Below are positions 1 to 64,000 of a stretch of DNA of 64,000 nt, piece after piece. The stretch lies in the IMG/VR virus record IMGVR_UViG_3300021387_000661, positions 192,001 through 256,000 of that record; one strand, given 5' to 3'. This DNA is from a virus. Its lineage: Duplodnaviria; Caudoviricetes. Every line of letters starts with the position of its first letter. Position 1 is the first letter of the stretch. The notes under the pieces were generated by a model. That model ran no database searches, was not told the DNA's origin, and saw nothing but the letters and a program-made list of their open reading frames with translations. The translations under genes were made by a program, and so were the position numbers.

Positions 1-322
1 GCTTGGTCCCATCAGGAAGTGATTGTTCATCTATTGGTTTATAAAAATTATCATTGTCTGCCGGGATATTGAGGACATCCCCATCTTTTATTGAAAATGG
101 ATTGAAGATATGATTTGCATACATAACCAAATCTATCATATCAAGATTTTGGGAGGTATTTCTCCAGACAAAATTATCTAACCTACCCTGTTCATCGCTG
201 TTGACACGTTCTACAAAATTACCATACATTCTACTAACATCAACAACAGGAATACACATATTTTTATATTCCTCACCATCAAATCCTATATATGTGTTCT
301 TTATATCAAAAATTTTTTCCAT
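1..322 (-). CDS. LysM-type baseplate wedge protein (T4 gp53-like), partial; runs off the window edge
   Basis: Manual translation MEKIFDIKNTY...GRLDNFVWRNTSQNLDMIDLVMYANHIFNPFSIKDGDVLNIP matches the RxD...N.I.NP.....G..L.IP LysM pattern; not in the ORF track because it is truncated. Confidence 0.6.
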   Translation of the reverse strand, partial: MEKIFDIKNTYIGFDGEEYKNMCIPVVDVSRMYGNFVERVNSDEQGRLDNFVWRNTSQNLDMIDLVMYANHIFNPFSIKDGDVLNIPADNDNFYKPIDEQSLPDGTK

Positions 323-334
323 TTTAACTTATTT

Positions 335-2125
335 TTATTTTAAGATTCCTCCCATTGTCCTTACCACAAGATTATTAACTGATGATCTTTTGTGTATGGA
401 TGGTGTGGTGGAATATTTACCATCTATTTCATATGTTTTATTTGCTTCCTGATTTTCCATATTCTTGTCTGGCTGGAAATTCTGCATGGAATCAATGGAT
501 CTATATGCATTCAATATATCACCATTTGTAAATGAATAAAATCTACCTTTTGAACCATTGAACATATTTTCAATCATTGAGTTGTCTCTTGGCATACAGT
601 GCTCCATTTCAACAATGAATTTTATTTCAGTAGGAAAATCATCATATCCCAAAGCATCACCAAACTGTACTGTGGTTTTTGTCACGGCCATATTTCCCAT
701 CATAGCAATGGGATCAAGTGGATTTCCAATGGTCACATGCCAGAAACCAGATGGATTTCCAGAAAGAAGTGCAGGAACAGCCACACCTTCACCAGCTACA
801 CCAATATTACCACCAAGAAGATTACCAACAAGACCCTGAATAAATCCAGATCCTATTGTCTTCAATCCATTTACAAGTTTACCCATAAAAGTATCAGGTG
901 TAGAACCGTCACTTGACAGGGATATCTTTCTAAATCCTTCCCTGACATCTCCGGCAAGACTCCTTAAATATGCACCATATTTACCCTGTCTTAATAAATC
1001 CGGATCACCATATTGAGGTGCAATGTTTCTGTTACCATAGAATATTGTCTCACCACCCCAGAATGAACCATAATTACCTGTAAGAATTAAGAAATTTGAC
1101 AAGATGTCCATCATAGCAATCCTTGGATTCACACATTTCAATGATTTCAATGAATATTCAAATGTTAGTGAGAAACTATTTGAGAATGTAAGACCTCTAC
1201 TTCTCAATTTTACTTTATTTACAACATTAATGTCACCATAAAGTTCTTCACCATATCTAGCATTAAAAGTATTGCCCTCATACCTATGTTGAGCAGCCAT
1301 TGCCTCTGCCATATTTTTCCCCTTTCCTGCCACCATAGCAGACATAATCCACAAACTTTTTGACTGTGCAGTTAAACTGTTACTACCACCCACCTGGGCT
1401 TCACCAGTTAATAGGTTTGTAGAGTCTCTTCTTCTCATCTGTGCTGCAAGACCACCATCCGGGTTTTGTAAGGATTCTGTTTTTCCTTCCCTTTCCTCCC
1501 AGTTTGCACCATAATCAAACTTGAGAATATCTGAAAGTTTATTACCTGTCTGTTCTCCCATATATGTAACCGCTGTTGCAAGGGCAAAATATTCATCTGG
1601 ATAATCATTCATCCTGTTTACCATTTCAGCAGGCATATCCAATCCAAACATATGATCAGAACAAGGTCGCGTATACCTTCTTAATGTAATCATATAGTTG
1701 TTTGGAATTTGATTGTAATATTTCAGATAGATAAAATCCTGCATTTTGTACCTTGCAAGACCATGCGGATCAAAATCATCAGAACTATAATAAGATATGA
1801 TATTTTTATATGTGGGATTTTTCTTATCTCTTAAATATGCTTTAAGATATTCATCCTTCATAATACATCTTTCATAGTCACTATATTCTGTGAAATTTAT
1901 ATCCTGTGAGAACATAGGATATCCATTATATATAGTTCTGTAGTTAATTGCCACATTGTCATTCATAATGGAATGAGGGAGGGCAATTACACCATTTGAT
2001 TCATCTGAAGCAACAAAGAAATCCAACCCATCATCCTTATCTGCACTTACATTTTTAACCTCGACAGGAAATGGGGTCATTCTTGCATCTACATTACAAG
2101 CATCAAAATAAAAAGTATTTGGCAT
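335..2125 (-). CDS. Putative virion structural (baseplate/tail-tube initiator-like) protein, 596 aa
   Basis: Long ORF next to the LysM wedge gene, with a CATAAATA element upstream on the minus strand; function inferred from context. Confidence 0.45.
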   Translation of the reverse strand: MPNTFYFDACNVDARMTPFPVEVKNVSADKDDGLDFFVASDESNGVIALPHSIMNDNVAINYRTIYNGYPMFSQDINFTEYSDYERCIMKDEYLKAYLRDKKNPTYKNIISYYSSDDFDPHGLARYKMQDFIYLKYYNQIPNNYMITLRRYTRPCSDHMFGLDMPAEMVNRMNDYPDEYFALATAVTYMGEQTGNKLSDILKFDYGANWEEREGKTESLQNPDGGLAAQMRRRDSTNLLTGEAQVGGSNSLTAQSKSLWIMSAMVAGKGKNMAEAMAAQHRYEGNTFNARYGEELYGDINVVNKVKLRSRGLTFSNSFSLTFEYSLKSLKCVNPRIAMMDILSNFLILTGNYGSFWGGETIFYGNRNIAPQYGDPDLLRQGKYGAYLRSLAGDVREGFRKISLSSDGSTPDTFMGKLVNGLKTIGSGFIQGLVGNLLGGNIGVAGEGVAVPALLSGNPSGFWHVTIGNPLDPIAMMGNMAVTKTTVQFGDALGYDDFPTEIKFIVEMEHCMPRDNSMIENMFNGSKGRFYSFTNGDILNAYRSIDSMQNFQPDKNMENQEANKTYEIDGKYSTTPSIHKRSSVNNLVVRTMGGILK

Positions 2126-2146
2126 ATATACATATATGATATATGA

Positions 2147-2168
2147 TATTTATGAATATCCATAAATA
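2147..2168. promoter_or_regulatory. Divergent pair of CATAAATA late-promoter-like elements
   Basis: TATTTATG (minus) and CATAAATA (plus) lie between divergent genes; resembles T4 late TATAAATA. Confidence 0.55.
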
Positions 2169-2201
2169 TTCTATATAAGGTTGTTAAGATATTTTTTACT
2201 T

Positions 2202-3551
2202 ATGTCAAATTCAACAAGATATTTTCAATTGACTCCAGATATACTTGTGGAGTATAATTATAGTAGTTTAAATACAGGAACAATTAGTATTGGACATGAT
2301 AAAGGTAAGATTATTGCAAGAACACTGACTTGGGATGATTCTGGTTTTGTTTTACCTGTGAATAAATCCGAATCAAAATTTATTGCTGCTGGATTCCCCA
2401 TCAGTAAATCTGGATTCACTCCAGAATCTATAAGTGAAGGTATATGTAATGTATTCGCTGATACATTTAAACTTCAATTTACAAGTAGAAATTATTTTGG
2501 AAATAATGGTTATGATGGGTTTATAATTACTGTAAATATATATGACAAAATAAAAAATAAAATTTGTTTGTTTTCTCATTATGTAAGAAAAACAGATGAT
2601 ATCAGTATTAATGAAAATCCTCTACTCATCAACCAAAAGTTATATACTGCAAATTTAAGTTTCAAGATTCCTAATGTATATGCAATATTATATCCGGAAA
2701 AGGTTGTAAATTCTAATGATGAAAATCTATTAAGGTCTAAATTGTTTCCTACATATGGTATATTGGATAACACACCTATAATTATGAGTATATATGGTGT
2801 AAAATCCACTGTGGTTGAGCATACACATGAATATTATACTGTAGAAAAAATTAATTCCATTTATATCCCTGTTGAAGATCATACAAAAAAATTGAACTTC
2901 ACCATTTATGAAGATAAAAAATATGACTACTTTGTAATTAAAACTGATAAAGATAGTGGATCTTTATCTTCTTATTTGAATACTATATCAGATGGTCATC
3001 CTGAATTGTATATTGTATTCCATGAATTAACTGTTACAGAAAACGTTGTGGATAGTAATAATGATCCCCATAGTGAAATCACACACCATGAACAGTTTCT
3101 CATAAATGGTGGAAAACAAACTGAAGATGGAATTATTGTAAATGGCAGTGAACTGGATAAAGAAATATATTTCAGACCTGTTATACGGTATGCAGACAAG
3201 GATGTATCTGTTAATATTGATGTAAAAACTTATATTATCAACACTCTTGACAATACAACAATAGTAAAACATATATCCCTTGATAGTAGAGATCCAGAAA
3301 GTAGATTCGACCCTAACAAATATGGTAAAAAAATAAATCAAATTGTACTTGATGGTTCTGAAAACAATAAAAAATTGACACAGGTGAAAGTATATAACAA
3401 GAGACCAGACATTGATCTTGATGGTGTTAAGATTACCAATGCCAGTTCTAATGTCAAGATTGAAAACCACCAGCATTCAGTTATTGGGTTTATTGAATGT
3501 GCAAATGTGGGGGTTTCAATAGAACAAATACCAACAGAGTTGTTACAGTAA
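2202..3551 (+). CDS. Hypothetical protein (probably late/structural)
   Basis: ORF track; ATG start chosen at 2202. Confidence 0.75.
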   Translation: MSNSTRYFQLTPDILVEYNYSSLNTGTISIGHDKGKIIARTLTWDDSGFVLPVNKSESKFIAAGFPISKSGFTPESISEGICNVFADTFKLQFTSRNYFGNNGYDGFIITVNIYDKIKNKICLFSHYVRKTDDISINENPLLINQKLYTANLSFKIPNVYAILYPEKVVNSNDENLLRSKLFPTYGILDNTPIIMSIYGVKSTVVEHTHEYYTVEKINSIYIPVEDHTKKLNFTIYEDKKYDYFVIKTDKDSGSLSSYLNTISDGHPELYIVFHELTVTENVVDSNNDPHSEITHHEQFLINGGKQTEDGIIVNGSELDKEIYFRPVIRYADKDVSVNIDVKTYIINTLDNTTIVKHISLDSRDPESRFDPNKYGKKINQIVLDGSENNKKLTQVKVYNKRPDIDLDGVKITNASSNVKIENHQHSVIGFIECANVGVSIEQIPTELLQ

Positions 3552-3580
3552 AAGAGAACTAAAAAGTTCTCTTTTTTTTT
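3551..3580 (+). terminator. Intrinsic terminator
   Basis: AAAGAGAACT/AGTTCTCTTT hairpin followed by a T run. Confidence 0.75.
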
Positions 3581-3630
3581 TGGAATTGTCAGAAATTATT
3601 ATTATCTTTGTGGTGAAAACAAGATGATAT

Positions 3631-3831
3631 ATGAAAAAGATTAAATTCAACTTTCAGGGAAAACAAAGAGTTCACACTTTTTTCTTTGGGATTAAACCTG
3701 GTGTTAATGGATTTAGTATCCGTGATGACAGGGGTATTCTTCATGACTGTTTACTTACAAATAATGTAGTGAATATCTATGGACTGGATTCAGATGTGTT
3801 GGAAGAAAAGAGTAATGTTGAAATACTTTGA
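3631..3831 (+). CDS. Hypothetical protein
   Basis: ORF downstream of a TTTG...TATCTTTG promoter. Confidence 0.55.
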   Translation: MKKIKFNFQGKQRVHTFFFGIKPGVNGFSIRDDRGILHDCLLTNNVVNIYGLDSDVLEEKSNVEIL

Positions 3832-3836
3832 ACAAT

Positions 3837-4448
3837 ATGCTTACAATAAAAGAAATTAAGGATTCTGGTGGTCTTTATACCATTCCTTCTTATGTACATT
3901 TCAACAAGGATATTTGTTTTGACTTTCGCTTGTTTGATGCACTTGTCAACCCAAATTCTGATGGGTGTGCAGACTATAAATATGACTTTAATGTCTATCT
4001 GCCAAAATATGGTGTATATCTTCAGAGACCTTATGTTTGGGAGCATTGTCAGCAGCAGGAGTTTATTCTATCTATACTCCAGGAGAAACCTATTGATTCC
4101 ATCATCCTGGTTCAGCATGATAATGACACAAACAGGATGAATAGGACAAACATAGTAAATTATGTCATTGATGGTAAACAGAGGTTGATGACCATCCAGA
4201 AGTTTGCCAATAATGAGTTCCCTATATATATCAATGGGAAGGAGTACTATTTCAGGGATTTTGATAAAGACCTTCAGAGGTTCTTCAAATCCAGGGTCAA
4301 CTATTTCATTGGTACTGTGTATTACTCTTACCCTGATGCACCGGTGACTGAAGATATGCTCATCACCCTCTTCAATTTCTACAACTTTGCCGGGACACCA
4401 CAGACAGAGGAACATAAAAATAAACTTCAAAGTTTGTTGGAAAAATAA
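3837..4448 (+). CDS. DUF262 (ParB/Srx-like, GmrS-type) domain protein
   Basis: LQRPYVW and VIDGKQRLMTI motifs. Confidence 0.8.
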   Translation: MLTIKEIKDSGGLYTIPSYVHFNKDICFDFRLFDALVNPNSDGCADYKYDFNVYLPKYGVYLQRPYVWEHCQQQEFILSILQEKPIDSIILVQHDNDTNRMNRTNIVNYVIDGKQRLMTIQKFANNEFPIYINGKEYYFRDFDKDLQRFFKSRVNYFIGTVYYSYPDAPVTEDMLITLFNFYNFAGTPQTEEHKNKLQSLLEK

Positions 4449-4537
4449 GTCTTATTTCCATTATTACAAAAAAATCGCCCTCATTTGAGTGCGATTTTTT
4501 CTTATTTCTGCACTAAACTTGGTGCGATTATTAAAAT

Positions 4538-5002
4538 TTAGTCTTTATCTTCTTTTTTCTTCTTTTTCTTATCGTCATCGTCATCATCTTTCTCCTCTTT
4601 CTTCTCGTCCTTTTCTTTTACCTCTTCCTCTTCTTCGTGCTTCTCCTCTTTTTTCTCTTTCTTTTCACCATCTTTCTTTTCTCCCTTATCACCTTCTTCT
4701 TTTTCAGATGGTTTTGCATCAGTATTTTCTGTTGGTTTTTCATCAACATCCTTACCACTGACAACATCCTTGGCAATGACAGTTTCATCTTTTTCTACAG
4801 GAACAATAACATATGATTTATTAAGTTCATCATTATGTTTCTTCAAATTCTTTGTTTCTGGACATTCTTCTTTCTCACCTTCTGCTGTTTTTTTATTCCA
4901 GTAGGTTTCATAATCATCAATTGTACCTTGATAATAACGGATTTTTTTCAAAATGAAATCTTCTTGACCTTCTACAGGTATTTTTTTATCTTCTTTACTC
5001 AT
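4538..5002 (-). CDS. Hypothetical protein with a highly charged K/E/D tail
   Basis: ORF track; low-complexity C-terminus. Confidence 0.7.
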   Translation of the reverse strand: MSKEDKKIPVEGQEDFILKKIRYYQGTIDDYETYWNKKTAEGEKEECPETKNLKKHNDELNKSYVIVPVEKDETVIAKDVVSGKDVDEKPTENTDAKPSEKEEGDKGEKKDGEKKEKKEEKHEEEEEVKEKDEKKEEKDDDDDDKKKKKKEDKD

Positions 5003-5077
5003 AATATAAATATCTATTATAAGTTATTTATGATAGTTTATTTTTGTTATATTTATTAACAGGTAAATAAGTATTTT

Positions 5078-5878
5078 ATGAGTAAGAATTATTATGATGT
5101 TCTGGGAATAAAAAAGACAGCAACCCAGGATGAAATAAAGAAAGCATATAGGGAGTTATGTAAAAAATACCATCCTGACAAGAATGGTGGTGATGATACA
5201 AAATTCAAAGAAATTAATGAGGCATATGAAACCCTTGGAGATGAAACAAAGAGAAAGCAATATGACTCACCTGGTGGATTTGGTGAATTTGGTGGATTTA
5301 ATGGGTTTAGTGGATTCAATGGGTTTAATGGATTTCATGGATTCAGACAAATGGCATCTGATATACAAATGAAGATAACTATATCCATTGAAGATGCATA
5401 TTATGGTTGTAAATATCCTGTTAATGTAAATGGAAAACTCTATTCAATAGATATACCAAAAGGCATTACAAATGGAAAGGTATTGAAAATATCAGGACTT
5501 GGTACAAAGGGGTATAATATATATGGTGAACAAACCACTGGAGATTTAATTGTACATATTTCTGTACAAAATACAGATAAGATGTATTTAACAAGTATGG
5601 TTAATGGTACAACTGTTCTTGAAGTTCTCCAGGCGGTAGACTGGATAGATGCAATACTTGGTGCAGAGATTACTGTGAAGGTGTTTGACAGGGATGTGAA
5701 GGTAAGAGTTCCTAAATTCACACAGAATGGTGGATATACTATGGTTGGTGGTCAGGGTTTCCACAAGTATAATTCAGATGAACTGGGGAGTTTGAGAGTT
5801 AACTTTATTATTAAAATGCCAAAAAATCTCACAGACAGTCAACTTGAACAACTTAAAAAAATAAAAGAGAGCATGTAA
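5078..5878 (+). CDS. dnaJ: DnaJ/CbpA-type co-chaperone
   Basis: J-domain with HPD, G/F-rich linker, C-terminal substrate-binding domain, no zinc finger. Confidence 0.92.
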
Positions 5879-5915
5879 GCTCTCTTTTGTTGTTATGTGC
5901 TATGTATGTGTTATA

Positions 5916-6470
5916 TCAGAAAACAAAATCAATTATGTTTCCTGCAACACTATTATCACAAAGGAAATCAATGTTAACTTTTGCTACATCTTTGTTTCCA
6001 GAAATCTCTCTTCCAGAAAGTCCTCTTTCCTTATAATAACTCTTGAATGCTTTTACAACAACTGTGATTGTATCAAGGTCTGTTGCTTTTGTAAGGTTTG
6101 AATAATTGGTGCGACCAATGTAAAGTTTACCAGGTTTTTCAACAATGATATTAGGAAGAACCTTCTCAACAAGGAATGTCTTCAATGTTTCTGGATCAAC
6201 ATCCTTATCACCCTCAAGGATATAACCACCAAATGATTGACCATTTATAGAAGGGTTCATAAGATATCCAAGTTTGGTTATACCTTTTACATCACTATCA
6301 ATTACACCCTGGCAATCAAACCAGAATGGTATTCTTTCTTCAATAAGTTTGCAGAGAATTACTTCAAAGGTATTTTTGAAATCATTATATGTGAGTTTCC
6401 TACCTTCTCTCTCATCTCTATACTTTGATAAAATTCCTTCATTAAGGAACTGTTTCCAAGATGGCATCAT
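5916..6470 (-). CDS. Hypothetical protein, possible internal head protein
   Basis: N-terminus MMPSWKQFLNE resembles the T4 capsid-targeting sequence; CATAAATA upstream. Confidence 0.6.
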   Translation of the reverse strand: MMPSWKQFLNEGILSKYRDEREGRKLTYNDFKNTFEVILCKLIEERIPFWFDCQGVIDSDVKGITKLGYLMNPSINGQSFGGYILEGDKDVDPETLKTFLVEKVLPNIIVEKPGKLYIGRTNYSNLTKATDLDTITVVVKAFKSYYKERGLSGREISGNKDVAKVNIDFLCDNSVAGNIIDFVF

Positions 6471-6526
6471 AATTTTTTACTATTAAAATTTACTATATTA
6501 TATTTATGAAACAACATAAATAACTT

Positions 6527-7855
6527 ATGAGAAAATTGAGTAATATAACTGAATCGGTCTGGAATGACATCAGGAAAAGAGGAAATGGAACTGAAGTAAG
6601 GAAGGAAGATGAAAGGCATAAGATTTTAGAAAGACTTCTTGCAACATATATAAAGTTGTTTGCAGAGAGTTGTTACTATCATGATGAATATACATCAGGT
6701 AGTTATCCAGATTTTAGGGCATATATAAAAGACTTCAGGGATAATCCAAGAATTGAAGAAGTGTGTCCTGATGATTCATATTTTGATGACTTACTTAATT
6801 ATGTTAATAAGGAAACCTGGAATGATCAGATTATTGATACTGTAATGGAAATGACAAACAGACTTGATAAAGGTGAACATCTGATAACTGATGATGTCAT
6901 TGAAGAATTGAAGAAACATAATATAACTGAATCAGTCTGGAATGACATCAGGAAAAGAGGAAATGGTACTGAAGTGAAGAAAGAGGATCATATAGATCTT
7001 CTTGATCCTGATGATTTTGTTTCCTATATAAGAAAAAACTACAGGATTGATAATACACCATATGATATTGAAAACCATATGAATTCTTCTAATATTTTCA
7101 TACCTATCTGTACCTGTGGTGTAAAAATGATAAAATTGATGGCAATATATTTTGAGTATGATGAAGGTGTGGTATATACACACAATTCAATCAAAAAATA
7201 TATACCTAAATTATGGACAAAGTTAGACCAGGAATTTGACTTATGGGATAATGATCCTGATTATCAAGACTATACAATTATAAATCCAAAGGACACAAGT
7301 AAAAAAATAACCAATTCATTTGTACTTGAAGTTTTGAATTTCATCATAGATAACATAGATGATGTAGATAATGATACTATTAAATCTTGCATTTCCAGAA
7401 AAATAAATGAATCAGTCTGGAATGACATCAGGAAAAGAGGAAATGGTACTGATGTCAAGAAAGAGGATGATGTTGACCTTATGGATGCTGATGCATTTCT
7501 TCAGTATTTGAAAGACCATTATGATTCTACTAACATTGAATTTAGAGAGGATATGGGACAATATTATCATTGCTTTTTAATTAATATATTGAAATTGTTC
7601 TCAAATGTAAGTTATTTTCTTTCTTATGACTTTAAAAAGAAGAATATTTCATTTAATCTTGATTTGAAAAACCATTATCCAGATTTATTTATAAAGATGA
7701 ATGATGCTTTCCGCATTATGGGTATAAACAGGACAACTTGTTATATATATGACAAAGATAGTTTAGATGTAACAAATTCATTATATATTAAGGTGTTGAA
7801 TTTTATCATTGATAATGTTGAAAATAAAGAAGATTTACTAATAAATAGAAAATGA
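6527..7855 (+). CDS. Repeat-module protein A (3 modules), putative internal head polyprotein
   Basis: Three copies of xxESVWNDIRKRGNGT(E/D)V(R/K)KED. Confidence 0.75.
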   Translation: MRKLSNITESVWNDIRKRGNGTEVRKEDERHKILERLLATYIKLFAESCYYHDEYTSGSYPDFRAYIKDFRDNPRIEEVCPDDSYFDDLLNYVNKETWNDQIIDTVMEMTNRLDKGEHLITDDVIEELKKHNITESVWNDIRKRGNGTEVKKEDHIDLLDPDDFVSYIRKNYRIDNTPYDIENHMNSSNIFIPICTCGVKMIKLMAIYFEYDEGVVYTHNSIKKYIPKLWTKLDQEFDLWDNDPDYQDYTIINPKDTSKKITNSFVLEVLNFIIDNIDDVDNDTIKSCISRKINESVWNDIRKRGNGTDVKKEDDVDLMDADAFLQYLKDHYDSTNIEFREDMGQYYHCFLINILKLFSNVSYFLSYDFKKKNISFNLDLKNHYPDLFIKMNDAFRIMGINRTTCYIYDKDSLDVTNSLYIKVLNFIIDNVENKEDLLINRK

Positions 7856-8820
7856 TACCAGATTTTAAGACATACATTAAAGAATCCATCTGGGGTGACA
7901 TCAGGAAAAGAGGAAATGGTACTGATGTCAAGAAAGAAGATGATGTTAATCATATGAATTTTGATACATTTGCTGATTACATTAAAGATAACTATTCAGA
8001 AAAAGGAGATTGGTTTTCTATTGGTGAAAGTTCAGATGAAAAATCAAGACATATAGAAATAGATATTATCTCTGGAATCGATTTAAGTTTTAATGTAGTT
8101 AATGGAAAGATATATAATATATTAATACAAAATAATGCCAACAAATATATAGATGTACCTGGACTTAAAAAGATATTTAATGTAAATATACTCGGTAGTG
8201 GTACATTTGGTGTTGTTGAAAAGGATTGGACAAGATCAAATAATACATTTGTAAAATTGATTGAATTTTTCCTGGAGAAAAAGACAAATGAATCTATCTG
8301 GAATGACATCAGAAGGCGAGGTAATGGAACTGATGTCAAGAAAGAGGATGATGTTGACTTACTTGAACCGCAAGCATTTGTTGAATATCTCAGGGAGACA
8401 TATAAAAATGTGAATACTGACTTCCATATTTTTAAGGATTTGAATGATAAAATAACTGTTCCTATCTTTGAAACAGATTTAGGTACAAAAGTAACCTGGT
8501 TCTTGGAGTATGATTGTGATAAAAATGAAGTATTTGTCTGGAAACAATTTTTAATTAAAGATGATGAACTTTTTAATAAACTCAAAAATAATTATAAAAC
8601 GGAGATTATAAAAAAAGATTTTACAGAATATGTTTTAATAGAACCAAAAATAGGTAAGTCATCAAACAAGTTCTTTATAGAAATCATTGATTATATTCTT
8701 GAAAATGCATATATCTTCTTCAAAAGAATACTTGTTAAGAATAATAAATTATCTGAATCTATATGGAATGACATACGTAGAAGAGGTAATGGTACTGATG
8801 TTAAAGAAGAGGATAATATA
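6551..8820 (+). repeat. Six dispersed ~65 bp direct repeats encoding ESxW(N/G)DIR(K/R)RGNGTxVxxED
   Basis: Copies begin near 6551, 6929, 7409, 7882, 8290 and 8755. Confidence 0.9.
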
Positions 8821-9225
8821 AACAATCTTGATTGTGAAGGATTGACAGATTATTTAAAAAAACATTATAAACCATTAAATGCATATGCTGTTATAACTTC
8901 TGTTGCAGATATAATAAGTGTACCAATAATAAGAAATCATACAAACAGTTCTATAATGTTTGCATGTAAAACAAATAAGGTTAAAATGACAAATGATATA
9001 GTGGATCGGGTACATGGTTTATTAAGAGTAATGGAAAATAACTTTTCAATAGAAACATTTGAAGGTGAAGATGGAAATGGAGAATATAAAGTTTATACAA
9101 TTTTACCAAAAGATGGAAGTGAAGTGACAAACAAGTTTTTTATTGAAGTGATTGATTTCCTTTTATATCATATACCTGGTGATTTGTATAATAAATCTAT
9201 TGTAAAAATTGATGATAAATCATAA
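7852..9225 (+). CDS. Repeat-module protein B (3 modules), putative internal head polyprotein
   Basis: Starts MIPDFKTYIKE-SIW; three copies of the same motif. Confidence 0.75.
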   Translation: MIPDFKTYIKESIWGDIRKRGNGTDVKKEDDVNHMNFDTFADYIKDNYSEKGDWFSIGESSDEKSRHIEIDIISGIDLSFNVVNGKIYNILIQNNANKYIDVPGLKKIFNVNILGSGTFGVVEKDWTRSNNTFVKLIEFFLEKKTNESIWNDIRRRGNGTDVKKEDDVDLLEPQAFVEYLRETYKNVNTDFHIFKDLNDKITVPIFETDLGTKVTWFLEYDCDKNEVFVWKQFLIKDDELFNKLKNNYKTEIIKKDFTEYVLIEPKIGKSSNKFFIEIIDYILENAYIFFKRILVKNNKLSESIWNDIRRRGNGTDVKEEDNINNLDCEGLTDYLKKHYKPLNAYAVITSVADIISVPIIRNHTNSSIMFACKTNKVKMTNDIVDRVHGLLRVMENNFSIETFEGEDGNGEYKVYTILPKDGSEVTNKFFIEVIDFLLYHIPGDLYNKSIVKIDDKS

Positions 9226-9250
9226 ATAACTATATAAAAGTTTTTGTAAT

Positions 9251-9562
9251 ATGGAGAATATTAAGAAAGTTTTGTCTGAAATTATTGAACAGGCAGGATA
9301 TGATACAAAAAAATGTCAATATTGTAAATCATATAAGAATGGTGGGTGTACATTTGGTTGTGTTAATGAAAGATTGAGAATCACATCACCTAATTATTCT
9401 TGTGATAATTTTGATGCAAACTATTCACTTAATGAAAAGACTCTTGACAATTTAAGAGACCTTTTGAAAGCAGTTGAAAGAGTTGATGAGGGTATAAAGA
9501 ACCTTACACTACTTCTTGATGGAAAGATTACTGAAGATGAATTTAATGATTTGATTGGTTAA
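9251..9562 (+). CDS. Hypothetical Cys-rich protein
   Basis: ORF track; CxxC...C...C. Confidence 0.65.
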   Translation: MENIKKVLSEIIEQAGYDTKKCQYCKSYKNGGCTFGCVNERLRITSPNYSCDNFDANYSLNEKTLDNLRDLLKAVERVDEGIKNLTLLLDGKITEDEFNDLIG

Positions 9563-9564
9563 TT

Positions 9565-10026
9565 ATGAATGAAGTTTTGAAATTTGATGATTTTCTCAAT
9601 GAAGAACTCAACATCACCAGATATGACAATGGCGTGTGCAGGTTGAGTGAGAGATGGTTCTATTATAATCTTGATGATGACATTATATATGGTTCAAATG
9701 AGAAACCAGTTTTGGATGACAATATTCTTTTTGCATTCAACCCAGTTTCTTGTACAATCTTATTGGATGGTAAAGAACAGCAATATGATGTTAATAATCC
9801 TATTTGTCTCATTCAATATATTATGGAAGATGGGAAGGTTACTGTTTATACTGATGATGTATTGGAATTTCTTAAAGGTCTTGGTTTCACAGGAACTGAA
9901 ATCACTTCACAAACATCAAGATTTAAGTTACAAGATATTTTTGAAAGTGATGATGATTACAGATATATACTTGTTTATGGAGACCAGATGATTGCATCTA
10001 CATTTGATGTCATTGAAGAAAACTAA
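9565..10026 (+). CDS. Hypothetical protein, possible internal head protein
   Basis: N-terminus VLKFDDFLNE is capsid-targeting-like. Confidence 0.65.
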   Translation: MNEVLKFDDFLNEELNITRYDNGVCRLSERWFYYNLDDDIIYGSNEKPVLDDNILFAFNPVSCTILLDGKEQQYDVNNPICLIQYIMEDGKVTVYTDDVLEFLKGLGFTGTEITSQTSRFKLQDIFESDDDYRYILVYGDQMIASTFDVIEEN

Positions 10027-10042
10027 CACATACACATAAAAG

Positions 10043-10074
10043 AAAAAAGGACTGGAACAAACCAGTCCTTTTTT
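10043..10074 (+). terminator. Intrinsic terminator
   Basis: AAAAAAGGACTGG/CCAGTCCTTTTTT. Confidence 0.8.
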
Positions 10075-10213
10075 GTTACCTGGGTGTCGATAAATTGGTG
10101 ACCACCTACTATGGTAACATATATTGTATGTGTTTTGTTATATTTATGTTAAGAAATTTTTGTAATTTTTAGATATTTTCATTATATTTGTAATAGAGAA
10201 ATAATATATAATT

Positions 10214-10624
10214 ATGAGTAAATCAAAAAGACCACAATTCTTTGCTATGTACAAGGATTTCAATGATGGTAAGATAAAACCATATGATGTCCTTGGGGTT
10301 ATTTTTAATAATATCCTTACATCAAAGGGAGGAATCAAAAAAGATTTCCACACATATGATAAAAATTGGAACAGAATTCCAGTAAGAACAAAGGAACATC
10401 TTCAAAAGTTTATTGAAGATACTTTCAGATATTGTTATTGGGGCAAGTGTGAGTGGGAATTCATTACCATTGACTGGCCATACAGAGATACCATCAATGA
10501 GTCAAGACCTGTGAAAATAGATGTATTTGACCAGCTTGAACCAAACATCCCTGTCATCACTGACCTGGTGTGGAACTATATTGAACCTAAAATCATTAAA
10601 CTCATCAAGAAAGAGAATGAATAA
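10214..10624 (+). CDS. Hypothetical protein
   Basis: ORF track. Confidence 0.7.
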   Translation: MSKSKRPQFFAMYKDFNDGKIKPYDVLGVIFNNILTSKGGIKKDFHTYDKNWNRIPVRTKEHLQKFIEDTFRYCYWGKCEWEFITIDWPYRDTINESRPVKIDVFDQLEPNIPVITDLVWNYIEPKIIKLIKKENE

Positions 10625-11105
10625 ACTTTTCATTGATGACCTTGTAGAGAGGCTTGAACTTGAGTTGGATACTGTGACTGTCAATACACAGGATGAAGTG
10701 AGAAAGGCACTTGTTGAGACAAAGGAATGTGACAGGTTTCCAATGATTTCTTATGAACATACAGGAGATTCCATTTTTGAGGTGGAAATTTCTGAAAGTA
10801 AATTCTTGAATGATCTCTCCCATAATGGTACCTGGATTATGGGTACAAATGAAGATGAACTTATCTTTATACTTAATCTGAAAAGTAAAGGAAGTGCACT
10901 TGAGATTGATGCTTTTGAAATCCGGGATGAGTTGAGAGGACAAGGGTTGGGAACTAACATTGTATCTCTGATTGAATTTGTTGTAGAACAATATTATAAT
11001 TCCATTATTGTCAGTCCATTTGATACGGATGCAATGAACTTCTGGGAGCATATGGGATATGTTGAAGATATGAGTGGAAATTGGATAAAATCATTATTAG
11101 ATTAA
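10617..11105 (+). CDS. GNAT family acetyltransferase
   Basis: LRGQGLGT acetyl-CoA motif and AMNFWEHMGY; start re-placed at 10617. Confidence 0.75.
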   Translation: MNKLFIDDLVERLELELDTVTVNTQDEVRKALVETKECDRFPMISYEHTGDSIFEVEISESKFLNDLSHNGTWIMGTNEDELIFILNLKSKGSALEIDAFEIRDELRGQGLGTNIVSLIEFVVEQYYNSIIVSPFDTDAMNFWEHMGYVEDMSGNWIKSLLD

Positions 11106-11106
11106 T

Positions 11107-11325
11107 ATGTACATTTTAGTAAATAGATACAAAATGATTCTTGGTCTTTTTACAGATAAGGATTGGTTAAACAAAGCAATTGAGACTGTCCGGAAAAATG
11201 AACCAGAATGTATCCTTTATTATAAAGAAGTTGAGGTTAACTCATTCAATACAGTCTTGCCAAACTTCTGGACAATACATCCTGAAAGATTAATTCAAAT
11301 TGATAGAAAAAAAGATTATGTGTGA
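11107..11325 (+). CDS. Hypothetical protein
   Basis: ORF track; tight operon packing. Confidence 0.6.
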   Translation: MYILVNRYKMILGLFTDKDWLNKAIETVRKNEPECILYYKEVEVNSFNTVLPNFWTIHPERLIQIDRKKDYV

Positions 11326-11693
11326 TGATTTACACGGGTTATTATTCAAAGATAAAGGAGTATACTAATGCAGGACTGAAACTCTTGAGTATATCCAGGA
11401 CCAAACCTGGATTTGTCAAGAACTGTATTGATGTACCTCCTTTGTTTCCTGATGAAAAAATTCTTTGGGGTTACAAGAAGGGAGACATTGATGAGATGGA
11501 ATATACCAGTAAATATCTTGAACAACTTGAGAATATTGGTATCGACAAGATATTGAAGACCATAGAAATATTTGGTGATGATGTGGTTCTACTATGCTGG
11601 GAATCACCTGAAAAGTTTTGTCATAGACATATATTGGCAGATTATATTAATAAACATAGTAAATTAAAAATAAAAGAATATGACAAATTTTGA
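11325..11693 (+). CDS. DUF488-like protein
   Basis: IYTGYYS start and LLCWExPxxFCHRHILA motif. Confidence 0.75.
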   Translation: MIYTGYYSKIKEYTNAGLKLLSISRTKPGFVKNCIDVPPLFPDEKILWGYKKGDIDEMEYTSKYLEQLENIGIDKILKTIEIFGDDVVLLCWESPEKFCHRHILADYINKHSKLKIKEYDKF

Positions 11694-11925
11694 AGTTGAT
11701 TTTAACTTTTTCAAACTTGGATTTTGGTCAACAGTTATACTTGGTATCGCGCAACTTGCCGGGTGGATTAATATCAGTGTGTGGTTGATATTTTTACCTT
11801 TGATAGTCACTGTTGGTTGGTATTTTATCATTATCTTCCTCATTGGACTTATAACTCTTTATTTTGTTGATAAAGAACTGAATAAGAATGATAAAGACAG
11901 TGAAAAAGAAGAAACTATTGAATAG
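11680..11925 (+). CDS. Small membrane protein
   Basis: Two hydrophobic segments. Confidence 0.65.
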   Translation: MTNFEVDFNFFKLGFWSTVILGIAQLAGWINISVWLIFLPLIVTVGWYFIIIFLIGLITLYFVDKELNKNDKDSEKEETIE

Positions 11926-11963
11926 TACCCATAAATATCTTTATACAATTAAATATAATTGAT

Positions 11964-12293
11964 ATGATTATTCGTGAATTGATAAATAAATTAGAATCTG
12001 AGAAAAATCAACTTCTTGCAGAAAACAAAGTTTTGAAGGAAGAGAATGCTGAATTGAAAAGAATCAACAAGAAACTTGTTGATGATCTAAATTCTCACAT
12101 AAAAGCAGATTCTGGCATAGTTGAAGATAAACCAAATATTGATGGTGTATTGTCAAACATAGTTGCTTCTGCAATTGAACCCGATGATGTACAGAAAAGA
12201 GGTATTCCTGTTGATGATGAGACTGAAGAACCAAAACCAAAAAAGAGCAGAAGGAAGAAGACTGATGTTGATGAAGTTATTAATTTAATATAA
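11964..12293 (+). CDS. Hypothetical coiled-coil protein
   Basis: ORF track. Confidence 0.65.
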   Translation: MIIRELINKLESEKNQLLAENKVLKEENAELKRINKKLVDDLNSHIKADSGIVEDKPNIDGVLSNIVASAIEPDDVQKRGIPVDDETEEPKPKKSRRKKTDVDEVINLI

Positions 12294-12299
12294 TAATAT

Positions 12300-13178
12300 A
12301 TGGGAAATATTTTAAATCTTGCTCTCAAAAAGGAAGTGTTTGAGAGCTTACAGAATGGAAGAACCAATGAAATCATCATAGATGGTAGCAGATGGTGGAA
12401 AAAAAGACTGATGGATCTTGACACTGGAAAGTTCAAGGATTTTTCAATTGCTTGTGTATCAAGTGGTAGTTCTGATAAAGTAGAATATGAAATTGAGAAT
12501 ATTGAGCAACGGGGAAGAGATTTTGTGGTTACAGTAAATGTAAAGCATGATGAAGATGAACAACCTTGTATTGACAATGATGATTCTGATTATGATGGTT
12601 CAGAGTTGGAAATTACTTATCAAGAGGATACTGTTCCCCCAGTTGATAATGATCAGCAATTAGAACCAGTTAATGTAAATCCTGTTACAATTGAGACTGG
12701 TGAAGATGGGGAGGTTATAGTTAAACAGACTTATGTAAAACCTATGACTTCTGTTACACAGAGTGTCGAGACACTTCCAGATCAACCTGAAGATAATTCT
12801 TCAGATGATATTAAAAGTATCAAGGATACTATCAGGAATCTTATTGATGGGTTCTGTGAGTTGAAGGATGTGTATGTGGTGAATATGGATAGTGTCACAA
12901 TCAGGAACAATGGTCAGGTCTTTGGTTGTAAAAAGAGACTCATCGCAGATCGTGATTCTGATGTGAAGTTTAATTTTGTCAAAAAAGAGTTTATCAAATA
13001 TCCTAATACTCTTAATTCCGCCTTTACTTTACAAGTATTGTATTATTTGAATAATATGTTGAAAAACAACTATGTGTTTATCAATAAAAATGCCTGTAAA
13101 TTCAGGGAAGAAGATTCTGGAAACATTATTTTGACAATAGTTGCAGTTGGAAAACGAAAATATTTCTTTGCAAAGTAA
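12300..13178 (+). CDS. Hypothetical protein, possible N-terminal ASCH/PUA-like domain
   Basis: LNLALKKEVFESLQNG...WWKKRL pattern; acidic linker. Confidence 0.6.
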   Translation: MGNILNLALKKEVFESLQNGRTNEIIIDGSRWWKKRLMDLDTGKFKDFSIACVSSGSSDKVEYEIENIEQRGRDFVVTVNVKHDEDEQPCIDNDDSDYDGSELEITYQEDTVPPVDNDQQLEPVNVNPVTIETGEDGEVIVKQTYVKPMTSVTQSVETLPDQPEDNSSDDIKSIKDTIRNLIDGFCELKDVYVVNMDSVTIRNNGQVFGCKKRLIADRDSDVKFNFVKKEFIKYPNTLNSAFTLQVLYYLNNMLKNNYVFINKNACKFREEDSGNIILTIVAVGKRKYFFAK

Positions 13179-13243
13179 AGAGAGTGATTAAGTCACTCTC
13201 TTTTTTGTTATATTTAGTATGGTAAATTCTTAAAATTAGATAT

Positions 13244-13903
13244 ATGACAGATTTTGAAAAATTCGCAAGAGAAAAGAAAGTGTCTTCTATGACACTTGGA
13301 GGTTACACATCAAAGTTCAATGCCGGATATATCAATCCGACTATTCTTGAAGAAAGAAAAATGAATGTTACACAAATGGATGTGTTTTCAAGATTGATGC
13401 AGGATAGGATTATCTTCCTTGGTACAGAGATTGATTCAGATGTGGCAAATATCATCAATGCACAGCTTCTTTGGTTGAACAGTATGGGTGATGAGGAAAT
13501 CACTATGATGATTAACTCTCCAGGTGGTGTATGTTATGATGGTCTTGCTATTGTAGATACTATGAACTATCTTTCTTCACCTGTCACCACCCAATGTGTT
13601 GGTATGGCTGCATCTATGGGTGCAGTCATCCTCTCTGCCGGTGAGAAAGGACACCGTTTTGCACTCCCACATTCAAGGGTTATGATTCATCAACCACTTG
13701 GAGGTGCAAGAGGTCAGGCTACAGATATCCTCATTGAAGCAGAACAGATTAAAATTTTGAAGGATGAACTGTGTGGTATTATTGCAGTTAATTCAGGTCA
13801 ACCTCTTGAGAAGGTTCTTGAGGACTGTGAGAGGGATCACTGGATGATTGCCCAGGAAGCAAAGGAGTATGGTATTATTGATGATATAATTACAAAGAAG
13901 TAG
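13244..13903 (+). CDS. clpP: ATP-dependent Clp protease proteolytic subunit
   Basis: DVFSRLMQDRIIFLG, INSPGG, AASMGA (catalytic Ser), MIHQPLGG. Confidence 0.97.
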   Translation: MTDFEKFAREKKVSSMTLGGYTSKFNAGYINPTILEERKMNVTQMDVFSRLMQDRIIFLGTEIDSDVANIINAQLLWLNSMGDEEITMMINSPGGVCYDGLAIVDTMNYLSSPVTTQCVGMAASMGAVILSAGEKGHRFALPHSRVMIHQPLGGARGQATDILIEAEQIKILKDELCGIIAVNSGQPLEKVLEDCERDHWMIAQEAKEYGIIDDIITKK

Positions 13904-13906
13904 AAT

Positions 13907-14188
13907 ATGAAACAAGTTTACAAAAAGAAACCAGAATATCTGGATGTTGTTTTTGTTGCAGATGACACACAGAGTATAAAGGATGTGTTTGAAGTTGCTG
14001 GTGTAACGTCTGCACCTGTTACATTTGATGAAAATGGTGAGAGGATTATAACTCTTGATGGTGATCAGAAAGTAGCAATTAACAATGTCATTTTTAAGGA
14101 TAAAAAGAGTGGTAAACTTGTGGTTATGCCACAAGAAAAACTTTTACAATTCTATGATTTATATGATGATGAAAAAATGGAGGAATAA
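13907..14188 (+). CDS. Hypothetical protein
   Basis: ORF track. Confidence 0.65.
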   Translation: MKQVYKKKPEYLDVVFVADDTQSIKDVFEVAGVTSAPVTFDENGERIITLDGDQKVAINNVIFKDKKSGKLVVMPQEKLLQFYDLYDDEKMEE

Positions 14189-14190
14189 TT

Positions 14191-14448
14191 ATGGGAAAGA
14201 ATGATTATAAAGTAAATAGAGATCAGTATACTGTATCAACCACACAAGATACCATTGAAGAAAAGAAGTGGTCTGTTGAAGATATATATTCATCAGAGTT
14301 CACTGTTGATTCTCTTGTCAAGACTCTTGAGGTGATAGATATATTCAAGAGAAAGTATCCTAATGATGAAACCATTCAGGATTTTGAAGAGATTGTCAGG
14401 GATGAGATTTGCCAGTTGTTTGGTGGAACTGTATTAGATGCTAGTTAA
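14191..14448 (+). CDS. Hypothetical protein
   Basis: ORF track. Confidence 0.6.
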   Translation: MGKNDYKVNRDQYTVSTTQDTIEEKKWSVEDIYSSEFTVDSLVKTLEVIDIFKRKYPNDETIQDFEEIVRDEICQLFGGTVLDAS

Positions 14449-14449
14449 T

Positions 14450-15004
14450 ATGAAAGTGAATGTGGTCACTGCACCTGAACACAGGTATTTCCCAAGGAAT
14501 TCATTGAAGGTCTTCCTTGCTGGTGGTATATGTAAGTGCATTCAATGGCAGAAAATGGTCATTGATGAGTTTACAAAAGATGATAATGAAATCAGTATTG
14601 ATAATTCCACATATGATGGACTTTATCTTCTCAATCCCAGAAGAACTGACTGGATTGAAGAACCTGGTGCTGCTGAAAGACAGATTGAGTGGGAGTTTGA
14701 TATGATTGAAAGGTGTGACGTATTCACAATGTATTTTGCTGGAGGTGAGTCTGATCAGCCAATCTGTATGTATGAATTGGGTAGGAATCTCTTGAGGATG
14801 CAGTATGAATATCCTACAACTTGGAAAGAAAGAATTGTCATTACTTGTGATAATAGTTATAAGAGGTTAAATGATGTACTTGTACAGACCAGACTTGCAA
14901 CAGATGGTCAGATAAAAGTTAATGTTGTAGAGGGTGCTGAACAATCAGTACAGGTACATGCAGAAGAAATTAAAAAATCATTAAGGTATATTTATAATGA
15001 GTAA
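14450..15004 (+). CDS. Nucleoside 2-deoxyribosyltransferase-like protein
   Basis: VFLAGGI...WQ, LNPRR, QIEWE, PICMYELG motifs. Confidence 0.8.
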   Translation: MKVNVVTAPEHRYFPRNSLKVFLAGGICKCIQWQKMVIDEFTKDDNEISIDNSTYDGLYLLNPRRTDWIEEPGAAERQIEWEFDMIERCDVFTMYFAGGESDQPICMYELGRNLLRMQYEYPTTWKERIVITCDNSYKRLNDVLVQTRLATDGQIKVNVVEGAEQSVQVHAEEIKKSLRYIYNE

Positions 15005-16124
15005 AGGAGTTATTTCAAGGGGTATATCTGCCCCAATGATCAAAGAAGGTGATGATTTGGTGAATATTGTTGTCAAGTCTGTCATTGATGAGGTGAAAGA
15101 TGTGAAGAGCATCAATGTTCCTTATTACATTGATGGAGTAAGGACATATAAGACTTTAGAAAATGTAACTTATGATATCAATAACAAAGATATCATTGGT
15201 ATCACAGAATCTGTCATTGCAAGGTCAATGGGACAGTATATCTCTGTTGATGATATTGCAGAATGGGTTATTAAGAAGTTTGGTCCTGCTGCTGAACTCA
15301 TTGTTGATTCTCCTATTTATTCCAGGAATAGGTTTTCAATGATTCTTAAGGGTATTGCCAGGGCGGCAAAAAAGATTTATTTCATTATGCCGCCATTTGA
15401 TGAGGTTGGTAATCCTTCTGGTGTAAATCCATTCACAGGTGTTGATATACAGAAATATTATGCAGAGATTTGTGCAGGTGAAAAATGTGAGTCTGAATTT
15501 GGTGAATCATTATATGATGTAACAAAGGACATCAGTGATTATGACATTGATAATTATGGTTGGATTTATTGTGGTCTCCATGATTACAATGAATGGAAGG
15601 AAAAACATAGAGGTAAAATTGCAACCCTTGCAGATGTATGTAAAGAATTCAGTCCAGACTGGGGAGTTCTTGGTACCAATAAATCTACAGAAGAGAGATT
15701 GAAACTCTTCCCTTCAAAGATTGTTGCACAGAAGGTATGTGATGAGGTGAAAGCACAAATTAAGAAGATTACAGGAAAGGATGTGATTGTATGTACATAT
15801 GGTGATGGTTGTTTCAAAGACCCTGTTGGTGGTATTTGGGAATTTGCAGATCCTGTTTCTATGCCGGCATATACAGACAAGGAACTCATAGAATCTACAC
15901 CAAATGAAATTAAACTTAAGGCATTTATTGATGGTGGTATGAGTGAAGAAAGTATTCAAAAACTTATTGACCAAAAAAATAAAGACCTTGTTGGTTCTAT
16001 GTCTTCTCAGGGTACAACTCCAAGATTATATAGAGATTTACTTGCTTCTTTGATGGACTTGACCTCTGGATCTGGTGACAGGGCAACACCTATTGTATTG
16101 ATACAGAATTATTTTAGAAATTAA
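14997..16124 (+). CDS. F420-0:gamma-glutamyl ligase (CofE-like) family protein
   Basis: SRGIxAPxIKEGDDL, ITESVIAR, YGDGCFKDP, DLTSGSGD..TPIVLIQNYF. Confidence 0.8.
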   Translation: MSKGVISRGISAPMIKEGDDLVNIVVKSVIDEVKDVKSINVPYYIDGVRTYKTLENVTYDINNKDIIGITESVIARSMGQYISVDDIAEWVIKKFGPAAELIVDSPIYSRNRFSMILKGIARAAKKIYFIMPPFDEVGNPSGVNPFTGVDIQKYYAEICAGEKCESEFGESLYDVTKDISDYDIDNYGWIYCGLHDYNEWKEKHRGKIATLADVCKEFSPDWGVLGTNKSTEERLKLFPSKIVAQKVCDEVKAQIKKITGKDVIVCTYGDGCFKDPVGGIWEFADPVSMPAYTDKELIESTPNEIKLKAFIDGGMSEESIQKLIDQKNKDLVGSMSSQGTTPRLYRDLLASLMDLTSGSGDRATPIVLIQNYFRN

Positions 16125-16125
16125 T

Positions 16126-16536
16126 ATGGAAGACAAACTCAATTTGAAAGAAGGTGGAATCTGGATTATGGATTCTATCGAGAATGACCTGAAAAGGATT
16201 TATGACCATTACAGGGCAGTGGTCAATGAGAATGAGTATCTCAGGAAAGAGAATGAGAGACTCAAGTCTGAAACATACAAGGATGAAGAACTCTCCAATA
16301 TGAAGGAGAAGTATGATCAGATGAGTAAGGATTATTATAGAGGATTTCCTATATCTGAAAAAGAAAACAAAAAAATCAATGAGTGGATTGAAAAACAGAT
16401 GAAGAAAGTTCCAGGTATTGGTGGCACATCTGGTGGAAGATTTACATATCAGTTCACACCTACTGGGTTGGGTACAGCAGGAATAATCATAGATGGATTT
16501 ACAGGTGATAAATTCACATTTCAAGAACTTGGATAA
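16126..16536 (+). CDS. Hypothetical protein
   Basis: ORF track; GGRFTYQFTPTGLG motif. Confidence 0.7.
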   Translation: MEDKLNLKEGGIWIMDSIENDLKRIYDHYRAVVNENEYLRKENERLKSETYKDEELSNMKEKYDQMSKDYYRGFPISEKENKKINEWIEKQMKKVPGIGGTSGGRFTYQFTPTGLGTAGIIIDGFTGDKFTFQELG

Positions 16537-16538
16537 TT

Positions 16539-17249
16539 ATGAAAAAGAAATCAACAGAAAGAGAACACTGTTCATTGTTTGAAGAGATGTTGATGTGGAC
16601 TTCCTATAGGTATTGTATAGGAAGACACACCTATGTTACTTCATTGGCGGGTGAGATTGCACAGCATTATTACAACAGATTGTCTGATGAAAGGATGGAA
16701 TTTACGGCGGCAGATATTCGCAGGGAGATTATGGACAAACTACAATTGCTTCCATTTGAGTTCAGGATTCAGAGATGGTATGAAGTAGATGCATATAATC
16801 CAATTGATGTACTAATGTCCTTCCTTGAAAAGTATGACATCAATACATATGATGAGTTCATCAAAATTAACAAGTTGGAATATGATGTAAACCATGATGT
16901 TTTCACCTTTGAGAAGAAAGAACCAACTTTCAAATCTTATTTTAATTCATCAGACATTGATGATCTCATTCCTTGGGAAACACTTGCTGCTTGTTTTGAC
17001 AAGAAGAACCATAAAATTATCACCACTGAATATGATGGAAAGATTAATACTTATGAATGTTTCAAGACCTGGGTGAGAAAATCTGTTCCTTGTGAAGACA
17101 AACCTGGTTATTATAGACAGGCAGAGTTTGGGTGGGAGCCAAGATGGATTGTTGTTGATGAGTACCTAAAAACAGGAAATATCTATAAAACCCTCAATGA
17201 AAAATTTATAACAAAAATTGAAGATATAAAAGAAAAAGAGGAGATTTAA
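16539..17249 (+). CDS. Hypothetical protein
   Basis: ORF track. Confidence 0.7.
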   Translation: MKKKSTEREHCSLFEEMLMWTSYRYCIGRHTYVTSLAGEIAQHYYNRLSDERMEFTAADIRREIMDKLQLLPFEFRIQRWYEVDAYNPIDVLMSFLEKYDINTYDEFIKINKLEYDVNHDVFTFEKKEPTFKSYFNSSDIDDLIPWETLAACFDKKNHKIITTEYDGKINTYECFKTWVRKSVPCEDKPGYYRQAEFGWEPRWIVVDEYLKTGNIYKTLNEKFITKIEDIKEKEEI

Positions 17250-17263
17250 TCTCCTCTTTTTTG

Positions 17264-18043
17264 TTACCACTGGAATAACTTTGGTGTATATGTATAACCA
17301 ATTGTTATACCCACTCCAACTGTAGGTACAAACTTCCGGTTGATAAAGTCATAACTGAAACTGAAATTAGGTCCGACTGCAATACCAATACCATTACTCT
17401 TCCTCATATCCCTTTCATATTTCTTACTTGGTTCTGCAACTATACCAAGACCTGAATTGAATGTGAGTCCGGGATAATCAGATCTTAAACGGATATATGT
17501 CTCACTTGTTTTTGTATTTCTTTCCAACCATCCCTCAACAAAGATATTTTGATTAAGTGCAAAGGTTGCATCACCTGTGAATAATTTATTTTCGTTCACA
17601 TTATATGGGATGTTCACAGAAAATGAACGGCTTGAACGTCCAAACAAATCATTTCTTTCAAATCTAATTGAACCACCTTCTACCTGTGCATCAACTTCTT
17701 TCACAATAATGGTTTCAACTGTTACTGTGTCTTTTATGTTAAGATGTGTATTGATATAAGAAACATATTCACTGTTCTTTTTCTTAAGAAGACCAATACT
17801 GTCTCTCAATTCTTGTTGTGTGAGTTGATATGCATGTTTTTCTGCATTTACCCTTCCAAGTTCATCCTTATAATTTGTAATTTGTTCTGTGAGTGCAATT
17901 CTGTTATTCTCCTGCCTACTGATTTCATCATTCCTTTTACTGATTGTAGTATGTTGTGCAGATATAATGATACCCATAATAACAATAACACCTATAAGCA
18001 GCCAAGTCTTATACTTTTTCAAAAACTCTAAAACCTTCTTCAT
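17264..18043 (-). CDS. Membrane-anchored coiled-coil protein (possible spanin-like lysis accessory)
   Basis: N-terminal TM helix, coiled coil, beta-rich C-terminus; CATAAATA upstream. Confidence 0.55.
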   Translation of the reverse strand: MKKVLEFLKKYKTWLLIGVIVIMGIIISAQHTTISKRNDEISRQENNRIALTEQITNYKDELGRVNAEKHAYQLTQQELRDSIGLLKKKNSEYVSYINTHLNIKDTVTVETIIVKEVDAQVEGGSIRFERNDLFGRSSRSFSVNIPYNVNENKLFTGDATFALNQNIFVEGWLERNTKTSETYIRLRSDYPGLTFNSGLGIVAEPSKKYERDMRKSNGIGIAVGPNFSFSYDFINRKFVPTVGVGITIGYTYTPKLFQW

Positions 18044-18085
18044 TAGTTTGTTATATTTAAGATGTATAAAATATTTATGATAAAA

Positions 18086-18117
18086 TTTGGATTTGTCATA
18101 AAAATGTATTATATTTG
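18086..18117 (+). promoter_or_regulatory. Bacteroidota sigmaA-type promoter (-33 TTTG, -7 TAnnTTTG)
   Basis: TTTG-N20-TATATTTG; the same arrangement recurs at 21292, 43577 and elsewhere. Confidence 0.75.
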
Positions 18118-18140
18118 TGACAGAAATAAAAGATAAAAGT

Positions 18141-18623
18141 ATGGAGATAATTGTACCAATTGGAATTTCAGGGTCTGGAAAGAGCAGACTTTATAATATG
18201 AGATACAGTGACCTTACACTTGTATCCCCTGACCTTATCCGCAAGGAACTCACTGGAAATATAAGTGACCAGAAGAAAAACAAAGAAGTATTTGAAGAGG
18301 TGGACAGAAGGGTGGCAAATCTGGTAAAGAAGGGTGAGTCATTCTTCTATGATGCAACCAATGTCAATCCTGAATTCAGGAAGAAGTTTGTTGAGCAGTT
18401 CAGAGGAACAGATGTGAAAGTCATCTATGTTGTCCTGCCAGCAGATATGCAAGTATCTTATATGAGAATCAAGCAGGATTTGAAAAACAAGGTTGACAGA
18501 AGTAAAGTACCTTTTGAAGTTCTTATCAGGCAGAAGGGATTCTACAACAAATCTCTCGAATCAAACTTTGAAGGAGAGAATGTACAGGAAATCATTTACA
18601 TTAAAGAAGGAGAATTGGATTAG
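18141..18623 (+). CDS. Polynucleotide kinase-like P-loop kinase (AAA_33)
   Basis: GISGSGKS Walker A, SPDLIR, DATN. Confidence 0.85.
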   Translation: MEIIVPIGISGSGKSRLYNMRYSDLTLVSPDLIRKELTGNISDQKKNKEVFEEVDRRVANLVKKGESFFYDATNVNPEFRKKFVEQFRGTDVKVIYVVLPADMQVSYMRIKQDLKNKVDRSKVPFEVLIRQKGFYNKSLESNFEGENVQEIIYIKEGELD

Positions 18624-18624
18624 T

Positions 18625-18885
18625 ATGAAAAAGATTTTGATATTTATTATTGGACTTATTCTTTTCTGTTCTTGTGATCAAAAGACACCACAACAGAAAG
18701 AAAGGGCAAGGTATGAATATATAAGTAGAGATTGTCAAGGCAGTGCTGAATTATTTGAATTGACATTTCCCAATGAATATGGTGAAAAAAGAACACATCA
18801 GTTTATTATAGTACATTTTTCAGACAATATGAATGGTATTGCTCACTGGCCTGACTGCAAGTATTGTAAAGAAAGAGGATTGTAA
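18625..18885 (+). CDS. Putative lipoprotein
   Basis: MKKILIFIIGLILFCSC signal peptide. Confidence 0.65.
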   Translation: MKKILIFIIGLILFCSCDQKTPQQKERARYEYISRDCQGSAELFELTFPNEYGEKRTHQFIIVHFSDNMNGIAHWPDCKYCKERGL

Positions 18886-18887
18886 TT

Positions 18888-19475
18888 ATGTACACATTAC
18901 AAATAGAAGATCCAGATAAGTTGTTTATGACCTCAGACAGTCACTTCAATCATTTCAACATCTGCAAATACTGTCACCGTCCATTCACATCAAGAAGTGA
19001 GATGGATCAGACACTCATCAAGAACTGGAATGAGGTTGTTCCTGAAGATGGTATTGTTGTCCACTGTGGAGACTTTATGCTTCCACATAATATGGGTACA
19101 AAAGAATATGAGAAATTCTGGAAAAAACTCAACTTCAAAACTCTATTACATTTGAGAGGAAACCATGACAGAATAGAATGTGGAGATTATGAATTTGAAG
19201 GTAAGACTATTATTGTAAGAGATGTTGCAATGATAGTTGTTGATGGTGTAAAGATTTATGCCCAACATTATCCTTGTGCAGCCTTCAATGGAGACTATCA
19301 TATATATGGTCATGTACATACCCTTTCTGATGGAATCTGTTATGGTATTGATGGTGATGTGAAGAAGGTTATGAAGAGAACCACTTATGATGTTGGTGTT
19401 GACCAGAACAATTATACACCTGTCTCATATTGGCAACTCTGTGACATTATCAGGAAGCAATTGAGTGAAAAATAA
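18888..19475 (+). CDS. Calcineurin-like metallophosphoesterase
   Basis: SDSH, GD, GNHD, GHVH, DVGVD motifs. Confidence 0.9.
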   Translation: MYTLQIEDPDKLFMTSDSHFNHFNICKYCHRPFTSRSEMDQTLIKNWNEVVPEDGIVVHCGDFMLPHNMGTKEYEKFWKKLNFKTLLHLRGNHDRIECGDYEFEGKTIIVRDVAMIVVDGVKIYAQHYPCAAFNGDYHIYGHVHTLSDGICYGIDGDVKKVMKRTTYDVGVDQNNYTPVSYWQLCDIIRKQLSEK

Positions 19476-19476
19476 T

Positions 19477-19656
19477 ATGGTAATTAAGTTTGAAGACATA
19501 ACTGATCAACAGTGTGCAGACATCATTGCTCATTTTGTTAAGAGGAAAAATGCAAATGAGATAATCATCCATACAAAGACAGAGGATATTGTGATAAAAA
19601 AGCAACCAAGGGTTGATGATTATTTTGATGTTATGCCTCCTATTGTTATAATATAG
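19477..19656 (+). CDS. Hypothetical protein
   Basis: Short ORF in operon. Confidence 0.5.
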   Translation: MVIKFEDITDQQCADIIAHFVKRKNANEIIIHTKTEDIVIKKQPRVDDYFDVMPPIVII

Positions 19657-19766
19657 TGTACCAATGAAAAAGGGTTAGTAGTAGTGTCCTGAAGTCAGTA
19701 ACCCTGAGATAATATCAAAATCAACGGTAAGACGTAGATGAGCTGTAGTCAGGACTTTGGTACACT
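19655..19766 (+). ncRNA. Candidate pseudoknotted ncRNA
   Basis: AGTGTACCAA/TTGGTACACT closing stem with interleaved AGGGTTA/TAACCCT and GTCCTGA/TCAGGAC. Confidence 0.5.
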
Positions 19767-19866
19767 TTTGTTATATTTAATATAAGTTTGTCCATTCTTT
19801 CAAAATGGACTGGTGTGGGAAAGATTTGAACTCGAAAAATTATTAACAATCAAATCCCTAAAAATT

Positions 19867-21249
19867 ATGTTTATTTCAAAAAACAAAGCATTCCGTGAGG
19901 AATATTGTGCATCCGTAGTAAGGATTGGTGAAACCTTTCCTATTGAAGGTAAGGACAGGATCGTAAAGACCATTGTCAATGGATTGTCAATTGTCATTGG
20001 AAAGGATGAATTCAAGACTGGTGACATTGCTGTCTATTGTTCAATTGAGACCTGTCTGCATGAACTGTTCCTCCACCTCAACTCAATGTATGAGGACAAG
20101 GAACTCAATGCGGACCAGGAAAAAAAGGGTTATATCAACAAGCATGGTCGCATCCGTGTCATCAGACTTGGTGGTGTTCCTTCCTATGGTCTTCTCATCC
20201 ATCCTTCATCTATTGCAACCTTCATCAATGAACCTGTTGAAGATGTTGTTAAGTTCCTTGAAGCACACATTGGTGAGGACTTTGATGAGATCAATGGTGA
20301 GAGGTTCTGCCAGGTCTTTGTACCTCCAGTAAAGTGTTCCAACCAGCCTGGTTCAAAGGCTGAAAGACTCAAGAAGAAACTTGACAGGTTCAAGATGCTT
20401 ATTGAGGGTTCATTCAGACTTCATTATGATACCAGCCCTCTTGCAAAGAATATGAGGGACATTAATCCTGATGATGAAGTGTACATCTCTGTGAAGGTGC
20501 ATGGTACGTCTGCGATTTTCGCAAACATTCTGACCAATGTTCCTACCAACTGGTTCAAGAGAATGTGGAGGAAGTATGTAAGGCATACTAATGAGTATGA
20601 CCAGAAGTACAACCTTGTCTATTCTTCAAGGACTGTCATCAAGAATGAGTATATCAACAAGAAGCAGAAGCCTGGTGGATACTATTCTGATGATGTGTGG
20701 GGATACTGGGGAAAGAAGTTGGATGGACTTATTCCACAGGACTACTGCATCTATTGTGAAATCGTTGGTTTTACACCAAATGGTTCTCCTATCCAGAAGG
20801 GTTATGACTATGGTTGTACCCATGTGGCAGAAGAGAAGTCCAAGTTGATGGTTTACCGTGCCACCAAGGCGGGTAAGGAACTTGAAATCTCTGAAGTCAT
20901 TAAGATTGGTGAAATGCTCAAGGAGAAGTTGGGTGACATCATTATGCCTTTCCCTCTTCTTTATTATGGAACACTGCATGACCTTTATCCTGATGTAGAT
21001 GTCCAGAACCACTGGCATGAGAATGTCCTTGAACTCTTGAAGACTGAAAAGAAATTCAAGATGGAAGAAATGGAACCTCTTTGTAGGACTAAAGTTCCAA
21101 GAGAGGGATTTGTTCTCCGTAAGGGTAATGACCCTGTATCAGAAGCCTGGAAGTTAAAGTGCTTCAAGTTCCTTGAAAAGGAAAGGGCTCTGATGGATGC
21201 CGGTGAGGTGGATATGGAAATGGAAGCAGGATACACAGAAGGTGCTTAA
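19867..21249 (+). CDS. RNA ligase (DRB0094/Rnl5-like) with N-terminal OB-like domain
   Basis: Motif I KVHGTS, CEIVG, REGFVLR, WKLK. Confidence 0.8.
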   Translation: MFISKNKAFREEYCASVVRIGETFPIEGKDRIVKTIVNGLSIVIGKDEFKTGDIAVYCSIETCLHELFLHLNSMYEDKELNADQEKKGYINKHGRIRVIRLGGVPSYGLLIHPSSIATFINEPVEDVVKFLEAHIGEDFDEINGERFCQVFVPPVKCSNQPGSKAERLKKKLDRFKMLIEGSFRLHYDTSPLAKNMRDINPDDEVYISVKVHGTSAIFANILTNVPTNWFKRMWRKYVRHTNEYDQKYNLVYSSRTVIKNEYINKKQKPGGYYSDDVWGYWGKKLDGLIPQDYCIYCEIVGFTPNGSPIQKGYDYGCTHVAEEKSKLMVYRATKAGKELEISEVIKIGEMLKEKLGDIIMPFPLLYYGTLHDLYPDVDVQNHWHENVLELLKTEKKFKMEEMEPLCRTKVPREGFVLRKGNDPVSEAWKLKCFKFLEKERALMDAGEVDMEMEAGYTEGA

Positions 21250-21251
21250 TT

Positions 21252-21283
21252 AAATTGGGAGATGAAAAATCTCCCAATTTTTT
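21252..21283 (+). terminator. Intrinsic terminator
   Basis: AAATTGGGAGAT/ATCTCCCAATTT plus T run. Confidence 0.8.
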
Positions 21284-21348
21284 CACTTTTATTTGGAAAT
21301 GTCAAAAATTTGTTGTATCTTTGTAGTACAAAACAAATAGATAAAGAT

Positions 21349-21609
21349 ATGGAAATTTTTAGAGCAAATTTTGACAAGTGGGTTTGGGATGATGCATATG
21401 GTAGTTGTCATGTTGAACATATAGAAATTGGTTACTATTCATCAAGAGATTTGGCGGAAAAGGAACTATATCTTTATATTTCACAGAGAATCAAAGATAT
21501 TGATAAGGAAAAAATCAAAAAGTATATATCACAGTCAAGTAAGAGTAACAAGATTATCATTAATAAGGATAACTATTATTGGATTGAATCCATAGATGTA
21601 AAAGAATAA
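21349..21609 (+). CDS. Hypothetical protein
   Basis: Start re-placed after the promoter at 21292-21323. Confidence 0.6.
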   Translation: MEIFRANFDKWVWDDAYGSCHVEHIEIGYYSSRDLAEKELYLYISQRIKDIDKEKIKKYISQSSKSNKIIINKDNYYWIESIDVKE

Positions 21610-21615
21610 AAGAAT

Positions 21616-22161
21616 ATGGAAGAAAAGAAATTCAATATCGGTGATAAGGTTATCTGTATCAACAAACAGTATTATGGTAATAGCTTCCATAATGGTTTGA
21701 GTAACAAAATAGATAATCATTTCATAAAAAGTTCAATTGTAAGTGATGTATATGAATATACTTATGGTTGGAAAGGTAAAGTGTTTTATATAAACAATTA
21801 CCATCACCAAGTTGATTCCATTGGAGATTCTTGTACTTATCAATATGGTGAGGTTTGTGAGAAAGATGGTATGCGTACATCTGATCCCAGGGATACTGAT
21901 AATATCTGGTATCATACTGAAAAAGATGTTGATGAAATTAAAAGAGTCATCAATGAATGTAAAGAAGATTTTCATAAGAAGTGTGAAGAATCAAGACAGG
22001 AGGAGATCAGCAAACTTGAAGCTGAAATCAGGTCTACTCAACACCGCATAGATGAATTGAAGAAAGGTGATAAGTTTATGTATTGTGGGTTGATGAGATC
22101 TGAAAAGGAATGGAATGATAGGATGGATGAAATCATCAATGATGCCATTGGTAAAAAATAA
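21616..22161 (+). CDS. Hypothetical protein
   Basis: ORF track. Confidence 0.7.
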   Translation: MEEKKFNIGDKVICINKQYYGNSFHNGLSNKIDNHFIKSSIVSDVYEYTYGWKGKVFYINNYHHQVDSIGDSCTYQYGEVCEKDGMRTSDPRDTDNIWYHTEKDVDEIKRVINECKEDFHKKCEESRQEEISKLEAEIRSTQHRIDELKKGDKFMYCGLMRSEKEWNDRMDEIINDAIGKK

Positions 22162-22166
22162 AGAAT

Positions 22167-22640
22167 ATGTTACAGAAAGAGAATAAGATTGAACTGAAAG
22201 TTGGAGATGTTATCCGTTTCAATAGGGCAAGGAAACATCATAAAATTGTGAATATGTTTGAATATGAAGGTAAGACATATTTCACATATACACCAATTGG
22301 AGATTATCCTTCATTCCACACCACTTCAAAAGATGCTCTTTGTGGTGTTTACACCTTTTATGGAAATGTCTATGATGGTGTTGTTGAGGTGAATGGTTAT
22401 CAGGTTCGAGGTACTGGAGGTAAAATCCTTTCAACGCCTAAACCTGTACAGGAGAAAATCAAGAAAGACACCACAAAGAAAGAACTGACTGATTTTCAGA
22501 AGTTCTTCAATGTGCAGTGCAGTGGTAGAATCAATATGACAGATATTGTCACTGGTTCAAGACTTGTTGGGATTTCTGAACAGAAATATGAGGATATCCT
22601 TTTCCACTATGATGAATACAAATCTGGTAAAAGACAATAA
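22167..22640 (+). CDS. Hypothetical protein
   Basis: ORF track. Confidence 0.7.
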   Translation: MLQKENKIELKVGDVIRFNRARKHHKIVNMFEYEGKTYFTYTPIGDYPSFHTTSKDALCGVYTFYGNVYDGVVEVNGYQVRGTGGKILSTPKPVQEKIKKDTTKKELTDFQKFFNVQCSGRINMTDIVTGSRLVGISEQKYEDILFHYDEYKSGKRQ

Positions 22641-22641
22641 T

Positions 22642-22962
22642 ATGAAAGAGATTCATTTTTACACCAACCTCACCAATGAGGAACAGACATCTGAATGGGA
22701 TCTTGACACTATGTGTGTGGATTATTTCACATCCAATGAAGCAATTGAGAACCCAGATGAGAAGATGGTGAAGACAACCCAGCTCTGTCTGTTGAGGAAT
22801 GCCTGGGATTACATTGACCGGGGTGACAGGGTGTTCATTCACAATGGTGATAAAGTGTTTGAAGTCCTTGAGGGGAAGTATGAGAACACTGGCAAGGAAA
22901 TCAGAAGAGGTATGGACATCTCCAAACTTCTTATAGGTGGTACATTTGGTAAAATCTATTGA
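22642..22962 (+). CDS. Hypothetical protein
   Basis: Start re-placed at MKEIHF. Confidence 0.65.
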   Translation: MKEIHFYTNLTNEEQTSEWDLDTMCVDYFTSNEAIENPDEKMVKTTQLCLLRNAWDYIDRGDRVFIHNGDKVFEVLEGKYENTGKEIRRGMDISKLLIGGTFGKIY

Positions 22963-22963
22963 A

Positions 22964-23272
22964 ATGACAGAACGGGAACTTCAATGTTTTGATGGTATTG
23001 GAAGGGGTCGCTGGGGTGAAGAGCACTCAAAGGTTCTTGCCTGGGCTGATTCACATCCAACCTGGAAAGTTGCAGCAGATGAACTTCCAGTTGAAGATGG
23101 AGAATATCTGATTGTTATTGAAAGCTTAAATAAACTAATCAGATATGTTGAAATCTGCAACTATGACAAAAAACATAAATCATTCACTTGTTGGGATTAT
23201 CACAATGATACAATCTGTACATACAAGAAGAAAGATGTGAAATATTGGATGAAAATTCCAGATTATAAGTAA
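22964..23272 (+). CDS. DUF551-like protein
   Basis: W...ELP.EDGEYL...VKYWMKIP. Confidence 0.6.
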   Translation: MTERELQCFDGIGRGRWGEEHSKVLAWADSHPTWKVAADELPVEDGEYLIVIESLNKLIRYVEICNYDKKHKSFTCWDYHNDTICTYKKKDVKYWMKIPDYK

Positions 23273-23333
23273 AAAAATTTGGAATTTTCATTTTTTTGTT
23301 GTATCTTTGTAGTAGAAATTAAAACAAAGTATT

Positions 23334-23888
23334 ATGAATAACAAAACACGTTTTCGCATTCTCAACAAGACTCGTGAGACTGTAACCCTCAAACTTCAGG
23401 ATAAACCTATGACCTTCTCTTGGGAGGAGTTCAACAAGAAACTTGTTGTAGTGGACAAGGTGTGGGCTGTCCTTAATGAGACAGAACAGAAAAAGCAGAA
23501 TGAAGCAGAAGAACTCATCAGTGATACTGTTGTCTCTGTAATGATCCAGAATGGAAATAGTGATGCCAGGACTAAATTGGCACATATGATGATGATCGGT
23601 AAGAATGTTGAAAGGATTACCGAACTCCTGGAATGTACCAGACTGGAAGCAATGCAGCTTATTCGTAAGAGACTGATGATGCTGAATCCATTTATGGTCA
23701 ATCCTATGTTCAGTGAAGAAGATATGAACAGGAATGGTATCCATCACAAGAAACAGCGTGGTGGTAACCCCAACAGGGATAAGGATGGTAACCGTGAAGT
23801 TGCATCCACTGTCGAGAACAAACCTACCCTTGGTGATGCCTTTGCTTGTCTGGGTGAGTTGAAAGAGAAATTGGACAAAGAGGATTAA
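23334..23888 (+). CDS. Hypothetical protein
   Basis: ORF track; follows a promoter. Confidence 0.7.
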   Translation: MNNKTRFRILNKTRETVTLKLQDKPMTFSWEEFNKKLVVVDKVWAVLNETEQKKQNEAEELISDTVVSVMIQNGNSDARTKLAHMMMIGKNVERITELLECTRLEAMQLIRKRLMMLNPFMVNPMFSEEDMNRNGIHHKKQRGGNPNRDKDGNREVASTVENKPTLGDAFACLGELKEKLDKED

Positions 23889-23890
23889 TT

Positions 23891-24226
23891 ATGAAGAAGA
23901 TTATATTTATACTTATTTCACTTTTATGTCTGTGCTCTTGTACTCATAACTATAAATGTGTTGTGAAATATGAGATATCTTATCCAGATACATCCTGGGT
24001 AAATGTTTATGAATTTGATGGTGTTAAGGAGGCATTTGCAAAGGTGTATACAGCATCAATATATAAAACCTTATTTGTGTATCCGAATGGACATACAAAT
24101 ATAGGAAGATATGAAATTGCAACTACCCCAGAAGGTAACTCAAAAATAACCATACTTGATTATAAGATGTATAAGTATGGTATAGATATTCCAAAAAAGA
24201 AAAGTAATGAAGAGAGAAGATTTTAA
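23891..24226 (+). CDS. Putative lipoprotein
   Basis: MKKIIFILISLLCLCSC. Confidence 0.6.
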   Translation: MKKIIFILISLLCLCSCTHNYKCVVKYEISYPDTSWVNVYEFDGVKEAFAKVYTASIYKTLFVYPNGHTNIGRYEIATTPEGNSKITILDYKMYKYGIDIPKKKSNEERRF

Positions 24227-25625
24227 GGAGATAACAAAATACATTGGAAGTATCATTAAGGGTACTTCCTTTGATGGTCATGTCTATACTGTAGGCGGAT
24301 CAGTTCGTGATTTTTATATGGGTAATGACATCAAGGACATTGACCTGGTTATTGACTTTCCTCACGGTGGTGTGGATTTTGCCAATTGGTGTAAGGAACA
24401 GGGATACACCAAAACTGTGGTCATATATGAAACATATGGTACTGCAATGTTCAAGTTCAAGCAGTATCCTGATGAGGAAATTGAATGTGTGATGACAAGG
24501 GGTGAGAAGTATCTTGATAAGGATTCAAGAAACCCTGTGACTGCATTTGCAGATATCAATGAAGATACAATCAGAAGAGACCTCACCATCAATGCCCTTT
24601 ATTATAACTGTTCTACTGGAGAGATTCTTGATTTAGTGGGTGGTCAGGAAGACATAAAGAATCACATCATCAGAACTACCAATACTGACCCTGATGTGGT
24701 GTTTGATGATGATCCGCTGCGAATCCTTCGTATCGTAAGATTTGCTACAAGATATGGATGGGAGATTGAGAAAAAGACATACAAGTCTATGAAGAAGTAT
24801 GTCAAGAGACTCAGGATCATCACCAAGGAAAGAATCCAGGCGGAGTTCAACAAGATTCTGATGTCTGAAAATGCAGTAATGGGTATCAATATGCTCCATG
24901 ATATTGGTGCAATGACATTTATTGTTCCTGAATTTGAGAAGTGTTATGGCCTCAAGCAGAATGCTTATCATTTTGGTGATGTTGCTGAACACACCCTTGC
25001 TGTCCTTGACTATCACTGTAAACATTTTGATGCAGATTTGACTGAAAGACTTGCTTGTTTCCTTCATGATATTGGAAAGACTGCAACCAGGACTGTAAAG
25101 GATGGAAAGGTTCATTTCTATGATCATGAGTATGTGGGTGCAGTAATGATTGATGACATTCTCAGGGCACTGAAGTATGACAATAACACTATCAAGGAAG
25201 TTCAGTTTCTCATCAGAAACCATATGAGGACTAAGCAGACTGGTGATGGTGCAAAGTATATCAAGGATAAGACTCTCAACAAACTCCTTTATGAGTGCGA
25301 GACTTTTGAGAGGTTCAAGTCTCTTATGAGAATTATAGAGTGTGACAATGAGGCACATGCAAAGGATTGCTGCATTCACAACCAGTATGAAGGACTGGTC
25401 AAGAGAGTGGAGTCTGATGAGAACCATATGAAGATGTTTAGTTACAAACTCCCTATCACTGGTGAGGACATTATGGAAGTCCTTGACATCAAACCAGGAC
25501 CGATCATTGCTGAAATCAACAAAAGACTTCTCAACCAGGCATTTATGGATCCTGGAATCACAAGGGGAAGATGTATCCAACTTCTTCCAGGTATCAAGAA
25601 ACAAGCAGAACAAGTTGTAAAATAG
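24207..25625 (+). CDS. cca: CCA tRNA nucleotidyltransferase with HD domain
   Basis: VGGSVRD, DIDL, RRDLTINA, DDPLRILR, ERI, HDIGK. Confidence 0.9.
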   Translation: MKREDFKEITKYIGSIIKGTSFDGHVYTVGGSVRDFYMGNDIKDIDLVIDFPHGGVDFANWCKEQGYTKTVVIYETYGTAMFKFKQYPDEEIECVMTRGEKYLDKDSRNPVTAFADINEDTIRRDLTINALYYNCSTGEILDLVGGQEDIKNHIIRTTNTDPDVVFDDDPLRILRIVRFATRYGWEIEKKTYKSMKKYVKRLRIITKERIQAEFNKILMSENAVMGINMLHDIGAMTFIVPEFEKCYGLKQNAYHFGDVAEHTLAVLDYHCKHFDADLTERLACFLHDIGKTATRTVKDGKVHFYDHEYVGAVMIDDILRALKYDNNTIKEVQFLIRNHMRTKQTGDGAKYIKDKTLNKLLYECETFERFKSLMRIIECDNEAHAKDCCIHNQYEGLVKRVESDENHMKMFSYKLPITGEDIMEVLDIKPGPIIAEINKRLLNQAFMDPGITRGRCIQLLPGIKKQAEQVVK

Positions 25626-25628
25626 ATT

Positions 25629-25886
25629 ATGAAATATAGAGACTTAATCAAGTTACTTGAACCTATTGCTGATGAAGAAATTAATATGACCTGTTCTTCT
25701 GAACAGGAATATCAAAGTCTTTATGATGATGATTCAGAACTTGGTGACAGGAAGAAGACAATTGATACAGTAAGGTTTTATCATTCACTTGATGATAATA
25801 ATGATTTTGTTGTTGGTGTGAAACAGGTCTATGATTCTGAATCATTTGATAACATTGGTGAAACAAAAGTTATAACAGAACTATAA
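25629..25886 (+). CDS. Hypothetical protein
   Basis: ORF track. Confidence 0.6.
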   Translation: MKYRDLIKLLEPIADEEINMTCSSEQEYQSLYDDDSELGDRKKTIDTVRFYHSLDDNNDFVVGVKQVYDSESFDNIGETKVITEL

Positions 25887-25898
25887 TATATTAAGAAT

Positions 25899-26699
25899 AT
25901 GGAATTACTTTTACATTGGATGCGCAAGCAGGAGATTGATGACAAAATGATTTATAAGGAAGCTGCCATCAAACAGGAGTGCTTTATCAGAGACCAGATT
26001 TGTATGAATCTCCTCCGCACACATGCATTTGTAGTATCTACTCACAGGTCAAAATCTATTATTCTTCCTGTGTATGCATTCACTATGGAGAATGGTATCA
26101 AGGTGATTTGCAGGGAGAATTTCTATGGGTGGAAACTGTCTGTTGTACTTCCTAAATACAGACCTTGTGAAAACATCATTCCTGAAGACTTGATTGAAGG
26201 TGGATACAATGGAAACACATCCAAGTGTTATTTTGAGGGGTTCAAGGATGAATGGGTCTTTGAAGGATACAAACCTGATGATAAATATCAGATGCATTTT
26301 TCCTTTGGTATTTACAGTGATTATGATTTCTACACTGTAATGTATATGCTCAAGCATCTCTATGGGAAAGAAGATTTTTCAGAAGATGCAAAGGAGCTGA
26401 CAAAGGAATATGTAGTCAGTACCATCAACAGGATTTATGATGAGTTTGGTTACAATGAAATGGAGATGACCAATGACTGGGGAGAACCTACTGAAAGGAG
26501 AGTGATGTCTGGATGGGAGATTTTCTGGAAGACTCATAACTATCTTGGTGATTATGATTTCAGGAAAGACAAAGGTCTTGATTATATTAGTATTGGTATT
26601 GTTGACAGACCAGAAGAGTTTGCAGATTATATCCTCAAATATCCTGAAATTGCACAGACTTTTGTGTCAGAAGTAAAATCATATAACTTTGAATTTTAA
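25899..26699 (+). CDS. Hypothetical protein
   Basis: ORF track. Confidence 0.75.
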   Translation: MELLLHWMRKQEIDDKMIYKEAAIKQECFIRDQICMNLLRTHAFVVSTHRSKSIILPVYAFTMENGIKVICRENFYGWKLSVVLPKYRPCENIIPEDLIEGGYNGNTSKCYFEGFKDEWVFEGYKPDDKYQMHFSFGIYSDYDFYTVMYMLKHLYGKEDFSEDAKELTKEYVVSTINRIYDEFGYNEMEMTNDWGEPTERRVMSGWEIFWKTHNYLGDYDFRKDKGLDYISIGIVDRPEEFADYILKYPEIAQTFVSEVKSYNFEF

Positions 26700-27034
26700 T
26701 GATGAAAAAAGTATCTGAAAAGTGGTTTAAAGACCATAATTGGAAGAAGTTTGTTGATAATCATATTGATGAAGATGGAATTGAAAGAAGACATCTCATA
26801 TATGAACTCAAACCAGATGGTTCCAAACTACATGCAAGGTATGACAGGATTATATATGTAGAAAATGGTAAGACTGTTAGTAGGTTTTATATGTTCTTTG
26901 CAAAGGGATGTACTGGGTTTGAGGTTCTGAATAGGGTTTCAAACAATAATTTCAGAGTGAACACAATCATCTCTGCATTGAATGTTGTAGGTTATGATGA
27001 GTTTGGTGATTGGATTGATGAAGACGTATTATGA
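26699..27034 (+). CDS. Hypothetical protein
   Basis: ORF track. Confidence 0.65.
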   Translation: MMKKVSEKWFKDHNWKKFVDNHIDEDGIERRHLIYELKPDGSKLHARYDRIIYVENGKTVSRFYMFFAKGCTGFEVLNRVSNNNFRVNTIISALNVVGYDEFGDWIDEDVL

Positions 27035-27330
27035 ATAAGAAGTTAAAAAACAAGGTATTTGACATCTTTTACAATAAGTATAAGATGCTTGAAAAATTCA
27101 ATTACATCAAAAAGGTAATGTCCTCCTGTACAACTCCCCAACAACTTGATGTTGCACACAAATGGGGGACATCAACATTATGGAATTGGTTTGATGTTAT
27201 GAATAATGATAATGATTTTGACCTATTTGGAACTTGGAGTTTCTGTTATAGTAGAACTCGTGATTTGTCAGATGATCTTAAGAAAACATATAAAGAGTTA
27301 TATGACAAATTGACAAAAGTTGTAGTTTAA
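27031..27330 (+). CDS. Hypothetical protein
   Basis: ORF track; followed by a terminator hairpin. Confidence 0.65.
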   Translation: MNKKLKNKVFDIFYNKYKMLEKFNYIKKVMSSCTTPQQLDVAHKWGTSTLWNWFDVMNNDNDFDLFGTWSFCYSRTRDLSDDLKKTYKELYDKLTKVVV

Positions 27331-27421
27331 TAAAAATGAGGGAAATAATTTCTCTCATTTTTTTTTTGTTTTTTCAATTTTTTTTATTATCTTTGTATCA
27401 GAAAACAAACACAAAGAGATT

Positions 27422-28039
27422 ATGAATGTTTTAGACCTTATCAAGAAAGACCTTCAGAATAAGAAGGATATGTTTGGACGCCCTATGATTGACACCATTG
27501 TTGTTCTCAAGAAGGATGACAAGGGTTACTACATTGAGTATGCTTTCAAGGAAGGTGCTCCCCATGACAACCGCTGCCTGTCCTGGTATGATTCCTATCA
27601 GCCAGAAGCATACCGCAAGAATGGGTGGTTCAAGACTAATGATGGTGTTGACCTTCCTGAAGATGAGACCAAGAAGAGACTGGATATAATCCGTGAGGAG
27701 CGGGAGAAGAAGATTGGAAAGGTGTTCCGTCTTTCTTCCTTTACCTGTGGTTATGAAGAGGCAGAAAAGAGTTGTCTTGAAGAATCAGAGAAGTCCTGGA
27801 ATGAATTTCATAAGGATGAGAATGGTAATCCTTTACCTTTCATCCCAGAAGACCACATCTGTAAGGTTGGTTGTCCTGCCAAGTGTTGTGAGTGGGTTAG
27901 AAACCGTGTATTTCCCTGGGCATATGAGAATCCTGTAAAGTGTGCCTGTTGGTTTCTCAGGGATGGGAAGACTATGGAAGATTATATCAAGGATTATAAA
28001 ATCCCTATATCTGTCACTAAACTTGCTGAACTATTATGA
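27422..28039 (+). CDS. Hypothetical protein
   Basis: ORF track. Confidence 0.7.
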   Translation: MNVLDLIKKDLQNKKDMFGRPMIDTIVVLKKDDKGYYIEYAFKEGAPHDNRCLSWYDSYQPEAYRKNGWFKTNDGVDLPEDETKKRLDIIREEREKKIGKVFRLSSFTCGYEEAEKSCLEESEKSWNEFHKDENGNPLPFIPEDHICKVGCPAKCCEWVRNRVFPWAYENPVKCACWFLRDGKTMEDYIKDYKIPISVTKLAELL

Positions 28040-28305
28040 AAGACAATCCCTGTATAAGGTTCTCTCACATTGGTACAGATGGTCAACCTGTATATAAACC
28101 TAAAAAGGTATTTGATACAGACAAGGAAGCAATAGCTTATGTCAAAGAGGTCAATATAATTAATGCCTCTCATATGATTCATAAACAGGTTGCATACAAA
28201 TGTCCAAAGTGTGGTAAATGGCATATAGGTAGAAGCACCACAATATTGAGTGAAAAGAACAGAGAAAAGTTGATTAATAATGGACAAACTCATCAACTAT
28301 ATTGA
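28036..28305 (+). CDS. Small zinc-binding protein (YxCxxCxxWHIG)
   Basis: VAYKCPKCGKWHIG; similar motif in 45268-45624. Confidence 0.65.
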   Translation: MKDNPCIRFSHIGTDGQPVYKPKKVFDTDKEAIAYVKEVNIINASHMIHKQVAYKCPKCGKWHIGRSTTILSEKNREKLINNGQTHQLY

Positions 28306-28852
28306 ATTCCGGTCCAAGAAGTATGGTGTGATTAAAGGAATTGCATCTGTCAATTCTATGTACTATCAGATTGGAATGTATACTGTAAGGGTATCAGACC
28401 ATATGAAGTACAATGAATCAGCAGTAAAAGAAAGTGATTACTTTTTCATCATCCAACCAAATGACACATATATCTTCATTACTAATCCAAAGTATAATAA
28501 GGATGGTAAATTATATATGAAGATTGTGACTTATGAGGAAGCAAAAGAGTTTATCAGGACATATGATGAACAGACTGCAATATTTCTCAAGATGACAGAC
28601 TGGTATATTCCTGAAAACTGGAATAGGAAAATCAATGACAAAGATAAACTCTCCTGGGATGAATTCAACAAGACATATATGAAGAATATGTCAAATGACC
28701 AGAAGATGGGTGTTGTGAACAGGATTGAATCTCTTGTCTTTGGTAACCCCAAGAAAGGAGATTTGAATACCAAACTTCCTGGTGCAATTGAAGCATATAA
28801 CAATATGACATCTGCCCAGTATAATGCTCTTATTAAAAAAATGGAGGGTTAA
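28280..28852 (+). CDS. Hypothetical protein
   Basis: ORF track; VRVSDH motif. Confidence 0.7.
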   Translation: MDKLINYIEFRSKKYGVIKGIASVNSMYYQIGMYTVRVSDHMKYNESAVKESDYFFIIQPNDTYIFITNPKYNKDGKLYMKIVTYEEAKEFIRTYDEQTAIFLKMTDWYIPENWNRKINDKDKLSWDEFNKTYMKNMSNDQKMGVVNRIESLVFGNPKKGDLNTKLPGAIEAYNNMTSAQYNALIKKMEG

Positions 28853-28856
28853 TAAT

Positions 28857-29030
28857 ATGTGTATTTGTGATAAACTACGATCTGGTGAAGTAAAAAGAAT
28901 TGAACTTGACTATGACAATTATACTTCCCTTTTGATGGATTATGGACAAATCTGGGCAAATGGTGAGGGTGAAGCATATGTTGATATAACATATTGCCCT
29001 TTCTGTGGAAAGAAATTTGAGAAAAAATAA
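28857..29030 (+). CDS. Small zinc-ribbon protein
   Basis: CxC...YCPFCGKK. Confidence 0.6.
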   Translation: MCICDKLRSGEVKRIELDYDNYTSLLMDYGQIWANGEGEAYVDITYCPFCGKKFEKK

Positions 29031-29187
29031 TTTTCAGATTTTTTTTGTTATATTTAGTTTGTGTAAGATATACACATAAATATAATGTAAGCTGGAAATA
29101 AAAATCCACAGGATACTATTTGGATTCATCAATGTGAGATAATAAAGACAGTTTACACAAAGTAATACAAATTTAACTTATATAGTT

Positions 29188-29733
29188 ATGAACAAAATTC
29201 TTGTTGTCGTCGACATGCAGAACGACTTTCTGACTGGCTCTCTCGCCAATGAATCTGCTGTAAATGTTATCCCTAATATCAAGAGGGAAATTGAAAGTGG
29301 TAAGTACAACCACATTATCTTCACAAGAGACACACACACTGAAAGGTATTTGGAAACCCAGGAAGGTAAACGTCTTCCTGTGACTCACTGTATTGCAGGG
29401 TCAAAGGGTTGGAATGTGTGTGATGAACTCCTCAATTCCAATTTTGGTATCATCGAACCTATGTACCTTAACAAACCTACATTTGGTTACAATGACTGGT
29501 ATGACTTTGTTACCCATAACCTTGTGGCAGATGGTGATGAATCTGAATTCACCTTCACAGGTACCTGCACTGACATCTGTGTTGTAAGTAATGCCCTTGC
29601 TGTCAAGGCTACATTCCCTGAAGCACAGGTAAGGTGTATTGCTGACTGCTGTGCTCCACTCTTTGGAGACCCTAAACGACAGGAGTCTGCACTTACTGTT
29701 ATGGAGTCTTGCCAGGTTGATGTGATCAGATAA
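29188..29733 (+). CDS. pncA: Nicotinamidase / isochorismatase family
   Basis: VVDMQNDF, DTH, HC, K, GTCTDICV catalytic motifs. Confidence 0.85.
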   Translation: MNKILVVVDMQNDFLTGSLANESAVNVIPNIKREIESGKYNHIIFTRDTHTERYLETQEGKRLPVTHCIAGSKGWNVCDELLNSNFGIIEPMYLNKPTFGYNDWYDFVTHNLVADGDESEFTFTGTCTDICVVSNALAVKATFPEAQVRCIADCCAPLFGDPKRQESALTVMESCQVDVIR

Positions 29734-29735
29734 TT

Positions 29736-30002
29736 ATGATTCTCCTTTATATCATCATTTCATTTACCAATGTGGTACTCCATATTTTTCGGAGTATCCT
29801 GGTGATTAAATCCAGTAAGTTATCCGCTTCTTTCTGGAACTGTATCTGCTATACTTTTAGTGCAGTAGTTGTAAAGTTCATTGCAGAAGTTGACCTTTGG
29901 ATTGCAATCACTGTACAGGCTGCCACCAACTTTATTGGTTGTTATGTCGGTATGTTGGTTTATGAGTGGTGGGAGAAATATACAAAGAAATCCCAAAATT
30001 GA
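29736..30002 (+). CDS. Small membrane protein
   Basis: Three hydrophobic helices. Confidence 0.65.
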   Translation: MILLYIIISFTNVVLHIFRSILVIKSSKLSASFWNCICYTFSAVVVKFIAEVDLWIAITVQAATNFIGCYVGMLVYEWWEKYTKKSQN

Positions 30003-30003
30003 T

Positions 30004-30927
30004 ATGAGAACAATTCAAAAAAATTCATTAGAAATCTTCAAAACAAATATCTATATACCAACAGACATTGGTCTGGTGTCTAATAATGCCTATCTGTCTG
30101 TGGTAGCAACTAATAAGTGTAACAGGAACTGTCCATACTGTATCAATGGTGACACTGACCATACCCTGTCCATTCCTGTCAGGAAAATGACAAAGAATGT
30201 AAGTGAACTGGTTGACAGGTATGGTGTCAAAGAAGCAATCATTCTTGGTGGTGAACCAACCTTACATCCTGATATTTGTAATATCATTCATGGTTTGAAG
30301 TATGCAGGTATTCAGATTGTAAGACTTACCACCAATGGTATTGCCCTTACTGACCAACTCTTGAAAGATATGGTAAATTATGGATTGTATGGTCTGAACC
30401 TGTCCTTTCATAATGAAGACTTCATCTCCTATGAGAGACTTTCTCAGATTTATATGCTTTGCAAAGAACTGGGAATCAAACTCAGAATCAACACCAACAT
30501 CTGGAGAGGAAACCATGACTCCCTTGATTCTTTCCTGAATTTTTATGGGACTATTGTTGACAAGTGTGATGAAGTCCGTGTATCTAATATCATTCCAAAG
30601 GATACTTTTTCTGTTAATCCAAAGAATGATGAAAAGGCTGCACAAATGATTCTTCCAGATGAAGAATATCATAAGTTCTTCCAGGATCTGTGTGACTATT
30701 ACAGTAAGGATATGACATTAATTGAGAACAAGGATACCCTTGGATTTGTCAGGTATATTCTGATTCCTACCAAATGTCCAATCATTGTGAACTGGAACAT
30801 TGGATCCAAAGTTGCTGAACAGGTCTGCGAAAATGATATTGCAAACAGGAAAATCAACACCTTCAAGTGTTTGGTCTCTGGAAATATCAGTCTTTCCTGG
30901 AATGAAGGTAACACTTTTATCAAATAA
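30004..30927 (+). CDS. Radical SAM protein
   Basis: CNRNCPYC, GGEPTL, TTNG; start re-placed at 30004. Confidence 0.9.
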   Translation: MRTIQKNSLEIFKTNIYIPTDIGLVSNNAYLSVVATNKCNRNCPYCINGDTDHTLSIPVRKMTKNVSELVDRYGVKEAIILGGEPTLHPDICNIIHGLKYAGIQIVRLTTNGIALTDQLLKDMVNYGLYGLNLSFHNEDFISYERLSQIYMLCKELGIKLRINTNIWRGNHDSLDSFLNFYGTIVDKCDEVRVSNIIPKDTFSVNPKNDEKAAQMILPDEEYHKFFQDLCDYYSKDMTLIENKDTLGFVRYILIPTKCPIIVNWNIGSKVAEQVCENDIANRKINTFKCLVSGNISLSWNEGNTFIK

Positions 30928-30968
30928 ATTTGGTATTCTTTTGAAAAAACATTATATTTGTAACAGAT

Positions 30969-31796
30969 ATGATAAAGATTAATGATATTGAAGTGAATGT
31001 TGGACACTTCCCTGATGGGACACAGTGTATCAAGTTTCCCGTAGACGCATTATGGTCAGGACTTAATGATATGCCTATTCAGATTTCTTGGTATTATGAC
31101 TCTGATGAAGAACTCTTTACTCTTGCCTGTGTGATGGACTGGGTTCATCGCAGGCGTGGTTCAAAGAGAATCATCAAACTGAATATGCCTTATGTTCCAA
31201 ATGCCAGGATGGATCGCATTAAGAATGTTAATGAAAACTTCTCTCTTAAGGTTTTTGCCAACTTTATCAACTCACTTGGGTTTGATACTGTCAAGGTCTA
31301 TAATGTTCACTCCAATGTAAGTGAGGCACTCATCAACAATGTCTACAATGAAATGCCCAACAGAGATGTGAATTACTGTATTCTTAATTATAACCCTGAT
31401 GTTATTTTCTTCCCTGATGAGGGTGCTTGTAAGAGATATGCAGACCTTGATTCAGTAAAAGAATCTGGTCTCCCTGTTACCTTTGGTATCAAGAAACGGG
31501 AATGGAATACAGGAAAGATTCTTGGTCTTGATGTTGTATCTGACACAGACCTTACAGGAAAGAAGGTTCTTATTGTTGATGACATCTGTTCTGCCGGCGG
31601 GACATTTAAGTTCTCTGCAATGAAACTCAAGGAACTTGGTGCATCTGATGTTGCTCTCTATGTCTCCCATTGTGAAGACAATATCCAGAATGGTGACCTC
31701 CTGAAGACTGACCTTGTGTCAAAGATTTACACCACTAACAGTATTCTTCACATTCATCATCCAAAAATTGAAATTATTTCTTATTTCAGAAACTAA
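30969..31796 (+). CDS. Ribose-phosphate pyrophosphokinase-like (Adps/NARP1-type candidate)
   Basis: FPDG, PYVPNARMDR, PDEGA, IVDDICSAGGTF. Confidence 0.88.
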   Translation: MIKINDIEVNVGHFPDGTQCIKFPVDALWSGLNDMPIQISWYYDSDEELFTLACVMDWVHRRRGSKRIIKLNMPYVPNARMDRIKNVNENFSLKVFANFINSLGFDTVKVYNVHSNVSEALINNVYNEMPNRDVNYCILNYNPDVIFFPDEGACKRYADLDSVKESGLPVTFGIKKREWNTGKILGLDVVSDTDLTGKKVLIVDDICSAGGTFKFSAMKLKELGASDVALYVSHCEDNIQNGDLLKTDLVSKIYTTNSILHIHHPKIEIISYFRN

Positions 31797-31829
31797 TCAT
31801 TTTATACAATTAAAAATCTTATATAGGTT

Positions 31830-33323
31830 ATGATTAATACATTAGCAATTCTTTTATGTGACACTTATAAGACTTGTCACAATCGTATGTACCCTAAAAA
31901 CCTCAAGAAACTTACTTCTTATTGGGTACCTCGTAAGTCAATGTTCGAGAAACCTGAAAACCAGAAGATGGTCTGGTTTGGTATGCAGGCATTCATCCAG
32001 GAATGGCTCATTGACTACTTCCAGAAGAACTTCTTTGACCTCCCTCTCAATAGGGTTATGAAGGAATACAAGTTCACTATGAATATCCAGATTGGTGAAG
32101 GAAATTATGATGTTGAACCAATTGAAAAACTCCACACCCTGGGTTATCTTCCTTTGGAAATCAATGCACTTCCTGAAGGTTCACTAGTGAATATGGGTGT
32201 TCCTTGTATTGAAATTACAAATACAGTTGATGGGTTTGCTTGGTTAGTTCAGTGGATTGAATGTATCCTTCAGTCTGAACTCTGGAAAACCTCCAACCAT
32301 GCTACAATTGGTCACATGTACTACAAACTGGCCAAGTACTGGTATGACAAGACTGTTGATGATGGTGTCGACCCGCGAAACGCATTCGCAGACTTTGGTA
32401 TGAGGGGTATGAGTTGTATGAATGAGGCTGTCCGCTGTTCCGCTGCCTGGTTACTCTCATCCAACAAGACCAGTACCATTGCTGCCATCCCTTATCTGGA
32501 TGAGTACTATGATGCGGACTGTTCCTTCAACCATATAGGTATTGGTGCAGTCTCCACTGAACACTCTGTAATGGGTGCCAACTTTGCTCTGGATGGAGAT
32601 GAGAGAACCTTTGTCAAAAGACTCCTCACTGAACTCTATCCTAACTCCAGTTTCTCTATGGTGTCTGATACCTATGACTACTGGAATATGGTGGAGAACA
32701 TCATCCCTTCACTCAAGAAGGAAATCCTGGAACATAAGGGTAAACTCCTTATCCGTCCTGACTCTGGTGACCAGTATGAGACCACTGTTGAAACCATTCA
32801 GAAACTCTGGGATACCTTTGGTGGAACAGTCAATACCAAGGGTTACAAAGTCCTTGATTCCCATATTGGTGTCATCCTTGGTGATGGATGTACTCTCAAT
32901 GTCCTTCGTAAGATCTGGAAGGAACTGGATAGAAGGGGATTTGCTGCCAACAATGCCATCTTTGGTGTAGGTGCTTTCTGCTTCACCGCAATCTTTGAGG
33001 GTGACAAGATGATTGTAAACACCAGGGACACATTTGGTTGTGCTTGTAAAGCAACCTATGGTGTATTTGGTGACAAGGAACTCAAAATCTATAAGGATCC
33101 AAAGACTGACACCTCCCATCTCAAGAAGTCTCATAAGGGACTGGTCTTTGTGGAGAAGGTGAATGGTGAATACATCTACAAGGATGATATGCTCCAGGCA
33201 GAATATGATGAGTATGCAAAGACTCACACATCTGCAATGAGGACTGTCTTCAAGGATGGTAAGATGCATAACCGTGAGACCTTCACCACCATCCGTGAGC
33301 GTCTTGCAAATGAAAAGGATTAA
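31830..33323 (+). CDS. Nicotinamide phosphoribosyltransferase-like (Namat/NadV family)
   Basis: DTYKTCH, DFGMRG, TEHSVM, SMVSDTYD, IRPDSGD, RDTFG..KAT, KDPKTD. Confidence 0.9.
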   Translation: MINTLAILLCDTYKTCHNRMYPKNLKKLTSYWVPRKSMFEKPENQKMVWFGMQAFIQEWLIDYFQKNFFDLPLNRVMKEYKFTMNIQIGEGNYDVEPIEKLHTLGYLPLEINALPEGSLVNMGVPCIEITNTVDGFAWLVQWIECILQSELWKTSNHATIGHMYYKLAKYWYDKTVDDGVDPRNAFADFGMRGMSCMNEAVRCSAAWLLSSNKTSTIAAIPYLDEYYDADCSFNHIGIGAVSTEHSVMGANFALDGDERTFVKRLLTELYPNSSFSMVSDTYDYWNMVENIIPSLKKEILEHKGKLLIRPDSGDQYETTVETIQKLWDTFGGTVNTKGYKVLDSHIGVILGDGCTLNVLRKIWKELDRRGFAANNAIFGVGAFCFTAIFEGDKMIVNTRDTFGCACKATYGVFGDKELKIYKDPKTDTSHLKKSHKGLVFVEKVNGEYIYKDDMLQAEYDEYAKTHTSAMRTVFKDGKMHNRETFTTIRERLANEKD

Positions 33324-33326
33324 ATT

Positions 33327-33869
33327 ATGAATGACCGGAAACAAATTGACATTTACAAGGCCATCTTAAGACTTGATGGTATTGATGAACCATTCAGTGA
33401 ATTTGGACCAAATCATCCAAAGATTGGTGACTTTGTATCCCCAAGTATATATTTCTCCAGTAACTTCACTTATAAGTTGGAGAAACCAGGTTCAAGTAAT
33501 CTCACAAGAGATGAAGTGAAATCTTCTTACTGGGAATGTGTTGGAATCAGACATACTGAATATCATATGTTTATGAAGTTCAGGTCTGTTGATAAAATCA
33601 ATGGAAGAAGGAGATTCCTCACATATAGAGACCCTTGGAAATTCACAGCAGAGATTGTTGATATGCCAGAAAAGGCAAAACTCATCATCAGGTATAAAAA
33701 TGGGGAGTTCACCCTTCTTGAACTGTTGGAAATCTTCAAGGAAAAAGGATATTCTTCAAGAATCCATTTCAAGTCTATTCTGTTTGATATTTCTGGTGAT
33801 GAATATCTTCAGGCAATGACAGAACTCCTTGAAGAAAATTGGAAAGATATGCAAAATAAAAAGTATTAG
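33327..33869 (+). CDS. Hypothetical protein
   Basis: ORF track. Confidence 0.65.
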   Translation: MNDRKQIDIYKAILRLDGIDEPFSEFGPNHPKIGDFVSPSIYFSSNFTYKLEKPGSSNLTRDEVKSSYWECVGIRHTEYHMFMKFRSVDKINGRRRFLTYRDPWKFTAEIVDMPEKAKLIIRYKNGEFTLLELLEIFKEKGYSSRIHFKSILFDISGDEYLQAMTELLEENWKDMQNKKY

Positions 33870-33872
33870 GTT

Positions 33873-34373
33873 ATGATAAAAGAAGTAGATGGAAACCTTT
33901 TGACCTACCCTGGTCTCAAGGTTATTGCACACCAGGTCAATGCACTTGCTGTAATGGGAGCAGGTATTGCTAAACAAATCAAGGCAAGATGGCCAGAGGT
34001 ATTCAAAGAGTATTATGATTACTGTAAGTCATTCAGTGATGCTCATAACCTCCTCGGAAAATGTCAGGTAGTAAAGACTGATGACGGGAAGTACATTGCC
34101 AATCTCTTTGGTGAGTATTCTTTCTGCGAAAGTATCGCACCGTATGAAGATGGTGGAAAACCCAGGCATACTGATTATGATGCATTGAAAGAATGTCTTC
34201 ACAGACTCCATACCTGGATGGTCCTGAATGACATCAAGATTGGGGGTGTACCATTTAGACTTGGATCAGGCCTGGCTGGCGGTAACTGGGATGGTGTAGT
34301 CTATCCAATGATTAAGAATGAATTTGAGGAAGATGAGGACATCACTTTATACATTGTAAAATATAATGGATAG
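33873..34373 (+). CDS. Macrodomain (ADP-ribose binding/hydrolase) protein
   Basis: GNLL, HQVN...MGAGIA, GSGLAGGNW. Confidence 0.88.
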   Translation: MIKEVDGNLLTYPGLKVIAHQVNALAVMGAGIAKQIKARWPEVFKEYYDYCKSFSDAHNLLGKCQVVKTDDGKYIANLFGEYSFCESIAPYEDGGKPRHTDYDALKECLHRLHTWMVLNDIKIGGVPFRLGSGLAGGNWDGVVYPMIKNEFEEDEDITLYIVKYNG

Positions 34374-34375
34374 TT

Positions 34376-34783
34376 ATGGAATGTAATTTGAAATCTCCAT
34401 TTAAGGAGGCATTTGAAAGTGGTGACTCTATTGACTACAAGTTGGTACCAGGTGCAAAGAAGACGGATCATGATGTAGTTAAGGAGATGGGTTATAAAAT
34501 ACAGATGAACTCTGATTGTTCATTTACTGCATCTGGTCTTCCTGGTTTTAGTCTGTCCAGTTATGGAGACTGGGGTACATTCTTTGTTGACTGGGGTACT
34601 TATACTGAAAAGAAACTTTTCCTTGATATGTGTAATGAAGGAATCATCACACCTTGGAGGGTAAGAAAGTATGTGAGAGAAGGAAAGAATATTGTACCTT
34701 ATGACTATGATGAGAGGGGATGGACAAAGCACAGTGAAGAACTTGGAAAATGGGTATCAACTGAATCCCCTTATACAAAATAA
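34376..34783 (+). CDS. Hypothetical protein
   Basis: ORF track. Confidence 0.65.
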   Translation: MECNLKSPFKEAFESGDSIDYKLVPGAKKTDHDVVKEMGYKIQMNSDCSFTASGLPGFSLSSYGDWGTFFVDWGTYTEKKLFLDMCNEGIITPWRVRKYVREGKNIVPYDYDERGWTKHSEELGKWVSTESPYTK

Positions 34784-34793
34784 GTAAACTGAT

Positions 34794-35552
34794 ATGAAAA
34801 GAGAATATACTTTTAATGTAGAACAAGTAACCAATGAATGTATCCAGTGGATCAGGAATTGGTTTGAGAAGAACGGTCCTGGATGTAATGCCATTATCGG
34901 TATTTCAGGTGGTAAGGATTCTACCATTGTGGCAAAGCTCTGTGTGGAGGCGCTTGGTGCTGACAGGGTGATTGGTGTTATGATGCCTAATGGAATTCAA
35001 AAAGACATTTCTGATTCAATCAAAGTTTGTGAATTTCTCGGTATTAAAAACTATACTATCAATATTGAGAATTCTGTAAATTCAATCCTCAAACAGATGG
35101 CTGAATCAGGTATTGAAATCACAGAACAGACAAAGACAAATCTTCCTGCAAGAATTAGGATGTCTACACTTTATGCAGTTAGTCAGTCAAATGTAGGTAG
35201 GGTTTCAAACAACTGCAACAGAAGTGAAAACTATGTTTCATATGAGACTAAATATGGTGACGGTGCGGGAGATTTCGCACCTATTGCAAACCTTACTGTA
35301 AGGGAACTTCTGAAAATTGGAGATTATCTTGGATTACCATATGAATTGGTACATAAGACCCCAATTGATGGACTCAATATAAACCCAGATGGTTCATATG
35401 TTACAGATGAGCAGGGACTTGGTTTCTCATATGCAGAACTTGATGATTATCTTCTTTATGGGATTAAACCAGAGTCAAAGAAGTTGGAAAAAATTGAGAG
35501 AATGCATCAGAGGGGGGTTGCAAAAAATCGGATGCTGAGTTTTGAATTTTAG
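34794..35552 (+). CDS. nadE: NH3-dependent NAD+ synthetase
   Basis: GISGGKDS, NLPARIRM, TKYGDGAGD, DEQGLGFSY. Confidence 0.93.
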   Translation: MKREYTFNVEQVTNECIQWIRNWFEKNGPGCNAIIGISGGKDSTIVAKLCVEALGADRVIGVMMPNGIQKDISDSIKVCEFLGIKNYTINIENSVNSILKQMAESGIEITEQTKTNLPARIRMSTLYAVSQSNVGRVSNNCNRSENYVSYETKYGDGAGDFAPIANLTVRELLKIGDYLGLPYELVHKTPIDGLNINPDGSYVTDEQGLGFSYAELDDYLLYGIKPESKKLEKIERMHQRGVAKNRMLSFEF

Positions 35553-35565
35553 AAAAGAGTGGTTG

Positions 35566-36807
35566 TTAATCAACCACTCTTTTTAATATATCATCTTTAT
35601 TTTCAATAACTTCATATGGATAATCAATTTTAAGATTTGAAAAATATATTAAAGTAACATTATGTTCATCACACAGTTTCTTTTTAAGTTTATCATTATT
35701 CCATATGTATTCAAAAGATGATTCACCACCAAAAAAATCACTATTTTCAAAATGTTGTCTGCCTTGACATTCTATTGCTATATTTTTTGATGGAATATAG
35801 AAATCCAAAGATTTAAGTCCTAACCAGTCAAACTTTTTTTGCTCTTCAAATATAATCTCATTATCTATTAAAAGTCTTTTTATTTCAAGTTCAAGATGAC
35901 TTTGGTTGCATTTGGGACACCCTCTTAAATGATGTGTAAAATTATAAAAAGTACAAGTTCTCCACTCCTGATGACATTTCAAACATTCTAATATAAGATA
36001 TGTTGATGATCCATACCATTCACATTCATTACCATTTTTATCACAATATCCTTTAAACTTATAATCTCTTTTTTCACAAAGTTCCAAAATAAGAGGTAAA
36101 CATTCTTCTTCTTTTCTTATATGGTTTTTACCATTTTGTTTGTTTGAACAATTTGGACATTTTGATTTTGAATAAACTGTATTAAGTGATTTTCTCCATA
36201 TATGTCCACAAATATTACATTTTAATAAAGCATATGTTCCCATTTCCCATTTAACATTGTGTTGATAATCATCTTGGTATTCCAAAATATCCCAGTTATT
36301 TTTTTCACACAATGACTTAAAATGATTGAACCTATTTTCTTTAAAATAACTTTTACAATTTGGACATTTTCTACCTCTTATGAAATTATCATATGAACAA
36401 GTATACCAAACATTACCACAATTATTGCATCTAATTGCAAGGTATGTATTAGCAACACCATTCCAAGTTGATGCATTATGTTCTTTATCACAAAAATATA
36501 AAAATGTGTAATTAAGTTCTGTACAAATTTTCAATATATTTTTCCTTGCAGATTCTTCACTCACCCTTTTACAATTAGGGCATTTTCCTCCTTGCATAAA
36601 ACGATTGTAAGTTGTTGATGTCCAAATTTTATTACACTTTGGGCAGTATAATTTTAAGTATGTCTGGTTATTCTTGTATTCACATTCATTACCATCCTTA
36701 TCACAGAAAGATAAGAAATCATATCCTCTCTCTTCACATAAGATTTTTACTCTTTTGATGACCTCATCATTTGTGAGATTGTAACAGGTTTCAAATTTTT
36801 GACTCAT
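35566..36807 (-). CDS. Free-standing homing-endonuclease-like protein (zinc-ribbon repeats plus Vsr/DUF559-like PD-(D/E)xK domain)
   Basis: Four CxxC...CPxC repeats; C-terminal LDFYIPSKNIAIECQGRQHF; opposite strand to its neighbours. Confidence 0.75.
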   Translation of the reverse strand: MSQKFETCYNLTNDEVIKRVKILCEERGYDFLSFCDKDGNECEYKNNQTYLKLYCPKCNKIWTSTTYNRFMQGGKCPNCKRVSEESARKNILKICTELNYTFLYFCDKEHNASTWNGVANTYLAIRCNNCGNVWYTCSYDNFIRGRKCPNCKSYFKENRFNHFKSLCEKNNWDILEYQDDYQHNVKWEMGTYALLKCNICGHIWRKSLNTVYSKSKCPNCSNKQNGKNHIRKEEECLPLILELCEKRDYKFKGYCDKNGNECEWYGSSTYLILECLKCHQEWRTCTFYNFTHHLRGCPKCNQSHLELEIKRLLIDNEIIFEEQKKFDWLGLKSLDFYIPSKNIAIECQGRQHFENSDFFGGESSFEYIWNNDKLKKKLCDEHNVTLIYFSNLKIDYPYEVIENKDDILKRVVD

Positions 36808-36948
36808 AATTTTATATCATCTCATCTACATTAAAGTAAAATAGATTAAAAGAAATTTGGTTATACTATATTTATGTAAATTTATTTTGATTTTATTTGA
36901 TTTTTTCATAAAAAATTGTTATCTTTGTATTAGGAAAATAATAGTATT

Positions 36949-37305
36949 ATGATAGTTAAGGTAAATAAAGTGCAGTACAATCCGGAGACCAATGGTTATC
37001 TGGATGATCTTCATTATGATTTAGATATCCCGGATGATAAAATCATCAAGGGTATCACAACCACGACTCCAACTTACTGGTATGCATTGATAGATGGGAA
37101 TCTCTTCAAGTCTGACCAGAGGAAAGGACTTAAAAATATCTATTTCTCTTCCAAGGATGAACTGGAAGATGCTCTCTCCCAGGCACTTTATTGGAGACAG
37201 AAGTTGGTACCTGGTATTGGGTGTGGTATAGGTTACGATTGCGAAGACTTCTATCACAAACTGAAACAGACTCATAATATTGAATTCAAAAAAGTACAGT
37301 TCTAA
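36949..37305 (+). CDS. Hypothetical protein
   Basis: ORF track. Confidence 0.65.
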   Translation: MIVKVNKVQYNPETNGYLDDLHYDLDIPDDKIIKGITTTTPTYWYALIDGNLFKSDQRKGLKNIYFSSKDELEDALSQALYWRQKLVPGIGCGIGYDCEDFYHKLKQTHNIEFKKVQF

Positions 37306-37308
37306 TAT

Positions 37309-39195
37309 ATGGATAAGAGAGAACTTTATGATAAGGCAAAGGAAGCTTATTACAATGGTGGAGAACCCATTATGACTGACCAGGAGTTTGACCAGTTGGA
37401 GGAAGAATTGGGATTAACTAACCAGGGTTATGTTGGTACTCATCACCAGAAGTCCTATACAGTGAAACATCCATTCATTATGGGTAGTCTCTCCAAGGTA
37501 CAAATCAAGGAAGATGATAACCATAATGTGAATTGGTCAGGATTTCAGGAGAAGGTGATGACCTATCTCCGTAAGTCCAATGGATATGGGAAAAATAAAT
37601 GGTTCTATGAGGTGACACCCAAATATGACGGGTGTTCCTGGGAAGCTGTCATTGACCATAAGGGAAATCTTGTGTCTGTATCCAGTAGAGGTGATGGACA
37701 GTTTGGTAAAGATATCAAGGTCTGGTTTGAGAATGAGTGGAAGACCAACTATGAACCTTATGTGATGGACTACTACAGGTCTGCACTGGATGAACAATCT
37801 TATTTCTTCCTTAAATACTTGGTAATCAGGGGAGAATGCTTGATAAAGAAGTCTGTCTTTATGGACAAATACTCACAGGAATTCACTCTTCCCAGAAGTT
37901 TTGTTTCCGGTGTCCTTGGTCAGGACTGGGAAGATTCTGACAAGCAGAAGGAGATGAGGGATGACCTGTCCTGGGTTGCATATGATTTCAGGACTGTTTA
38001 TGAAAATGGTACCATCATTGAAGAAGGATATACCAAGTTTGATGAACTCTCAAAATACACCCTGGGGAACAGACCTGACTTCATCATTACAGGTAACAGT
38101 TATAACTTCAACCTTGACCACCTTTATGGTATCTTCGAGAAGGTCAGGCAGAACAGTGAGTTTGCTCTTGATGGATTTGTGGTGAAGCCTGGCGCTCATT
38201 TCAGACTTTTGGATGGTGGAAGGACAAGACAGGAAGACTGTGTTGCCATCAAGTACCTCCCAGAGATTGTGGATGCTGAACTCATTGATGTTGAGTGGAA
38301 TGTGGGAAAGACTGGTGAGTATTATCCAACAGGTATCCTTGCTGATGTCATCCTTGGTGGAAAGAATGTGAACAGGGTCAGCCTCTCCAACTATGGAAAG
38401 ATTGTTGAGGACAAGATTGGAATTGGATCCCACCTGAAAATCTCACTTGCGGGAGACATCATACCATTCGTTTTTCAGGTTGTCTCTGGTGGTGAGCATC
38501 CAGTTCCTGTTCCTGAAGATTCTTATGTGGATGGTGTACATCTGATGAAGACTATGAGTGAGAAGGACAAGATGTACATCAGGTTCATCAACTCTGTCAA
38601 TGTCATCAAACCAGATGGAATTGGCGAGAAGGTGGCAACCAAGTTGTTTGAAATCTTCCCCACAGACAACATCCTGGACTTTATGATCAATGACAAGTGG
38701 AAGGAAAGTCTTGATGACAGTAAGTCTTCACAAAACATCATCAACTCTCTCAATGAAAGGAAAAAGACTCTTTCTATGACAAATCTCATCCAGTCAATGG
38801 GTTATGAGAACTGTGGAGAAAAGAACAGTGCCTGGTTGGCAGATAAGCTGTGTGGTCTAAACCCTGACACAAAAGGTATCCCCACAACCATCATTGAACT
38901 CTCTGAAAACTATGAGTTCAACAGCAAGGTCACCAACTATATGCTGGCAATGGATGTGAAACCTGTCAAGAAGGAAGACACATCTGGAAAGACACCTGTC
39001 ATCCTCACTGGTTCTCCAAAGGAATGTGGGTACAATACCAAAGCAGATTTCCTTGCGAAACATCCGCAGTTCGTAGAGACGACAAAATGGAATGAATGCA
39101 AGACTCTCATAACAGATGATTTAGACTCCACCAGTTCAAAAATGCAGAAGGCAAAGAAACTGGGAATTGAAATCAAAACATATTTGGATTTCTAA
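37309..39195 (+). CDS. ligA: NAD+-dependent DNA ligase
   Basis: YY...TDQEFD domain Ia, KYDG, SRGDG, RGE, DGFVVK, AIKY, C-terminal BRCT. Confidence 0.92.
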   Translation: MDKRELYDKAKEAYYNGGEPIMTDQEFDQLEEELGLTNQGYVGTHHQKSYTVKHPFIMGSLSKVQIKEDDNHNVNWSGFQEKVMTYLRKSNGYGKNKWFYEVTPKYDGCSWEAVIDHKGNLVSVSSRGDGQFGKDIKVWFENEWKTNYEPYVMDYYRSALDEQSYFFLKYLVIRGECLIKKSVFMDKYSQEFTLPRSFVSGVLGQDWEDSDKQKEMRDDLSWVAYDFRTVYENGTIIEEGYTKFDELSKYTLGNRPDFIITGNSYNFNLDHLYGIFEKVRQNSEFALDGFVVKPGAHFRLLDGGRTRQEDCVAIKYLPEIVDAELIDVEWNVGKTGEYYPTGILADVILGGKNVNRVSLSNYGKIVEDKIGIGSHLKISLAGDIIPFVFQVVSGGEHPVPVPEDSYVDGVHLMKTMSEKDKMYIRFINSVNVIKPDGIGEKVATKLFEIFPTDNILDFMINDKWKESLDDSKSSQNIINSLNERKKTLSMTNLIQSMGYENCGEKNSAWLADKLCGLNPDTKGIPTTIIELSENYEFNSKVTNYMLAMDVKPVKKEDTSGKTPVILTGSPKECGYNTKADFLAKHPQFVETTKWNECKTLITDDLDSTSSKMQKAKKLGIEIKTYLDF

Positions 39196-39228
39196 AATAA
39201 AATCACTATCTTTGTAAAAAGAAAAGAT

Positions 39229-39450
39229 ATGAATATAACACTACTCAAAAGTTATGATGACTTTATGAATCTGATTAATGAGAATACAGGTAATCTTGGA
39301 TTCTATGGTAGGACTGTTACTATGCTTGACTCAAGTGATGACACCAGACCTACAAAGTATCCTTGTGTTGCAGTATGGAATATTGAAGAGGATTCAAATG
39401 GTCCATCTTATCTTGAATCTGTATTTGTTTATCTTGATGATTTTGAATAA
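39229..39450 (+). CDS. Hypothetical protein
   Basis: ORF track. Confidence 0.55.
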   Translation: MNITLLKSYDDFMNLINENTGNLGFYGRTVTMLDSSDDTRPTKYPCVAVWNIEEDSNGPSYLESVFVYLDDFE

Positions 39451-39601
39451 TTATGTTTATTTATTTTAACAATACAAGAACTCATTCCAGTTGGAGATTC
39501 ACCATTCTTCCAACCATCTTTATAGAAAAAGATTATGATTATGAGGAACTTATAGTTTCCATTGAATGGTTGTGCTGGTCATTAAATTTTGAATTCAGTT
39601 T

Positions 39602-40039
39602 ATGGAAAAGATTAAAAAGGTAACAGCAGCAATAGTTATCATTGACAAAAATGGAAACATCCTTGGTTGTCATGCCACCGGGAAACCAGATTATACTGGA
39701 TATGATTTTCCAAAAGGTTGTGTTGAACCAGGAGAATCAGATATTACTACTGCAATCAGAGAACTAAAAGAAGAGACTGGACTATTTGTCTCTGAATCTG
39801 ATTTGATTGATGCAGGTGTTCATCCTCATAACAAAGAGAAGGACATTCACCTTTTCATTTACAGGGTCAATGTGTTACCAAATACAACAACTCTGAAATG
39901 TACATCCTATTTTGAACTCCCTGATGGTAGGAAGTTACCAGAGATGAATGGTTTCAAAATCATCTCAAAATCAGAAAGGGATATGTTCAACAAAGTATTA
40001 CAGAATAAGTTTGAAATTATAGATTCATTCAACAAGTAA
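39602..40039 (+). CDS. Nudix hydrolase
   Basis: GCVEPGESDITTAIRELKEETGL Nudix box. Confidence 0.92.
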   Translation: MEKIKKVTAAIVIIDKNGNILGCHATGKPDYTGYDFPKGCVEPGESDITTAIRELKEETGLFVSESDLIDAGVHPHNKEKDIHLFIYRVNVLPNTTTLKCTSYFELPDGRKLPEMNGFKIISKSERDMFNKVLQNKFEIIDSFNK

Positions 40040-40251
40040 TGGAAGATTTCATCAAATCATTAAGAATTTTTGAGAAGTATTGTGATGATTATCACAAGAA
40101 ATACCCATTCTGCTGTGACCATGACATCATTGTGTTCAATGGTGCCGGAAAGAATGATGTGTCACTTGAAGACATTGCTGAATTACATGAACTTGGATGG
40201 GATCCTTATGAAGATTTTGGATTCTATTCATTTAGATATGGAAGTAATTAA
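40039..40251 (+). CDS. Hypothetical protein
   Basis: ORF track. Confidence 0.6.
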   Translation: MEDFIKSLRIFEKYCDDYHKKYPFCCDHDIIVFNGAGKNDVSLEDIAELHELGWDPYEDFGFYSFRYGSN

Positions 40252-40410
40252 TATGAATATTAAAGAGATATATAATATAATCAAATTTATTAGGAAGAGT
40301 AATTCTTGCCTAATTCTCAGAAATGATTTACAGTTAGGTTCATTTGGTTATCTTGATGATACTATGATGAAATTTCATGATTATATTATGAAAACTTCAA
40401 TTAAAAAATA

Positions 40411-40848
40411 ATGAAACACACTATCACAGAATTTAAGGAATGGCCAAATGGTCTTGAACTGTGTTATCATGACTGGGTGGTGAAAGCATCCAAGAATGAA
40501 ATCACAGAGAAACTGGGTTTTGGACCGACAAAGGTCTATGAAGATAAGGACTGCACCTATCAGTGGAATTGTCTTCTGAATGGTAAATACTATTTTACCT
40601 TGTATGATATGAGTTATGATGAGACTCCTGGTGATGATGATGTGATTGAGTATCATATAGGGTTTTCAGATAAGTATGATGACATACACCATTTCTTCCC
40701 AGATTCAATTGAAGCACTTGATATGATAGAATCTCTTAGAGAAAGAGATTTTGATGTTGACCATTCAGAAACCTGGAAGAATTTCCATAATGATGGGATA
40801 TTAGACCAGATAGAGAGTTATATCAAACAGCAAATGATATTGAAGTAA
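40411..40848 (+). CDS. Hypothetical protein
   Basis: ORF track. Confidence 0.7.
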   Translation: MKHTITEFKEWPNGLELCYHDWVVKASKNEITEKLGFGPTKVYEDKDCTYQWNCLLNGKYYFTLYDMSYDETPGDDDVIEYHIGFSDKYDDIHHFFPDSIEALDMIESLRERDFDVDHSETWKNFHNDGILDQIESYIKQQMILK

Positions 40849-40849
40849 T

Positions 40850-41527
40850 ATGAACAATAGCAAGAATTTATTTGACCTGGCAATGGATTGGTACAGAAGT
40901 GGCGATTCTGGAAAGAAGGCAGCTGCTCTTGACCTGTTCCCGGAAAATATGCTCAAAAAAGAAATTGAGGTATACAGGAAAAGGGATGAGAAAAAAAGAG
41001 TCAAGTTGAGGGAAGAGAACCTACAGAAGATGCTTGAAAGATGTAAAAAACTTTTTCATATTGGTGATGTCATTCAAAGTGATGACGGTACAGATTATCT
41101 TCCCAATCTCATCATCAGTGAACCCAGGATTCAAAAAGTGGAATATCTTCCTTTCTGTGTTGAAAGCAGTTGGAGATATGAAGACTCTGAAAAGAAAACC
41201 ATTGTAGTTGATACTGTGAGACTTTATATGAATAAACCACTGGAAAGAAAAAGTAAGGTCTGTCTGGAACAACTTCTTTATTATATGGATAAGCCAAAGG
41301 ATGATGTGTTCAGGAAAAATGGATTCATTGATCTGAAAGAATATGCAAAGAAACAGATTGAAAAAAAGAATAACGAACTGAAGGACCTCAAGGCAAGGGA
41401 ACAAAGAGCGCAGAAAGATTTGAGTGATATTCAAATGGATATTGCAGTCCTTGAAGACTATGACCCCAATGAGTTGACTTCTAAAAAGATAAATGAGATT
41501 TTGAAAAATGTCACAGAGACTCATTAA
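40850..41527 (+). CDS. Hypothetical protein
   Basis: ORF track. Confidence 0.7.
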   Translation: MNNSKNLFDLAMDWYRSGDSGKKAAALDLFPENMLKKEIEVYRKRDEKKRVKLREENLQKMLERCKKLFHIGDVIQSDDGTDYLPNLIISEPRIQKVEYLPFCVESSWRYEDSEKKTIVVDTVRLYMNKPLERKSKVCLEQLLYYMDKPKDDVFRKNGFIDLKEYAKKQIEKKNNELKDLKAREQRAQKDLSDIQMDIAVLEDYDPNELTSKKINEILKNVTETH

Positions 41528-41864
41528 CATACTCCCAAAGATTCCACAATATGAAGACATTCCATATGCAGGTGATTTAGAATGTCCTAAATGTGGAAAG
41601 ACTGGATTCTTTGACTATAACTGGAATCCAAAGCATGAAAAACCCAAGCTGGTAGGATGGTGTGACACAAACATAGGAAAGATGGGTGTGTTTGAATGTA
41701 CCTGTGGTCAGAGATACAGATTTCATTGTACTATTGGGACCTGGATTGCAGATGATGATGAGTTTGATATGTATCTTTACTATAAGGCAAAGGAATGTAC
41801 CAACTGGGAAGAGATTAAAAACAACTTGGTAACTAATGGAAAGGATAATTGCAGCAGCATATAA
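41508..41864 (+). CDS. Hypothetical zinc-finger protein
   Basis: CPKC...CTC. Confidence 0.65.
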   Translation: MSQRLINILPKIPQYEDIPYAGDLECPKCGKTGFFDYNWNPKHEKPKLVGWCDTNIGKMGVFECTCGQRYRFHCTIGTWIADDDEFDMYLYYKAKECTNWEEIKNNLVTNGKDNCSSI

Positions 41865-42165
41865 ACTCAAACCAGAATATATCTGTAAGAAGGGGTCTGT
41901 CCTGAAGATAGGTACAAGAGAACTGGATGACATCTACCTATGCAGGATTGGAAGACATCATGCAGAGATACTACACATCTTTGGTGACCAGGTTGACCAC
42001 AAAACATCTGGGTTCTACACATCCTATGGTAGATATGTTGACAGGAAGGAAGCAGCCAGGATTGCAATAGAATCAGGGCAAATACAGAAGTGTCATTATT
42101 TTGGAGGCGAACAACTTGATTCCAGTGATATCTTTGATTTGGATTATGATGGGAATATGTTATGA
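41836..42165 (+). CDS. Hypothetical phage protein
   Basis: GRHH, GFYTSYGRYVDRKEA motifs. Confidence 0.7.
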   Translation: MERIIAAAYKLKPEYICKKGSVLKIGTRELDDIYLCRIGRHHAEILHIFGDQVDHKTSGFYTSYGRYVDRKEAARIAIESGQIQKCHYFGGEQLDSSDIFDLDYDGNML

Positions 42166-42611
42166 AACTGATTGAATTTGGATCAAGACATTCTTTCTAT
42201 GAGTGGTTTCGCAGGTGTGACAGAAGTGACAACTATCCTTTGATCAATTTCAACTATATACATTGCTGGGAAGAAGACACACATATTTACAGGTGTGTTG
42301 AAAAGGGAAAGGATGTTGGTGTGATATTCATCTCCTGTTGTTATCCAGGTGAGATGTGGATTGATTTGTTTGAAGTCAAGAAAGGAAAGCACAGAACTGG
42401 TATTGGAACAAAGATGTTCAGACTCTTGATGGAGAAACACACACCACTTTATGTCAAACTTGAATGTGTTGAGGAAGAAGACAAAGAAAAAGAAGCGCAT
42501 CATTTCTGGAGAAAGATGGGATTTCATAAGACATATGACAGGACAGTATTGGGTGATGCATTTGTAAAGACATATACAAAGAAATATTGGAAGAATTATG
42601 ACAAACTATAG
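42162..42611 (+). CDS. GNAT family acetyltransferase
   Basis: HRTGIGT, AHHFWRKMGF. Confidence 0.75.
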   Translation: MKLIEFGSRHSFYEWFRRCDRSDNYPLINFNYIHCWEEDTHIYRCVEKGKDVGVIFISCCYPGEMWIDLFEVKKGKHRTGIGTKMFRLLMEKHTPLYVKLECVEEEDKEKEAHHFWRKMGFHKTYDRTVLGDAFVKTYTKKYWKNYDKL

Positions 42612-43050
42612 CGAACATATATCTGAAGAACTGGCCAGGAAACTTCTTGACTGGGGTTATCCCCTATTAAGTTATGCTCCTGGTACATATGATGGCGCTC
42701 CTTGTTTTGATATTCCAGGACCTGATGAACCTGGTTGGGCAGATGGTGACAGATACCAGATTCCCACATATGGTGAGGTGTTTGACTGGTTCTCAAGGGT
42801 AAAAGGTATTGTCATCACCCTTGAACCATTCCACACTTTTGCATTAAAAGGTCAGATAGGATATACCTGGAAGATAAACTATGTAGACCCTGAATTTGGT
42901 CTTGTATTGAGGACAGAAGAAAATGAATACCAATCAGGAGATGGATTTGGTGGTTCATTTAAACTCACTGCTGACGAAGCGATAAAGTCCGCAATGACTC
43001 TTGGTAAAAAGAAAGAGGAATATATTGAAGTAAACATTGATGAATTATAG
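42598..43050 (+). CDS. Hypothetical protein
   Basis: ORF track. Confidence 0.65.
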   Translation: MTNYSEHISEELARKLLDWGYPLLSYAPGTYDGAPCFDIPGPDEPGWADGDRYQIPTYGEVFDWFSRVKGIVITLEPFHTFALKGQIGYTWKINYVDPEFGLVLRTEENEYQSGDGFGGSFKLTADEAIKSAMTLGKKKEEYIEVNIDEL

Positions 43051-43052
43051 TT

Positions 43053-43364
43053 ATGGAAATTATTAAAGACTTGAATCCAGAAACCAGGAAATACAAATTC
43101 ATTCACTGGGGGTGTTGTGAGTTTACAGCCCTTGAAAATGAATTCAAATGGACTGCTGGACAATATAATGAGACAACTGCAAGTGTAGTTTGTCCAAAGT
43201 GTGGGAAACAGTTTTATCAAGATCCAGAAGAGATTAAACCAGAAACACCATCATTTGATGATTGGCCAAAGGTAACAAACTGTCCAAAGAATTGTAAGAT
43301 ATGTCAAGCCAAATGTTTATACAGGAAGGAGAAGTATAATGATTATGTGTCTCCAAAAGATTAA
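43053..43364 (+). CDS. Hypothetical Cys-rich protein
   Basis: ORF track. Confidence 0.6.
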   Translation: MEIIKDLNPETRKYKFIHWGCCEFTALENEFKWTAGQYNETTASVVCPKCGKQFYQDPEEIKPETPSFDDWPKVTNCPKNCKICQAKCLYRKEKYNDYVSPKD

Positions 43365-43431
43365 TTTTTTTGTTATATTTAATTTACATAAATACTTTAG
43401 AAAGTCAAAAATCAATTTACATAAATATAGT

Positions 43432-43503
43432 ATGATGACATTAAATAACATATCAAATAGGAAATCCGATTTAAGAAAATTGGATTCTTTTGGTGTGGTA
43501 TAA
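43432..43503 (+). CDS. Leader peptide 1 (MMTLNNISNRKSDLRKLDSFGVV) of putative tRNA-array attenuator
   Basis: 23-codon ORF after tandem TTTACATAAATA; overlaps alternative hairpins. Confidence 0.7.
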   Translation: MMTLNNISNRKSDLRKLDSFGVV

Positions 43504-43568
43504 TGTCAATAAGATAACAAGCATATCATCTAAAACCACACCTTTGAAAAAAGATGTGGTTTTTTTTG
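43436..43568 (+). promoter_or_regulatory. Attenuator 1: protector TGACATTA/TAATGTCA, antiterminator GGTGTGGT/ACCACACC, terminator AAAACCACA...TGTGGTTTT plus T run
   Basis: Mutually exclusive pairings read directly from the sequence. Confidence 0.7.
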
Positions 43569-43576
43569 ATAAAATA

Positions 43577-43608
43577 TTTGGAAGTTTAAAAAAAAGTTGT
43601 TATATTTG
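43577..43608 (+). promoter_or_regulatory. Bacteroidota sigmaA-type promoter
   Basis: TTTG-N20-TATATTTG. Confidence 0.7.
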
Positions 43609-43757
43609 TAGTGTTGAAAGTTCATTAAAATAAAGCCAATCCGCCCAGTCGGAAAAGTAAGATTATGGAAACATCCATGTGGGATGGTTTACGAATCATC
43701 AACACCGTCGATTCGGGACTTCTGAAATAAAAAAGTGGTACTTGACTTAAATTGATT

Positions 43758-43830
43758 GCAACCTTGGCGCAGTGGCTAGCGCAACTGACTTTTAATCAGT
43801 GGGTCTCGGGTTCGAATCCCGAAGGTTGCA
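43758..43830 (+). tRNA. tRNA-Lys(TTT)
   Basis: Cloverleaf; ACTGA-CT-TTT-AA-TCAGT. Confidence 0.93.
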
Positions 43831-44028
43831 CACAAAACATAAATTTATTTTGATATTTGAAAAATTTATGTTATATTTGTAATACACGTACCCAGGTTGA
43901 GATAAATTTTGCAAGAATTTATAATATAATTACTGATTCCCTGGGTTTTAAAATCCACAATGGCAGATGCGCACAGTCCCGGAGTGGTTGAGTGAGGAGG
44001 ACTTGCAATAACCTCCAAACAAAAGGAA

Positions 44029-44102
44029 GTCTTGTAGTTTAATGGTAGAATGCCTGCCTCGAAAGCAGGAGATGGATGCAGGGTTCGAATCCCCCCAAGA
44101 CA
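44029..44102 (+). tRNA. Atypical tRNA-Ser(CGA)-like
   Basis: CCTGC-CT-CGA-AA-GCAGG arm; weak T stem and no Ser-type variable arm. Confidence 0.45.
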
Positions 44103-44127
44103 ACAAAGTTAGTTCATTGAAAATATT

Positions 44128-44293
44128 GCCCTGGTGGTGGAATGGTAGACACGAGGGACTTAATTAGCAGAGTAAACTGTCTTAAAAAATCTTGTTTGGA
44201 AAATATAGGAACTTTGACAGGTTCAAATCCTGTTTCCAGACCAATCCCTTGGCCTGCAAGGCCTTGCGGGTTCGACTCCCGCCCGGGGCACCA
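44128..44293 (+). tRNA. tRNA-Leu(TAA) with 79-nt tRNA-like insertion (44164-44242)
   Basis: AGGGA-CT-TAA|insert|AA-TCCCT; long variable arm; encoded CCA. Confidence 0.85.
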
Positions 44294-44355
44294 ACATAGT
44301 TGATTCTGACTGTTGTCAGACTTGAGGTTAATGACAGGACCTTCAACTATTAAAT

Positions 44356-44434
44356 GCGGGTGTATCGCCACTGTCTTATACACAGTCATTAACAGCGTAA
44401 TTGGTGTATGGGGGTTCAAGTCCCTCCACCCGTA
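44356..44434 (+). tRNA. D-arm-less tRNA-Ile(TAT)-like
   Basis: GCGGGTG/CACCCGT acceptor, ACTGT-CT-TAT-AC-ACAGT, long variable region, T arm. Confidence 0.6.
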
Positions 44435-44447
44435 CAAGCTTATTTGA

Positions 44448-44625
44448 AACAGCACTGGTACAAGGATCCATACCAGTAAAGATGAGATGGTAGCGCTGAA
44501 GTCTACGAACCTTAACAGGAAGTATCCGGATTCAAACTCCTGTCCTGTGTTACGGAACCAGTCTGGGTCACCAGGGTTTAATTGGGATGGAAACACCCAA
44601 GGAAGAGAAACCACCTTATGCTGTT
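44448..44625 (+). ncRNA. Candidate structured ncRNA
   Basis: AACAGCA/TGCTGTT closing stem with internal hairpins (CTGGTA/TACCAG, TTGGG/CCCAA). Confidence 0.4.
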
Positions 44626-44629
44626 ATAT

Positions 44630-44701
44630 GCTTCCATAGGTCAACGGATAGACTGACTCTCCCCTAAAGAGTAGATACATGTTCAATTCATGTTGGGAGT
44701 A
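44630..44701 (+). tRNA. tRNA-Arg(CCT)
   Basis: ACTCT-CC-CCT-AA-AGAGT. Confidence 0.85.
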
Positions 44702-44713
44702 CAAAACATAAAT

Positions 44714-44787
44714 GGCCCCTTAGCTCAGCGGATCAGAGCAACAGCCTTCTAAGCTGTGGGTCCTGCGTTCGAATCGCAGAGGGGTCA
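44714..44787 (+). tRNA. tRNA-Arg(TCT)
   Basis: ACAGC-CT-TCT-AA-GCTGT. Confidence 0.95.
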
Positions 44788-44885
44788 CAAAAAAAGTTTA
44801 AAAGATAATGAGACAGTATAAACATAAACAGTAGTTGTGTTGGTATCATCCAGAAAGATGAGACCAACCAAGTCATATATGGAAA

Positions 44886-44960
44886 GGTCTCGTGGCGCAA
44901 CTGGATGAGCGCACCTGTCTTTTAAACAGGGTGTTATGGGTTCGAGTCCCATCGGGACCA
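44886..44960 (+). tRNA. tRNA-Lys(TTT)
   Basis: CCTGT-CT-TTT-AA-ACAGG. Confidence 0.92.
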
Positions 44961-44969
44961 CAAGGTATT

Positions 44970-45042
44970 GGCCTTGTAGCTTAGATGGTAGAGCACCACC
45001 CTTTTAAGGTGGGAGTCGTGGGTTCGAGCCCCACCGGGGTCA
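44970..45042 (+). tRNA. tRNA-Lys(TTT)
   Basis: CCACC-CT-TTT-AA-GGTGG. Confidence 0.92.
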
Positions 45043-45267
45043 CAAAGATTAAAGTTTGAAATATATGGGTGGCTTGCATGCAGTTCTTGATAAGTCAGAT
45101 ATAGTACTTACTGATACTGTCTTGAACCAGAGTAAAAAGACCGGTACCTGATTGCAATAAGTTCCCACCCACCCTTTACCTGACAGGTCGAGCGTGATAT
45201 GGTCGCCTGTATTCACCAGACGTGGAGAAGAGACATTGAAACTCTGTCAGGTTTTTAATAGATTATT

Positions 45268-45624
45268 ATGGAAAAGAAACCAAAGATAAAGTGGAAGAAT
45301 TTTAAAATCTGGATCAAAGACCAGTTCAAGAGGAAGACCTGGTTCAGAAACTTTTTCATCACTGGGAATGCCTGGGGAGGGTTCAGTATCAACTCTCACA
45401 TCAACCAACATACAGGTGAACCAAAGATAACATACAATCATCTTGAATCCGCCCAGAAGGCTGCTGACAAGATGGGACAGAAACACAACACACACTTCAG
45501 TGTTTACAAGTGTCTTTACTGTGATGGTTATCATATTGGAAAGAACAGGGAGAACAAGACAGATTATGACAAGAAGGTAGTTACAAATGTTGAAGTAAAA
45601 GACAAGACTTTAATACTTAAATAA
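45268..45624 (+). CDS. Hypothetical zinc-binding protein
   Basis: VYKCLYCDGYHIG. Confidence 0.65.
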   Translation: MEKKPKIKWKNFKIWIKDQFKRKTWFRNFFITGNAWGGFSINSHINQHTGEPKITYNHLESAQKAADKMGQKHNTHFSVYKCLYCDGYHIGKNRENKTDYDKKVVTNVEVKDKTLILK

Positions 45625-45625
45625 G

Positions 45626-46078
45626 ATGAACACACTTGAAAATACAATTCAGAAGGATCTGGTTCAGGCAATGAAGAACCATCAGGAACACACTGTTGCA
45701 GCATTGAGGTCTGTTAAGACTGCCATTATGGAAGTGAAGACCGCTGCCAATGGTAAGAAGGATTTGGAAGATGGTGACATTGTGAAGATCATCCAGAAGT
45801 TAGTTAAGCAAAGGAAGGAGAGTATGGACATCTATTCCCAGGCAGGTAGGCATGAACTTGCAGACAATGAGCAGCAGGAGATGTTTGTGTTGATGAACTA
45901 TCTTCCAAAGATGCTCACTGAATCAGAGGTGGAGGAAATTGTTGTGAAGACGATCGCAGACCTTGGTGCAACCTCAATGAAAGATATGGGAAAGGTGATG
46001 GGATTCATCAATAAGACTTATGCTGGACAGGTGGATGGTTCTATGGTATCAAGAATTGTTAAATCTAAATTAGGATAA
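45626..46078 (+). CDS. GatB/YqeY domain protein
   Basis: KQRKES...Y.QAGR.ELA..E, YLPKML, DMGKVMG. Confidence 0.92.
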   Translation: MNTLENTIQKDLVQAMKNHQEHTVAALRSVKTAIMEVKTAANGKKDLEDGDIVKIIQKLVKQRKESMDIYSQAGRHELADNEQQEMFVLMNYLPKMLTESEVEEIVVKTIADLGATSMKDMGKVMGFINKTYAGQVDGSMVSRIVKSKLG

Positions 46079-46079
46079 T

Positions 46080-46271
46080 ATGGCAAAGTTTGTTGTTTAT
46101 GCTCATGACAAGACTGATGTAGAATCAAATCTCATCTATGTATGTACCTGTGACACCAAAAATATGGCAAAGAGTATTACAAGTGCTATGAGGTTCAGGG
46201 ATTCCGGTGGAAGGAATGATGGGTCGGGTTTATATGATTATTATGTTAGAAAAGAAGATTGGATAGTATGA
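46080..46271 (+). CDS. Hypothetical protein
   Basis: ORF track. Confidence 0.55.
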   Translation: MAKFVVYAHDKTDVESNLIYVCTCDTKNMAKSITSAMRFRDSGGRNDGSGLYDYYVRKEDWIV

Positions 46272-46495
46272 AAACCTGGATTATAGTTTTAGCAATTGTA
46301 TTTGTTGTTTTAAAGTTAGTTCAGCGGTTTCTTGCAAACTATATCAGAAATGACAGATTGGAAAGTGTAAAATACTACTTTCTTGATGGTGCAACAACAC
46401 TTGGGGTGATACATGGACTTGTTTCTTTATTTTGTATATTGGTTGGTTGTACAGATTTGATTTTATTGTTTATTTATTTGTTGAATTTAGTATGA
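46268..46495 (+). CDS. Small membrane protein
   Basis: Two hydrophobic segments. Confidence 0.55.
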   Translation: MKTWIIVLAIVFVVLKLVQRFLANYIRNDRLESVKYYFLDGATTLGVIHGLVSLFCILVGCTDLILLFIYLLNLV

Positions 46496-46983
46496 AGAAT
46501 ATAGCATTGGTTGCCCATGATGGAAGAAAGAAAGAATTGATGGAGTGGGTAAGGTATAATTGGGAAACTCTTTCAAAGCATAATTTATATGCAACTGGTA
46601 CAACTGGAAAATTGATTAGTGGTATTGAAGTGGATCTTGGATTTGGTGGTGGAGAAGGAGTTTATAGGAGACAGATTGAGTATCCTTTGAGGAGTAAAGT
46701 AACATGTCTCAAATCTGGTCCACTTGGTGGAGATCAACAGATTGGAGCAATGATTGCAGAAGGAAAGATAGATGTATTGATATTTTTCTGTGACAATCTC
46801 ATTACACAAGGTCACCAGACAGATGTGTCTGCACTTACCAGACTTGCATCACTTTATAATATTGCATTTGCAACAAACAGGACAACTGCTGATATGATTC
46901 TTACATCACCATTGTTCAATGATGAAAATTATAAGATGATTGTTCCTGATGTGATTGAGAAATATAAAAACAGACAAATTTAA
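46492..46983 (+). CDS. mgsA: Methylglyoxal synthase
   Basis: IALVAHD..K, LYATGTTG, SGPLGGDQQIGA, H..DV.AL.R. Confidence 0.93.
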   Translation: MKNIALVAHDGRKKELMEWVRYNWETLSKHNLYATGTTGKLISGIEVDLGFGGGEGVYRRQIEYPLRSKVTCLKSGPLGGDQQIGAMIAEGKIDVLIFFCDNLITQGHQTDVSALTRLASLYNIAFATNRTTADMILTSPLFNDENYKMIVPDVIEKYKNRQI

Positions 46984-47081
46984 TAAAAACATAAATATTT
47001 TTATCTGGGATTTGGAAAATAAAATATTTTTTGTTATATTTGTATTGTTATTCAGAAAGAGTTCTTTGAATTTAGAAATAT

Positions 47082-47400
47082 ATAGGTCTTGTTGATGCTT
47101 TCAGGAAAGACTGTAGGACAAGGGTTCGAGTCCCTTCAGGTCCACAAATAAACACACTTAAGTCATCGGAGTACGCCTCTGTAATGATTGAGGAATTCAC
47201 TAAACGGTGTGGAAAATCAGGTTGAGTAGGCTTCGTATCTCAACCAACTTTGGGCCTGCCTGGTTTTGACTGCTTTTGAGTATGGAGAGTGGAGAGGTCT
47301 ATTGCCAATAACTGGCAAAAACAACGGTTTCTCTGTAAACTTTGGCCCTGTCGCACAGACAGCTACTCCAAAGGCTATGGTTGCTTTCGCTTAATTGCAG
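47082..47400 (+). ncRNA. ssrA: Circularly permuted (two-piece) tmRNA; tag (A)GKNNGFSVNFGPVAQTATPKAMVAFA*
   Basis: T arm and CAGGTCC-A (ends 47144) precede GGGCCTG-CCTGGTTTTGAC (47252); G3-U70 pair; ATAACT-GGC resume site at 47314; stop at 47394. Confidence 0.88.
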
Positions 47401-47505
47401 GCTTGAACATAGTAGATCTTTCACCAGGTGGATGATCCAGAGGGTTTCTCATTCCATCTTTCCAAATAAGATGGATACTTTGAAAGTTCTTTATAATAAA
47501 TATTT

Positions 47506-47681
47506 GGCCAGGTAGCTCAGCTGGTTTAGAGCAGCGGACTGTATAAGGAGTGGTTTACCGAAACAAACCAATCTGGTATAGTTTAATGGCAAAATGCCTC
47601 GGGTCGTAGATGATGGTGGTTCGATTCCACCTACCAGATCTAATCCGCGGGTCGTGGGTTCGAGTCCCTCCCTGGCCGCCA
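47506..47681 (+). tRNA. tRNA-Asn(GTT) with 98-nt tRNA-like insertion (47543-47640)
   Basis: GCGGA-CT-GT|insert|T-AA-TCCGC; G73 discriminator; CCA. Confidence 0.8.
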
Positions 47682-47683
47682 AA

Positions 47684-47763
47684 GTACATAGGATGTAAGT
47701 GCACACATATGTTGGGTTCGGGTATGATTAACCCACAGAGGTTTGAGTCCTCTCTATGTACCA
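47684..47763 (+). ncRNA. tRNA-like element (acceptor plus T arm, no canonical anticodon arm)
   Basis: GTACATAG/CTATGTAC; AGAGG-TTTGAGT-CCTCT. Confidence 0.55.
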
Positions 47764-47800
47764 AATATAAGTTCTTTGAAAAATAAAAACTTCATACAAT

Positions 47801-48071
47801 GGAGGAGTGGGAGAGTGGTTTATTCCAGCGGTCTTGTTAATTCGAGTGCTTCCAGAGGAATCTGGAAAGTAGAATTCCCCTAATTCGGTGGAACCTTAAC
47901 AGGTAATGCTGATGGTAATACCGAGCCAATGTTTAAAGACAGTGTGTAGAGACTTTACAGGGAACATCCAGAACGGATGAAGATAAAGTCCAGACCACAA
48001 TATGAAAGTAATGTGTGTAAGGAAAACCGCCGCTCCGAAAGGGGCCGTCGGTTCGAATCCGGCCTCCTCCG
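47801..48071 (+). tRNA. tRNA-Ser(TGA) interrupted by a group I intron
   Basis: GCGGT-CT-T|intron|GA-AA-ACCGC; long variable arm; G73. Confidence 0.88.
47836..48021 (+). mobile_element. Group I intron (186 nt, no ORF)
   Basis: Follows U and ends in G; P AATTCGGTGGAAC, Q AATACCGAGC, R GTGTAGAGACT, S AAGATAAAGTCC. Confidence 0.88.
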
Positions 48072-48259
48072 CTAAATATACAAATTTCAAAAAAGTTTGT
48101 TATATTTATTAAGGTTTTGTTATGTGTTTGTTTGTTTAAAGATTCATACCGCAACAATTAAAAGCTCAAACTGATAATTTGATTACTTTCTTTTGAATCT
48201 TGTTTTCTTTAACAAACATAAATTTAACCAGGCTTTTATAAACAATTAATAATTAAAGT

Positions 48260-48886
48260 ATGAAGAAATTTTTAGTATTTCTTATGAGTATTATGCTCAT
48301 GATTGGTGTGAGTGCATGTACTTGCTCCCAGCAGAAGAAAACTTCTGAACTAAAGGCTGGTGAACTGGTTGTTGAGAATGTCATCTCCCTTGACCGTCAG
48401 GCAATGAACCTTGCACATGGTGGTAATTACAGGTGGTTTGAGACTGGTGTTCAGCTCAAGAACTTCCTTGATGAGGAAAATGATGGTACCATTGATTTGG
48501 TTGTCAATGTTTTCCAGGTAGTTGAGGAGTATGATTCTACAAGTTTTGATACCTTTGTTTACAAGTATCAGCACTTCTCTGATGGTTCATTTAATGAGGA
48601 AGGTGTTCATGGTTTCTGGGTTGAAGATTACCCTCTTGAGAATGAAGCAATCAAGGTAACCTTCAAGGAAGCTTTTGAAAAGGTCCAGGAAGTTAATCTC
48701 CCTAAACCTCACACCCGTCAGGTAGTATTGAGGAAGCAGGTTGGTCCTGTTGAGGCAAATCCTCAGTGGATTTTTGGTAACCTCCATTCACAGATTTATG
48801 TTGATGCTGTGACTGGTGCAGTTTCAAAGGACAATCCTGCATTCAATGGTCTCAATCTTGGTACACCTCTTGGTGAATGGCCTTAA
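48260..48886 (+). CDS. Putative lipoprotein (PepSY-like C-terminus)
   Basis: MKKFLVFLMSIMLMIGVSAC lipobox; IYVDAVTGAV. Confidence 0.7.
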   Translation: MKKFLVFLMSIMLMIGVSACTCSQQKKTSELKAGELVVENVISLDRQAMNLAHGGNYRWFETGVQLKNFLDEENDGTIDLVVNVFQVVEEYDSTSFDTFVYKYQHFSDGSFNEEGVHGFWVEDYPLENEAIKVTFKEAFEKVQEVNLPKPHTRQVVLRKQVGPVEANPQWIFGNLHSQIYVDAVTGAVSKDNPAFNGLNLGTPLGEWP

Positions 48887-48967
48887 TAGAAATCGGTGAG
48901 GTAGTTAGTTTTGCACTCTCGTCATAAATAAAATGCAGACTTGGCAATCTGGAACAGACAGATATTA

Positions 48968-49092
48968 CTATGATGTGACAAGGAAGTGGAATACTTGCGC
49001 CACGAGATAATATCAGATGGAGGAAAGAGGAAGGGTTCTTCGTAAAAGTTGCCCAATAGGGAATGGAGGTTCGAGTCCTCCCATCATAGCCA
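48968..49092 (+). ncRNA. Enlarged tRNA-like element ending in CCA
   Basis: CTATGATG/CATCATAG; GGAGG-TTCGAGT-CCTCC. Confidence 0.55.
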
Positions 49093-49097
49093 AACAT

Positions 49098-49172
49098 TGC
49101 GGGGTAGACTGGAGAGGTTCCAGCCCGGTCTCATAAGCCGGTCCACGTGGGTTCGAATCCCACCCACCGCTA
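49098..49172 (+). tRNA. Initiator-type tRNA-Met(CAT)
   Basis: CCGGT-CT-CAT-AA-GCCGG; 1:72 mismatch. Confidence 0.75.
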
Positions 49173-49177
49173 CTAAA

Positions 49178-49226
49178 TGCCAGTATAAGACAGTATATAT
49201 GTAAGTTCAACTCTTACTATTGGCGC
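49178..49226 (+). ncRNA. tRNA minihelix (acceptor plus T arm only)
   Basis: GCCAGTA/TATTGGC; GTAAG-TTCAACT-CTTAC; 15-nt linker. Confidence 0.55.
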
Positions 49227-49324
49227 AAAAAAATACAAAATATTTTCATAAATATTTGGATATTTCAAATTTTTTTGTTATATTTGTATTGTTAAGTTCT
49301 TTGATAAATATTGTAAAAATATAA

Positions 49325-50170
49325 GGGTGGGTTTCTCATCCTTCCTGTATCCTTCGGGAGAAAGGAGAAAGATAACCAGTGAATACATAAGCTGGGAAAG
49401 TCAGTGTGGCGCAATCTTGCCCCTGGCGGAGGAGTTTTCCTCTCTACAAGAAAACCAAGGCAGTCAGCATATCCTGGAATGGCAGGACACTGTGAAAGGG
49501 ATATGCGGGGGTTCTTACCAAGTCTCCTTGAGTGGTAACACTGACAAGTGCTGTTTTGCTTCCAGACAAGAAGATTACCAGTCTTATGGTTTGGATGACC
49601 AAAGTTTATTGATGTCCAAAAGGAATTACCAGATTCCTCTAACAGGTGGTGCTGAGATCAGAAATGGTTGGATGTTAGAATGAGTAGAATGAGTAACACA
49701 GCGGTGTGTGAAAATAGAAAGGCGATGTATCTAACCCTCTCAAAAGGAGGCAGGATAGCAAGGGCAACCTCGTCTTTCAAATGGTAGAGTGCTAAATGAT
49801 TCATTAAAGATTATGACCAAAATGATCAATAAAAAATTATTAAGCAAGCAAAAGTGTTGCCCACACTACAGGACAATATGGTTATGCTTCTGTGATATGA
49901 AGCCTTATGGAACTCGCAAGGTGAAGTAAGAGTATTGTAAGTAGGGACAATGCAAGAGGAGGCATCCTCTTAACTCGGCAGAGGTCTTTGGCTTGAACAC
50001 ATCTATATAATGTAGTGTAGTGACTGTGGTAGTCTTGGTGGAAACACCATAAATCCATCCATATCCTCCTTACCAGTAGCGATGCTGGTGTGTATAAACT
50101 CTGGGCGACCAGGGCTTGTCCTGAAAGGGAAGAGAACAGGAGGCGATTAGGGTCAACACTCAGCCCCAAT
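49325..50170 (+). ncRNA. Giant structured ncRNA, GOLLD-like
   Basis: About 850 nt of GC-elevated, gene-free sequence after a promoter inside the tRNA array; many hairpins; ACAGGTGGTGCTG, GCAAAAGTG and 3' CTCAGCC motifs recalled from GOLLD-like RNAs (not verified). Confidence 0.55.
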
Positions 50171-50397
50171 CAAACAAAAATTTATTCAGTGTCAGTAACC
50201 AGTCTGGTATGGAAGAGCGAGACTTCCCCGAATAACAAAAGTCATTTCATAAAGGTACAGAACCTCTGCGAAATAGAACCACAAGGAGGGTTTTCCAAGG
50301 CCAGGGACTTGACTTGAAACATACTTTCTTGGGTTCTAAAGGAAGTTGAAGAGTGAGTTTGCATTCAGTCTATGAGTGGTTTTATCTCTTCATCCAT

Positions 50398-50472
50398 AGT
50401 GCGTTAGTTCAGCCTGGTTAGAATGCCACACTGTCACTGTGGAGGTCACGGGTCCGAATCCCGTACGCACTG
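50398..50472 (+). tRNA. tRNA-Asp(GTC)
   Basis: CCACA-CT-GTC-AC-TGTGG; G73. Confidence 0.92.
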
Positions 50473-50706
50473 CAAATGGTAAAGAACCATACCGCAACAT
50501 TTGAATGAAATACATTTTTGGGTTATGTAGCAATTTTGGTTCTTGTTTTTCCTTGTTTAGCAAAACAAGGTGGTGGAGTTGGGTGGAAACACTGTCCTCT
50601 GTGAGTGGTAATCTCACATAAATAACTTACCATTTATTTTGAAATTTTAATTTACATAAATATATTAGAAAGTAATTTACATAAATACTTTAAAAGAATA
50701 AAAATT

Positions 50707-50829
50707 ATGATGACATTGCATACACATATGGTATTTGCTGCTATTGCAGGTAAGCCAGGTTGCTACCGTTTTTGGGAACAACTCGGACAGAAGGGTGTGT
50801 GTATGTCATCTGAAAATGAAAAACAATAA
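50707..50829 (+). CDS. Leader peptide 2 (MMTLHTHMVFAAIAGKPGCYRFWEQLGQKGVCMSSENEKQ) of putative tRNA-array attenuator
   Basis: 40-codon ORF after tandem TTTACATAAATA; contains 19 of 20 amino acids. Confidence 0.7.
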   Translation: MMTLHTHMVFAAIAGKPGCYRFWEQLGQKGVCMSSENEKQ

Positions 50830-50923
50830 GTGGAGACCATTATAGGAGAAAGGTTAAAACTTAAACAAATATAGAAGAACGACATCTCACACAAATCACA
50901 AAAAGGTTTATGTGAGATTTTTT
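50709..50923 (+). promoter_or_regulatory. Attenuator 2: protector GATGACAT-T-GCATACA/TGTGTGT-ATGTCATC, antiterminator with GACATCTCACACA, terminator ATCTCACA...TGTGAGAT-TTTTT
   Basis: Mutually exclusive pairings; first tRNA begins about 10 nt downstream. Confidence 0.7.
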
Positions 50924-50932
50924 AATTTATAT

Positions 50933-51008
50933 TGGGTAGTGCGGTAGTTGGTCACCGGCTGCATTTGGGATGCAGACATTCACGCAGGTTCGAGTCCTGT
51001 CTACCCAA
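50933..51008 (+). tRNA. tRNA-Pro(TGG)
   Basis: CTGCA-TT-TGG-GA-TGCAG. Confidence 0.85.
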
Positions 51009-51018
51009 CAAAGTGAAT

Positions 51019-51093
51019 GGGCTGGGTAGTGTAATCTGGAAGCACATCACTCTGGCAGAGTGAAGGATGGGGTTCAAATCCCCCCTGTGTCCA
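51019..51093 (+). tRNA. tRNA-Ala(GGC), irregular acceptor stem
   Basis: TCACT-CT-GGC-AG-AGTGA; G3-U70. Confidence 0.75.
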
Positions 51094-51115
51094 CAAAGAT
51101 AATAAAACAAAGTTT

Positions 51116-51358
51116 ATGGAGACACTCAAACAGATTGTAAAAGGTAGTGCAAAATTGGACTGCATCAAGAGTGGTGGTGTTGCTGAATACATCATTACAT
51201 CAGAAAGCAACAACAAATATATGTTGGAAATAGATTTATCTGATAAAGTTGATTGTGGAGAGAGTGCATCATTTATGCCTTTTTATGAGAAAGCTATAAT
51301 TCTTATGCGATGGATTCGTCGTGCGATGGATAAAGGTGAATTAATTGAACTTTGTTAA
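51116..51358 (+). CDS. Hypothetical protein
   Basis: ORF track. Confidence 0.65.
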   Translation: METLKQIVKGSAKLDCIKSGGVAEYIITSESNNKYMLEIDLSDKVDCGESASFMPFYEKAIILMRWIRRAMDKGELIELC

Positions 51359-51420
51359 AAAAATACTAAAAGATTTGGAAGTTTCAAATATTTTTGTTAT
51401 CTTTGCAGTAGAAAATAAAT

Positions 51421-51495
51421 GCTGGGATATCTGCTAGTGGTCCAGGCGATGTGCCTTTCAAGCATGTGACACGGGTTCGAATCCCGTTCCCAGTA
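51421..51495 (+). tRNA. tRNA-Glu(TTC)
   Basis: TGTGC-CT-TTC-AA-GCATG. Confidence 0.8.
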
Positions 51496-51654
51496 CAAAG
51501 GAGTGAAGGGAAAATCCAACCAACACTTCACATAGAGCGAAACAGAACCTGATAATGATTCCTGCTGAAGGATAAGGCAAGGTGAAGATAGGGGTTCAAT
51601 GAGGTTGAAATGATGCATGCTCAAAGTAAACAATATATAATGCTCGACAATTAT

Positions 51655-51732
51655 GGAGCTGTCGTATAGGTGGTTATTGTACAATGGACTGAAAATCCAT
51701 AGGCAGTGGTTCAACTCCACTCGGCTCCACCA
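51655..51732 (+). tRNA. tRNA-Phe(GAA)
   Basis: ATGGA-CT-GAA-AA-TCCAT; CCA. Confidence 0.9.
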
Positions 51733-51940
51733 AGGTTTGGTGTAAGGTGACTTGCATTGATGAGAGTAAATGAAGATAGGATGAATGATCAACATCCAAA
51801 AAGAAATGAAATCATCTAAAGTCAAACCAATGAAATCATTACAGATACTAGTCAATGTAGTGAGGAAATTGCAGAGGCATTTAGCACACCTGTCTATGTC
51901 ACAGGTGATTCATAAGCAAGTAAAGTGAGACCTTGACCTC

Positions 51941-52022
51941 CGGGATGTGCTGGAACTGGTAGACAGACCAGACTAAGGATCTGGTGCTGCAAGGCGTGAG
52001 GGTTCGAGTCCCTCCATCCCGA
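51941..52022 (+). tRNA. tRNA-Leu(AAG)
   Basis: CCAGA-CT-AAG-GA-TCTGG; long variable arm. Confidence 0.88.
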
Positions 52023-52182
52023 CTTGATGTAAAAAGACGTTAAACCTTGTGGGAGTTAGTCTTCTCCCTTGTGGGATAATGGTGCCGGCATCATAGTAGA
52101 TTGCCAAGGAAACTGCCCGAGTCAGCGGGGTCTGAACAGTGGGGTTCGATACCCTGGGCACCATCAAAAAAGTTCTTTGATT

Positions 52183-52255
52183 GTCTCTGTAGCTCAATTG
52201 GTAGAGCACCTGACTCTTAATCAGGGGGTTCCGAGTTCGAGCCTCGGCAGGGACA
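52183..52255 (+). tRNA. tRNA-Lys(CTT)
   Basis: CCTGA-CT-CTT-AA-TCAGG. Confidence 0.95.
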
Positions 52256-52430
52256 CAAAACAAATGCCGGTTTATCACAGTATATTGGTGACTGTGGCTG
52301 CCCTGTACAGGTGGGTTTGACTTCAAGTGAAAGTATACAGCTCGAGACAATGTATATGAGTAAAGGTCAGATATGGGTTTGGTTCGATTCCCCCGATGGC
52401 ACAAAGTTCTTTGAATTGTTATATTTAAAT

Positions 52431-52507
52431 GGGCCGGGTAGTGTAAAGGTTTAGCACGTCACACTTGCACTGTGACAGAGGGGTTCGAATCCCACCTGTG
52501 TCCACCA
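52431..52507 (+). tRNA. tRNA-Ala(TGC), irregular acceptor stem
   Basis: TCACA-CT-TGC-AC-TGTGA; CCA. Confidence 0.75.
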
Positions 52508-52608
52508 CTTATTACCATATTATCTTTCAGAGAAATGGTTGACTAAAACTCGCAGACTCATCCGGTAATTGGTTGTAAAAGTGCAGTTAAAGGTTAGATG
52601 AGTATTTT

Positions 52609-52682
52609 GGGCTTGCATGTACCAAGGTTGGCGGAACTCCCTTGCAAGGAGATCGTGGAGGGTTCGATTCCCTTCGGGTCCA
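52609..52682 (+). tRNA. tRNA-Ala(TGC), atypical D arm
   Basis: CTCC-CT-TGC-AA-GGAG; GGGCTTG/CGGGTCC. Confidence 0.7.
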
Positions 52683-52757
52683 CAAAACAGGTGAAGTTGT
52701 CATACATATAAGCCTGTTTCACAAGTTCAGAAGGTGATGCATACACACTGACTTGTC

Positions 52758-52916
52758 GGCATATGAGAGTGTCGGAGACACACAGAAGTGGAAACCACAT
52801 TCAGGATTGAATTGAAGTGCAAATAGATTCTTTCTGTTAGGATGAAGGTCTGCCGGACACAAAGCTCGCCAGGAAGATTACCCTGGAAATACTTGGTTCG
52901 ACTCCAAGATATGCTA
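52758..52916 (+). ncRNA. Enlarged tRNA-like element
   Basis: GGCATAT/ATATGCT; CTTGG-TTCGACT-CCAAG; internal GTGTCGG/CCGGACAC. Confidence 0.5.
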
Positions 52917-53037
52917 CAAAATCACAGAGTGCCCAGAGCATTGAAGCATTGAAGGTATGATGCTTTTGAACAAGTTTGAACCCTGTAATCGAAAGAGGGC
53001 AATGCAGCAAGCAATACTTTGTGAGATAACAACTTTT

Positions 53038-53111
53038 CTATGGTATCATATAGAGGTTAGTATGGCGGTCATTCAGTGCTGCAACAGAGGTTCGATTCCT
53101 CTTACCATAGC
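53038..53111 (+). tRNA. Atypical tRNA with 8-nt anticodon loop (identity unclear)
   Basis: TATGGTA/TACCATA; GCGGT-CATTCAGT-GCTGC; good D and T arms. Confidence 0.5.
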
Positions 53112-53118
53112 AACATTT

Positions 53119-53210
53119 GGGTAGGTAACGGCGCTGGACTGTAAATCCAGTCTGAACACAAATTGTCGTATTGGCCTTGCAGTAAGGGGGTTCGAGTCCC
53201 TCCCTACCCA
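53119..53210 (+). tRNA. D-arm-less tRNA-Tyr(GTA)-like
   Basis: GGGTAGG/CCTACCC; CTGGA-CT-GTA-AA-TCCAG; long variable region. Confidence 0.6.
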
Positions 53211-53217
53211 CACAAAT

Positions 53218-53291
53218 GCGGAGTTAGTTCAACGGTAGAATGTCAGCCTTCCAAGCTGAATATGAGGGTTCGATTCCCTTACTCCGCTCCA
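53218..53291 (+). tRNA. tRNA-Gly(TCC)
   Basis: TCAGC-CT-TCC-AA-GCTGA; CCA. Confidence 0.95.
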
Positions 53292-53376
53292 AACTGTGGG
53301 TGTAGTGTAATATTATAGATTCAGCACACAGGGGATACCCTGGAATGATGGTATGAAATCCATCCACTCATAACAT

Positions 53377-53451
53377 ACCGATGTAGCTCAGTTGGTGGAG
53401 AGCGACAGATTCATATCCTGTAGGTCATTGGTTCGAACCCAATCATCGGTA
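53377..53451 (+). tRNA. tRNA-Met/Ile2(CAT)
   Basis: ACAGA-TT-CAT-AT-CCTGT. Confidence 0.8.
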
Positions 53452-53464
53452 CATATAATTAAAA

Positions 53465-53635
53465 ATGATATTATGGATAACTGTGGGGCTAAAAGAGTAT
53501 CTGTTTAATGAGTGGAAATATAATGTACACAAAAGATACTTGAAATACTTTGATGAATGGTATGACAATCTTCTGGATTCCCAGAAAGAATTTTACAAGA
53601 GTTGGATGGAAGGGTATATGAGTCCATATCATTAG
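53465..53635 (+). CDS. Small hypothetical protein (56 aa)
   Basis: Manual translation MILWITVGLKEYLFNEWKYN...; below the ORF-track cutoff. Confidence 0.5.
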   Translation: MILWITVGLKEYLFNEWKYNVHKRYLKYFDEWYDNLLDSQKEFYKSWMEGYMSPYH

Positions 53636-53664
53636 GTCTTTGAAATGTTGATTATGAATTATAT

Positions 53665-53755
53665 AGGTCGGTGGCCGAGTGGTTGAAGGCGGCGGTCTCC
53701 AAAACCGTTAGGATATTTTGAAAAATCCTCGAGGGTTCGAATCCTTCCCGGCCTG
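53665..53755 (+). tRNA. tRNA-Trp(CCA) with long variable arm
   Basis: GCGGT-CT-CCA-AA-ACCGT; AGGAT/ATCCT extra arm; G73. Confidence 0.8.
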
Positions 53756-53763
53756 CTTAAGAT

Positions 53764-53835
53764 TGAGGTATGGTGTAATGGCCAGCACCTTGGATTTTGG
53801 TTCCAATAGTCCAGGTTCGAATCCTGGTACCTCAA
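53764..53835 (+). tRNA. tRNA-Gln(TTG)
   Basis: TTGGA-TT-TTG-GT-TCCAA. Confidence 0.93.
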
Positions 53836-53843
53836 CAAAAAAT

Positions 53844-53917
53844 GTCGGGTTGGCCGAGCGGTCAGGTCCTGGTCTGCAAAACCAGTTAGATTGGTTCGAC
53901 TCCAATACCCGACTCCA
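53844..53917 (+). tRNA. tRNA-Cys(GCA)
   Basis: CTGGT-CT-GCA-AA-ACCAG; U73, CCA. Confidence 0.93.
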
Positions 53918-53920
53918 TTT

Positions 53921-53992
53921 GCCCCTGTAGTGTAATGGATCGCACACAGCACTACGGATGCTTTAGAGAGGGTTCGAGTCCTTCCAGGGGTA
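53921..53992 (+). tRNA. tRNA-Arg(ACG)
   Basis: AGCA-CT-ACG-GA-TGCT. Confidence 0.88.
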
Positions 53993-54113
53993 CAAAATTA
54001 TAAATATAATAGATGGTCTTTGACGAAAGAATCGTATCGCAGTTGAGCTTTGTCCTCACTGACAGAAACGTAAGTCTGGGGTGTACTACAAGCCTGTGAT
54101 TGTAGTATTTTTT

Positions 54114-54185
54114 GCGGCATTCGTATAATGGTTATTATACCAGCTTGCCATGCTGGGGACGGGAGTTCGATTCTCCCATGCCGCT
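54114..54185 (+). tRNA. tRNA-Gly(GCC)
   Basis: CCAGC-TT-GCC-AT-GCTGG. Confidence 0.92.
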
Positions 54186-54193
54186 CTCAATAT

Positions 54194-54270
54194 GGTGACT
54201 GTGGCCGAGTGGTTTAGGCGCAACACTGTGGATGTTGTTTACGTCAGTTCGAGTCTGACCAGTCACCCCA
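54194..54270 (+). tRNA. tRNA-His(GTG)
   Basis: G-1/C73; CAACA-CT-GTG-GA-TGTTG; CCA. Confidence 0.93.
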
Positions 54271-54281
54271 AAAATAAAGTT

Positions 54282-54662
54282 ATGGAAAAGGTAGTAAGAT
54301 TTTTTAAACAAGATAATAAGTGGTATGCAGATATTCCAAACCACACTCTTGAAGAGAATGAGATGGTAATGGGTGCAGATATTGCTCTTGAGTATCTTGC
54401 AGAAGAGAGGAAAGAGTTACACATCACATTCACAGATGAGAATCCAGGATGGAATGTTCCTCTGGCACTCACTCTGAAAGATCATGATGATGAGGGTGGA
54501 TACTATGATGTATCAGGAATTCTCTTTATGGATTTTATGCTCACTTATGGTAAAGAGTTCATTGGAGTCAAACCACAGGTTTGGATTTGTAATGTTACAC
54601 ATGATGTATTTGGTGAACATCCAGAACACATTTACATCACAAAGATTGAATCAAAACATTAG
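54282..54662 (+). CDS. Hypothetical protein (DUF6717-like)
   Basis: Start re-placed at MEKVVRFF; WY.D, MVMGAD, WICNV...FG..P..IYI. Confidence 0.7.
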   Translation: MEKVVRFFKQDNKWYADIPNHTLEENEMVMGADIALEYLAEERKELHITFTDENPGWNVPLALTLKDHDDEGGYYDVSGILFMDFMLTYGKEFIGVKPQVWICNVTHDVFGEHPEHIYITKIESKH

Positions 54663-54664
54663 TT

Positions 54665-54988
54665 ATGGACAAAGATTTTAAGAAGAGGTTCTTAATGAAC
54701 CGTGATGAGACAGGTAGGTTCATTGTCAAGTCAATGAAGACTGGTAAATCCTATTATGTTGAAGCAATTGATGGTGACGAAAGGACTATCTGGGGAGATG
54801 TGGATCCAGTAACAAAAAAGTTGACAGGTAGTTATGGTGACAAGTACAAGGGAAGTATCAGACCTGAACAGTCACTTATTACCAATGAGAATGGGTTTGA
54901 CAAGATTCATACTCTTGGTCCTGGGGAATCACCATTGGATTATATTAACAGGATTGATGATGAGTACTTTGAAAAGATGAGTAAATAG
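54665..54988 (+). CDS. Hypothetical phage protein
   Basis: ORF track. Confidence 0.7.
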   Translation: MDKDFKKRFLMNRDETGRFIVKSMKTGKSYYVEAIDGDERTIWGDVDPVTKKLTGSYGDKYKGSIRPEQSLITNENGFDKIHTLGPGESPLDYINRIDDEYFEKMSK

Positions 54989-54996
54989 TTTTTTGG

Positions 54997-55078
54997 GGGA
55001 GAGTCGCATAGTGGCAATTGCAAGGGACTGTAAATCCCTCGCCTTCGGGCTTCAGAGGTTCGAGTCCTCTCTCTCCCA
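54997..55078 (+). tRNA. tRNA-Tyr(GTA)
   Basis: AGGGA-CT-GTA-AA-TCCCT; variable arm. Confidence 0.93.
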
Positions 55079-55193
55079 CAGCCTATCAACCAAGTTGTTG
55101 AAAAGGGTAACGGATGCGCAGCGATTGCGGATCTTGCAAGTTTTTCGCCAGGGTTTCCTTGGTCTCTTTGAGATGAATAAATCTTGGATTTAT

Positions 55194-55275
55194 GGGGGTG
55201 TGGTGGAATGTAGACACCCCAGACTTAGGATCTGGTGCCAGTAATGGCGTGAGGGTTCGAGTCCCTCCATCCCCA
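55194..55275 (+). tRNA. tRNA-Leu(TAG)
   Basis: CCAGA-CT-TAG-GA-TCTGG. Confidence 0.9.
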
Positions 55276-55410
55276 CACTGACACTACTCTATGAGTAGAT
55301 GTCTTGGTTGGTCACAATACTGTAATTGTGATAGTCCTCTGGGACTTAAAAGAGTTGCAGTGATGCAATCTGTCAAGGTCAGTCTGGAACCAGTTAATCC
55401 AGACATTTAT

Positions 55411-55493
55411 GCAGCAGTGGTGGAATGGTAGACACGCTACTTTGAGGGGGTAGTCTGGGCAACTGGGTGTGAGTTCGAGTCTCACCTGCCGCA
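55411..55493 (+). tRNA. tRNA-Leu(GAG)
   Basis: CTACT-TT-GAG-GG-GGTAG. Confidence 0.88.
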
Positions 55494-55501
55494 CAAAACA
55501 T

Positions 55502-55574
55502 AGCGGTATAGCGCAATTGATAGAGCATCAGATTCTGGCTCTGAAGGTTGGGAGTTTGAACCTCTCTACCGCTA
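55502..55574 (+). tRNA. tRNA-Gln(CTG)
   Basis: TCAGA-TT-CTG-GC-TCTGA. Confidence 0.8.
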
Positions 55575-55676
55575 CAAACAAAAAAGGGTGGGTCAACCAG
55601 GTAAAGGCAGGGTAAGTCTCTGGTTCTTCTCTGATGATGGCGCAAGTAGTCAGAGTTTCTTAAATTACCCATATAT

Positions 55677-55751
55677 GGGTGTGTAACTCAGTTGGTACAG
55701 AGTACCTGTCTGATACACAGGAAGTCGATGGTTCAAGTCCATCCACACCCA
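55677..55751 (+). tRNA. tRNA-Ile(GAT)
   Basis: CCTGT-CT-GAT-AC-ACAGG. Confidence 0.92.
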
Positions 55752-55760
55752 CACAAATAT

Positions 55761-55835
55761 GGTCCTGTCGTCTAGTCTGGCCAAGGACATCACCCTCTCA
55801 AGGTGGAGACCCGGGTTCAAATCCCAGTGGGACTA
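55761..55835 (+). tRNA. tRNA-Glu(CTC)
   Basis: TCACC-CT-CTC-AA-GGTGG. Confidence 0.88.
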
Positions 55836-55917
55836 CAAAAAATATTTCAAATTTATTTTGAAATTAAAAATATTTTTGTTATATTTGTATTACAAAAAAG
55901 TTCATTGACATATAATA

Positions 55918-56014
55918 AGTGATGACTACATAGACATAATCAATGCCACAATGTTGAGCTCTTGAGAATATGGCAGATAAAAGTCTTTAGACAAACTCAA
56001 CTATGGTCATCACT
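55918..56014 (+). ncRNA. Candidate pseudoknotted ncRNA
   Basis: AGTGATGAC/GTCATCACT closing stem; TGCCA/TGGCA crossed by GTTGAG/CTCAAC. Confidence 0.45.
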
Positions 56015-56021
56015 AAATTAT

Positions 56022-56394
56022 AAGAACAGCAAGATGGGGTACTGATAATCTTCACACAAGGAGTTCTAGATTGAGGGTGTGTGAAGGAAAGGTATAAATA
56101 TTGTTAAAGAGGAATACCTGACCCCTGTCCAATTGTGGCAAGTGGAGAAATATGGATTGTCTATCTGGGGTTCTCCTGTCCTCTGACAACAGTGACTACG
56201 GAAGTCTGTTGTGTTCTTTTATTATATTGAGAATCCAAGGTGGGTGCTTTTATAGAATACTCTCTTAAAATGGATAGAGAGGAAAGAAGTGTAATATAGG
56301 TGAAGTTTCTTAGTTGTTACACATCCTGGTGATGGGGAATGTCATCACGGTGAGACTTCAAGAAGGTGACTACGGAAATCCTTTTGTTCTCAAT
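56022..56394 (+). ncRNA. Two tandem related structured RNAs sharing GTGACTACGGAA
   Basis: Units 56022-56218 and 56226-56394, each closed by a terminal stem. Confidence 0.55.
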
Positions 56395-56400
56395 TTCTAT

Positions 56401-56483
56401 GCCCGAGTGGGGGAATGGTAGACCCAGCAGACTCAAAATCTGCCGTCTGCAAAGACGTGCGAGTTCGACTCTCGCCTCGGGCA
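56401..56483 (+). tRNA. tRNA-Leu(CAA)
   Basis: GCAGA-CT-CAA-AA-TCTGC. Confidence 0.93.
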
Positions 56484-56839
56484 CAACAGTCCATCCAGTA
56501 TTGAGGATAAGGTAAACTTGAAAGTACAGGAAAATTCACCTTGTTCAGCGGTTGCCGATACGCAATATATAAGGACCACACAAGTAGTACATTGCAGTTG
56601 AAACATTACCCGACATAGAGACTACATAAGAAATGTGCTTTATTGGATTTGAGACTGTAAAAGAAGGGTGAAGTACAAACCCTGTTCAGTTATGATGGAA
56701 TAACCAAAGTCCAATGGCAGGGAGGGATATAATGGTGTGAAGTTGCTATTCACCATATTTAAAATTAAAAAAAGATAAAACAAATTTGGATAATTCAAAA
56801 AAAGTTGTTATCTTTGTATTGAAAGTTCATTGATATTTG

Positions 56840-57441
56840 TTGTTTTATATTTGGAAAGTTTCTGACCTGGATTAAACCCTCATTATTGGTAGGGGAATTA
56901 AGGGACTAAACCCAACCACAAGATAATGTCCTGATGTGACAGAAGTCCTGTAGTTTTTATCTCTGTGGGTAGGTTGGCTTTGTATAATAATACCACAGCA
57001 GAAATAAGTTTCTGGTCTTAAACAATCCATACGTTTTATGATGGGGTTCGTAAACCTAACCATTCGCATCTTTTGGAAAGATGTGTTACCGTGCCGTGAA
57101 ATTCGGAGGAGTCAATTCCACAGACCAACAGAAAGAATGTACACATTGCTTACAGTTGGTCAGTGCTGTGCCCACCCAGCGAGGTTGTTATGCAGTTTAT
57201 CAACAGGGTGTGGGAAAAGTGTATGAGAGAAGACTGAATGTTCCTGGACAATGGTGTTGGAATCTGGGATAAAACAAAGAGTAGGTTGGATCAAGAAGAG
57301 AACTGGTAGGAGTTACTGTGACTTTCTGATGTTTGTCCATCAGAAAACCAGGGAAGATAATGGACACCAATATGGCAAGAGATTTTTGATAGGGATTCAC
57401 AAATCAGTGAGGTGGCCATGCACCTATGACAACACTGATTT
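56840..57441 (+). ncRNA. Candidate large (~600 nt) ncRNA
   Basis: GC-elevated, gene-free stretch after a promoter; several hairpins. Confidence 0.35.
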
Positions 57442-57447
57442 ACTTAT

Positions 57448-57519
57448 GGCGGGTTCGTCTATCGGTGAGGACACCAGATTTTCATTCTGGGAAGAGGAGT
57501 TCGATTCTCCTACCCGCTA
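57448..57519 (+). tRNA. tRNA-Glu(TTC)
   Basis: CCAGA-TT-TTC-AT-TCTGG. Confidence 0.93.
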
Positions 57520-57639
57520 CAAATAAAAGTTGAAATGGAAGAAGAGTAACATTCCATATCCACTTAATGATTGAGTTTGTAAGAAAGTACTTTGAGACTG
57601 ATGCTTCCTACTGTACAGATTTCAACTTTTTTAGAAAAT

Positions 57640-57742
57640 TGCGGGGGAGTGAAACGGATAGGAACTCCTGAAAGGGTTGTTCAAAAATCATATCAGGCCC
57701 ATAACCTGATGATACTGGCTTCGACTGCCAGACCCGCTACCA
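57640..57742 (+). tRNA. Initiator-type tRNA-Met(CAT) with expanded D loop
   Basis: TCAGG-CC-CAT-AA-CCTGA; GTGA/TCAT D stem enclosing ~35 nt; CCA. Confidence 0.7.
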
Positions 57743-57769
57743 AGTATTAATTTAAAAATAGGTTTAACA

Positions 57770-57910
57770 ATGGCAGTTATTAAGACAGGTTCAACCTCAA
57801 GGAGAGAGGTGAAACACAAGAAGCGCCCTGGTATTGTCTCCAAGTGTAAGACTTCAAGGAACAAGAATTCCAAGCACTATGTGAAACCTTACAGAGGTCA
57901 GGGCCGATAA
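57770..57910 (+). CDS. Small basic protein ending YRGQGR (46 aa)
   Basis: Manual translation MAVIKTGSTSRREVKHKKRPGIVSKCKTSRNKNSKHYVKPYRGQGR. Confidence 0.7.
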   Translation: MAVIKTGSTSRREVKHKKRPGIVSKCKTSRNKNSKHYVKPYRGQGR

Positions 57911-58052
57911 AAATACAGGTTAGAAGGCGATGGTTATTCCATAATGGTTGTGTACAGACCGGTGGAGACCTTCTGTGAAAGTCAGACGTGAAAGTAAACG
58001 AAATGAGTTCTCAGGGCAGCTGTGCCGAAGGATTATAGAAAACAGCACTTAT

Positions 58053-58128
58053 CGGGGTGTAGCTCAGTTGGTAGAGCGGGTGGTTTGGGACCATCAGGTC
58101 GCACGTTCGAGTCGTGTCACCCCGACCA
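58053..58128 (+). tRNA. tRNA-Pro(TGG)
   Basis: GGTGG-TT-TGG-GA-CCATC; CCA. Confidence 0.95.
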
Positions 58129-58134
58129 AAATAT

Positions 58135-58317
58135 GGCCTGGTGGGCAAATGGTAAAGTCACCCCTGAATGATGGGGGAGGTGTGTAATAAGGGTTACCTG
58201 ACAGTGCGGAGTAACAGTGTCGCGAACTGCCAAAGGTTGGGTACAAGAATAAGCACAGGTCTGGAGGTATTCGCGATGCCAAAGGATGAATGCGGGTTCA
58301 ACTCCCGTTCGGGGCCA
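58135..58317 (+). ncRNA. Enlarged tRNA-like element (~110-nt insert in the variable region)
   Basis: GGCC/GGCC acceptor end, D arm with GG, CCCCT/GGGGG arm, GCGGG-TTCAACT-CCCGT. Confidence 0.55.
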
Positions 58318-58325
58318 CAAATTTT

Positions 58326-58400
58326 GGGAGGTTAGCTCAGTTGGGTCAGAGCATCTGGTTTACACCCAGAGGGTCATAGGTTCGAATCCTATATCTCCCA
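58326..58400 (+). tRNA. tRNA-Val(TAC)
   Basis: TCTGG-TT-TAC-AC-CCAGA. Confidence 0.95.
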
Positions 58401-58462
58401 CAAACAACTTTGAGTATGACAGTATATGATACATGTTAAAGGCTGGAGGAAAGAAGTTGTCA

Positions 58463-58561
58463 GAACCTATAGTGGTGAAGCAAAGGTGAGATTCCTTTGT
58501 GGAGAGTGGTCAAAACAATACCAGACGGTAGAGATGGGGAGTTCGAGTCTCCTTAGGTTCG
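58463..58561 (+). ncRNA. tRNA-like element
   Basis: GAACCTA/TAGGTTC; GGGAG-TTCGAGT-CTCCT. Confidence 0.5.
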
Positions 58562-58690
58562 CAAAGAGTGCAGTGTCAATCTCCCGTTGGGGCTGGGGTG
58601 AGACCTCTTAAAATAGAGTGAAAAAATGAATTAGCTCCACCAATACAGTTATTACTAATCTGTGAAAGTAATCGTCTTGAGTTGACGGTG

Positions 58691-58737
58691 ATGGTTGAGT
58701 TTGAGGAAACGTTCCAGGTTCGAGTCCTGCAACCATA
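58691..58737 (+). ncRNA. tRNA minihelix
   Basis: ATGGTTG/CAACCAT; CAGG-TTCGAGT-CCTG. Confidence 0.5.
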
Positions 58738-58750
58738 ACAAAAAATACTT

Positions 58751-58905
58751 GCCGAGGTAGCTTTAATGGTAGAGCACCTGACTTCTACAGATTTATCCAC
58801 TGTGACGGATATTGGGTAATATGGGAGAAGAAGTCAACTTTTACGTCCGAAGCGTAAGTTATCCACGTAATCAGGGGGTTGCAGGTTCGACTCCTGTCCT
58901 CGGCT
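58751..58905 (+). tRNA. tRNA-Thr(TGT) with 82-nt tRNA-like insertion (58785-58866)
   Basis: CCTGA-CT-T|insert|GT-AA-TCAGG (a CGT reading is possible if the junction is shifted). Confidence 0.85.
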
Positions 58906-58960
58906 CAAACAAAGATTTTAGCCTGTTAGTTAAAATCTATATAAAATAACAATCAAATTT

Positions 58961-59581
58961 ATGTCAAAATTTATGAAAGAAGAAGACCGTGAGCAGCAGA
59001 TAAATGATTTGATGCTTGCAATTAGAAGGAACACACAGGGTTCCAAATGTATTGATGTTTTTGAAAATCTCTTGAGAGAGATTCCAGACAAGAATGTTGT
59101 AGATACAGTTATTGTTGATACACACCGTTTTATTACAGAGTTTTCCAGGTTGTGTAAAGATGTTGACAATATGAAAAATTTGGATTATATTGCCAGGATT
59201 CTTACATATGATTTCATTCAACCAAAAAGATATTTTTCAAAATCAAGGAAGAATGCACAATTGTATTTGATGATGAGTGATATGCTCACCACTAAATACA
59301 CACATCCAATCTTTGATGTTGAGAAAAAGATTCAACTTCCAAATGAAAATTTCATTGGGGATATTTATCATAAGGAGATTTTCTCTGCGAATGATATCGT
59401 AGAAGTATTTAAATACTTTGGAGATCTTTCTGGTTTGTCTGTTGAGAAAGTGAAGGAGAAGATGGAACTTGCAAGAAAGGTTGTCCTCCTTTACAATTAC
59501 CAACCTGCCATTGTGAAGGCACTCATCCAGACAAAGAGAAGGGGACTTAATCTGGATAAGAACTCAAAAATGTTTAAATAA
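58961..59581 (+). CDS. Hypothetical protein flanked by an inverted repeat
   Basis: ORF track; lies between the two Thr genes. Confidence 0.7.
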   Translation: MSKFMKEEDREQQINDLMLAIRRNTQGSKCIDVFENLLREIPDKNVVDTVIVDTHRFITEFSRLCKDVDNMKNLDYIARILTYDFIQPKRYFSKSRKNAQLYLMMSDMLTTKYTHPIFDVEKKIQLPNENFIGDIYHKEIFSANDIVEVFKYFGDLSGLSVEKVKEKMELARKVVLLYNYQPAIVKALIQTKRRGLNLDKNSKMFK

Positions 59582-59654
59582 TTAACAAACAATCAACTAA
59601 CAGGCAAAATTTTTGTTATATTTACATAAATAACCTAATGTTATTTGGAATAAT

Positions 59655-59727
59655 GGGGGATTAGCTTAGTTGGTAGAGCGCAGCCTTTGCACGGCTGAGG
59701 TCAGGGGTTCGAATCCCCTATCCTCCA
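59655..59727 (+). tRNA. tRNA-Ala(TGC)
   Basis: CAGCC-TT-TGC-AC-GGCTG; G3-U70. Confidence 0.95.
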
Positions 59728-59752
59728 CAAAATTGAGTTCTTTATATTCTAT

Positions 59753-59904
59753 GCCGGAGTAGCTTTAATGGTAGAGCATCTGACTTCTACAGAGTGGTTT
59801 CTGAAATAAACCTTGGGTAGAATGGGAGAATGATTATACAAACGTCCGAAGCGTTATCTACTCACGTAATCAGAGGGTTGTCGGTCCGAATCCGGCCTCC
59901 GGCT
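59753..59904 (+). tRNA. tRNA-Thr(TGT) with 79-nt tRNA-like insertion (59787-59865)
   Basis: TCTGA-CT-T|insert|GT-AA-TCAGA. Confidence 0.85.
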
Positions 59905-59955
59905 CTTAATTGGATAGAAATCTTGTTAATTTCTGTCTTTTTTTTTATAACTATT

Positions 59956-60888
59956 ATGAAGTTTTTTAAAATATTTATTATTACAGTTTGTTTATTGTTT
60001 GGTGGTTTGGTTAAAACATATTCTCAAAATATTGAAACCATATCATCAACAGATGAGATTGTTGTAAACACAAGTAATTCCATCACAAATAAAAATTATG
60101 AAAGGTATGCTGATGAGATTGTTCCTATAATCAAAGATAATTCAAATAACATCTTACTGATTGGTCCTGTATCATCAGAGGGAAATAATAAAGTAAGTAT
60201 AAGAGATACTATCAAAATCAAAGATGTCATAGAAAAGATAGACATTGTATATACTAACAAGTCAATTGAAAAATCTTGTAACAAATTAGTATTCTCTCCA
60301 TATAACAACCTTATGACTGATCTCATCAAGACACCTGGAATTGGTCTTGAATTTTATTTTCATCAGATGAGTTTCTTTGTTGAGGGAAATTTTGCAAATA
60401 CGACATTAGCAGGAAAGAAATTCACATATGACCTCTGTCATACTGGATTCAGAAAATATTTCAATGATGATTATGATAAGATATTCATAGAAATATATGG
60501 AAGAACTGGATATTTTGATATGGATATTTTTGGTGAAAAACCTGGTAGGTTTGGTGTTCCTTTTGGTATAGGTCTTGGACTTGGTTGGAAATTCAGTCTT
60601 TGCTCACATATTAAATTATATCCTTTGGTAAGATTTGGATATGACCATATTAAGTTTATAGATTATTACTATACAGAAACTGGTGTTGGAAATATTGGTG
60701 TGACATTCAATCAATATACAGATTATAAAGACAATACTCCTGAAAATACAAATAGTTCTGTTGTTGAATACAGTCCAGAGAATAGATTTATAAACAGAGA
60801 ATTTTTTGAAAAGGCAAAAACACTCCATTGGTTCGGACCATCTTATGTTGGTTTAGTTATTCAATTGGATTTACATAATAAGAAATAA
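59956..60888 (+). CDS. Secreted/outer-membrane beta-barrel protein (DUF3575-like)
   Basis: Signal peptide; NLMTDLIKTPGIGLEF; C-terminal WFGPSYVGL; start re-placed at 59956. Confidence 0.6.
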   Translation: MKFFKIFIITVCLLFGGLVKTYSQNIETISSTDEIVVNTSNSITNKNYERYADEIVPIIKDNSNNILLIGPVSSEGNNKVSIRDTIKIKDVIEKIDIVYTNKSIEKSCNKLVFSPYNNLMTDLIKTPGIGLEFYFHQMSFFVEGNFANTTLAGKKFTYDLCHTGFRKYFNDDYDKIFIEIYGRTGYFDMDIFGEKPGRFGVPFGIGLGLGWKFSLCSHIKLYPLVRFGYDHIKFIDYYYTETGVGNIGVTFNQYTDYKDNTPENTNSSVVEYSPENRFINREFFEKAKTLHWFGPSYVGLVIQLDLHNKK

Positions 60889-60911
60889 TATAAATTTAAA
60901 AAGAAAAAGTT

Positions 60912-62492
60912 ATGAAAACATTAAAAAGATTTTTTATGATTATTGTTTCAGTTTTACTTCTCTTTGTGAGTTGTGCAAAGGTAGAAAATCCTTACAATAA
61001 TCAAGTCCCTGTAAATAGCAAGGGTGAATATGCTATTACATTTACAAAGATTCCTACTACAAAGGCAAGTGTTACTGCTTGGTCAACATTTGGTGGTTAT
61101 GACAAGTTCCAGCTCTTCACTTGGAATACAGATGAGGCAATTATGAATCCTTTCAAGGTTGAGGGAGAAGGTAGTGAATATAAGTATGAGGGTGTAGGCA
61201 CTCAGGCACTTCAATATTTCAAGAAGCAGTATGATGCTTACAATTTCATTGGTATTATTCCTGAAGATGCATCTGCTACATTGACAGATACAACTGTTAC
61301 TGTTACTGGTGTTGAGTCATTTGTAGTTGATGACAAGAGAGTTGAAACTGACATTGTTGCTGATTCTCCAAAGGAATTTCTTTATGCACAGACTACTGTA
61401 GCAAAAGCAGATTATGGTAATAATGTAACTCTTCCTTTCAAGCATGGTAATGCTCTTTTGAAGTTGAGTTTCAAGTCTGACAAGAGTGATACAGAACTTT
61501 TAGATTATACTCCTTACGATCCAGGCACTCCTGGAACTCCTGGAACTCCTGCATGGGATGAAGATGTTGTTACATATACTTATAGTGTAACTGGCAAACC
61601 TTTTGCTGCACAGGGTCCTGTATTTGCAACATCAGCAATTACTCAAGAAGACATTGATTATGTTAATTCTAAATATTCAACAACAGGTACATGGGCAACA
61701 TATTATAGTTCAAGTGTTGCTGTTAATGGTCCACTTAATGAGGATATGTGGAGTTATCTAACAAGTAAATATTCAACACTCGCATCTGAAGATTTAAAGC
61801 AGTGGGCATCTCAGGTAACAAACTCTAATATGAAACTTGTTCATATGGAAGTTATTTCTGGTAGTGGTGATAGTACCCTTGATGGTTGTATTAGAGGATG
61901 GTTTGTTAATATTGTGAATATGTCTAATAATCCACAGGAAGTTCATACAACAGTTCATCATGATGCAATCCCTGGTACACCTGGAACTCCTGCAACTGGA
62001 CTTGCTGGTATCAGAGTATTTTCAGCTGATTCAACTTCTACAGGATTTGTACATATTGCACACACACTTAATACAAAGGCTGTTGTAACTCCTGTTACAT
62101 TTACTTGGGAAGACAGAGCTACTGCAACTGATTCTATTCAGTTCTCACTTCCTGCAACAACAGTACTCGCATCAGAACAGTGGTCACCTACTACATTCTA
62201 TGCAATCCCTGGTGATACTAATTTGAATTACTTTGTTGTTAAGTTCAGTTACAAGTATAATGGCACAACAGTATATGATGTGAGAGTACCTCTTAAACTC
62301 CCTGTAGGTGGTCTTGTTGCTGGTAAGTACTATCATTATATCATCAATATCACTTCAACAGGTAATGGTACAAATGACCCAACTGAAGCAGAAGGTGATA
62401 AGGATGTGATTGACATTGTAGACAATCCTATTGTTGTTACTGTAAGTACAACAGATTACACAGAAGGTACTACTACAACAGTTACCATCTAA
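60912..62492 (+). CDS. Fimbrillin/Mfa-like lipoprotein with PGT repeats
   Basis: Lipobox VSC, TKA motif, LPFKH, LVAGKYYHYIINI typical of Bacteroidota type V pilins. Confidence 0.7.
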   Translation: MKTLKRFFMIIVSVLLLFVSCAKVENPYNNQVPVNSKGEYAITFTKIPTTKASVTAWSTFGGYDKFQLFTWNTDEAIMNPFKVEGEGSEYKYEGVGTQALQYFKKQYDAYNFIGIIPEDASATLTDTTVTVTGVESFVVDDKRVETDIVADSPKEFLYAQTTVAKADYGNNVTLPFKHGNALLKLSFKSDKSDTELLDYTPYDPGTPGTPGTPAWDEDVVTYTYSVTGKPFAAQGPVFATSAITQEDIDYVNSKYSTTGTWATYYSSSVAVNGPLNEDMWSYLTSKYSTLASEDLKQWASQVTNSNMKLVHMEVISGSGDSTLDGCIRGWFVNIVNMSNNPQEVHTTVHHDAIPGTPGTPATGLAGIRVFSADSTSTGFVHIAHTLNTKAVVTPVTFTWEDRATATDSIQFSLPATTVLASEQWSPTTFYAIPGDTNLNYFVVKFSYKYNGTTVYDVRVPLKLPVGGLVAGKYYHYIINITSTGNGTNDPTEAEGDKDVIDIVDNPIVVTVSTTDYTEGTTTTVTI

Positions 62493-62516
62493 TAATTACT
62501 CAAATATGAGCAAACT

Positions 62517-62545
62517 ATGAGGGGGTTGGTTACCCCCTCATTTTT
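62517..62545 (+). terminator. Intrinsic terminator
   Basis: ATGAGGGGGT/ACCCCCTCAT-TTTT. Confidence 0.8.
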
Positions 62546-62622
62546 ATTGTCATAAATATTTTATCAAAAAGAATTTAAAAACTTTTTGTTATATTTAATT
62601 TATACAAAATAAAAGTTTTATT

Positions 62623-62958
62623 ATGACTGATCTCAATAAAAAAAATCTAAAAAATTTTGGTAAAGCTTTAGCTGTTGCTCTTCCTGTTTTTATTGCAATT
62701 ATTGCCTTTATGGGAATTCTTAATGGTGTGATTGTTAATAAGTTGGATTCTTTCTATGGTTGGATTGGTGGTATAAACTTTGTTATTGAAATTTTCTTGC
62801 TTTATAGATTGTATAAAAGTCTATTCAAGAAAGAAGATAAGGAAGTTAAACCTAATACCCCAGTTGTAAATCATCCAGTTGTGGTGAATCCAATAGAAGA
62901 ACCAATTGTATATGGTGATGATACTGAAGGTGATGAATATGACATATATAATTATTAA
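62623..62958 (+). CDS. Membrane protein
   Basis: Two TM helices. Confidence 0.65.
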   Translation: MTDLNKKNLKNFGKALAVALPVFIAIIAFMGILNGVIVNKLDSFYGWIGGINFVIEIFLLYRLYKSLFKKEDKEVKPNTPVVNHPVVVNPIEEPIVYGDDTEGDEYDIYNY

Positions 62959-63022
62959 GCATTGACACTACTTAAAGAGATGATATCTTGGTTGACCACA
63001 TTACCATAAATGTGGTATATCT

Positions 63023-63109
63023 GGAGGGTTGCCGGAGAGGCTGAACGGGACTGCCTGCTAAGCAGTTGAGCCCTTATGGGTTCCAGAGGTTCGAATCCTC
63101 TACCCTCCG
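63023..63109 (+). tRNA. tRNA-Ser(GCT)
   Basis: ACTGC-CT-GCT-AA-GCAGT; long variable arm; G73. Confidence 0.93.
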
Positions 63110-63215
63110 CAAAATATACAATGTCTTTGGTCCAGAGGATTCCGGAACCTTTTGAGTGTTAGTAAAAGACACAAATGGATTGGAGACAGTTAAATACAAA
63201 ATAATTTAATAAAGT

Positions 63216-64000
63216 ATGTCTAACTATTTAACTACAGAGGTATTAGCTAAAATTGCTATTGCCAAAAATCTAATCAAGGAATACAAAAGTTCTGAATCTG
63301 ATAGAACTGTGTACCTCAATGATGGTACTGAATTCCAAATCTATCTCAAAAATCCATATCAAAATCATCTTGGTATTAAAATCTATGTCAACAACCAAGC
63401 AATTGGAGGTAATATGCTTGTATTAAGACCTGGACAAAGTTTCTGGCTTGACAGATTCTTGAATGATAATAAAAAATTCCTGTTCTCAACATATGATGTA
63501 GAGAATACTCAAGAAATGAGATATGCAATCAACAATAATGGAAAGGTCAAAATTGAATTCTACCATGAAAAAGAGGAGACTCCATATTTTACAACAGCAC
63601 CATTAAAAACAAATTTTGATTGGACAAATTACAATATTACTTGCAGTTCTGCAATATCATCCAATGTTCCAGCAAGTACTTTTTATTGCTCAACTGGTGA
63701 TATTGGTAATGTATCTGCAAGTGCTGCAACACATTCAAAATTAAGATCCACATCATATGTCACATCTGCAAGTACAACAAAGACAGATGATTTATCATTT
63801 GAAACTGGTAGAGTTGAAAAGGGTGGAGTATCAAGACAGGAATTTGAATATTGTGATATCAATTTTGATTATTATCCATTCAAGACTGAAAATATTTTGA
63901 TTCTTCCTGTATCACGAAAACAAATTCGTGCTGAAGAAACAAGAAGGAGATATTGTAGTCAGTGTGGTAAGAAAGTAAATCCAAAAGACAAATTCTGTTC
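63216..64000 (+). CDS. Hypothetical protein with C-terminal zinc ribbon, partial
   Basis: Manual translation MSNYLTTEVLAKIAI...YCSQCGKKVNPKDKFC; open to the window end. Confidence 0.7.
   Translation, partial: MSNYLTTEVLAKIAIAKNLIKEYKSSESDRTVYLNDGTEFQIYLKNPYQNHLGIKIYVNNQAIGGNMLVLRPGQSFWLDRFLNDNKKFLFSTYDVENTQEMRYAINNNGKVKIEFYHEKEETPYFTTAPLKTNFDWTNYNITCSSAISSNVPASTFYCSTGDIGNVSASAATHSKLRSTSYVTSASTTKTDDLSFETGRVEKGGVSRQEFEYCDINFDYYPFKTENILILPVSRKQIRAEETRRRYCSQCGKKVNPKDKFC

Follow-up and report, generated by a model that had tools for sequence, protein, structure and literature searches.

NARP1 is a phage counter-defence pathway that combines Adps and Namat and is found in phages SPbetaL1, Bas63, FADO, and ICP1 (Osterman et al., bioRxiv 10.1101/2024.02.11.579819). 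Structures from NARP1 have been reported (PMC12774641, PMC13586617). The catalytic elements of Adps are a beta-hairpin lysine, an acceptor-site DD, and a remodelled PP loop (PMC13586617). NARP1-AP, found in Vibrio phage Gary, adds the macrodomain phosphatase Adpp to NARP1 (bioRxiv 10.64898/2026.01.28.702374). A second pathway, NARP2 (Vibrio phage KVP40), combines Nampt with a bifunctional Nmnat/Nudix protein.

We analyzed a 64,000-nucleotide stretch (the window) of a giant gut or rumen phage genome (344,746-bp record, ~345 kb, 94% complete). Positions 29188–35552 form a single plus-strand block of nine tightly packed genes with intergenic gaps of 1–41 nt. In order, these encode a PncA-like protein, a small ORF, a radical-SAM protein, an Adps-like protein, a Namat-like transferase, an orphan ORF, a macrodomain protein, a conserved ORF, and NadE. 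The PncA-like, Adps-like, Namat-like, macrodomain, and NadE genes had been named in an earlier note on this DNA, and each is present on the plus strand where that note placed it; the other four ORFs are additional. The NAD-dependent DNA ligase and Nudix genes that it mentioned nearby were also found, at 37309–39195 (plus strand; Pfam accessions PF03120, 56.6 bits, and PF01653, 37.9 bits) and 39602–40039, respectively. The ligase provides context as a phage NAD+ consumer. A flanking HNH/CapR-type homing endonuclease (35566–36807, minus strand; Pfam accessions PF21817 and PF14311; phrog_559, 187.7 bits) lies outside the pathway. Gene content and active-site residues make it fairly probable that the block encodes a nicotinate-type (deamidated) version of NARP1.

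The 497-amino-acid transferase (31830–33323, plus strand) matches phrog_448 (519 bits) and NF006629 (432 bits). Among solved structures, SPbetaL1 Namat (9w5x) matches it best, at 356.7 bits, while human NAMPT scores 162 bits. These scores place the protein in the Namat lineage, nearer to the phage enzyme than to NAMPT. It retains the catalytic His245, R192, R309, D311, and TRD398–400, and the Nampt-like catalytic core (phospho-His, Arg192, Arg306, Asp308, Phe189, Asp13, Tyr15) is fully kept.

The pyridine pocket is altered. A residue map places Ser215 (codon 32472–32474) at the position of SPbetaL1 Namat Asp215 and Ser242 (codon 32553–32555) at that of the neighbouring pocket residue Ala242. 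Asp215 is equivalent to human NAMPT Asp219 and contacts the nicotinamide amide. Asp219 is termed the specificity determinant in a review citing Khan et al. 2006 (PMC7096376). Another review citing that work lists D219S under ‘switch the substrate affinity’; D219A is listed there as activity lost (PMC4919578).

We aligned 156 rows, comprising 150 representatives at 50% identity and 6 reference sequences. Positions 215 and 242 co-vary in this alignment: about 100 of the 156 rows combine Asp with Ala, and Ser242 is present in 49 of 50 non-Asp rows, the sole exception being an Ala215 row with Gly. In the transferase tree, a branch with support of 99 divides the non-Asp clade, which contains the window protein, from 102 Asp-type representatives. 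Asp is absent in 48/48 representatives of this clade, in which residue 215 is Ser, Ala, or Val. Since all non-Asp transferases form one clade, the switch happened once. The link between the altered pocket and PncA and NadE thus rests on one origin followed by long retention rather than on several independent gains.

Co-occurrence is strict. Genes for PncA-like, Adps-like, and NadE proteins occur together in 157 of the 158 non-Asp Namat loci with full flanks, while PncA or NadE is found in 0 of 27 Asp/Glu-type loci with full flanks. The four-gene co-occurrence raised in the earlier note thus holds across loci. The gene set persists across at least three gene orders; it also exists as a bare four-gene operon in several lineages. 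It is present in Phass-1 (annotated there as nicotinamidase, PRS, and NAMPT), in bacterial contigs from gut Clostridia genomes, and in two other lineages whose clamp helix is short.

The loss of the amide-binding Asp, together with the PncA and NadE companions, suggests that NAD+ is probably rebuilt from ADP-ribose and nicotinic acid. The earlier note had proposed a nicotinate-using transferase given the presence of PncA, and both Ser215/Ser242 and the co-occurrence pattern agree with this proposal. An ordinary nicotinamide-using NARP1, accompanied by PncA and NadE as independent auxiliary metabolic genes that feed host salvage, seems quite unlikely. The closest characterized relative of the transferase is indeed Namat, and NadE is known in phages that lack Namat, such as cyanophages and Bacillus phage G. 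However, PncA would deplete the nicotinamide that this pathway requires, and the amide-binding Asp, whose replacement in D219A is listed as abolishing NAMPT activity (PMC4919578), is missing clade-wide. The contrast between Asp/Glu-type and non-Asp loci and the recurrence of the four genes as a bare operon likewise argue against independent auxiliary genes.

The proteins predicted to act at either end of the nicotinate-type pathway are consistent with it. The 181-amino-acid PncA-like nicotinamidase (29188–29733, plus strand; Pfam accession PF00857, 68.9 bits) has a catalytic triad (Asp9, Lys96, Cys131) and a metal site (Asp48, His50, His67) that are invariant in 17 module homologues. When its family profile is compared with solved structures, nicotinamidases are the top matches (1ilw, 82.6 bits; 2h0r, 67 bits). 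The 252-amino-acid NH3-dependent NAD synthetase NadE (34794–35552, plus strand) exceeds the cut-offs of both PF02540 (165.3 bits, cut-off 21) and TIGR00552 (163 bits, cut-off 63.65). Solved NadE structures match it with near-equal scores of 110–117 bits, and the protein lacks a glutaminase domain.

The PncA-like protein falls under the cut-off of the NCBIfam PncA equivalog NF008623 (21.9 versus 174 bits). This score, along with the variable residue 215 and the unexplained radical-SAM gene and 135-amino-acid ORF within the module, would fit a system that makes another pyridine dinucleotide or ADPR conjugate, with the pocket taking a non-nicotinate base and the isochorismatase-fold enzyme acting on another amide. 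We consider such a product highly improbable, as NadE clearly belongs to the NAD synthetase family, for which the known substrates are deamido forms, and the invariant Asp, His, His metal site is nicotinamidase-specific. Moreover, conservation of the radical-SAM and other extra genes does not extend across the non-Asp clade.

These extra genes differ in their distribution. The small hydrophobic ORF (88 amino acids, 29736–30002, plus strand) is an accessory gene whose sole match is a weak one to a holin phrog (24.8 bits) and which has no homologue in any related locus. The radical-SAM gene (307 amino acids, 30004–30927, plus strand; Pfam accession PF04055, 62.3 bits) has an in-frame ATG at 30004 and encodes a CNRNCPYC cluster motif. 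Its product is weakly viperin/MoaA-like, with viperin structures 6b4c and 7n7i matching residues 36–253 at about 35 bits. This gene is an accessory insertion that occupies the same position in the closest relative, L003 (91% identity), and is missing from the other modules. The 180-amino-acid orphan ORF (33327–33869, plus strand) had no match in Pfam, PHROG, NCBIfam, or PDB searches and no homologue across 220 related loci, and its AlphaFold2 model is poor (pLDDT 36).

The 135-amino-acid ORF (34376–34783, plus strand) recurs in NAD modules. A homologue in L003 has 83% identity and the same position, and one in an Ala-type module, L131 (45%), lies beside the PncA-like gene there. The AlphaFold2 model of this protein is confident (pLDDT 90.2) and has a weak, inconclusive likeness to triphosphate-tunnel folds (Z up to 5.5). 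Its identity as a NADAR protein was ruled out.

The Adps-like PRS homologue (275 amino acids, 30969–31796, plus strand) is encoded directly upstream of the transferase, with 33 nt between the two genes. It matches phrog_619 (236.6 bits) and scores 96.9 bits against TIGR01251, below the cut-off of 113; validated Adps proteins score 106 (SPbetaL1) and 96.5 (FADO), and cellular Prs proteins score 160–191. In a tree, the protein falls among canonical Adps, with an SH-aLRT value of 100 for the branch separating them from Prs. Score and phylogeny both ally it with validated Adps and set it apart from cellular Prs. Conserved motifs include FPDG, ARMDR, HS, FPDxGA, KxR, and DDICSAGGTFKF. In an alignment with Adps of SPbetaL1 and FADO, the motifs IKKR, DDICSAGGTFKF, HS, and FPDEGA line up. 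Solved ICP1 Adps chains were not among the matches of our PDB sequence search.

Namat owes its ADPR-PP preference to an adenine ‘selectivity clamp’ (PMC12774641). In the window transferase, Arg40 of this clamp is replaced by Met and Ser391 by Ala, a Val aligns with Tyr396, and the clamp helix carries a nine-residue insertion. The clamp stretch, GAFCFTAIFEGDKMIVNTRD, keeps the position-3 Phe and TRD and has Ala in place of the position-2 Ser. With the adenine clamp remodelled, use of ADPR-PP by the transferase is not assured.

The altered clamp raises the possibility of a classical Preiss-Handler boost. In this scheme, the PRS-like enzyme would make PRPP, the transferase would form NaMN from nicotinate and PRPP, host NadD (or, in some relatives, their NadM-like enzyme) would produce NaAD, and phage NadE would complete NAD+, with ADPR not recycled. 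The clamp residues that confer ADPR-PP preference are altered in the Ser-type clade (PMC12774641), and Namat itself keeps PRPP activity in vitro. In addition, 4 of 10 related genomes have NadM-like Nmnat genes. Such genes are found within 10 of 177 non-Asp loci and immediately adjoin NadE in the sole mapped locus (L077). We nevertheless regard this boost as doubtful. The PRS-like gene groups and scores with validated Adps, far under cellular Prs. Furthermore, in Phass-1, P0017, and P0023, a non-Asp pocket, PncA, and NadE coexist with a clamp helix that is short and free of the insertion; in Phass-1 and P0017, both clamp aromatics are also retained.

Genome content also argues against the PRPP route. 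The earlier note had seen no Nmnat in the window and recognized that one elsewhere could complete a classical salvage route; this absence extends to the whole 344,746-bp record (94% complete), in which we found no PF01467 match (and thus no NadD adenylyltransferase) and no tblastn match to the NadM-like proteins of relatives. Five other relatives, each at least 94% complete, likewise lack Nmnat. By comparison, 94% of NARP2 phages encode their own adenylyltransferase. The genome also lacks a PncB-type NAPRT (TIGR01513, 21.9 bits; cut-off 297) and PnuC (Pfam accession PF04973). With neither PF04973 nor PF01467 matched, the NARP3 signature of a PnuC-like transporter and a NadR-like enzyme is absent from the genome.

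The 166-amino-acid macrodomain protein (33873–34373, plus strand) matches phrog_335, ‘phosphatase’ (124.7 bits), and scores 20 bits against PF01661, under the cut-off of 22. Its PDB matches include BT1257 (46 bits) and yeast Poa1p (6lfu, 32 bits, E about 1e-6), the latter an ADPR-1''-P phosphatase. The protein is thus probably an ADPR-1''-phosphate phosphatase like Adpp of NARP1-AP. Macro genes accompany the transferase gene at 135 of the 177 non-Asp loci; ADPR-handling NADAR genes travel with the module in relatives. The macro/Adpp-like and NADAR genes are sensible only with ADPR as feedstock, which further argues against a Preiss-Handler boost.

For the favored nicotinate-type pathway, we infer the following catalytic steps, foremost the reaction of nicotinate with ADPR-PP. 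A host NADase would cleave NAD+ to ADP-ribose and nicotinamide. The macrodomain enzyme would, where needed, yield ADPR from ADPR-1''-phosphate, and the Adps-like enzyme would use ATP to pyrophosphorylate ADPR to ADPR-PP. The PncA-like enzyme would deamidate nicotinamide to nicotinate, which the Namat-subfamily transferase would join to ADPR-PP, directly forming deamido-NAD (NaAD). NadE would then amidate NaAD to NAD+, spending ATP. We found no published description of NaAD formation from nicotinate and ADPR-PP, nor of such a module.

The proposed pathway resembles several known systems in part. Human NAMPT D219S has the same Asp-to-Ser pocket change and a reported switch in substrate preference (Khan et al. 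2006, cited in PMC4919578 and PMC7096376), but there the change was engineered into a PRPP-using enzyme, whereas the change here is natural, clade-fixed, and coupled to Ala242Ser. The bacterial Preiss-Handler pathway (PncA, PncB, NadD, NadE) similarly begins with a nicotinamidase, ends with an NAD synthetase, and passes through NaAD, but the window genome lacks PncB-type NAPRT and NadD. If the proposal is correct, one Namat-type enzyme fed by Adps replaces both middle steps of Preiss-Handler. NARP2 also restores NAD+ with a NAMPT-family transferase. Unlike the window genome, which lacks Nmnat and has an Adps-like gene, NARP2 uses PRPP and needs Nmnat, and the window transferase is much closer to Namat.

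The likeness to NARP1-AP lies in a Poa1p-like macrodomain gene two genes from the transferase. Here, this gene is joined to a nicotinate-type core, and its product would act on ADPR-1''-phosphate. As in NARP1, an Adps-clade PRS homologue adjoins a Namat-clade transferase with a shared core (His245, Arg192, Arg309, Asp311, TRD), and the module is phage-borne and plausibly counters NAD+-depleting defences. The window transferase differs from that of NARP1 in the replacement of Asp215 and Ala242 by Ser and in a clamp helix longer by nine residues. A nicotinamidase and NadE accompany modules of the window type, whereas neither is present at any of the 27 Asp/Glu-type NARP1 loci sampled. Finally, the implied product of the transferase here is NaAD, whereas that of NARP1 is NAD+.

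We identified nine plus-strand ORFs at 29188-35552, spaced 1-41 nt apart, in a 344,746-bp IMG/VR phage record that is 94% complete by estimate (the window comprises its bases 192001-256000). They encode a PncA-like protein with an isochorismatase fold (29188-29733), an 88-aa hydrophobic ORF (29736-30002), a radical-SAM protein (30004-30927, start position set separately), a PRS-like protein (30969-31796), a NAMPT/Namat-like protein (31830-33323), a 180-aa orphan ORF (33327-33869), a macrodomain protein (33873-34373), a 135-aa ORF (34376-34783) and NadE (34794-35552). Every gene that the earlier note had named at the block is present, and four further ORFs inside it had gone unmentioned. A homing endonuclease gene of the HNH/CapR type flanks the block on the minus strand (35566-36807), and an NAD-dependent DNA ligase and a Nudix protein are encoded downstream of it. 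The Nudix protein (39602-40039, plus strand) is generic and MutT-like, with a best NCBIfam score of 38 bits, far under cut-offs, and has no feature marking ADPR or NAD specificity. Upstream, a plus-strand gene (24207-25625) encodes an HD-domain tRNA nucleotidyltransferase of the CCA-adding enzyme/poly(A)-polymerase family. When the block was compared with 50,697 phage records by Megablast, no match emerged, implying that relatives there exist at the protein level only. Promoter-like and terminator-like sites in 28700-37000 were no more frequent than in shuffled sequence, so operon boundaries could not be drawn from them.

The closest solved structure to the window transferase is SPbetaL1 Namat (9w5x and 9w5w, 356.7 bits, versus 162 bits for human NAMPT). 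SPbetaL1 Namat contacts nicotinamide through Phe189, Arg192, Asp215, Ala242, Arg306, Asp13' and Tyr15', with Asp215 making the amide hydrogen bond (PMC12774641). Only two of these contacts are changed in the window transferase, Asp215 to Ser215 and Ala242 to Ser242. Nicotinate phosphoribosyltransferases presumably also have Ser at the position equivalent to Asp215 and to Asp219 of human NAMPT. A passage of PMC7096376 that cites Khan et al. 2006 attributes the substrate specificity of NAMPT to human Asp219, and a passage of PMC4919578 citing the same study describes D219S as switching substrate affinity and D219A as losing activity. We think it probable that the module is a nicotinate-type NARP1, in which the transferase would join nicotinate to ADPR-PP and yield NaAD (deamido-NAD) directly.

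The other two enzymes that distinguish the module are a putative nicotinamidase and a NAD synthetase. All 17 module PncA-like proteins compared have Asp9, Lys96 and Cys131 and, as metal ligands, Asp48, His50 and His67, and the top solved matches of the family profile are nicotinamidases. The window protein itself scores under the NCBI PncA equivalog cut-off. The window NadE is a clear ammonia-type, single-domain NAD synthetase.

The association of these genes with the altered pocket is broadly conserved. The earlier note, which had proposed a deamidated NARP1 (nicotinamide to nicotinate, nicotinate plus ADPR-PP to NaAD, and NaAD to NAD+ by NadE), called for a survey of four-gene co-occurrence. 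We fetched IMG/VR loci related to the window transferase (80), to SPbetaL1 Namat (52) and to an Ala-type gut-phage homologue (80), with flanks of up to 10 kb each, and added four loci from annotated GenBank phage records (L001, L002, L083 and L084), giving 216 loci. Each was scored for pocket residues and neighbour genes, and those flanked by 4 kb or more on each side formed a full-flank subset. PncA-like, Adps-like and NadE genes occur together beside the transferase gene in 157 of 158 full-flank loci with Ser/Ala215 and Ser242; the remaining locus lacks a PncA-like gene only. Among full-flank loci with Asp/Glu215 and Ala242, including those of SPbetaL1 and FADO, PncA and NadE are each found in 0 of 27. 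NadE is rare in GenBank phages (48 records, whereas homologues of Namat or Nampt occur in 2,025).

The set is also retained despite differing gene orders. These include a bare PncA-Adps-Namat-NadE operon (L207, L217, L220 and L134), PncA-Namat-NadE-Adps (L004 and L005) and Adps-Namat-Macro-NadE-PncA (L001 and L129). Phage Phass-1 has the set, with depositors' own annotations of nicotinamidase, PRS and NAMPT, and Ser-type modules also occur in genomes and MAGs of gut Lachnospiraceae and other Clostridia. That the module is an ordinary NARP1 whose neighbour genes are unrelated to it seems very unlikely to us.

To sample the transferase family, we took the 150 nearest representatives from 1.84 billion protein clusters and aligned them with six reference sequences (156 rows). 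Positions 215 and 242 co-vary, with Asp and Ala in 100 rows and Ser242 in 49 of the 50 non-Asp rows. In the trees, a single well-supported branch separates every non-Asp transferase from the rest, with no sign of repeated independent origins of the non-Asp pocket. This implies that the pocket changed, and PncA and NadE were recruited, once. The co-occurrence count thus cannot be read as many independent events; the support comes from long retention over approximately 48 clusters (50% identity) rather than from repeated convergence.

The adenine clamp of the window transferase is altered, which, on structural grounds, is the chief reason to treat its use of ADPR-PP with caution. The Namat signature GSXphiXphiXphiTRD reads GAFCFTAIFEGDKMIVNTRD in the window protein: the position-3 Phe and TRD are retained, Ser is replaced by Ala, a nine-residue insertion is present and Val lies opposite Tyr396. 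In the clamp loop, Arg40 is replaced by Met38, followed by Phe. We consider it highly improbable that the module yields some other product. Phass-1 and another non-Asp representative (P0017) combine a canonical clamp motif with the non-Asp pocket, PncA and NadE, so the pocket and clamp changes are separable. A third protein (P0023) shares the short clamp helix of these two, but of the paired aromatic clamp residues the first is missing. Two of the non-Asp representatives with such a short helix, without the insertion, were examined for gene context; both occur with PncA-like, Adps-like and NadE genes, and one of them lies in a bacterial context beside a weak NrtR-like regulator; the contig of a further representative (P0016) is too short for its gene context to be judged. 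On a bacterial-looking contig (L254:128-958), a gene with a weak NrtR winged-helix match precedes the four-gene module. NrtR regulators respond to ADP-ribose, which would suit an operon that recycles ADPR. Long C- or N-terminal extensions, perhaps from fusion to a neighbouring gene, occur in some non-Asp transferases: four loci (L076, L077, L125 and L126) have Namat-like ORFs of 646-649 aa, and P0023 is 792 aa long.

Profile TIGR01251 gives the window PRS-like protein 96.9 bits, compared with 106 and 96.5 for the validated Adps of SPbetaL1 and FADO. In five module-carrying Clostridia genomes it gives 160-191 bits for genuine Prs and 79-106 for module copies. In a tree rooted on Clostridia Prs, the module PRS-like proteins are nested among canonical Adps, and the separating branch has an SH-aLRT of 100. 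The solved Adps structures of PMC13586617 were absent from the PDB sequence search results, so Adps residues were compared with the SPbetaL1 and FADO sequences only, with which the motifs of the window protein align. At the level of sequence, the window PRS-like protein behaves as validated Adps do.

Several neighbouring genes are also linked to ADPR. The macrodomain gene is present in 135 of 177 non-Asp loci, and one of the solved relatives of its product is the ADPR-1''-phosphate phosphatase Poa1p of yeast. The commonest Ser-type lineage has a NADAR-domain gene (PF08719, 97 bits; L007:11919-12332) directly between the macro gene and NadE, and in another locus (L077:14709-15137) a PF08719 gene is upstream of NadE with other ORFs between. 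This NADAR gene occupies the slot of the window's unrelated 135-aa ORF. The Adps-like PRS gene, the ADPR-handling neighbours and the separable clamp change argue that ADPR would still be the feedstock.

A Preiss-Handler booster, in which the transferase would make NaMN from PRPP, is kept alive by NadM-like adenylyltransferase genes in some relatives. We identified such genes in 4 of 10 related genomes, scoring approximately 60 bits to archaeal-type Nmnat models (under the curated cut-offs), and inside 10 of 177 non-Asp loci. Relatives with such a gene include L137 (G005:C1:64294-64842), L073 (15034-15606), L138 and L140; in the sole locus mapped, L077, the gene is immediately downstream of NadE. 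However, the module PRS-like proteins are placed with Adps, the neighbours handle ADPR, and an adenylyltransferase is missing here and in five other near-complete relatives, so we regard this explanation as unlikely. PF01467, the fold of Nmnat, NadD, NadR and NadM, has no match in the entire record (14 of 14 control genomes were positive), and tblastn with the relatives' NadM-like proteins found no match in the phage's genome. The absence of an Nmnat, which the earlier note had observed for the window, thus extends to the genome record, with about 6% of the genome perhaps missing. PnuC is likewise not found in this record. Because the NadM-like gene is missing here and from most complete relatives, we rejected it as a core part of the module and class it as accessory. 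Equally, an added Nmnat could re-join NMN left by defences that cut NAD+ at the pyrophosphate, such as the Metis system.

The radical-SAM, 88-aa, 180-aa and 135-aa ORFs are not needed for the proposed pathway. The first three are insertions common to at most the closest relative, L003 (transferase 92% identical). The radical-SAM gene sits between the PncA-like and Adps-like genes and was found otherwise only in L003 (91% identity). Its product has its best full-length similarity to viperin and viperin-like enzymes (6b4c and 7n7i, approximately 35 bits) and scores 49 bits with the NCBIfam viperin model, far under the cut-off. The proposed pathway offers no explanation for a viperin-like enzyme inside a phage counter-defence block. 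The 180-aa ORF has no family, PDB or Atlas match, and its structure model was useless.

The 135-aa ORF recurs in L003 (12003-12410) and in L131 (7477-7971), where it adjoins the PncA-like gene of a distant Ala-type module, and is thus kept in the NAD modules of two distant lineages. Searches for a family, PDB or Atlas match found none. AlphaFold2 models the protein with confidence (pLDDT 90); Foldseek found nothing at E ≤0.001, and VIA-align gave Z up to 5.5 to triphosphate-tunnel enzymes, within noise. The ORF does not encode a NADAR protein.

Several lineages have homing endonucleases within or next to the NAD module. L131 encodes one of the LAGLIDADG type (11559-12500), and L004 a protein with treble-clef zinc-finger (DUF4379) and DUF723 domains (11552-12499). 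Lengths of 550-1100 aa and split matches, seen in many Namat representatives, suggest inteins. The module appears to be a hot spot for selfish elements.

NAD+ depletion is among the commonest bacterial antiphage strategies, and the phage rebuilding pathways NARP1, NARP2 and NARP3 have all been described within the last three years. As read from its genes, the module would imply one enzyme reaction that we found in no paper, nicotinate plus ADPR-PP to deamido-NAD. If the nicotinate-type reading is true, phages of gut Clostridia have recruited part of cellular deamidated salvage into counter-defence, and Asp215/Ala242 versus Ser or Ala215/Ser242 would provide a simple annotation rule for NARP1-like genes. 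One would then also have to ask what selective pressure favours the more expensive route. One suggestion, which we put forward as quite doubtful, is that the deamidated detour is an arms-race adaptation: gut Clostridia hosts, or defences in them, might remove nicotinamide more quickly than ordinary NARP1 can tolerate, or NaAD might be a poor NADase substrate and form a protected pool that NadE converts on demand. If so, the detour would represent a second layer of metabolite conflict, added to NAD+ depletion, along with the new reaction.

We found no literature linking NARP1 with PncA, nicotinamidase, NadE or NaAD in a search whose coverage mostly excluded subscription journals, and no mention of isochorismatase or NAD synthase in the NARP1-AP preprint supplements. 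The nicotinate-type module, if the reading holds, would constitute a fourth rebuilding route, used by a large subfamily (of the 150 nearest representatives, each standing for a cluster at 50% identity, approximately 48 belong to it, as do hundreds of gut-phage contigs). It resembles NARP1-AP in one component, as the Adpp of that system is matched by the module macrodomain protein.

Follow-up and report, generated by a model that had tools for sequence, protein, structure and literature searches.

What decides when a giant phage transcribes the tRNA genes that it carries? The question is raised by a locus in the window analyzed here, a 64,000-nucleotide stretch (positions 192,001 to 256,000) of IMG/VR record IMGVR_UViG_3300021387_000661, in which a short ORF and an intrinsic terminator stand ahead of a block of tRNA genes. 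The original prediction took this arrangement for a codon-sensing attenuator, and the permutation, frame, ortholog, co-variation, and folding results reported below largely support it. We consider it likely that the window holds two paralogous ribosome-mediated (leader-peptide) transcription attenuators, one per tRNA block, each gauging the decoding of its own block's codons. Because a leader written in the block's codons is combined with a switchable transcription stop, this gut/rumen phage probably transcribes a block more when decoding is slow.

Anatomy of the two cassettes and their tRNA blocks

Cassette 1: all of the elements previously described here (43383-43567) are present in the sequence, with minor coordinate corrections.

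43383-43394, + strand: TTTACATAAATA box 1, a phage-type promoter-like motif conserved in relatives
43416-43427, + strand: TTTACATAAATA box 2; the ATG of leader 1 lies 16 nt from the box start
43432-43503, + strand: leader ORF 1, 23 codons (MMTLNNISNRKSDLRKLDSFGVV, then stop); codons 4-19 all block-1 codons; frame open in 15 of 15 variants
43436-43508, + strand: helix 1:2, anti-antiterminator or pause hairpin, dG -25.6 kcal/mol
43492-43542, + strand: helix 2:3, antiterminator of 8 bp, GGTGTGGT (43492-43499) with ACCACACC (43535-43542)
43532-43567, + strand: helix 3:4, intrinsic terminator (stem 43532-43563, T8 43560-43567), dG -13.2 kcal/mol
43577-43608, + strand: host-type promoter (Bacteroidota sigma-A-like), TTTG-N20-TATATTTG, directly 3' of terminator 1
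43758-50473, + strand: tRNA block 1 (ARAGORN, Rfam, relatives)

The protector pairing proposed for leader 1 is found between TGACATTA (43436-43443) and TAATGTCA (43501-43508). It belongs to a helix that surrounds almost the entire ORF and holds the stop codon within its 3' arm, and RNAalifold of the leader 1 variants identifies 11 pairs of this helix with compensatory changes. The antiterminator pairing was also recovered, with GGTGTGGT at 43492-43499 and not at 43491-43498, as was the terminator, which ends at 43567 and not at 43568. The helix 2:3 duplex has an energy of -15.0 kcal/mol, which none of 200 shuffled segment 2 sequences reaches; because both of its strands are invariant among relatives, covariation lends it no support. 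Terminator 1 is nearly invariant (13 sequences). As a whole, 43425-43575 folds at -43.8 kcal/mol against a shuffle mean of -21.5 (z = -6.6), and 0 of 200 shuffles are as stable. When 43300-51000 was searched against Rfam at E up to 5, no family matched either cassette (43380-43568 and 50645-50925). Blastn of 43000-44200 against GenBank phages returned only tRNA-like and promoter-like fragments and no relative, and IMG/VR yielded no relative for the 103-aa protein encoded upstream of leader 1.

Cassette 2: the second tRNA block is preceded by a paralog of cassette 1 (50651-50923).

50651-50662 and 50676-50687, + strand: tandem TTTACATAAATA boxes
50707-50829, + strand: leader ORF 2, 40 codons; codons 1-33 all readable by block-2 tRNAs
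50709-50810, + strand: helix 1:2, dG -36.3 kcal/mol
50793-50897, + strand: helix 2:3, segment 2 GGGTGTGTGTATGTCA (50793-50808), segment 3 CGACATCTCACAC (50880-50892)
50884-50923, + strand: terminator, dG -12.8 kcal/mol
50933-63110, + strand: tRNA block 2

Like cassette 1, it contains mutually exclusive, overlapping 1:2, 2:3, and 3:4 helices with a U tract at the end. Its helix 2:3 duplex (-14 kcal/mol) shows two independent compensatory changes, ACGTC/GACGT in relative L012 and ATGCC/GGCAT in L256, against ATGTC/GACAT here. The stop codon of leader 2 lies 18 nt beyond segment 2, so termination there would depend on helix 1:2 re-forming.

Promoters: the TTTACATAAATA boxes are judged to be promoters from their recurrence upstream of genes. 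With at most one mismatch, the motif has 9 matches in the window against 1.2 expected; the 345-kb genome has 10 exact copies, all upstream of ORFs or leaders, and 5 of the 10 fall within the tRNA region. In relatives L254 and L256, a called gene of 221 aa shows the same 16-nt spacing from box to ATG. The host-type pattern TTTG-N19-21-TAnnTTTG has 19 matches against 1.7 expected, exclusively on the + strand. That such a promoter lies just past attenuator 1 had been raised as a caveat, which holds: one is kept 3' of every leader-1 terminator in the relatives. Being placed between terminator 1 and the first tRNA, it leaves attenuator 1 to gate only those transcripts that begin at the TTTACATAAATA boxes. 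Further host-type promoters lie inside both blocks (43849, 47011, 49255, 51374, 55857, 56785), and together with the one at 43577 they may allow much of the tRNA transcription to bypass the attenuators. In cassette 2, tRNA-Pro begins 10 nt past the terminator with no promoter between; the next host-type promoter is the one at 51374, and the cassette would directly gate tRNA-Pro and tRNA-Ala only.

tRNA blocks: block 1 encodes Lys-TTT three times, a tRNA-like element with anticodon CGA, Leu-TAA, an Ile-TAT-like tRNA, Arg-CCT, Arg-TCT, Asn-GTT, Ser-TGA, a tRNA with anticodon CAT, and Asp-GTC, interspersed with protein genes, a tmRNA-like RNA, and a GOLLD-like RNA. The three Lys-UUU genes belong to a known nuclease target class. 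Block 2 begins with Pro, Ala, Glu, Phe, Leu-AAG/TAG/GAG/CAA, Lys-CTT, Gly, Met, Trp, and two Gln tRNAs and continues with Cys, Arg-ACG, His, Tyr, Ile-GAT, Val, Thr-TGT, and Ser-GCT. The block-1 list given earlier proved right, backed by ARAGORN with introns allowed, Rfam, tRNA class, and block 1 of the relatives. Default ARAGORN settings miss part of the block, in which Leu-TAA (44128-44293), Asn-GTT (47506-47681), and Ser-TGA (47801-48072) carry anticodon-loop insertions and Ile-TAT (44356-44434) is atypical. Some anticodons of the insertion-bearing tRNAs hinge on where the splice junctions are placed; pairwise alignment of the exons is clear for Ser-TGA, partial for Leu-TAA, and poor for Asn and Ile. 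In block 1 of the relatives, Leu-TAA, Asn-GTT, and Ser-TGA lack introns and Ile-TAT is clean; the same block-1 set occurs in G001, G002, L254, and L255.

Leader codons, block anticodons, and nascent-transcript folding

Codons 4-19 of leader 1 had been said to mirror the tRNAs of the block that follows. The codon list is as claimed, and all 16 codons are readable by block-1 tRNAs. In the permutation test proposed with that claim, 16 consecutive block-1 codons have P = 2e-7 under gene codon usage, block-1 codons making up 38% of those in phage genes; the run of block-2 codons in leader 2 has P = 1e-5 on the same basis. With the peptide sequences fixed, the choice among synonymous codons also falls in the right block (P = 5e-3 for leader 1 and 1e-2 for leader 2). 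The match of leader 1 is beyond chance, since only two block-1 runs of at least 16 codons, leader 1 being one, occur in all six frames of the 345-kb genome; the same scan finds nine block-2 runs of at least 33 codons.

The match is specific to the frame and divided between the leaders. Read in frame 0, leader 1 consists of 94% block-1 codons, compared with 33% and 31% for the other two frames; for block-2 codons in leader 2, the values are 99.7% in frame against 72% and 84%. Split codon boxes are resolved in opposite ways: Lys, Arg, and Ile are encoded by AAA, AGR, and ATA in leader 1 but by AAG, CGT, and ATT in leader 2, with CGT representing only 6.7% of Arg codons in phage genes. All 8 block-1 anticodon species are sampled by leader 1, and 21 of 25 species by leader 2, compared with a simulated mean of 16 (P = 0.003). 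Codons 3-33 of leader 2 cover 17 different amino acids, and block-1 codons are confined to its tail. In the divergent relatives L254 and L255, leader 2 encodes Ser by AGT, read by block-2 Ser-GCT, in its sensing part and by TCA in its tail. Exceptions exist: in most genomes, the Thr codon ACA at position 3 of leader 1 belongs to block 2, and stray non-matching codons appear as GGT in L188 and, within leader 2, as AAC and GAC (L254) and AAA (G001). Each tRNA is represented by only one or two leader codons, without the runs found in hisL or trpL, which makes sensitivity to a partial tRNA shortage doubtful.

Equilibrium folding of the complete transcript always retains the terminator, and only folding of the nascent transcript is informative. 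When nascent leader 1 was folded with the ribosome masking its footprint, the antiterminator was predicted for A-site codons 1 to ~16, but neither without a ribosome nor at codons 17 to stop, in 14 of 15 variants. In the sequence studied here, it is the MFE structure with the ribosome at codons 2-13 or 16. The block-1 codons of leader 1 are concentrated inside this predicted antitermination window. For leader 2, a single-ribosome model predicts antitermination for codons 2-10 only, and the conserved core of the peptide (codons 15-27) would need queued ribosomes to count.

Relatives, co-variation, and alternative explanations

Both leader ORFs are open in ~30 metagenomic relatives, found with a tighter sequence pattern on a metagenome collection; with the loose pattern ACATAAATA-N-ATGATGAC, there were chance matches among the matches listed. 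A leader 2 peptide profile recovered only an already known genome in IMG/VR. Orthologous leaders had been suggested as a check, and in each of the ~15 leader 1 DNA variants the frame is intact, the stop codon lies in the 3' arm, and both hairpin and terminator are preserved. The frame is preserved, in-frame indels included, in 15 leader 1 and 16 leader 2 DNA variants and in 29 database peptides. Across ~30 variants, P1 ranges from -22 to -40, the antiterminator from -14 to -18, and the terminator from about -11 to -16 kcal/mol; the degenerate variant L155 has -11.5 for the antiterminator and -9.5 kcal/mol for the terminator. Variable sites at codon positions 1, 2, and 3 number 12, 11, and 26 in leader 2, a coding-type pattern, and 12, 12, and 14 in leader 1, without periodicity. 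By hand count, about 10 of 14 leader 1 substitutions stay in the block-1 set, which was judged not significant because, by rough estimate, about half of the single-nucleotide neighbors of block-1 codons are themselves block-1 codons.

Among 13 DNA variants, the peptide core of leader 2, KPGCYRFWEQLG, shows little or no change, and it is mostly retained in the 29 database peptides; its variable sites are almost all at third codon positions. Such strict conservation could come from a function of the leader 2 peptide itself, and it bears on the idea that the cassettes are independent small genes, with their own promoter and terminator, that merely happen to be placed ahead of the tRNA blocks and encode micropeptides (23 and 40 aa) or trans-acting structured small RNAs. 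We regard this idea as unlikely. The mostly synonymous changes of the core would suit it, as would the stable hairpins of the terminated RNAs (~140 and ~220 nt), and trans-acting attenuator products have been documented, namely the rnTrpL RNA and the peTrpL peptide of Sinorhizobium (PMC7968998, PMC7298713). However, the peptide sequence of leader 1 is unconserved and its codon class alone is conserved, neither leader peptide matches a protein family in Pfam save for a sub-threshold DUF5606 match, and the common architecture, with its 2:3 pairing to the terminator, would be superfluous in a free-standing gene. The codon partition and the co-variation with the array would also be left unexplained. 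A trans role could exist alongside attenuation.

The expected co-variation between leader codons and array content is seen for Thr and Phe; for L144, L220, L189, L242, and L152, the arrays were read over retrieved metagenome stretches and not over whole contigs. Thr-TGT lies in block 1 only in L151, L255, L189, and L220, and in three of these four, leader 1 contains an additional Thr codon (codon 11, ACA, in L151 and L255; codon 17, ACC, in L189), which falls inside the sensing window in two of the three. L254, which is closely related to L255, lacks both the block-1 Thr-TGT and the extra codon. The exception, L220, lacks the extra Thr codon; in this genome, tRNA-Phe(GAA) is found in block 1 and is absent from its usual block 2 site, the leader 1 window holds TTC and TTT, and leader 2 is without the Phe codon that all other leader 2 DNA variants have. 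P0021, a leader 2 database peptide of the same lineage, also lacks Phe.

These codon changes weigh on another explanation that we consider quite improbable, namely that the cassettes are translated attenuators reporting the general status of translation or coupling (ribosome availability, infection stage, or translation shut-off by host defense) and not the supply of particular tRNAs. The codon make-up would then be a by-product of a leader adapting to the tRNAs present when it is read. The same anatomy and conservation fit this explanation, which could draw further on the one or two codons per tRNA and on the weakening of block-specific control by host-type promoters within the blocks. But it has no need of two leaders with complementary, frame-specific codon sets or of opposite split-box choices, and it does not predict changes in Phe and Thr codons after tRNA relocation. 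It is very improbable that the ORFs go untranslated, the promoter-proximal hairpins and terminators insulating the array or giving tRNA-precursor processing or stability signals and the codon match being an effect of composition: the A-rich 5' arm of leader 1 (A-rich codons are read by block-1 tRNAs), its missing third-position bias, and the invariance of the terminator and GGTGTG segments at the RNA level would agree with this, but the other frames of leader 1 hold stop codons (19 and 33 of 182 codons) and, as in leader 2, fewer matching codons, the six-frame scan already includes any composition effect, leader 2 has coding-type substitutions and in-frame indels, frame and stop position are kept in all variants, and composition cannot account for the Phe and Thr co-variation.

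Proposed switch and its relation to known systems

The reading that we prefer, leader-peptide attenuation at each block, can be outlined as follows, on the premise that the leaders are translated in vivo and that this translation is coupled to transcription. Transcription would be initiated from the TTTACATAAATA boxes, with the leader 1 start probably on the AUG or immediately beside it. With no ribosome, or with one that has run to the stop codon, helix 1:2 would form or segment 2 would be covered; terminator 3:4 would then fold, and transcription would end ahead of the tRNA genes. If charged tRNAs of the block were scarce, a ribosome would stall in the 5' part of the leader and cover segment 1, allowing 2:3 to pair, blocking the terminator, and letting RNA polymerase enter the tRNA block. 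The new tRNAs would lift the stall, giving a negative-feedback loop on tRNA supply, with separate loops for the Lys-AAA, Asn, Asp, Arg-AGR, Ile-ATA, Leu-TTA, and Ser-TCN set and for all remaining tRNAs. On balance, we lean toward the wider view that demand-sensing feedback controllers run the phage tRNA arrays: the leader would be a codon inventory co-evolving with the tRNAs of its block, and decoding capacities failing through host codon-usage mismatch, host tRNA decay, or anticodon nucleases would raise block transcription.

Leader-peptide attenuation is textbook knowledge for amino-acid operons. In enterobacteria, multivalent leaders control ilvGMEDA (Ile, Leu, Val) and thr (Thr, Ile), and further examples are trpL, hisL, leuL, and pheL. 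The phage cassettes resemble these in the short leader ORF right after a promoter or promoter-like box, the exclusive 1:2, 2:3, and 3:4 helices, the intrinsic terminator, the placement of regulatory codons where a stalled ribosome frees segment 2, and the proposed sensing of several amino acids. They differ in that the genes regulated would be phage tRNA genes and not biosynthetic enzymes, and in that one or two codons serve each of ~8 (leader 1) or ~21 (leader 2) tRNA species, in contrast to the runs for one to three amino acids in enterobacteria. Unlike the enterobacterial attenuators, the phage leaders also choose at the isoacceptor level (AAA versus AAG, AGR versus CGT, ATA versus ATT) and split the genetic code between them. 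In the pheST attenuator of E. coli, Phe codons in the leader control phenylalanyl-tRNA synthetase; there too, a component of the decoding machinery and not amino-acid synthesis is controlled, with feedback via charged tRNA. The pheST attenuator responds to a single amino acid and acts on a protein gene, whereas the product of the phage cassettes would be the sensed tRNA itself, making the phage loop the more direct of the two. T-boxes bind uncharged tRNA through a specifier codon, without a ribosome or an ORF, sense one tRNA, and control aminoacyl-tRNA synthetase and amino-acid genes. The phage leaders share with them a 5' terminator/antiterminator choice, which in the phage would likewise report tRNA status codon by codon, and Rfam at E up to 5 found no T-box (stem I specifier loop, T-box sequence) in either cassette. 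We know of no case in which leader-peptide attenuation acts on tRNA genes or in which a leader lists nearly the whole codon table, and our literature search for attenuators or leader-peptide control on phage tRNA arrays found no description.

The cassettes also belong beside the phage modules for tRNA supply and counter-defense, which they resemble in the large phage-borne tRNA set with its three block-1 Lys-UUU genes; phage tRNAs offset the tRNA cleavage by PARIS AriB (PMC12409363). The literature that we found on phage tRNA arrays deals with which tRNAs are carried, not with demand-sensing control of their transcription. If the present reading is true, phages control their tRNA arrays not by timing alone but by the decoding demand that they measure, which would bear on why large phages carry many tRNAs, be it for codon supply, host shut-off, or counter-defense. 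The purpose of phage tRNAs then becomes a testable question, because the leader codons name the shortages that the phage expects. A short ORF followed by a terminator and a tRNA block, the ORF's codons matching the block's anticodons, is a simple genomic signature by which tRNA operons in uncultured phages could be annotated, and for engineering the leaders would offer a natural, compact sensor of tRNA availability at the isoacceptor level. Should other phage lineages do likewise, translation control in phages would have a general layer that has not been described.

Leader cassettes and the divided tRNA array

The region studied, bases 192001-256000 of a 344,746-bp IMG/VR virus record, has a G+C content of ~30-45% and carries ~38 tRNA genes, all on the + strand and all within 43758-63110. 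Two paralogous leader cassettes split this array in two: block 1 spans 43758-50473, and block 2 spans 50933-63110. The cassettes are best explained, from their sequence, as a pair of classical ribosome-mediated attenuators acting on tRNA genes.

Features of the two cassettes
43383 and 43416, +: box TTTACATAAATA
43432-43503, +: leader ORF 1, 23 codons
43436-43508: helix 1:2, long hairpin round leader ORF 1 (-25.6 kcal/mol)
43492-43499 (GGTGTGGT), complementary to 43535-43542 (ACCACACC): helix 2:3, the antiterminator (-15.0 kcal/mol)
43532-43563: helix 3:4, terminator hairpin, then T8 (-13.2 kcal/mol)
50651-50923, +: cassette 2, paralogue of cassette 1, with tandem boxes
50707-50829, +: leader ORF 2, 40 codons, opening with ATGATGACATT as leader 1 does

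All elements originally described for cassette 1 are present: tandem boxes, a 23-codon ORF, a hairpin, complementary segments, and a terminator. This region folds much more stably than its shuffles do (z = -6.6). The corresponding energies in cassette 2 are -36.3 kcal/mol (helix 1:2) and -14 kcal/mol (helix 2:3), and a tRNA-Pro gene lies 10 nt past the end of its terminator. The TTTACATAAATA box is rare, with 10 exact copies in the genome, 5 of them in the tRNA region, and each is upstream of an ORF; from this rarity and placement, we infer a promoter element specific to the phage. The box-to-ATG distance of a called 221-aa gene in relatives is 16 nt, identical to the leader 1 spacing. The spacer between helix 1:2 and the terminator (43509-43531) contains a motif, AAGCGTATCATC, that most variants of leader 1 retain; its partial complementarity to the start region (ATGATGA) means that it could pair with the start codons.

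Promoters and tRNA genes of the array
43577, 43849, 47011, 49255, 51374, 55857 and 56785, +: sites among those matching the Bacteroidota-type promoter consensus, several inside the tRNA array
44128-44293, 47506-47681, 47801-48072, 58751-58905 and 59753-59904, +: tRNA genes with anticodon-loop insertions of 80-190 nt

The Bacteroidota sigma-A consensus, TTTG-N19-21-TAnnTTTG, has 19 matches in the window versus 1.7 expected (~11-fold enrichment), all on the + strand, which points to a Bacteroidota host. The relatives are metagenome contigs, one labelled human gut.

Leu-TAA, Asn-GTT, Ile-TAT, and Ser-TGA, listed for block 1 in the original prediction, are absent from default ARAGORN output. With introns allowed, ARAGORN together with Rfam finds the first three insertion-bearing tRNAs and a weak tRNA at 44356-44434; the anticodons of insertion-bearing genes vary with junction placement. 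The list is upheld by tRNA class, as a long variable arm (Leu, Ser class) agrees with it, and by block 1 of two related giant-phage records, where G001 has intron-less Leu-TAA, Asn-GTT, and Ser-TGA and G002 a clean Ile-TAT. Pairwise exon alignment is clear for Ser-TGA, partial for Leu-TAA, and poor for Asn and Ile. Because the G001 genes are intron-less, the insertions look recently acquired.

The array holds several unusual elements. The tRNA-Asn insertion carries its own tRNA-like unit (about 47573-47640). A 77-nt tRNA-like gene (44028-44104) is near-identical to one in G002 (L251 8820-8896) outside the anticodon stem-loop, where the loop is CTCGAAA in the window but TGAGAAA in G002. Lacking a long variable arm, the gene does not encode a canonical Ser tRNA. 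A permuted-tmRNA-like gene (47053-47485, +; Rfam tmRNA_permuted 41.7 bits, below threshold), with the ARAGORN-predicted tag peptide GKNNGFSVNFGPVAQTATPKAMVAFA, resembles one in G001 block 1 (L009 5372-5718). A GOLLD RNA-like match in block 1 (49717-50166, +) scores 87.6 bits (E = 2.9e-22), short of Rfam's gathering score (150). LuxS (PF02664) and YqeY (PF09424) domains occur in genes in or beside block 1 of relatives' arrays (L254 958-1464 and 5307-5759; L255 4533-4985 and 6602-7108; L256 321-827), and the window ORF at 45626-46078 (150 aa) equals the YqeY gene in size. An anticodon-CTA tRNA, which would read TAG, closes block 2 in the distant relatives L254 (18354-18427) and L255 (18362-18433), a hint that those phages may recode amber; no such tRNA was found in this window.

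Codon content of the leaders

Under standard wobble rules, each sense codon but CGG falls to block 1, block 2, or both. Codons 4-19 of leader 1 are all block-1 codons (16/16), and codons 1-33 of leader 2 are all block-2 codons (33/33). Block-1 codons make up 38% of phage gene codons, and gene codon usage gives run probabilities of P = 2e-7 (leader 1) and 1e-5 (leader 2), bearing out the claim that leader 1 mirrors the anticodons of its array. A six-frame genome scan yielded only two block-1 runs that reach 16 codons and nine block-2 runs that reach 33, the leaders included. Across all variants, block-1 codons fill 94% of leader 1 in frame 0 versus 33% and 31% in the two alternative frames, where stops also occur; for block-2 codons in leader 2, the values are 99.7% versus 72% and 84%. 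The match is thus a property of the reading frame rather than of base composition. It extends to isoacceptors: with peptides held fixed, the synonymous codons chosen belong to the correct block at P = 5e-3 (leader 1) and 1e-2 (leader 2). For Lys, Arg, and Ile, leader 1 has AAA, AGG/AGA, and ATA, and leader 2 has AAG, CGT, and ATT; CGT accounts for only 6.7% of Arg codons in phage genes. Leader 1 samples 8 of the 8 anticodon species of block 1, and leader 2 samples 21 of 25, where simulation gives a mean of 16 (P = 0.003). In the leader 2 tail (50806-50826), past segment 2, the block-1 codons TCA, TCT, AAT, and AAA (GAT in relatives) cluster in nearly all variants; a ribosome stalled there would cover segment 2, favouring termination. 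The cluster may connect the two feedback loops, or it may simply be sequence free of constraint.

DNA pattern scans and a peptide profile search located the cassettes in G001 (153 kb), G002 (411 kb), and many metagenome contigs, for a comparison set of 13 distinct DNA variants per leader, three more divergent loci, and 29 database peptides. In all variants, the orthologous leaders that had been anticipated retain the start, an open frame (23-24 codons in leader 1; 36-41 in leader 2), and the terminator, as well as the host-type promoter after the leader 1 terminator. The block division is identical in G001, G002, L254, and L255. Leader 1 helix 1:2 shows compensatory changes at 11 pairs. Segments 2/3 of leader 2 (ATGTC/GACAT in the window) co-changed twice independently, to ACGTC/GACGT in L012, where segment 1 changed as well, and to ATGCC/GGCAT in L256. 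The antiterminator lies between -14 and -18 kcal/mol in all variants except one degenerate variant.

The expected co-variation of leader codons with array content holds in part. A block-1 tRNA-Thr(TGT) occurs only in loci L151, L255, L189, and L220; leader 1 has ACA at codon 11 in L151 and L255 and ACC at codon 17 in L189. The window, G001, G002, and L254 have neither this tRNA in block 1 nor a Thr codon at those positions; L254 and L255 are closely related. L220 carries tRNA-Phe(GAA) in block 1, missing from its usual block-2 position after tRNA-Pro; TTC and TTT appear in its leader 1 within the antitermination window, and its leader 2 (...CYRPWEQ...) lacks Phe codons, whereas all other DNA-read leader 2s have one or two. 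Database peptide P0021, from the same lineage, likewise lacks Phe. The joint probability that the three contrasts, few as they are, arose by accident is roughly estimated at one in a thousand. L220 lacks the extra leader 1 Thr codon despite its block-1 Thr tRNA, so the rule is not strict.

Variable sites of leader 2 fall at codon positions 1/2/3 in numbers 12, 11, and 26, indels are in frame, and changes in the core, KPGCYRFWEQLG, are nearly all at third positions. Some third-position changes would also leave predicted pairs intact as G-U, so the constraints from coding and from structure overlap. This conserved core keeps alive the rival that the cassettes are independent genes for micropeptides or small RNAs, perhaps in addition to attenuation. 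In leader 1, the sites are distributed 12, 12, and 14, and the peptide is not conserved; the codon class is, since replacements such as N/D, K/R, R/N, and L/S remain block-1. Two further rivals are a general translation sensor and untranslated insulators.

Folding and the attenuation model

The nascent transcript was folded up to the terminator 3' arm with the ribosome as a 30-nt mask. In this model, helix 1:2 forms when no ribosome is present. With the A site at leader 1 codons 2-13 or 16, the structure of minimum energy is an 8-bp 2:3 helix; with the A site anywhere from codon 17 to the stop codon, that helix is no longer the minimum. Of 15 variants, 14 share this antitermination window, which lines up with the run of block-1 codons, and the four block-2 codons at the leader 1 3' end fall outside it. 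In leader 2, antitermination by a single ribosome is confined to codons 2-10; later codons would count only with a trailing ribosome that keeps segment 1 covered, and here the model is weak for cassette 2.

Neither Rfam nor Pfam has a family that fits the cassettes, and literature searches turned up no account of attenuators on phage tRNA arrays. The proposed mechanism is common to the multivalent ilv and thr leaders and pheST; the tRNA product, near-complete codon inventory, isoacceptor-level codon choice, and complementary leader pair are what is new here.

Under ribosome-mediated attenuation, a stall on a block codon would free the antiterminator and let polymerase enter that block, and smooth translation, or none, would end the transcript before it. 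Host-type promoters lie after terminator 1 and inside both blocks, so the attenuators would control only transcription from the phage-type boxes, and their control may matter mainly while host-type promoters are off. With one codon per tRNA, the response should be chiefly to severe shortage. The cassettes would thereby place decoding capacity under negative feedback, with separate loops for the two tRNA sets.

Follow-up and report, generated by a model that had tools for sequence, protein, structure and literature searches.

The closest described counterparts of the introns analyzed here are found in Lak megaphages, in which 'enigmatic' tRNA introns that 'may encode a tRNA' have been reported (Devoto et al., 2019; PMC6784885, Table S6 and Figure 4), a description repeated in a 2026 jumbo-phage survey (PMC13037316). 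Lak introns are located in the anticodon loop of genes that include Thr-TGT, Gly-TCC, Phe-GAA and one called Tyr in that work, are ~80–115 nt long and contain neither an ORF nor an Rfam match, and intron-less Lak alleles exist that shift the predicted boundary by one base (PMC6784885). The introns of the present locus share with them the anticodon-loop site, the short length without ORF or known family, the tRNA-like element and the existence of precise intron-less alleles in related phages; this kind of intron was already published for Lak in 2019 and is thus not new. Read by eye, the Lak Table S6 sequences start with N-U-A; their hairpin lies 3–4 nt in and is followed by an A-rich linker and then by a tRNA-like domain, with a stem and a C at the end, and the leader of the Lak Phe intron is nearly the same as that of the Leu intron described here. 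However, the phage studied here has a GC content of ~35% (26% in Lak) and frames that read as open with the standard code, its leaders are mostly pseudoknots whereas Lak leaders are plain hairpins, and the tRNA-like core of its two Thr introns is of a reduced type, class A (GGGAGAA and a UCCGAAG T loop). Moreover, the published work does not provide architecture, covariation or mechanism for these introns.

Group I introns (RF00028), the classic type for bacterial and phage tRNA introns, also interrupt bacterial-type tRNA genes at the anticodon loop and show presence/absence polymorphism, and a true example interrupts tRNA-Ser(TGA) of the same array. In contrast to these, the inserts described here lack the core and the terminal G and are about a third to a half the size, and self-splicing is not expected. 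In T4, Pnkp and Rnl1 mend a tRNA whose anticodon loop has been cut, the break being damage caused by a host nuclease. Such healing and sealing by a phage kinase/phosphatase and an RNA ligase resembles the last step proposed here, which would however follow a programmed excision and would involve an Rnl5-like ligase with an N-terminal OB domain instead of Rnl1, and a calcineurin-like phosphoesterase. In mascRNA and viral tRNA-like structures, an embedded tRNA-shaped module directs RNase P and RNase Z cuts at both of its ends. These substrates release the module and their flanks are not rejoined, whereas in the present case a functional tRNA requires ligation of the flanks.

The window, i.e., the whole stretch of 64,000 nt analyzed, is part of a 344,746-bp (~345-kb) virus record from a gut phage with ~40 tRNA genes. 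Four of these, Leu-TAA, Asn-GTT and two Thr-TGT genes, are split within the anticodon loop by inserts of 79, 98 and 79–82 nt, respectively (Rfam tRNA and ARAGORN; Table 1). An Rfam tRNA match extends across each of the four genes (44128–44290, 47506–47678, 58751–58905 and 59753–59904), ARAGORN with introns allowed returns the insert lengths given in Table 1, and excision of these inserts produces canonical tRNA-Leu(taa), tRNA-Asn(gtt) and two tRNA-Thr(tgt). Both tools, together with the uninterrupted alleles described below, bear out the interruptions at the positions given by the original prediction. Its observation that the only Asn, Thr and Leu-TAA genes of the window are the interrupted ones extends to the complete 345-kb genome, in which ARAGORN finds no other gene of these types. 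The T loop of the Thr2 3' exon reads TCCGAAT, and TTCGAAT in three orthologues.

Table 1. Interrupted tRNA genes, their introns and candidate processing genes (window positions).
Feature	Position	Strand	Remarks
P-loop kinase (AAA_33), candidate polynucleotide 5'-kinase	18117..18623	+	Pfam E 9e-16
Calcineurin-like metallophosphoesterase, candidate 3'-end healer	18888..19475	+	Metallophos_2 E 2e-5, below curated cut-off
RNA ligase-like, Rnl5-like, candidate sealing enzyme	19813..21249	+	PF21189 E 4e-12, PF09414 E 1e-4
CCA-adding-type nucleotidyltransferase	24207..25625	+	PF01743, 89.8 bits, G000:216282-216674 = window 24282-24674
tRNA-Leu(TAA) 5' exon	44128..44163	+	Ends at position 36; Rfam tRNA; spliced form is Leu(taa) by ARAGORN
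Leu intron, 79 nt	44164..44242	+	Leader 44164-44193, inner domain 44194-44241, terminal C 44242
tRNA-Leu(TAA) 3' exon	44243..44290	+	Followed by encoded CCA at 44291-44293
tRNA-Asn(GTT) 5' exon	47506..47542	+	Ends at position 35
Asn intron, 98 nt	47543..47640	+	Pseudoknot leader 47543-47570, inner tRNA 47572-47639, C74-equivalent 47640
tRNA-Asn(GTT) 3' exon	47641..47678	+	Rfam tRNA; ARAGORN on spliced form
tRNA-Thr(TGT) copy 1 (Thr1) 5' exon	58751..58784	+	Ends at position 34
Thr1 intron, 82 nt, class A	58785..58866	+	Pseudoknot leader 58785-58812, terminal C 58866
tRNA-Thr(TGT) copy 1 3' exon	58867..58905	+	Rfam tRNA; ARAGORN on spliced form
tRNA-Thr(TGT) copy 2 (Thr2) 5' exon	59753..59786	+	Rfam tRNA; ARAGORN on spliced form
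Thr2 intron, 79 nt, class A	59787..59865	+	Leader 59787-59813, terminal C 59865
tRNA-Thr(TGT) copy 2 3' exon	59866..59904	+	Rfam tRNA; ARAGORN on spliced form

The intron boundaries are fixed by alleles that lack the insert. Spliced Thr1 is identical over 73 of 73 nucleotides to an uninterrupted gene present in three other viral contigs (L189, L192 and L195), the uninterrupted Asn gene of a 412-kb contig (L225) differs from spliced Asn solely by two D-loop changes, and the exact anticodon arm predicted for spliced Leu is present in 54 uninterrupted phage Leu-TAA genes. The flanking bases differ at every junction, so each boundary has only one possible placement. Removing the insert up to and including one C after the inner stem, the rule by which a 7-nt loop had been predicted to be restored, gives canonical tRNAs with junctions that match the uninterrupted alleles. 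Across Thr, Val, Arg, Gly, Asn, Pro, Phe, Met, Lys and Leu genes the insertion point ranges from 33/34 to 37/38 while the ends of the intron remain constant, and therefore it is the intron that defines its own ends. The inserts are true intervening sequences of the 'tRNA-in-tRNA' type, as in Lak and other huge phages.

All four inserts contain an 8-bp closing stem, a T-arm-like hairpin and a single terminal C. Closing stem and T stem form a stack of ~13 bp that is followed by the invariant C. The inner domain of the Leu intron is minimal, comprising the 8-bp stem and a T arm whose loop reads TTCAAAT, and has a weak match to Rfam tRNA-Sec (18.5 bits), while the Asn intron carries an element that matches the Rfam tRNA model (RF00005) with 44.8 bits and an E-value of 4.9e-9 (gathering score, 29); A47571, just 5' of this inner tRNA, pairs with the discriminator position T47639. 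In Thr1 the closing stem pairs 58813–58820 with 58858–58865 around an interior composed of AUGGGAGAA, a variable hairpin and ACG-UCCGAAG-CGU, and in Thr2 it pairs 59814–59821 with 59857–59864; model R1 scores these introns at 86.8 and 86.3 bits, respectively. Most inner domains lack a usable anticodon arm. The terminal C of the inserts matches C74 of ordinary phage tRNA genes: a C follows N73 in all 34 ordinary tRNA genes of the window, mostly without CCA, and in 904 of the 931 tRNA genes on the other viral loci that were retrieved. The presence of a CCA-adding-type enzyme (Table 1) fits tRNA genes that encode N73-C74 only. The shared plan of a 27–30-nt leader, acceptor-like 8-bp stem on a T arm and one C that had been proposed from the four genes is real and recurs widely: the same family comprises at least 26 further introns, located in viral and metagenome contigs. 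Among 16 class A relatives, 85% of the cells in the helices are paired, compared with 32–42% when the partners are slid, and double changes occur at 17 of the 22 pairs; the covariation supports all predicted helices of the cassette. Near-identical orthologues of the Thr2 intron occur in three contigs (L163, L167 and L170), one of them with a pairing-preserving change in the stem.

Removal of these introns is most likely protein-dependent, and we infer every enzymatic step of it. In the model that we favor, tentatively, the cell's tRNA end-processing enzymes would recognize the inner tRNA-like domain and cut there, after which a cassette of kinase, phosphoesterase and Rnl5-like ligase would seal the exons. 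An RNase Z-type 3'-end endonuclease would generate the 3' splice site by cutting behind the invariant C, which is the first base left unpaired past the 13-bp stack, and RNase P would probably release the inner domain on its 5' side. The 5' exon would be set free by a second cut where the leader begins, the leader probably being the signal for the nuclease. The tRNA halves would remain paired through the stems of the outer tRNA; the phage kinase and phosphoesterase would, where necessary, heal their ends, and the RNA ligase would finally join them. Cutting by a tRNA-recognizing nuclease would fit the observation that the terminal C corresponds to the C74 by which each ordinary tRNA of the array is followed. 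The usual RNase Z cut is located behind N73; a cut after C74 would depend on the extra N-1:N73 pair shifting the site. The phage contains neither an RNase Z-like domain (PF12706) nor the splicing-endonuclease domain tRNA_int_endo (PF01974), the latter being found in control archaea, and host enzymes would therefore have to act. The kinase, phosphoesterase and ligase genes that had been predicted do exist and are encoded together, as indicated by Pfam matches (Table 1), and we infer that they are tied to intron removal. The phosphoesterase has no match among solved structures, and the ligase combines its OB domain with a nucleotidyltransferase domain and weakly matches the Naegleria RNA ligase. 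Ligase orthologues are present in intron-bearing records that are at least 60% complete, and full-length ones in three of three intron-bearing records at least 90% complete versus one of 12 without a detected intron, a comparison confounded by phage relatedness; phages in which no intron was detected can also contain shorter ORFs that resemble RNA ligases.

An alternative, which we consider unlikely, is that a small catalytic RNA of a new type, formed by the intron or by its leader, cleaves one or both junctions, leaving a 2',3'-cyclic phosphate and a 5'-OH that host RtcB would join or the phage cassette would heal and seal, or that this RNA splices itself. In favor of this, the leader is in most introns a conserved H-type pseudoknot in which an S1 of 3–4 bp is interleaved with an S2 of 5 bp (88% paired versus 25–40% in the comparison, 28 sequences); the leader hairpin of the original prediction is in fact this pseudoknot, and the Leu leader is a plain hairpin. 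The leader length is confined to 26–30 nt, and U2, A3 and an A after S1 are invariant and unpaired, bases that could equally mark a catalytic RNA. Model R2 scores the leaders at 17.5 (Leu), 30.2 (Asn), 39.1 (Thr1) and 28.2 bits (Thr2). Splice sites that depend on the intron rather than on the tRNA would also suit a ribozyme, as would a kinase and phosphoesterase cassette adequate for ribozyme-type ends and the finding of the leader in phage tRNA arrays rich in self-cleaving ribozymes (RAGATH-1 hammerhead; twister-P1 below threshold). However, the leader of Lak and of the Leu intron of the window is only a 4–5-bp hairpin (CAG/CUG in Leu) with an A-rich linker, too simple for a known active site, and the Rfam models of hammerhead, twister, pistol, hatchet and HDV do not match the inserts; theta (minimal HDV-like) ribozymes, which may not be in Rfam, were checked by eye only. 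Protein recognition, moreover, better explains the tRNA-like domain and the C74 rule. We know of no self-splicing RNA under ~140 nt.

That no splicing occurs at all, either because a mobile leader-plus-tRNA cassette disabled these tRNAs or because it is the tRNA halves and the inner tRNA-like RNA that serve as products, seems improbable. The cassette does occur free-standing, close relatives differ in the presence of the intron, the T loop of Thr2 is odd and the available RNA contigs showed no spliced RNA. Nevertheless, exons remain 100% identical where the introns have diverged to ~70% or have been replaced. Thr1 exons are identical or near-identical around three introns, one of 82 nt, one of 73 nt (~70% identical to the first) and a 112-nt class B intron; this constancy around differing introns indicates that the exons are under selection and that the intron must come out. 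Likewise, insertions are limited to a five-position stretch of the anticodon loop with the 7-nt loop always restored, the interrupted genes are the sole Asn, Thr and Leu-TAA ones among the ~40, and an anticodon arm that could be used is missing from most inner domains.

Archaeal/eukaryal-style introns, cut at a bulge-helix-bulge by a splicing endonuclease, would share the anticodon-loop location and joining by a protein ligase, but are very improbable here: the phage lacks the endonuclease domain, no 4-bp helix between two 3-nt bulges was seen when the junctions were read by eye, and insertion positions are mostly other than 37/38. To our knowledge, this type of endonuclease does not occur in bacteria. 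Degenerate or minimal group I introns are least credible, despite the bona fide example in the same array, since narrow Rfam searches that detect this Ser intron (42.2 bits) give no match to RF00028 at E≤10, or to any other known intron or ribozyme family, in the Thr1, Leu and Asn inserts, in agreement with the original prediction, the inserts measure only 79–98 nt, and C instead of the omega G is the last base of the four inserts and of every relative examined.

Returning to removal by end-processing enzymes, the same leader immediately precedes ordinary, free-standing tRNAs of other phages, and the cassette is therefore a leader-plus-tRNA unit. We suggest, more speculatively than the order of cuts outlined above, that these introns may represent a third tRNA splicing route, used by phages of bacteria and neither self-splicing nor dependent on a bulge-helix-bulge endonuclease, in which end-trimming enzymes would excise a mini-tRNA, the small pseudoknot leader would mark the other cut and a phage RNA-repair ligase would rejoin the halves, and that the leader-plus-tRNA cassette, free-standing or nested, may move as a unit from one tRNA gene to another.

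All of the ~40 tRNA genes of the phage, together with one tmRNA and one GOLLD-like RNA, lie within the window (bases 192001-256000) of a virus record of 344,746 bp (~94% complete, ~35% G+C). Four of these tRNA genes are interrupted: the Rfam tRNA model aligns to each across a long insert, and ARAGORN, set to accept introns, returns inserts of 79, 98, 82 and 79 nt for the Leu, Asn, Thr1 and Thr2 genes, respectively. Excision at exactly the boundaries given in the original prediction yields canonical Leu(taa), Asn(gtt) and two Thr(tgt) tRNAs, and its claim that the only Asn, Thr and Leu-TAA genes are the interrupted ones extends to the whole genome, in which ARAGORN finds no other. Uninterrupted tRNA-Thr genes in three other viral contigs have 73/73 identity to spliced Thr1. 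A 412-kb contig, whose ligase shares 83% identity with that of this phage, has an Asn gene without an intron, distinguished from spliced Asn by two D-loop changes only, and the predicted spliced Leu anticodon arm is present in 54 uninterrupted phage Leu genes. Because the bases flanking each junction differ, each of the four boundaries is unique. The predicted junctions are fixed by comparison, beyond folding alone. The T loop of the second Thr gene (TCCGAAT; TTCGAAT in three near-identical orthologues) alters the near-universal U55, and this copy may therefore be impaired.

Coordinates of the introns and of other features observed (window numbering unless a locus is named)
Feature	Coordinates	Description
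Leu intron	44164-44242	
Asn intron	47543-47640	
Thr1 intron	58785-58866	
Thr2 intron	59787-59865	
Second Thr gene, 3' exon	59866-59904	Altered T loop
tRNA-Ser(TGA)	47801-48072	Fifth interrupted gene, 186-nt insert
tmRNA	47053-47485	Just upstream of interrupted Asn gene; permuted per ARAGORN; tag GKNNGFSVNFGPVAQTATPKAMVAFA
GOLLD-like RNA	49717-50166	Mid tRNA array; 87.6 bits (below gathering score, 150), E 6e-22
Pair of odd tRNAs	53665-53756, 53119-53210	One a 92-nt gene with long extra arm (class II body), anticodon CCA; the other a 92-nt tRNA-like, 37 bits, anticodon-loop GTA
YqeY-like protein	45626-46078	E 2e-46; encoded within tRNA array
DUF3575 protein		59830-60888; downstream of Thr2
tRNA genes with C after discriminator	43758-63110	Also in viral loci fetched
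~110-nt element plus leader	L041:1130-1273, L095:620-763, L134:6120-6265, L074:4400-4569	In other phages

Several neighbouring elements accompany the interrupted genes. In a narrow search, the tRNA-Ser insert aligns to the whole of the Rfam group I intron model (42.2 bits, gathering score 50, E 1e-9). The Rfam permuted-tmRNA match is below threshold, and the GTA tRNA-like gene has a poor D arm as well as a long extra arm. RNA-run contigs from two likely source samples cover 49374-50167, around the GOLLD-like RNA, at 100% identity, and sub-threshold GOLLD matches of similar kind occur in two of five related records. DUF3575 is a Bacteroidota outer-membrane family, and its presence points, if weakly, to the host.

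Contigs of four metatranscriptome runs, two of them from likely source samples, were compared with positions 43700-60200. No spliced RNA is seen, none of the joints listed falling at a predicted splice junction; the result is neutral on splicing, as these contigs have hardly any cover of the tRNAs, and the two same-sample runs have zero cover of the Thr region. The single joint close to Leu (44147 to 44265) misfits the intron and resembles a tRNA from a different organism.

The inserts belong to a larger family. Pattern scans and two covariance models, one of them of the leader, detect 26 or more additional introns on contigs of viral and metagenome origin, hosted by genes for Thr, Val, Arg-CCT, Arg-TCT, Gly, Asn, Pro, Phe, Met/Ile-CAT and Lys. 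The single plan first proposed for the four inserts is shared by every member, each consisting of a leader, a closing stem with a T-arm-like hairpin, and a C. The leader has 26-30 nt and starts with N-U-A. In the Leu intron it is a plain hairpin plus A-rich linker; in most members, what was originally described as a hairpin is an H-type pseudoknot, in which a stem S1 (C-R-G paired with C-Y-G) is interleaved with a 5-bp stem S2. Over 28 sequences, the leader pairing holds in 88% of cells vs 25-40% with slid partners, and the S1 variants CAG/CUG, CGG/CCG, CUG/CAG and AGG/CCU are all found. The closing stem is stacked on the T-arm-like hairpin, ~13 bp together, and encloses either of two interiors. 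That of class B is an almost complete cloverleaf, the inner element of the Asn intron scoring 44.8 bits as a tRNA in Rfam, and that of class A, to which both Thr introns belong, is a reduced core made of AUGGGAGAA, a variable hairpin and ACG-UCCGAAG-CGU. Class-A pairing holds in 85% of cells vs 32-42% when slid, with double changes in 17 of 22 pairs. The terminal C is single and invariant in every family member. Run over the window, the leader model ranks these four introns above every other match, Leu being weak (17.5 bits, E 0.28). A leader-pattern scan of viral contigs gave ~9 real cases among 140 matches, the rest mostly chance, and a loose home-made pseudoknot scan, with no more matches than in shuffled sequence, was dropped. 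Among 185,579 prokaryote genomes, the class-A pattern has 17 matches, about the chance expectation, with none inside a tRNA; no cellular copy of the class-A intron is seen at the sensitivity of this search.

Several features bear on how such introns might be removed. The insertion site varies from 33/34 to 37/38 and the intron ends are constant, so the signals that set the boundaries lie in the intron itself. The Thr1 gene occurs with three different introns (82 nt; 73 nt, ~70% identical; and a 112-nt class-B form) within identical or 97%-identical exons. That the exons are kept around differing introns indicates selection on them and argues against pseudogenes. In the introns, the base 5' of the closing stem (N-1) pairs with the discriminator position (N73), which leaves the C as the first base past the 13-bp stack to be unpaired. 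This terminal C is not peculiar to introns: a C follows the discriminator in all 34 ordinary tRNA genes of the window (C-A-A in 18, not CCA) and in 904 of 931 tRNA genes of the other viral loci fetched. Nearly all of these phage tRNA genes have the C and lack a full CCA, a rule of which we know of no description; demands of RNase P or of 3' trimming, combined with a CCA-adding enzyme, may underlie it, and the phage does encode an enzyme of the CCA-adding type. In other phages, this leader is also found immediately before ordinary free-standing tRNAs, which makes the intron a leader-plus-tRNA cassette placed inside a second tRNA. As the interrupted genes differ among close relatives, gain or loss of such cassettes occurs. 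Upstream of free-standing leaders lies an element of ~110 nt that is conserved and covaries, with the motif order AAATTCTAA...TAGTAGGAG...GGAGTAGCTAATCCAAAT...TTGTAAAATCC, with the leader pseudoknot at its end and a normal tRNA directly after. It has no Rfam match, and a hatchet-like reading was discarded as lacking Rfam support. Two of the loci (L122 and L134) contain hammerhead, twister-P1 and RAGATH-12-like matches, the last two below threshold.

We tentatively favour, at somewhat less than even confidence, an excision in which tRNA end-processing acts on the inner tRNA-like domain, combined with a leader-directed 5' cut and sealing by a ligase. The cut after the terminal C would create the 3' splice site, assuming a shifted RNase Z site, RNase P is predicted to cut on the 5' flank of the closing stem, the 5' junction would need a separate cut directed by the leader, and the ligase would then seal the anticodon loop. 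Candidate enzymes encoded in the window are a kinase of the AAA_33 family (18117-18623), a phosphoesterase of calcineurin-like type (18888-19475) and an RNA ligase-like protein (19813-21249) that has an OB domain at its N terminus and whose closest solved structure is the Naegleria Rnl5 ligase (weak, E 0.004). Full-length orthologues of this ligase occur in all intron-bearing records at least 90% complete (this phage, G002 and G024) and in only one of 12 equally complete records without a detected intron, a comparison confounded by relatedness; shorter ligase-like ORFs exist elsewhere too. RtcB was not found in the intron-bearing phages tested, and EndA and RNase Z-like domains are absent from the phage, so the endonuclease would be host-derived or unrecognised.

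A small catalytic RNA is a less likely alternative, against which speaks that leaders in the Leu intron and in the introns of the published Lak megaphages are hairpins only. Narrow Rfam searches, repeated on the Thr1, Leu and Asn inserts because the wide (16-kb) search is less sensitive, having overlooked the tRNA-Ser group I intron, match them to no intron or ribozyme family. A hammerhead topology built from the anticodon stem, leader hairpin and closing stem misfits the core sequences, an HDV-like leader fold would leave no room for P3 or P4, pairings of the first intron bases with exon 2 or of GGGAGAA with the end of exon 1 are not conserved across members, and GOLLD RNA as an intron partner was dropped, being in only two of five intron-bearing records.

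The window introns belong to a known but unexplained kind. "Enigmatic introns" without Rfam match, for which intron-less alleles exist, were described in Lak phage tRNAs, that of Thr-TGT being one that "may encode a tRNA" (Devoto et al., 2019; PMC6784885), and a 2026 jumbo-phage survey repeats the observation (PMC13037316). Read by the boundary rule used here, the Lak intron sequences have a plan identical to that of the window introns. No mechanism for Lak-type tRNA introns was found in the literature searched. New here, as far as found, are the pseudoknot leader, the 13-bp-plus-C (C74) rule, the variable insertion site, the free-standing cassette form and the exact junction proof for this phage. 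To our knowledge, bacterial-type tRNA introns of known mechanism are all self-splicing group I introns.

The window offers a test set of four introns in two structural classes, with exact junctions from uninterrupted alleles, a covariation-backed structure, defined mutational targets (the terminal C, the N-1:N73 pair, and leader stems S1 and S2) and a candidate heal-and-seal cassette encoded in the same genome. These interrupted tRNA genes are missed or mislabelled by standard bacterial tRNA callers (ARAGORN labels the Leu gene as Val and the Asn gene as Ser), which skews phage tRNA inventories and the codon-supply arguments drawn from them. A widespread, ORF-less intron of 70-115 nt, lacking a ribozyme core and carried by huge phages in tRNA genes of many identities, implies an undefined splicing route.

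Follow-up and report, generated by a model that had tools for sequence, protein, structure and literature searches.

The window (the whole stretch of 64,000 nucleotides that was analysed) comprises bases 192001-256000 of an IMG/VR virus record of 344,746 bp with an estimated completeness of 94%. The window phage is present in DNA runs from gut samples of ruminants and other animals. About 40 tRNA genes and a tmRNA, all on the + strand, are found at 43.7-63.1 kb of the window. Since the array holds a tmRNA, the host is bacterial. All the Asn, Thr and Leu-UAA tRNAs called in the 345-kb genome are interrupted, including the only tRNA-Asn(GUU) of the phage. The features described below are collected in the Table. 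Genes for a YqeY/GatB-like protein and for a protein with an MGS-like domain are located between the tRNA blocks. Two stretches of the array are covered very deeply by RNA-library contigs from several studies (word depth to 1568 and 966, respectively) and have neighbours of low depth; they may be abundant non-coding RNAs.

Table. Features of the tRNA-Asn locus, the related introns and the RNA-processing genes, in window coordinates.
Feature	Position	Strand	Remarks
P-loop kinase (AAA_33)	18117-18623	+	Pfam; cassette total 18117..21249
Calcineurin-like phosphoesterase (metallophosphoesterase)	18888-19475	+	Pfam; same cassette
RNA ligase, PHA02142 OB domain	19813-21249	+	Pfam; same cassette
CCA-adding enzyme with HD domain	24207..25625	+	Pfam PolyA_pol, PolyA_pol_RNAbd, HD
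Odd 77-nt tRNA	44028-44104	+	ARAGORN Ser-cga
tRNA-Leu(UAA) intron	44164..44242	+	site 36|37; 15-nt linker and true T arm
YqeY/GatB-like and MGS-like domain protein genes	45626-46983		between tRNA blocks
tRNA-Asn(GUU), exon 1	47506..47542	+	acceptor 5' strand, D arm, anticodon stem 5' strand, loop C32 U33 G34 U35
Asn intron leader	47543..47570	+	28 nt; starts AUA (family N-U-A); hairpin S2 and putative pseudoknot S1
S2 of the Asn leader	47552-47556 with 47565-47569	+	loop ACCGAAAC
tRNA-shaped domain	47571..47639	+	Rfam tRNA 44.8 bits; ARAGORN 'tRNA-???'
Closing stem	47571-47578 with 47632-47639	+	8 bp
Inner D arm	47581-47595	+	
Truncated inner anticodon arm	47597-47610	+	14 nt where 17 nt are expected
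Inner T arm	47615-47631	+	GGTGG-TTCGATT-CCACC
Terminal C	47640	+	single, unpaired; 9 nt past T stem; 3' splice site directly after
tRNA-Asn, exon 2	47641..47681	+	U36 A37 A38, anticodon stem 3' strand, variable loop, T arm, acceptor 3' strand, G73, encoded CCA
Free-standing tRNA look-alike	47684-47766		8-bp stem GUACAUAG/CUAUGUAC, true T arm, then C
tRNA-Ser(UGA)	47801-48072	+	186-nt group I intron after U34
Stretch deep in RNA-library contigs	49364-50170		word depth to 1568
Stretch deep in RNA-library contigs	56992-57339		word depth to 966
tRNA-Thr(UGU) intron	58785..58866	+	site 34|35; GGGAGAA/CGUCCGAAGCG elbow form; R1 88.1 bits
Second tRNA-Thr(UGU) intron	59787..59865	+	leader hairpin GAGUGGUUU/AAACC as in Asn intron; R1 80 bits

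The Rfam tRNA model scores 48.6 bits on 47506-47678 and places a 101-nt insertion in the anticodon loop. The exons read GGCCAGG-UA-GCUC...GAGC-A-GCGGA-CUGU and UAA-UCCGC-GGGUC-T arm-CCUGGCC-G-CCA, and the class-I body, the anticodon GUU, A37 and the discriminator G together give the identity Asn. The insert (47543-47640) is 98 nt long and lies between U35 and U36 (35|36) of the otherwise canonical tRNA. Its removal restores the anticodon loop, and its limits are confirmed by the exact gap of an intronless allele, that of the 411,604-bp contig L165. Alternative limits, with the C kept in exon 2 or the first intron nucleotide (N1) kept in exon 1, produce anticodons that clash with the Asn, Leu and Pro bodies, and they also clash with the intronless alleles.

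The insert is present in independent data. Contig L004 (IMGVR_UViG_3300031993_000018), from a different metagenome, has a tRNA-Asn intron at the same nucleotide, which refutes the assembly chimera considered in an earlier, sequence-only reading of this DNA. The gene order of L004 is that of the window: tmRNA, tRNA-Asn with intron, free-standing tRNA look-alike and tRNA-Ser-UGA. The Asn intron is also covered by a Logan DNA contig over 44917-47945 with one difference, and both Thr introns are spanned by other Logan DNA contigs, although the run may in both cases be the source sample. A search of GenBank phages with 47000-48500 did not find a similar tRNA locus; a 163-nt stretch at about 47838-48000, inside the intron of the downstream tRNA-Ser(UGA), matches two 735-kb phages. 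That intron is a compact group I intron without an ORF, which scores 42.9 bits (E 6.9e-10) against Rfam RF00028, with the gathering score of 50 not reached. Two unrelated intron types, the Asn intron and then this one, are located 160 nt apart.

The leader of the family to which the Asn intron belongs is an H-type pseudoknot, in which intron nucleotides 4-6 pair with the loop of the next hairpin, as follows from covariation across 28 sequences. The middle pair of S1 is G-C in 16 of them and A-U in 9, U2 is always paired with a loop purine, and S2 has double changes at all 5 pairs. The covariation score of the leader is 0.474 against 0.269 +/- 0.021 for shuffled alignments, 0 of 500 of which reach it, and partners slid along the sequence give at most 0.155. 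The invariant nucleotides near the 5' splice site are U2, A3 and the loop A. In the Asn leader S1 would be formed by only G48-C58, G47-C59 and U44-A62 (475xx numbering) and be weakened by the A46.G60 mismatch, which could impair the window copy. The same S1 variant, AAGG/CCG, recurs in the L004 Asn and L115 Arg introns, and the L100 Lys intron is compensated (AAGG/CCU). The leader hairpin that the sequence-only reading assigned to both the Asn intron and the Thr intron at 59787, GAGTGGTTT/AAACC, is indeed present in both (GAGUGGUUU/AAACC). The Asn leader hairpin is like that of the second Thr intron and unlike those that lead Asn introns elsewhere. When the whole genome was scanned by regex and pairing for pseudoknot leaders that stand free, there were 92 hits versus 102 expected by shuffling; a scan as loose as this is uninformative save for the three known introns.

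Downstream of the leader comes the second module of the intron, a tRNA look-alike that makes up its remaining 70 nt. The acceptor-like stem, the D arm, the perfect T arm and the scrambled anticodon arm described earlier from the letters are all found in the sequence, and the pair A47571:U47639 extends the TCTGGTA/TACCAGA stem outward. On its own the segment 47572-47639 reaches 44.8 bits (E 4.2e-9) with the Rfam tRNA model RF00005, for which the gathering score is 29. The acceptor, D and T arms align with the model and 8 nt replace 11 central positions of the anticodon arm. ARAGORN assigns it a 2-nt anticodon. The inner element of the window has neither the 5-bp anticodon stem nor the 7-nt loop nor the usable anticodon of a functional decoder, and in the explanation that we favour it is a structural handle, not a decoding tRNA.

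Related elements stand elsewhere in the array. Among the tRNAs of the window, the one closest to the inner look-alike is the odd 77-nt tRNA called by ARAGORN as Ser-cga yet lacking a long variable arm; they have the D arm and the variable region in common and 53 identical aligned positions. Directly after tRNA-Asn there is a free-standing tRNA look-alike with the design of the 3' module of the intron and without the pseudoknot leader. It is kept in L004 (9623-9711) and is absent at this place from L165.

The family comprises 29 distinct introns in tRNAs of 10 identities (Thr, Val, Arg-CCU, Arg-UCU, Gly, Lys, Asn, Asp, Leu and Pro). Its members were collected by pattern scans of IMG/VR and JGI metagenome contigs and come from large phage contigs and rumen/gut contigs. 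The covariance model R1, built from 20 members of the elbow form, found further ones, including those with whole inner cloverleaves. R1 matches the Asn intron over its full length (26.3 bits, E 4.5e-4 with E-values being rough, model positions 1-82). The family is limited to a few related lineages of megaphages. IMG/VR scans for the leader, for the linker form, for the leader with GGGAGAA and for the Asn leader returned nothing beyond members already known or chance hits in coding DNA. A stretch of the GC-rich 27-kb contig L038 (4301-4392, R1 34.8 bits) was left out of the family, as its elbow motif GGGAGAA/CGUCCGAAGCG apparently lies outside a normal anticodon loop. Homologues at other tRNAs, the absence of which was to speak against the sequence-only reading, exist, and they have a common plan and leader.

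The members obey common rules. All 29 introns have U at nucleotide 2, A at nucleotide 3 and C at the last position. Pairs 2-6 of the closing stem are likewise formed in all 29, with 4-6 pair types each, and the pair adjoining the terminal C is formed in 27 of the 29, as U-A, A-U, G-C, C-G or U.G. Nine introns have a canonical T arm, and in each of them the T stem is exactly 9 nt away from the 3' splice site. The Asn intron conforms, with 8 bp in the closing stem (6-8 being expected), a canonical T arm, C at its last position and the distance of 9 nt. The insertion sites vary within the anticodon loop from 34|35 to 36|37, and removal by the family rule always leaves a 7-nt loop in which position 37 is a purine and the anticodon suits the body of the tRNA.

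The 3' module ranges from a bare hairpin to a whole cloverleaf. In its commonest form an invariant GGGAGAA is followed by a hairpin and by CGUCCGAAGCG, which make the elbow; another form consists of a 15-nt linker and a true T arm; the L004 Asn, L098 Asp and L111 Lys introns have whole inner cloverleaves. The smallest member is the 63-nt intron of tRNA-Arg(UCU) in L115 (3582-3644), the 3' module of which is a 9-bp hairpin with a 16-nt loop, so the full elbow may not be strictly required. The 3' modules are freely exchanged, from which it follows that the module serves by its shape, a stem that stacks on a T-arm-like elbow. That all members descend from tRNA genes is plausible; the GGGAGAA ... 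CGUCCGAAGCG form could equally be a mimic that has arisen separately.

The Asn locus is found in three states. In the first one, that of L165, there is no intron: the exons, placed behind the same tmRNA end, are identical to those of the window at 73/75 positions, the gap in the alignment coincides exactly with 47543-47640 and the neighbouring letters permit no sliding. A scan for the joined Asn exon junction found it uninterrupted in 30 other phage contigs, L165 among them. In the second state, that of L004, the intron at the same site is 121 nt long and holds a complete class-II cloverleaf, called by ARAGORN as tRNA-Ser(aga). The third state is that of the window, the 98-nt intron of which is shorter by 23 nt. 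The absent nucleotides correspond to the 3' half of the anticodon arm and the long variable arm, and the D-arm region has diverged. The leaders of the window and L004 are alike at about 35/37 positions by eye. The closing stem and the T arm are homologous between the two and differ by compensatory changes, U-A against C-G in the closing stem and G-C against U-A in the T stem, and the anticodon arm of the inner element is not conserved.

This comparison overturns the view that the window insert is the least-derived member of the family, since its L004 orthologue has the full class-II cloverleaf of which the window copy lacks 23 nt. A complete inner cloverleaf is also present in the L098 Asp intron. 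The window copy looks like a trimmed derivative of an L004-like cloverleaf rather than a primitive form. The exons of the window are closer to the intronless L165 (73/75) than to L004 by eye, whereas the intron leader matches L004. Such disagreement between the histories of exons and intron is as expected of gain by transfer or of precise loss. Moreover, the L004 genes for tRNA-Leu-UAA and tRNA-Ser-UGA (9729-9819) lack the introns present in the window, the gap in the former being exactly 44164-44242. The proposed movement of the inserts between host tRNAs holds up in that the family occupies many host tRNAs with a common leader and that its presence varies at one locus of related phages. Mobility or turnover between phage tRNA genes is supported by these comparisons.

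The Asn intron belongs to a published but unexplained class, first described from the tRNAs of Lak megaphages. Devoto et al. 2019 (PMC6784885; Fig. 4, Table S6) reported 'tRNAs with highly conserved introns' in these phages, called them enigmatic and noted 'no hit in rfam'. Like the introns of the window, they lie in the anticodon loop of megaphage tRNAs, are about 80-115 nt long and have no Rfam match. The Phe intron of Lak A1 (Table S6) starts with UUAACAGAGUAAACUGU and the Leu intron of the window with UUAGCAGAGUAAACUGU, so that the leaders are nearly alike; the Lak intron also ends with a T arm, 8 nt and C, in line with the family rule. The Lak 'Tyr-GTA' gene appears better read as Asn-GUU split at 35|36, like that of the window. 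The 2019 paper has no structure model, pseudoknot, splice-site rule or mechanism, and its intron limits come from tRNAscan in eukaryote mode (PMC6784885). The later papers found in the literature merely mention Lak-type introns, and none of those found deals with their structure or removal. The window phage, of about 345 kb, is distinct from Lak, and its Asn intron has a truncated class-II look-alike.

Group I introns of bacterial and phage tRNA genes are similar to the Asn intron in their location in the anticodon loop, in the lack of an ORF and in their patchy presence. They are recognized by a conserved catalytic core, a terminal G and a U that ends the 5' exon. The Asn intron, unlike them, is 98 nt long, has no group I core, ends with C instead of G and gives no RF00028 match at E up to 10; at this threshold the Asn and Thr introns have only tRNA matches in Rfam. 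Archaeal and eukaryal introns, with their bulge-helix-bulge motif and the EndA/Sen and RtcB/Trl1 enzymes, resemble the route proposed below in that they are cut and ligated while the halves are held by the tRNA body. However, no bulge-helix-bulge is seen by eye in the Asn intron, and the genome has neither an EndA domain nor RtcB. The third comparison is with tRNA look-alikes with a reduced anticodon arm that signal to RNase P and RNase Z, namely mascRNA at the MALAT1 3' end and the punctuation of mitochondrial transcripts by tRNAs. Such handles serve as a working analogy for the inner element. Unlike the Asn intron, they mark transcript ends, are not followed by re-ligation, do not lie in an anticodon loop and have no pseudoknot leader.

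The indirect case that the Asn intron is spliced out is good. Five pairs of the outer acceptor stem differ between the window and L004 and all of them still pair, four by double changes (3:70, 5:68, 6:67 and 7:66, by eye). The outer tRNA stems hold their pairing through double substitutions, which points to selection on the outer tRNA and implies that removal of the intron is required. Contigs of one DNA run and of three metatranscriptome runs were searched over 44000-60000; they returned many cross-mapping bacterial tRNAs and showed a joint at none of the introns and no usable ends.

The phage encodes a kinase, a phosphoesterase and an RNA ligase in a three-gene repair cassette that is ordered like the domains of bacterial Pnkp. 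The OB domain of the ligase weakly matches structures of Naegleria RNA ligase (E 0.004), and with Pfam RNA_ligase it does not reach the cut-off score. Homologues of the ligase are present in three other large intron-bearing records (G001, G003 and G005). That of G001 (C1 26361-27773) has two in-frame TAA codons, which may indicate stop-codon recoding. Jumbo phages commonly carry such repair cassettes against anticodon-nuclease damage (PMC7824862). The presence of the cassette is therefore not specific evidence: it shows capacity and is not proof of splicing. The phage genome contains no RtcB, no metallo-beta-lactamase of the RNase Z type and no EndA-type domain (PF01974); a search of the phage with T4 Rnl1 gave no match either, but carries no information, since its control matched in no genome. 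The phage also encodes a CCA-adding enzyme, a role of which in the fate of the intron is speculative.

We suggest the following route of removal. Both cuts would be endonucleolytic and would be positioned by the tRNA-like shape of the intron itself. The 3' cut would be made at a fixed distance from the T-loop elbow, as by an enzyme of tRNA 3'-end processing (RNase Z logic). The canonical site of RNase Z is after N73, 8 nt past the T stem; the cut in the Asn intron is after the ninth nucleotide, one beyond it. The 5' cut would be made just upstream of the pseudoknot, one nucleotide before its first pair. If RNase P recognized the look-alike, its cut would fall where the closing stem begins, about 28 nt downstream of the 5' site, and exon 1 would keep the leader of 28 nt. 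A cut by RNase P at the 5' site itself, with the pseudoknot as an acceptor mimic, was considered and set aside, as the expected cut is one nucleotide off. After the cuts both exon ends would be held together by the folded tRNA body, and they would then be healed and joined by the kinase-phosphoesterase-ligase cassette of the phage into normal tRNA-Asn.

In our best explanation the insert is a true intron of the Lak type, led by a pseudoknot and tRNA-shaped, with the cuts set by its shape and the ends sealed by the cassette, and it is mobile or often lost and regained. We give this joint explanation an even chance of being right. A stronger form, in which the intron mimics pre-tRNA, the end-processing enzymes of the cell measure from the T-loop elbow and excise it from the anticodon loop of the other tRNA, and the phage cassette rejoins the halves, would be a third way of tRNA splicing; we put it forward tentatively, as possible but doubtful.

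The cuts might also be made by the intron. In this alternative, which we regard as unlikely, the pseudoknot leader is a small ribozyme that cleaves its own 5' edge, or the whole intron splices itself; the tRNA-like part is a scaffold, and the phage cassette heals and seals the 2',3'-cyclic phosphate and 5'-OH ends. The invariant U2, A3 and loop A, counted as unpaired in this account, adjoin the 5' splice site, and the kinase and phosphoesterase next to the ligase are the enzymes which such ends require. Ribozymes of the HDV or hatchet type mark the cut at their own 5' boundary whatever the upstream sequence is, and the leader would behave in the same way. However, neither the Asn nor the Thr intron matches any Rfam ribozyme family, hammerhead, twister, pistol, hatchet and HDV-like ones included, even with E allowed up to 10. 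The leader is only about 27 nt long, and the S1 mismatch is tolerated in the window copy. The elbow is swapped for real T arms or cloverleaves, which argues for recognition of shape rather than for a catalytic core.

To a dedicated endonuclease of the phage we assign the same low likelihood as to the ribozyme. Such an enzyme would cut one nucleotide outside both helix ends, between exon 1 and the N1 that precedes S1 and between the C that follows the stem and exon 2, and the phage ligase would join the products. It would account for the symmetry of the sites, each of which is one unpaired nucleotide away from a helix end, and the limitation of the family to a few related megaphage lineages is what dependence on a lineage-specific protein predicts; no function is known for most genes of these phages. 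Nevertheless, the search found no candidate gene and no archaeal-type splicing endonuclease domain, and the tRNA mimicry is left unexplained unless the enzyme derives from a tRNA-binding protein.

Less likely still, the insert is not spliced at all, being either a selfish insertion that kills the tRNA gene or a carrier that releases the look-alike, for example as a decoy for host defences that target tRNAs. The free-standing look-alikes with the same 8-bp stem and C in the spacers, such as that after tRNA-Asn, are in line with this, as are a second, uninterrupted tRNA-Asn in L004 and the lack of spliced RNA in the metatranscriptome contigs, which are uninformative. It is opposed by the outer stems, which pair through the four double substitutions between the window and L004, and by the exons, 73/75 identical to the intact L165 allele. 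Every Asn, Thr and Leu-UAA gene of the genome would be affected, and the boundaries always restore a 7-nt loop with an anticodon that fits the tRNA body.

To our knowledge, AGA and AAC, the 'anticodons' of the complete inner cloverleaves, are not used by bacteria. That the inner element is a working tRNA gene nested in another tRNA, an idea raised in the Lak paper for a Thr intron (PMC6784885), is highly improbable: the Rfam tRNA threshold is passed and the inner cloverleaves of L004 and L098 are complete, but the window copy lacks both the 5-bp anticodon stem and the 7-nt loop, and most members have only an elbow or, as the 63-nt L115 Arg intron, a bare hairpin.

The three-state Asn locus is an unusually clean natural experiment, in which the splice sites are fixed to the nucleotide. 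The comparison of the three states marks the anticodon and variable arms as dispensable, and the leader, the closing stem, the T arm and the terminal C as the parts that are kept. An observation of 2019, until now unexplained, is hence turned into precise constructs for biochemistry. We know of only two established routes of tRNA splicing: self-splicing of group I introns in bacteria and organelles, and a protein endonuclease with a ligase in archaea and eukaryotes. The Lak-type family fits neither of them, yet it interrupts tRNAs that the phage evidently still needs. If the third way of tRNA splicing put forward above is true, the maturation of key phage tRNAs would depend on the enzymes of the phage.
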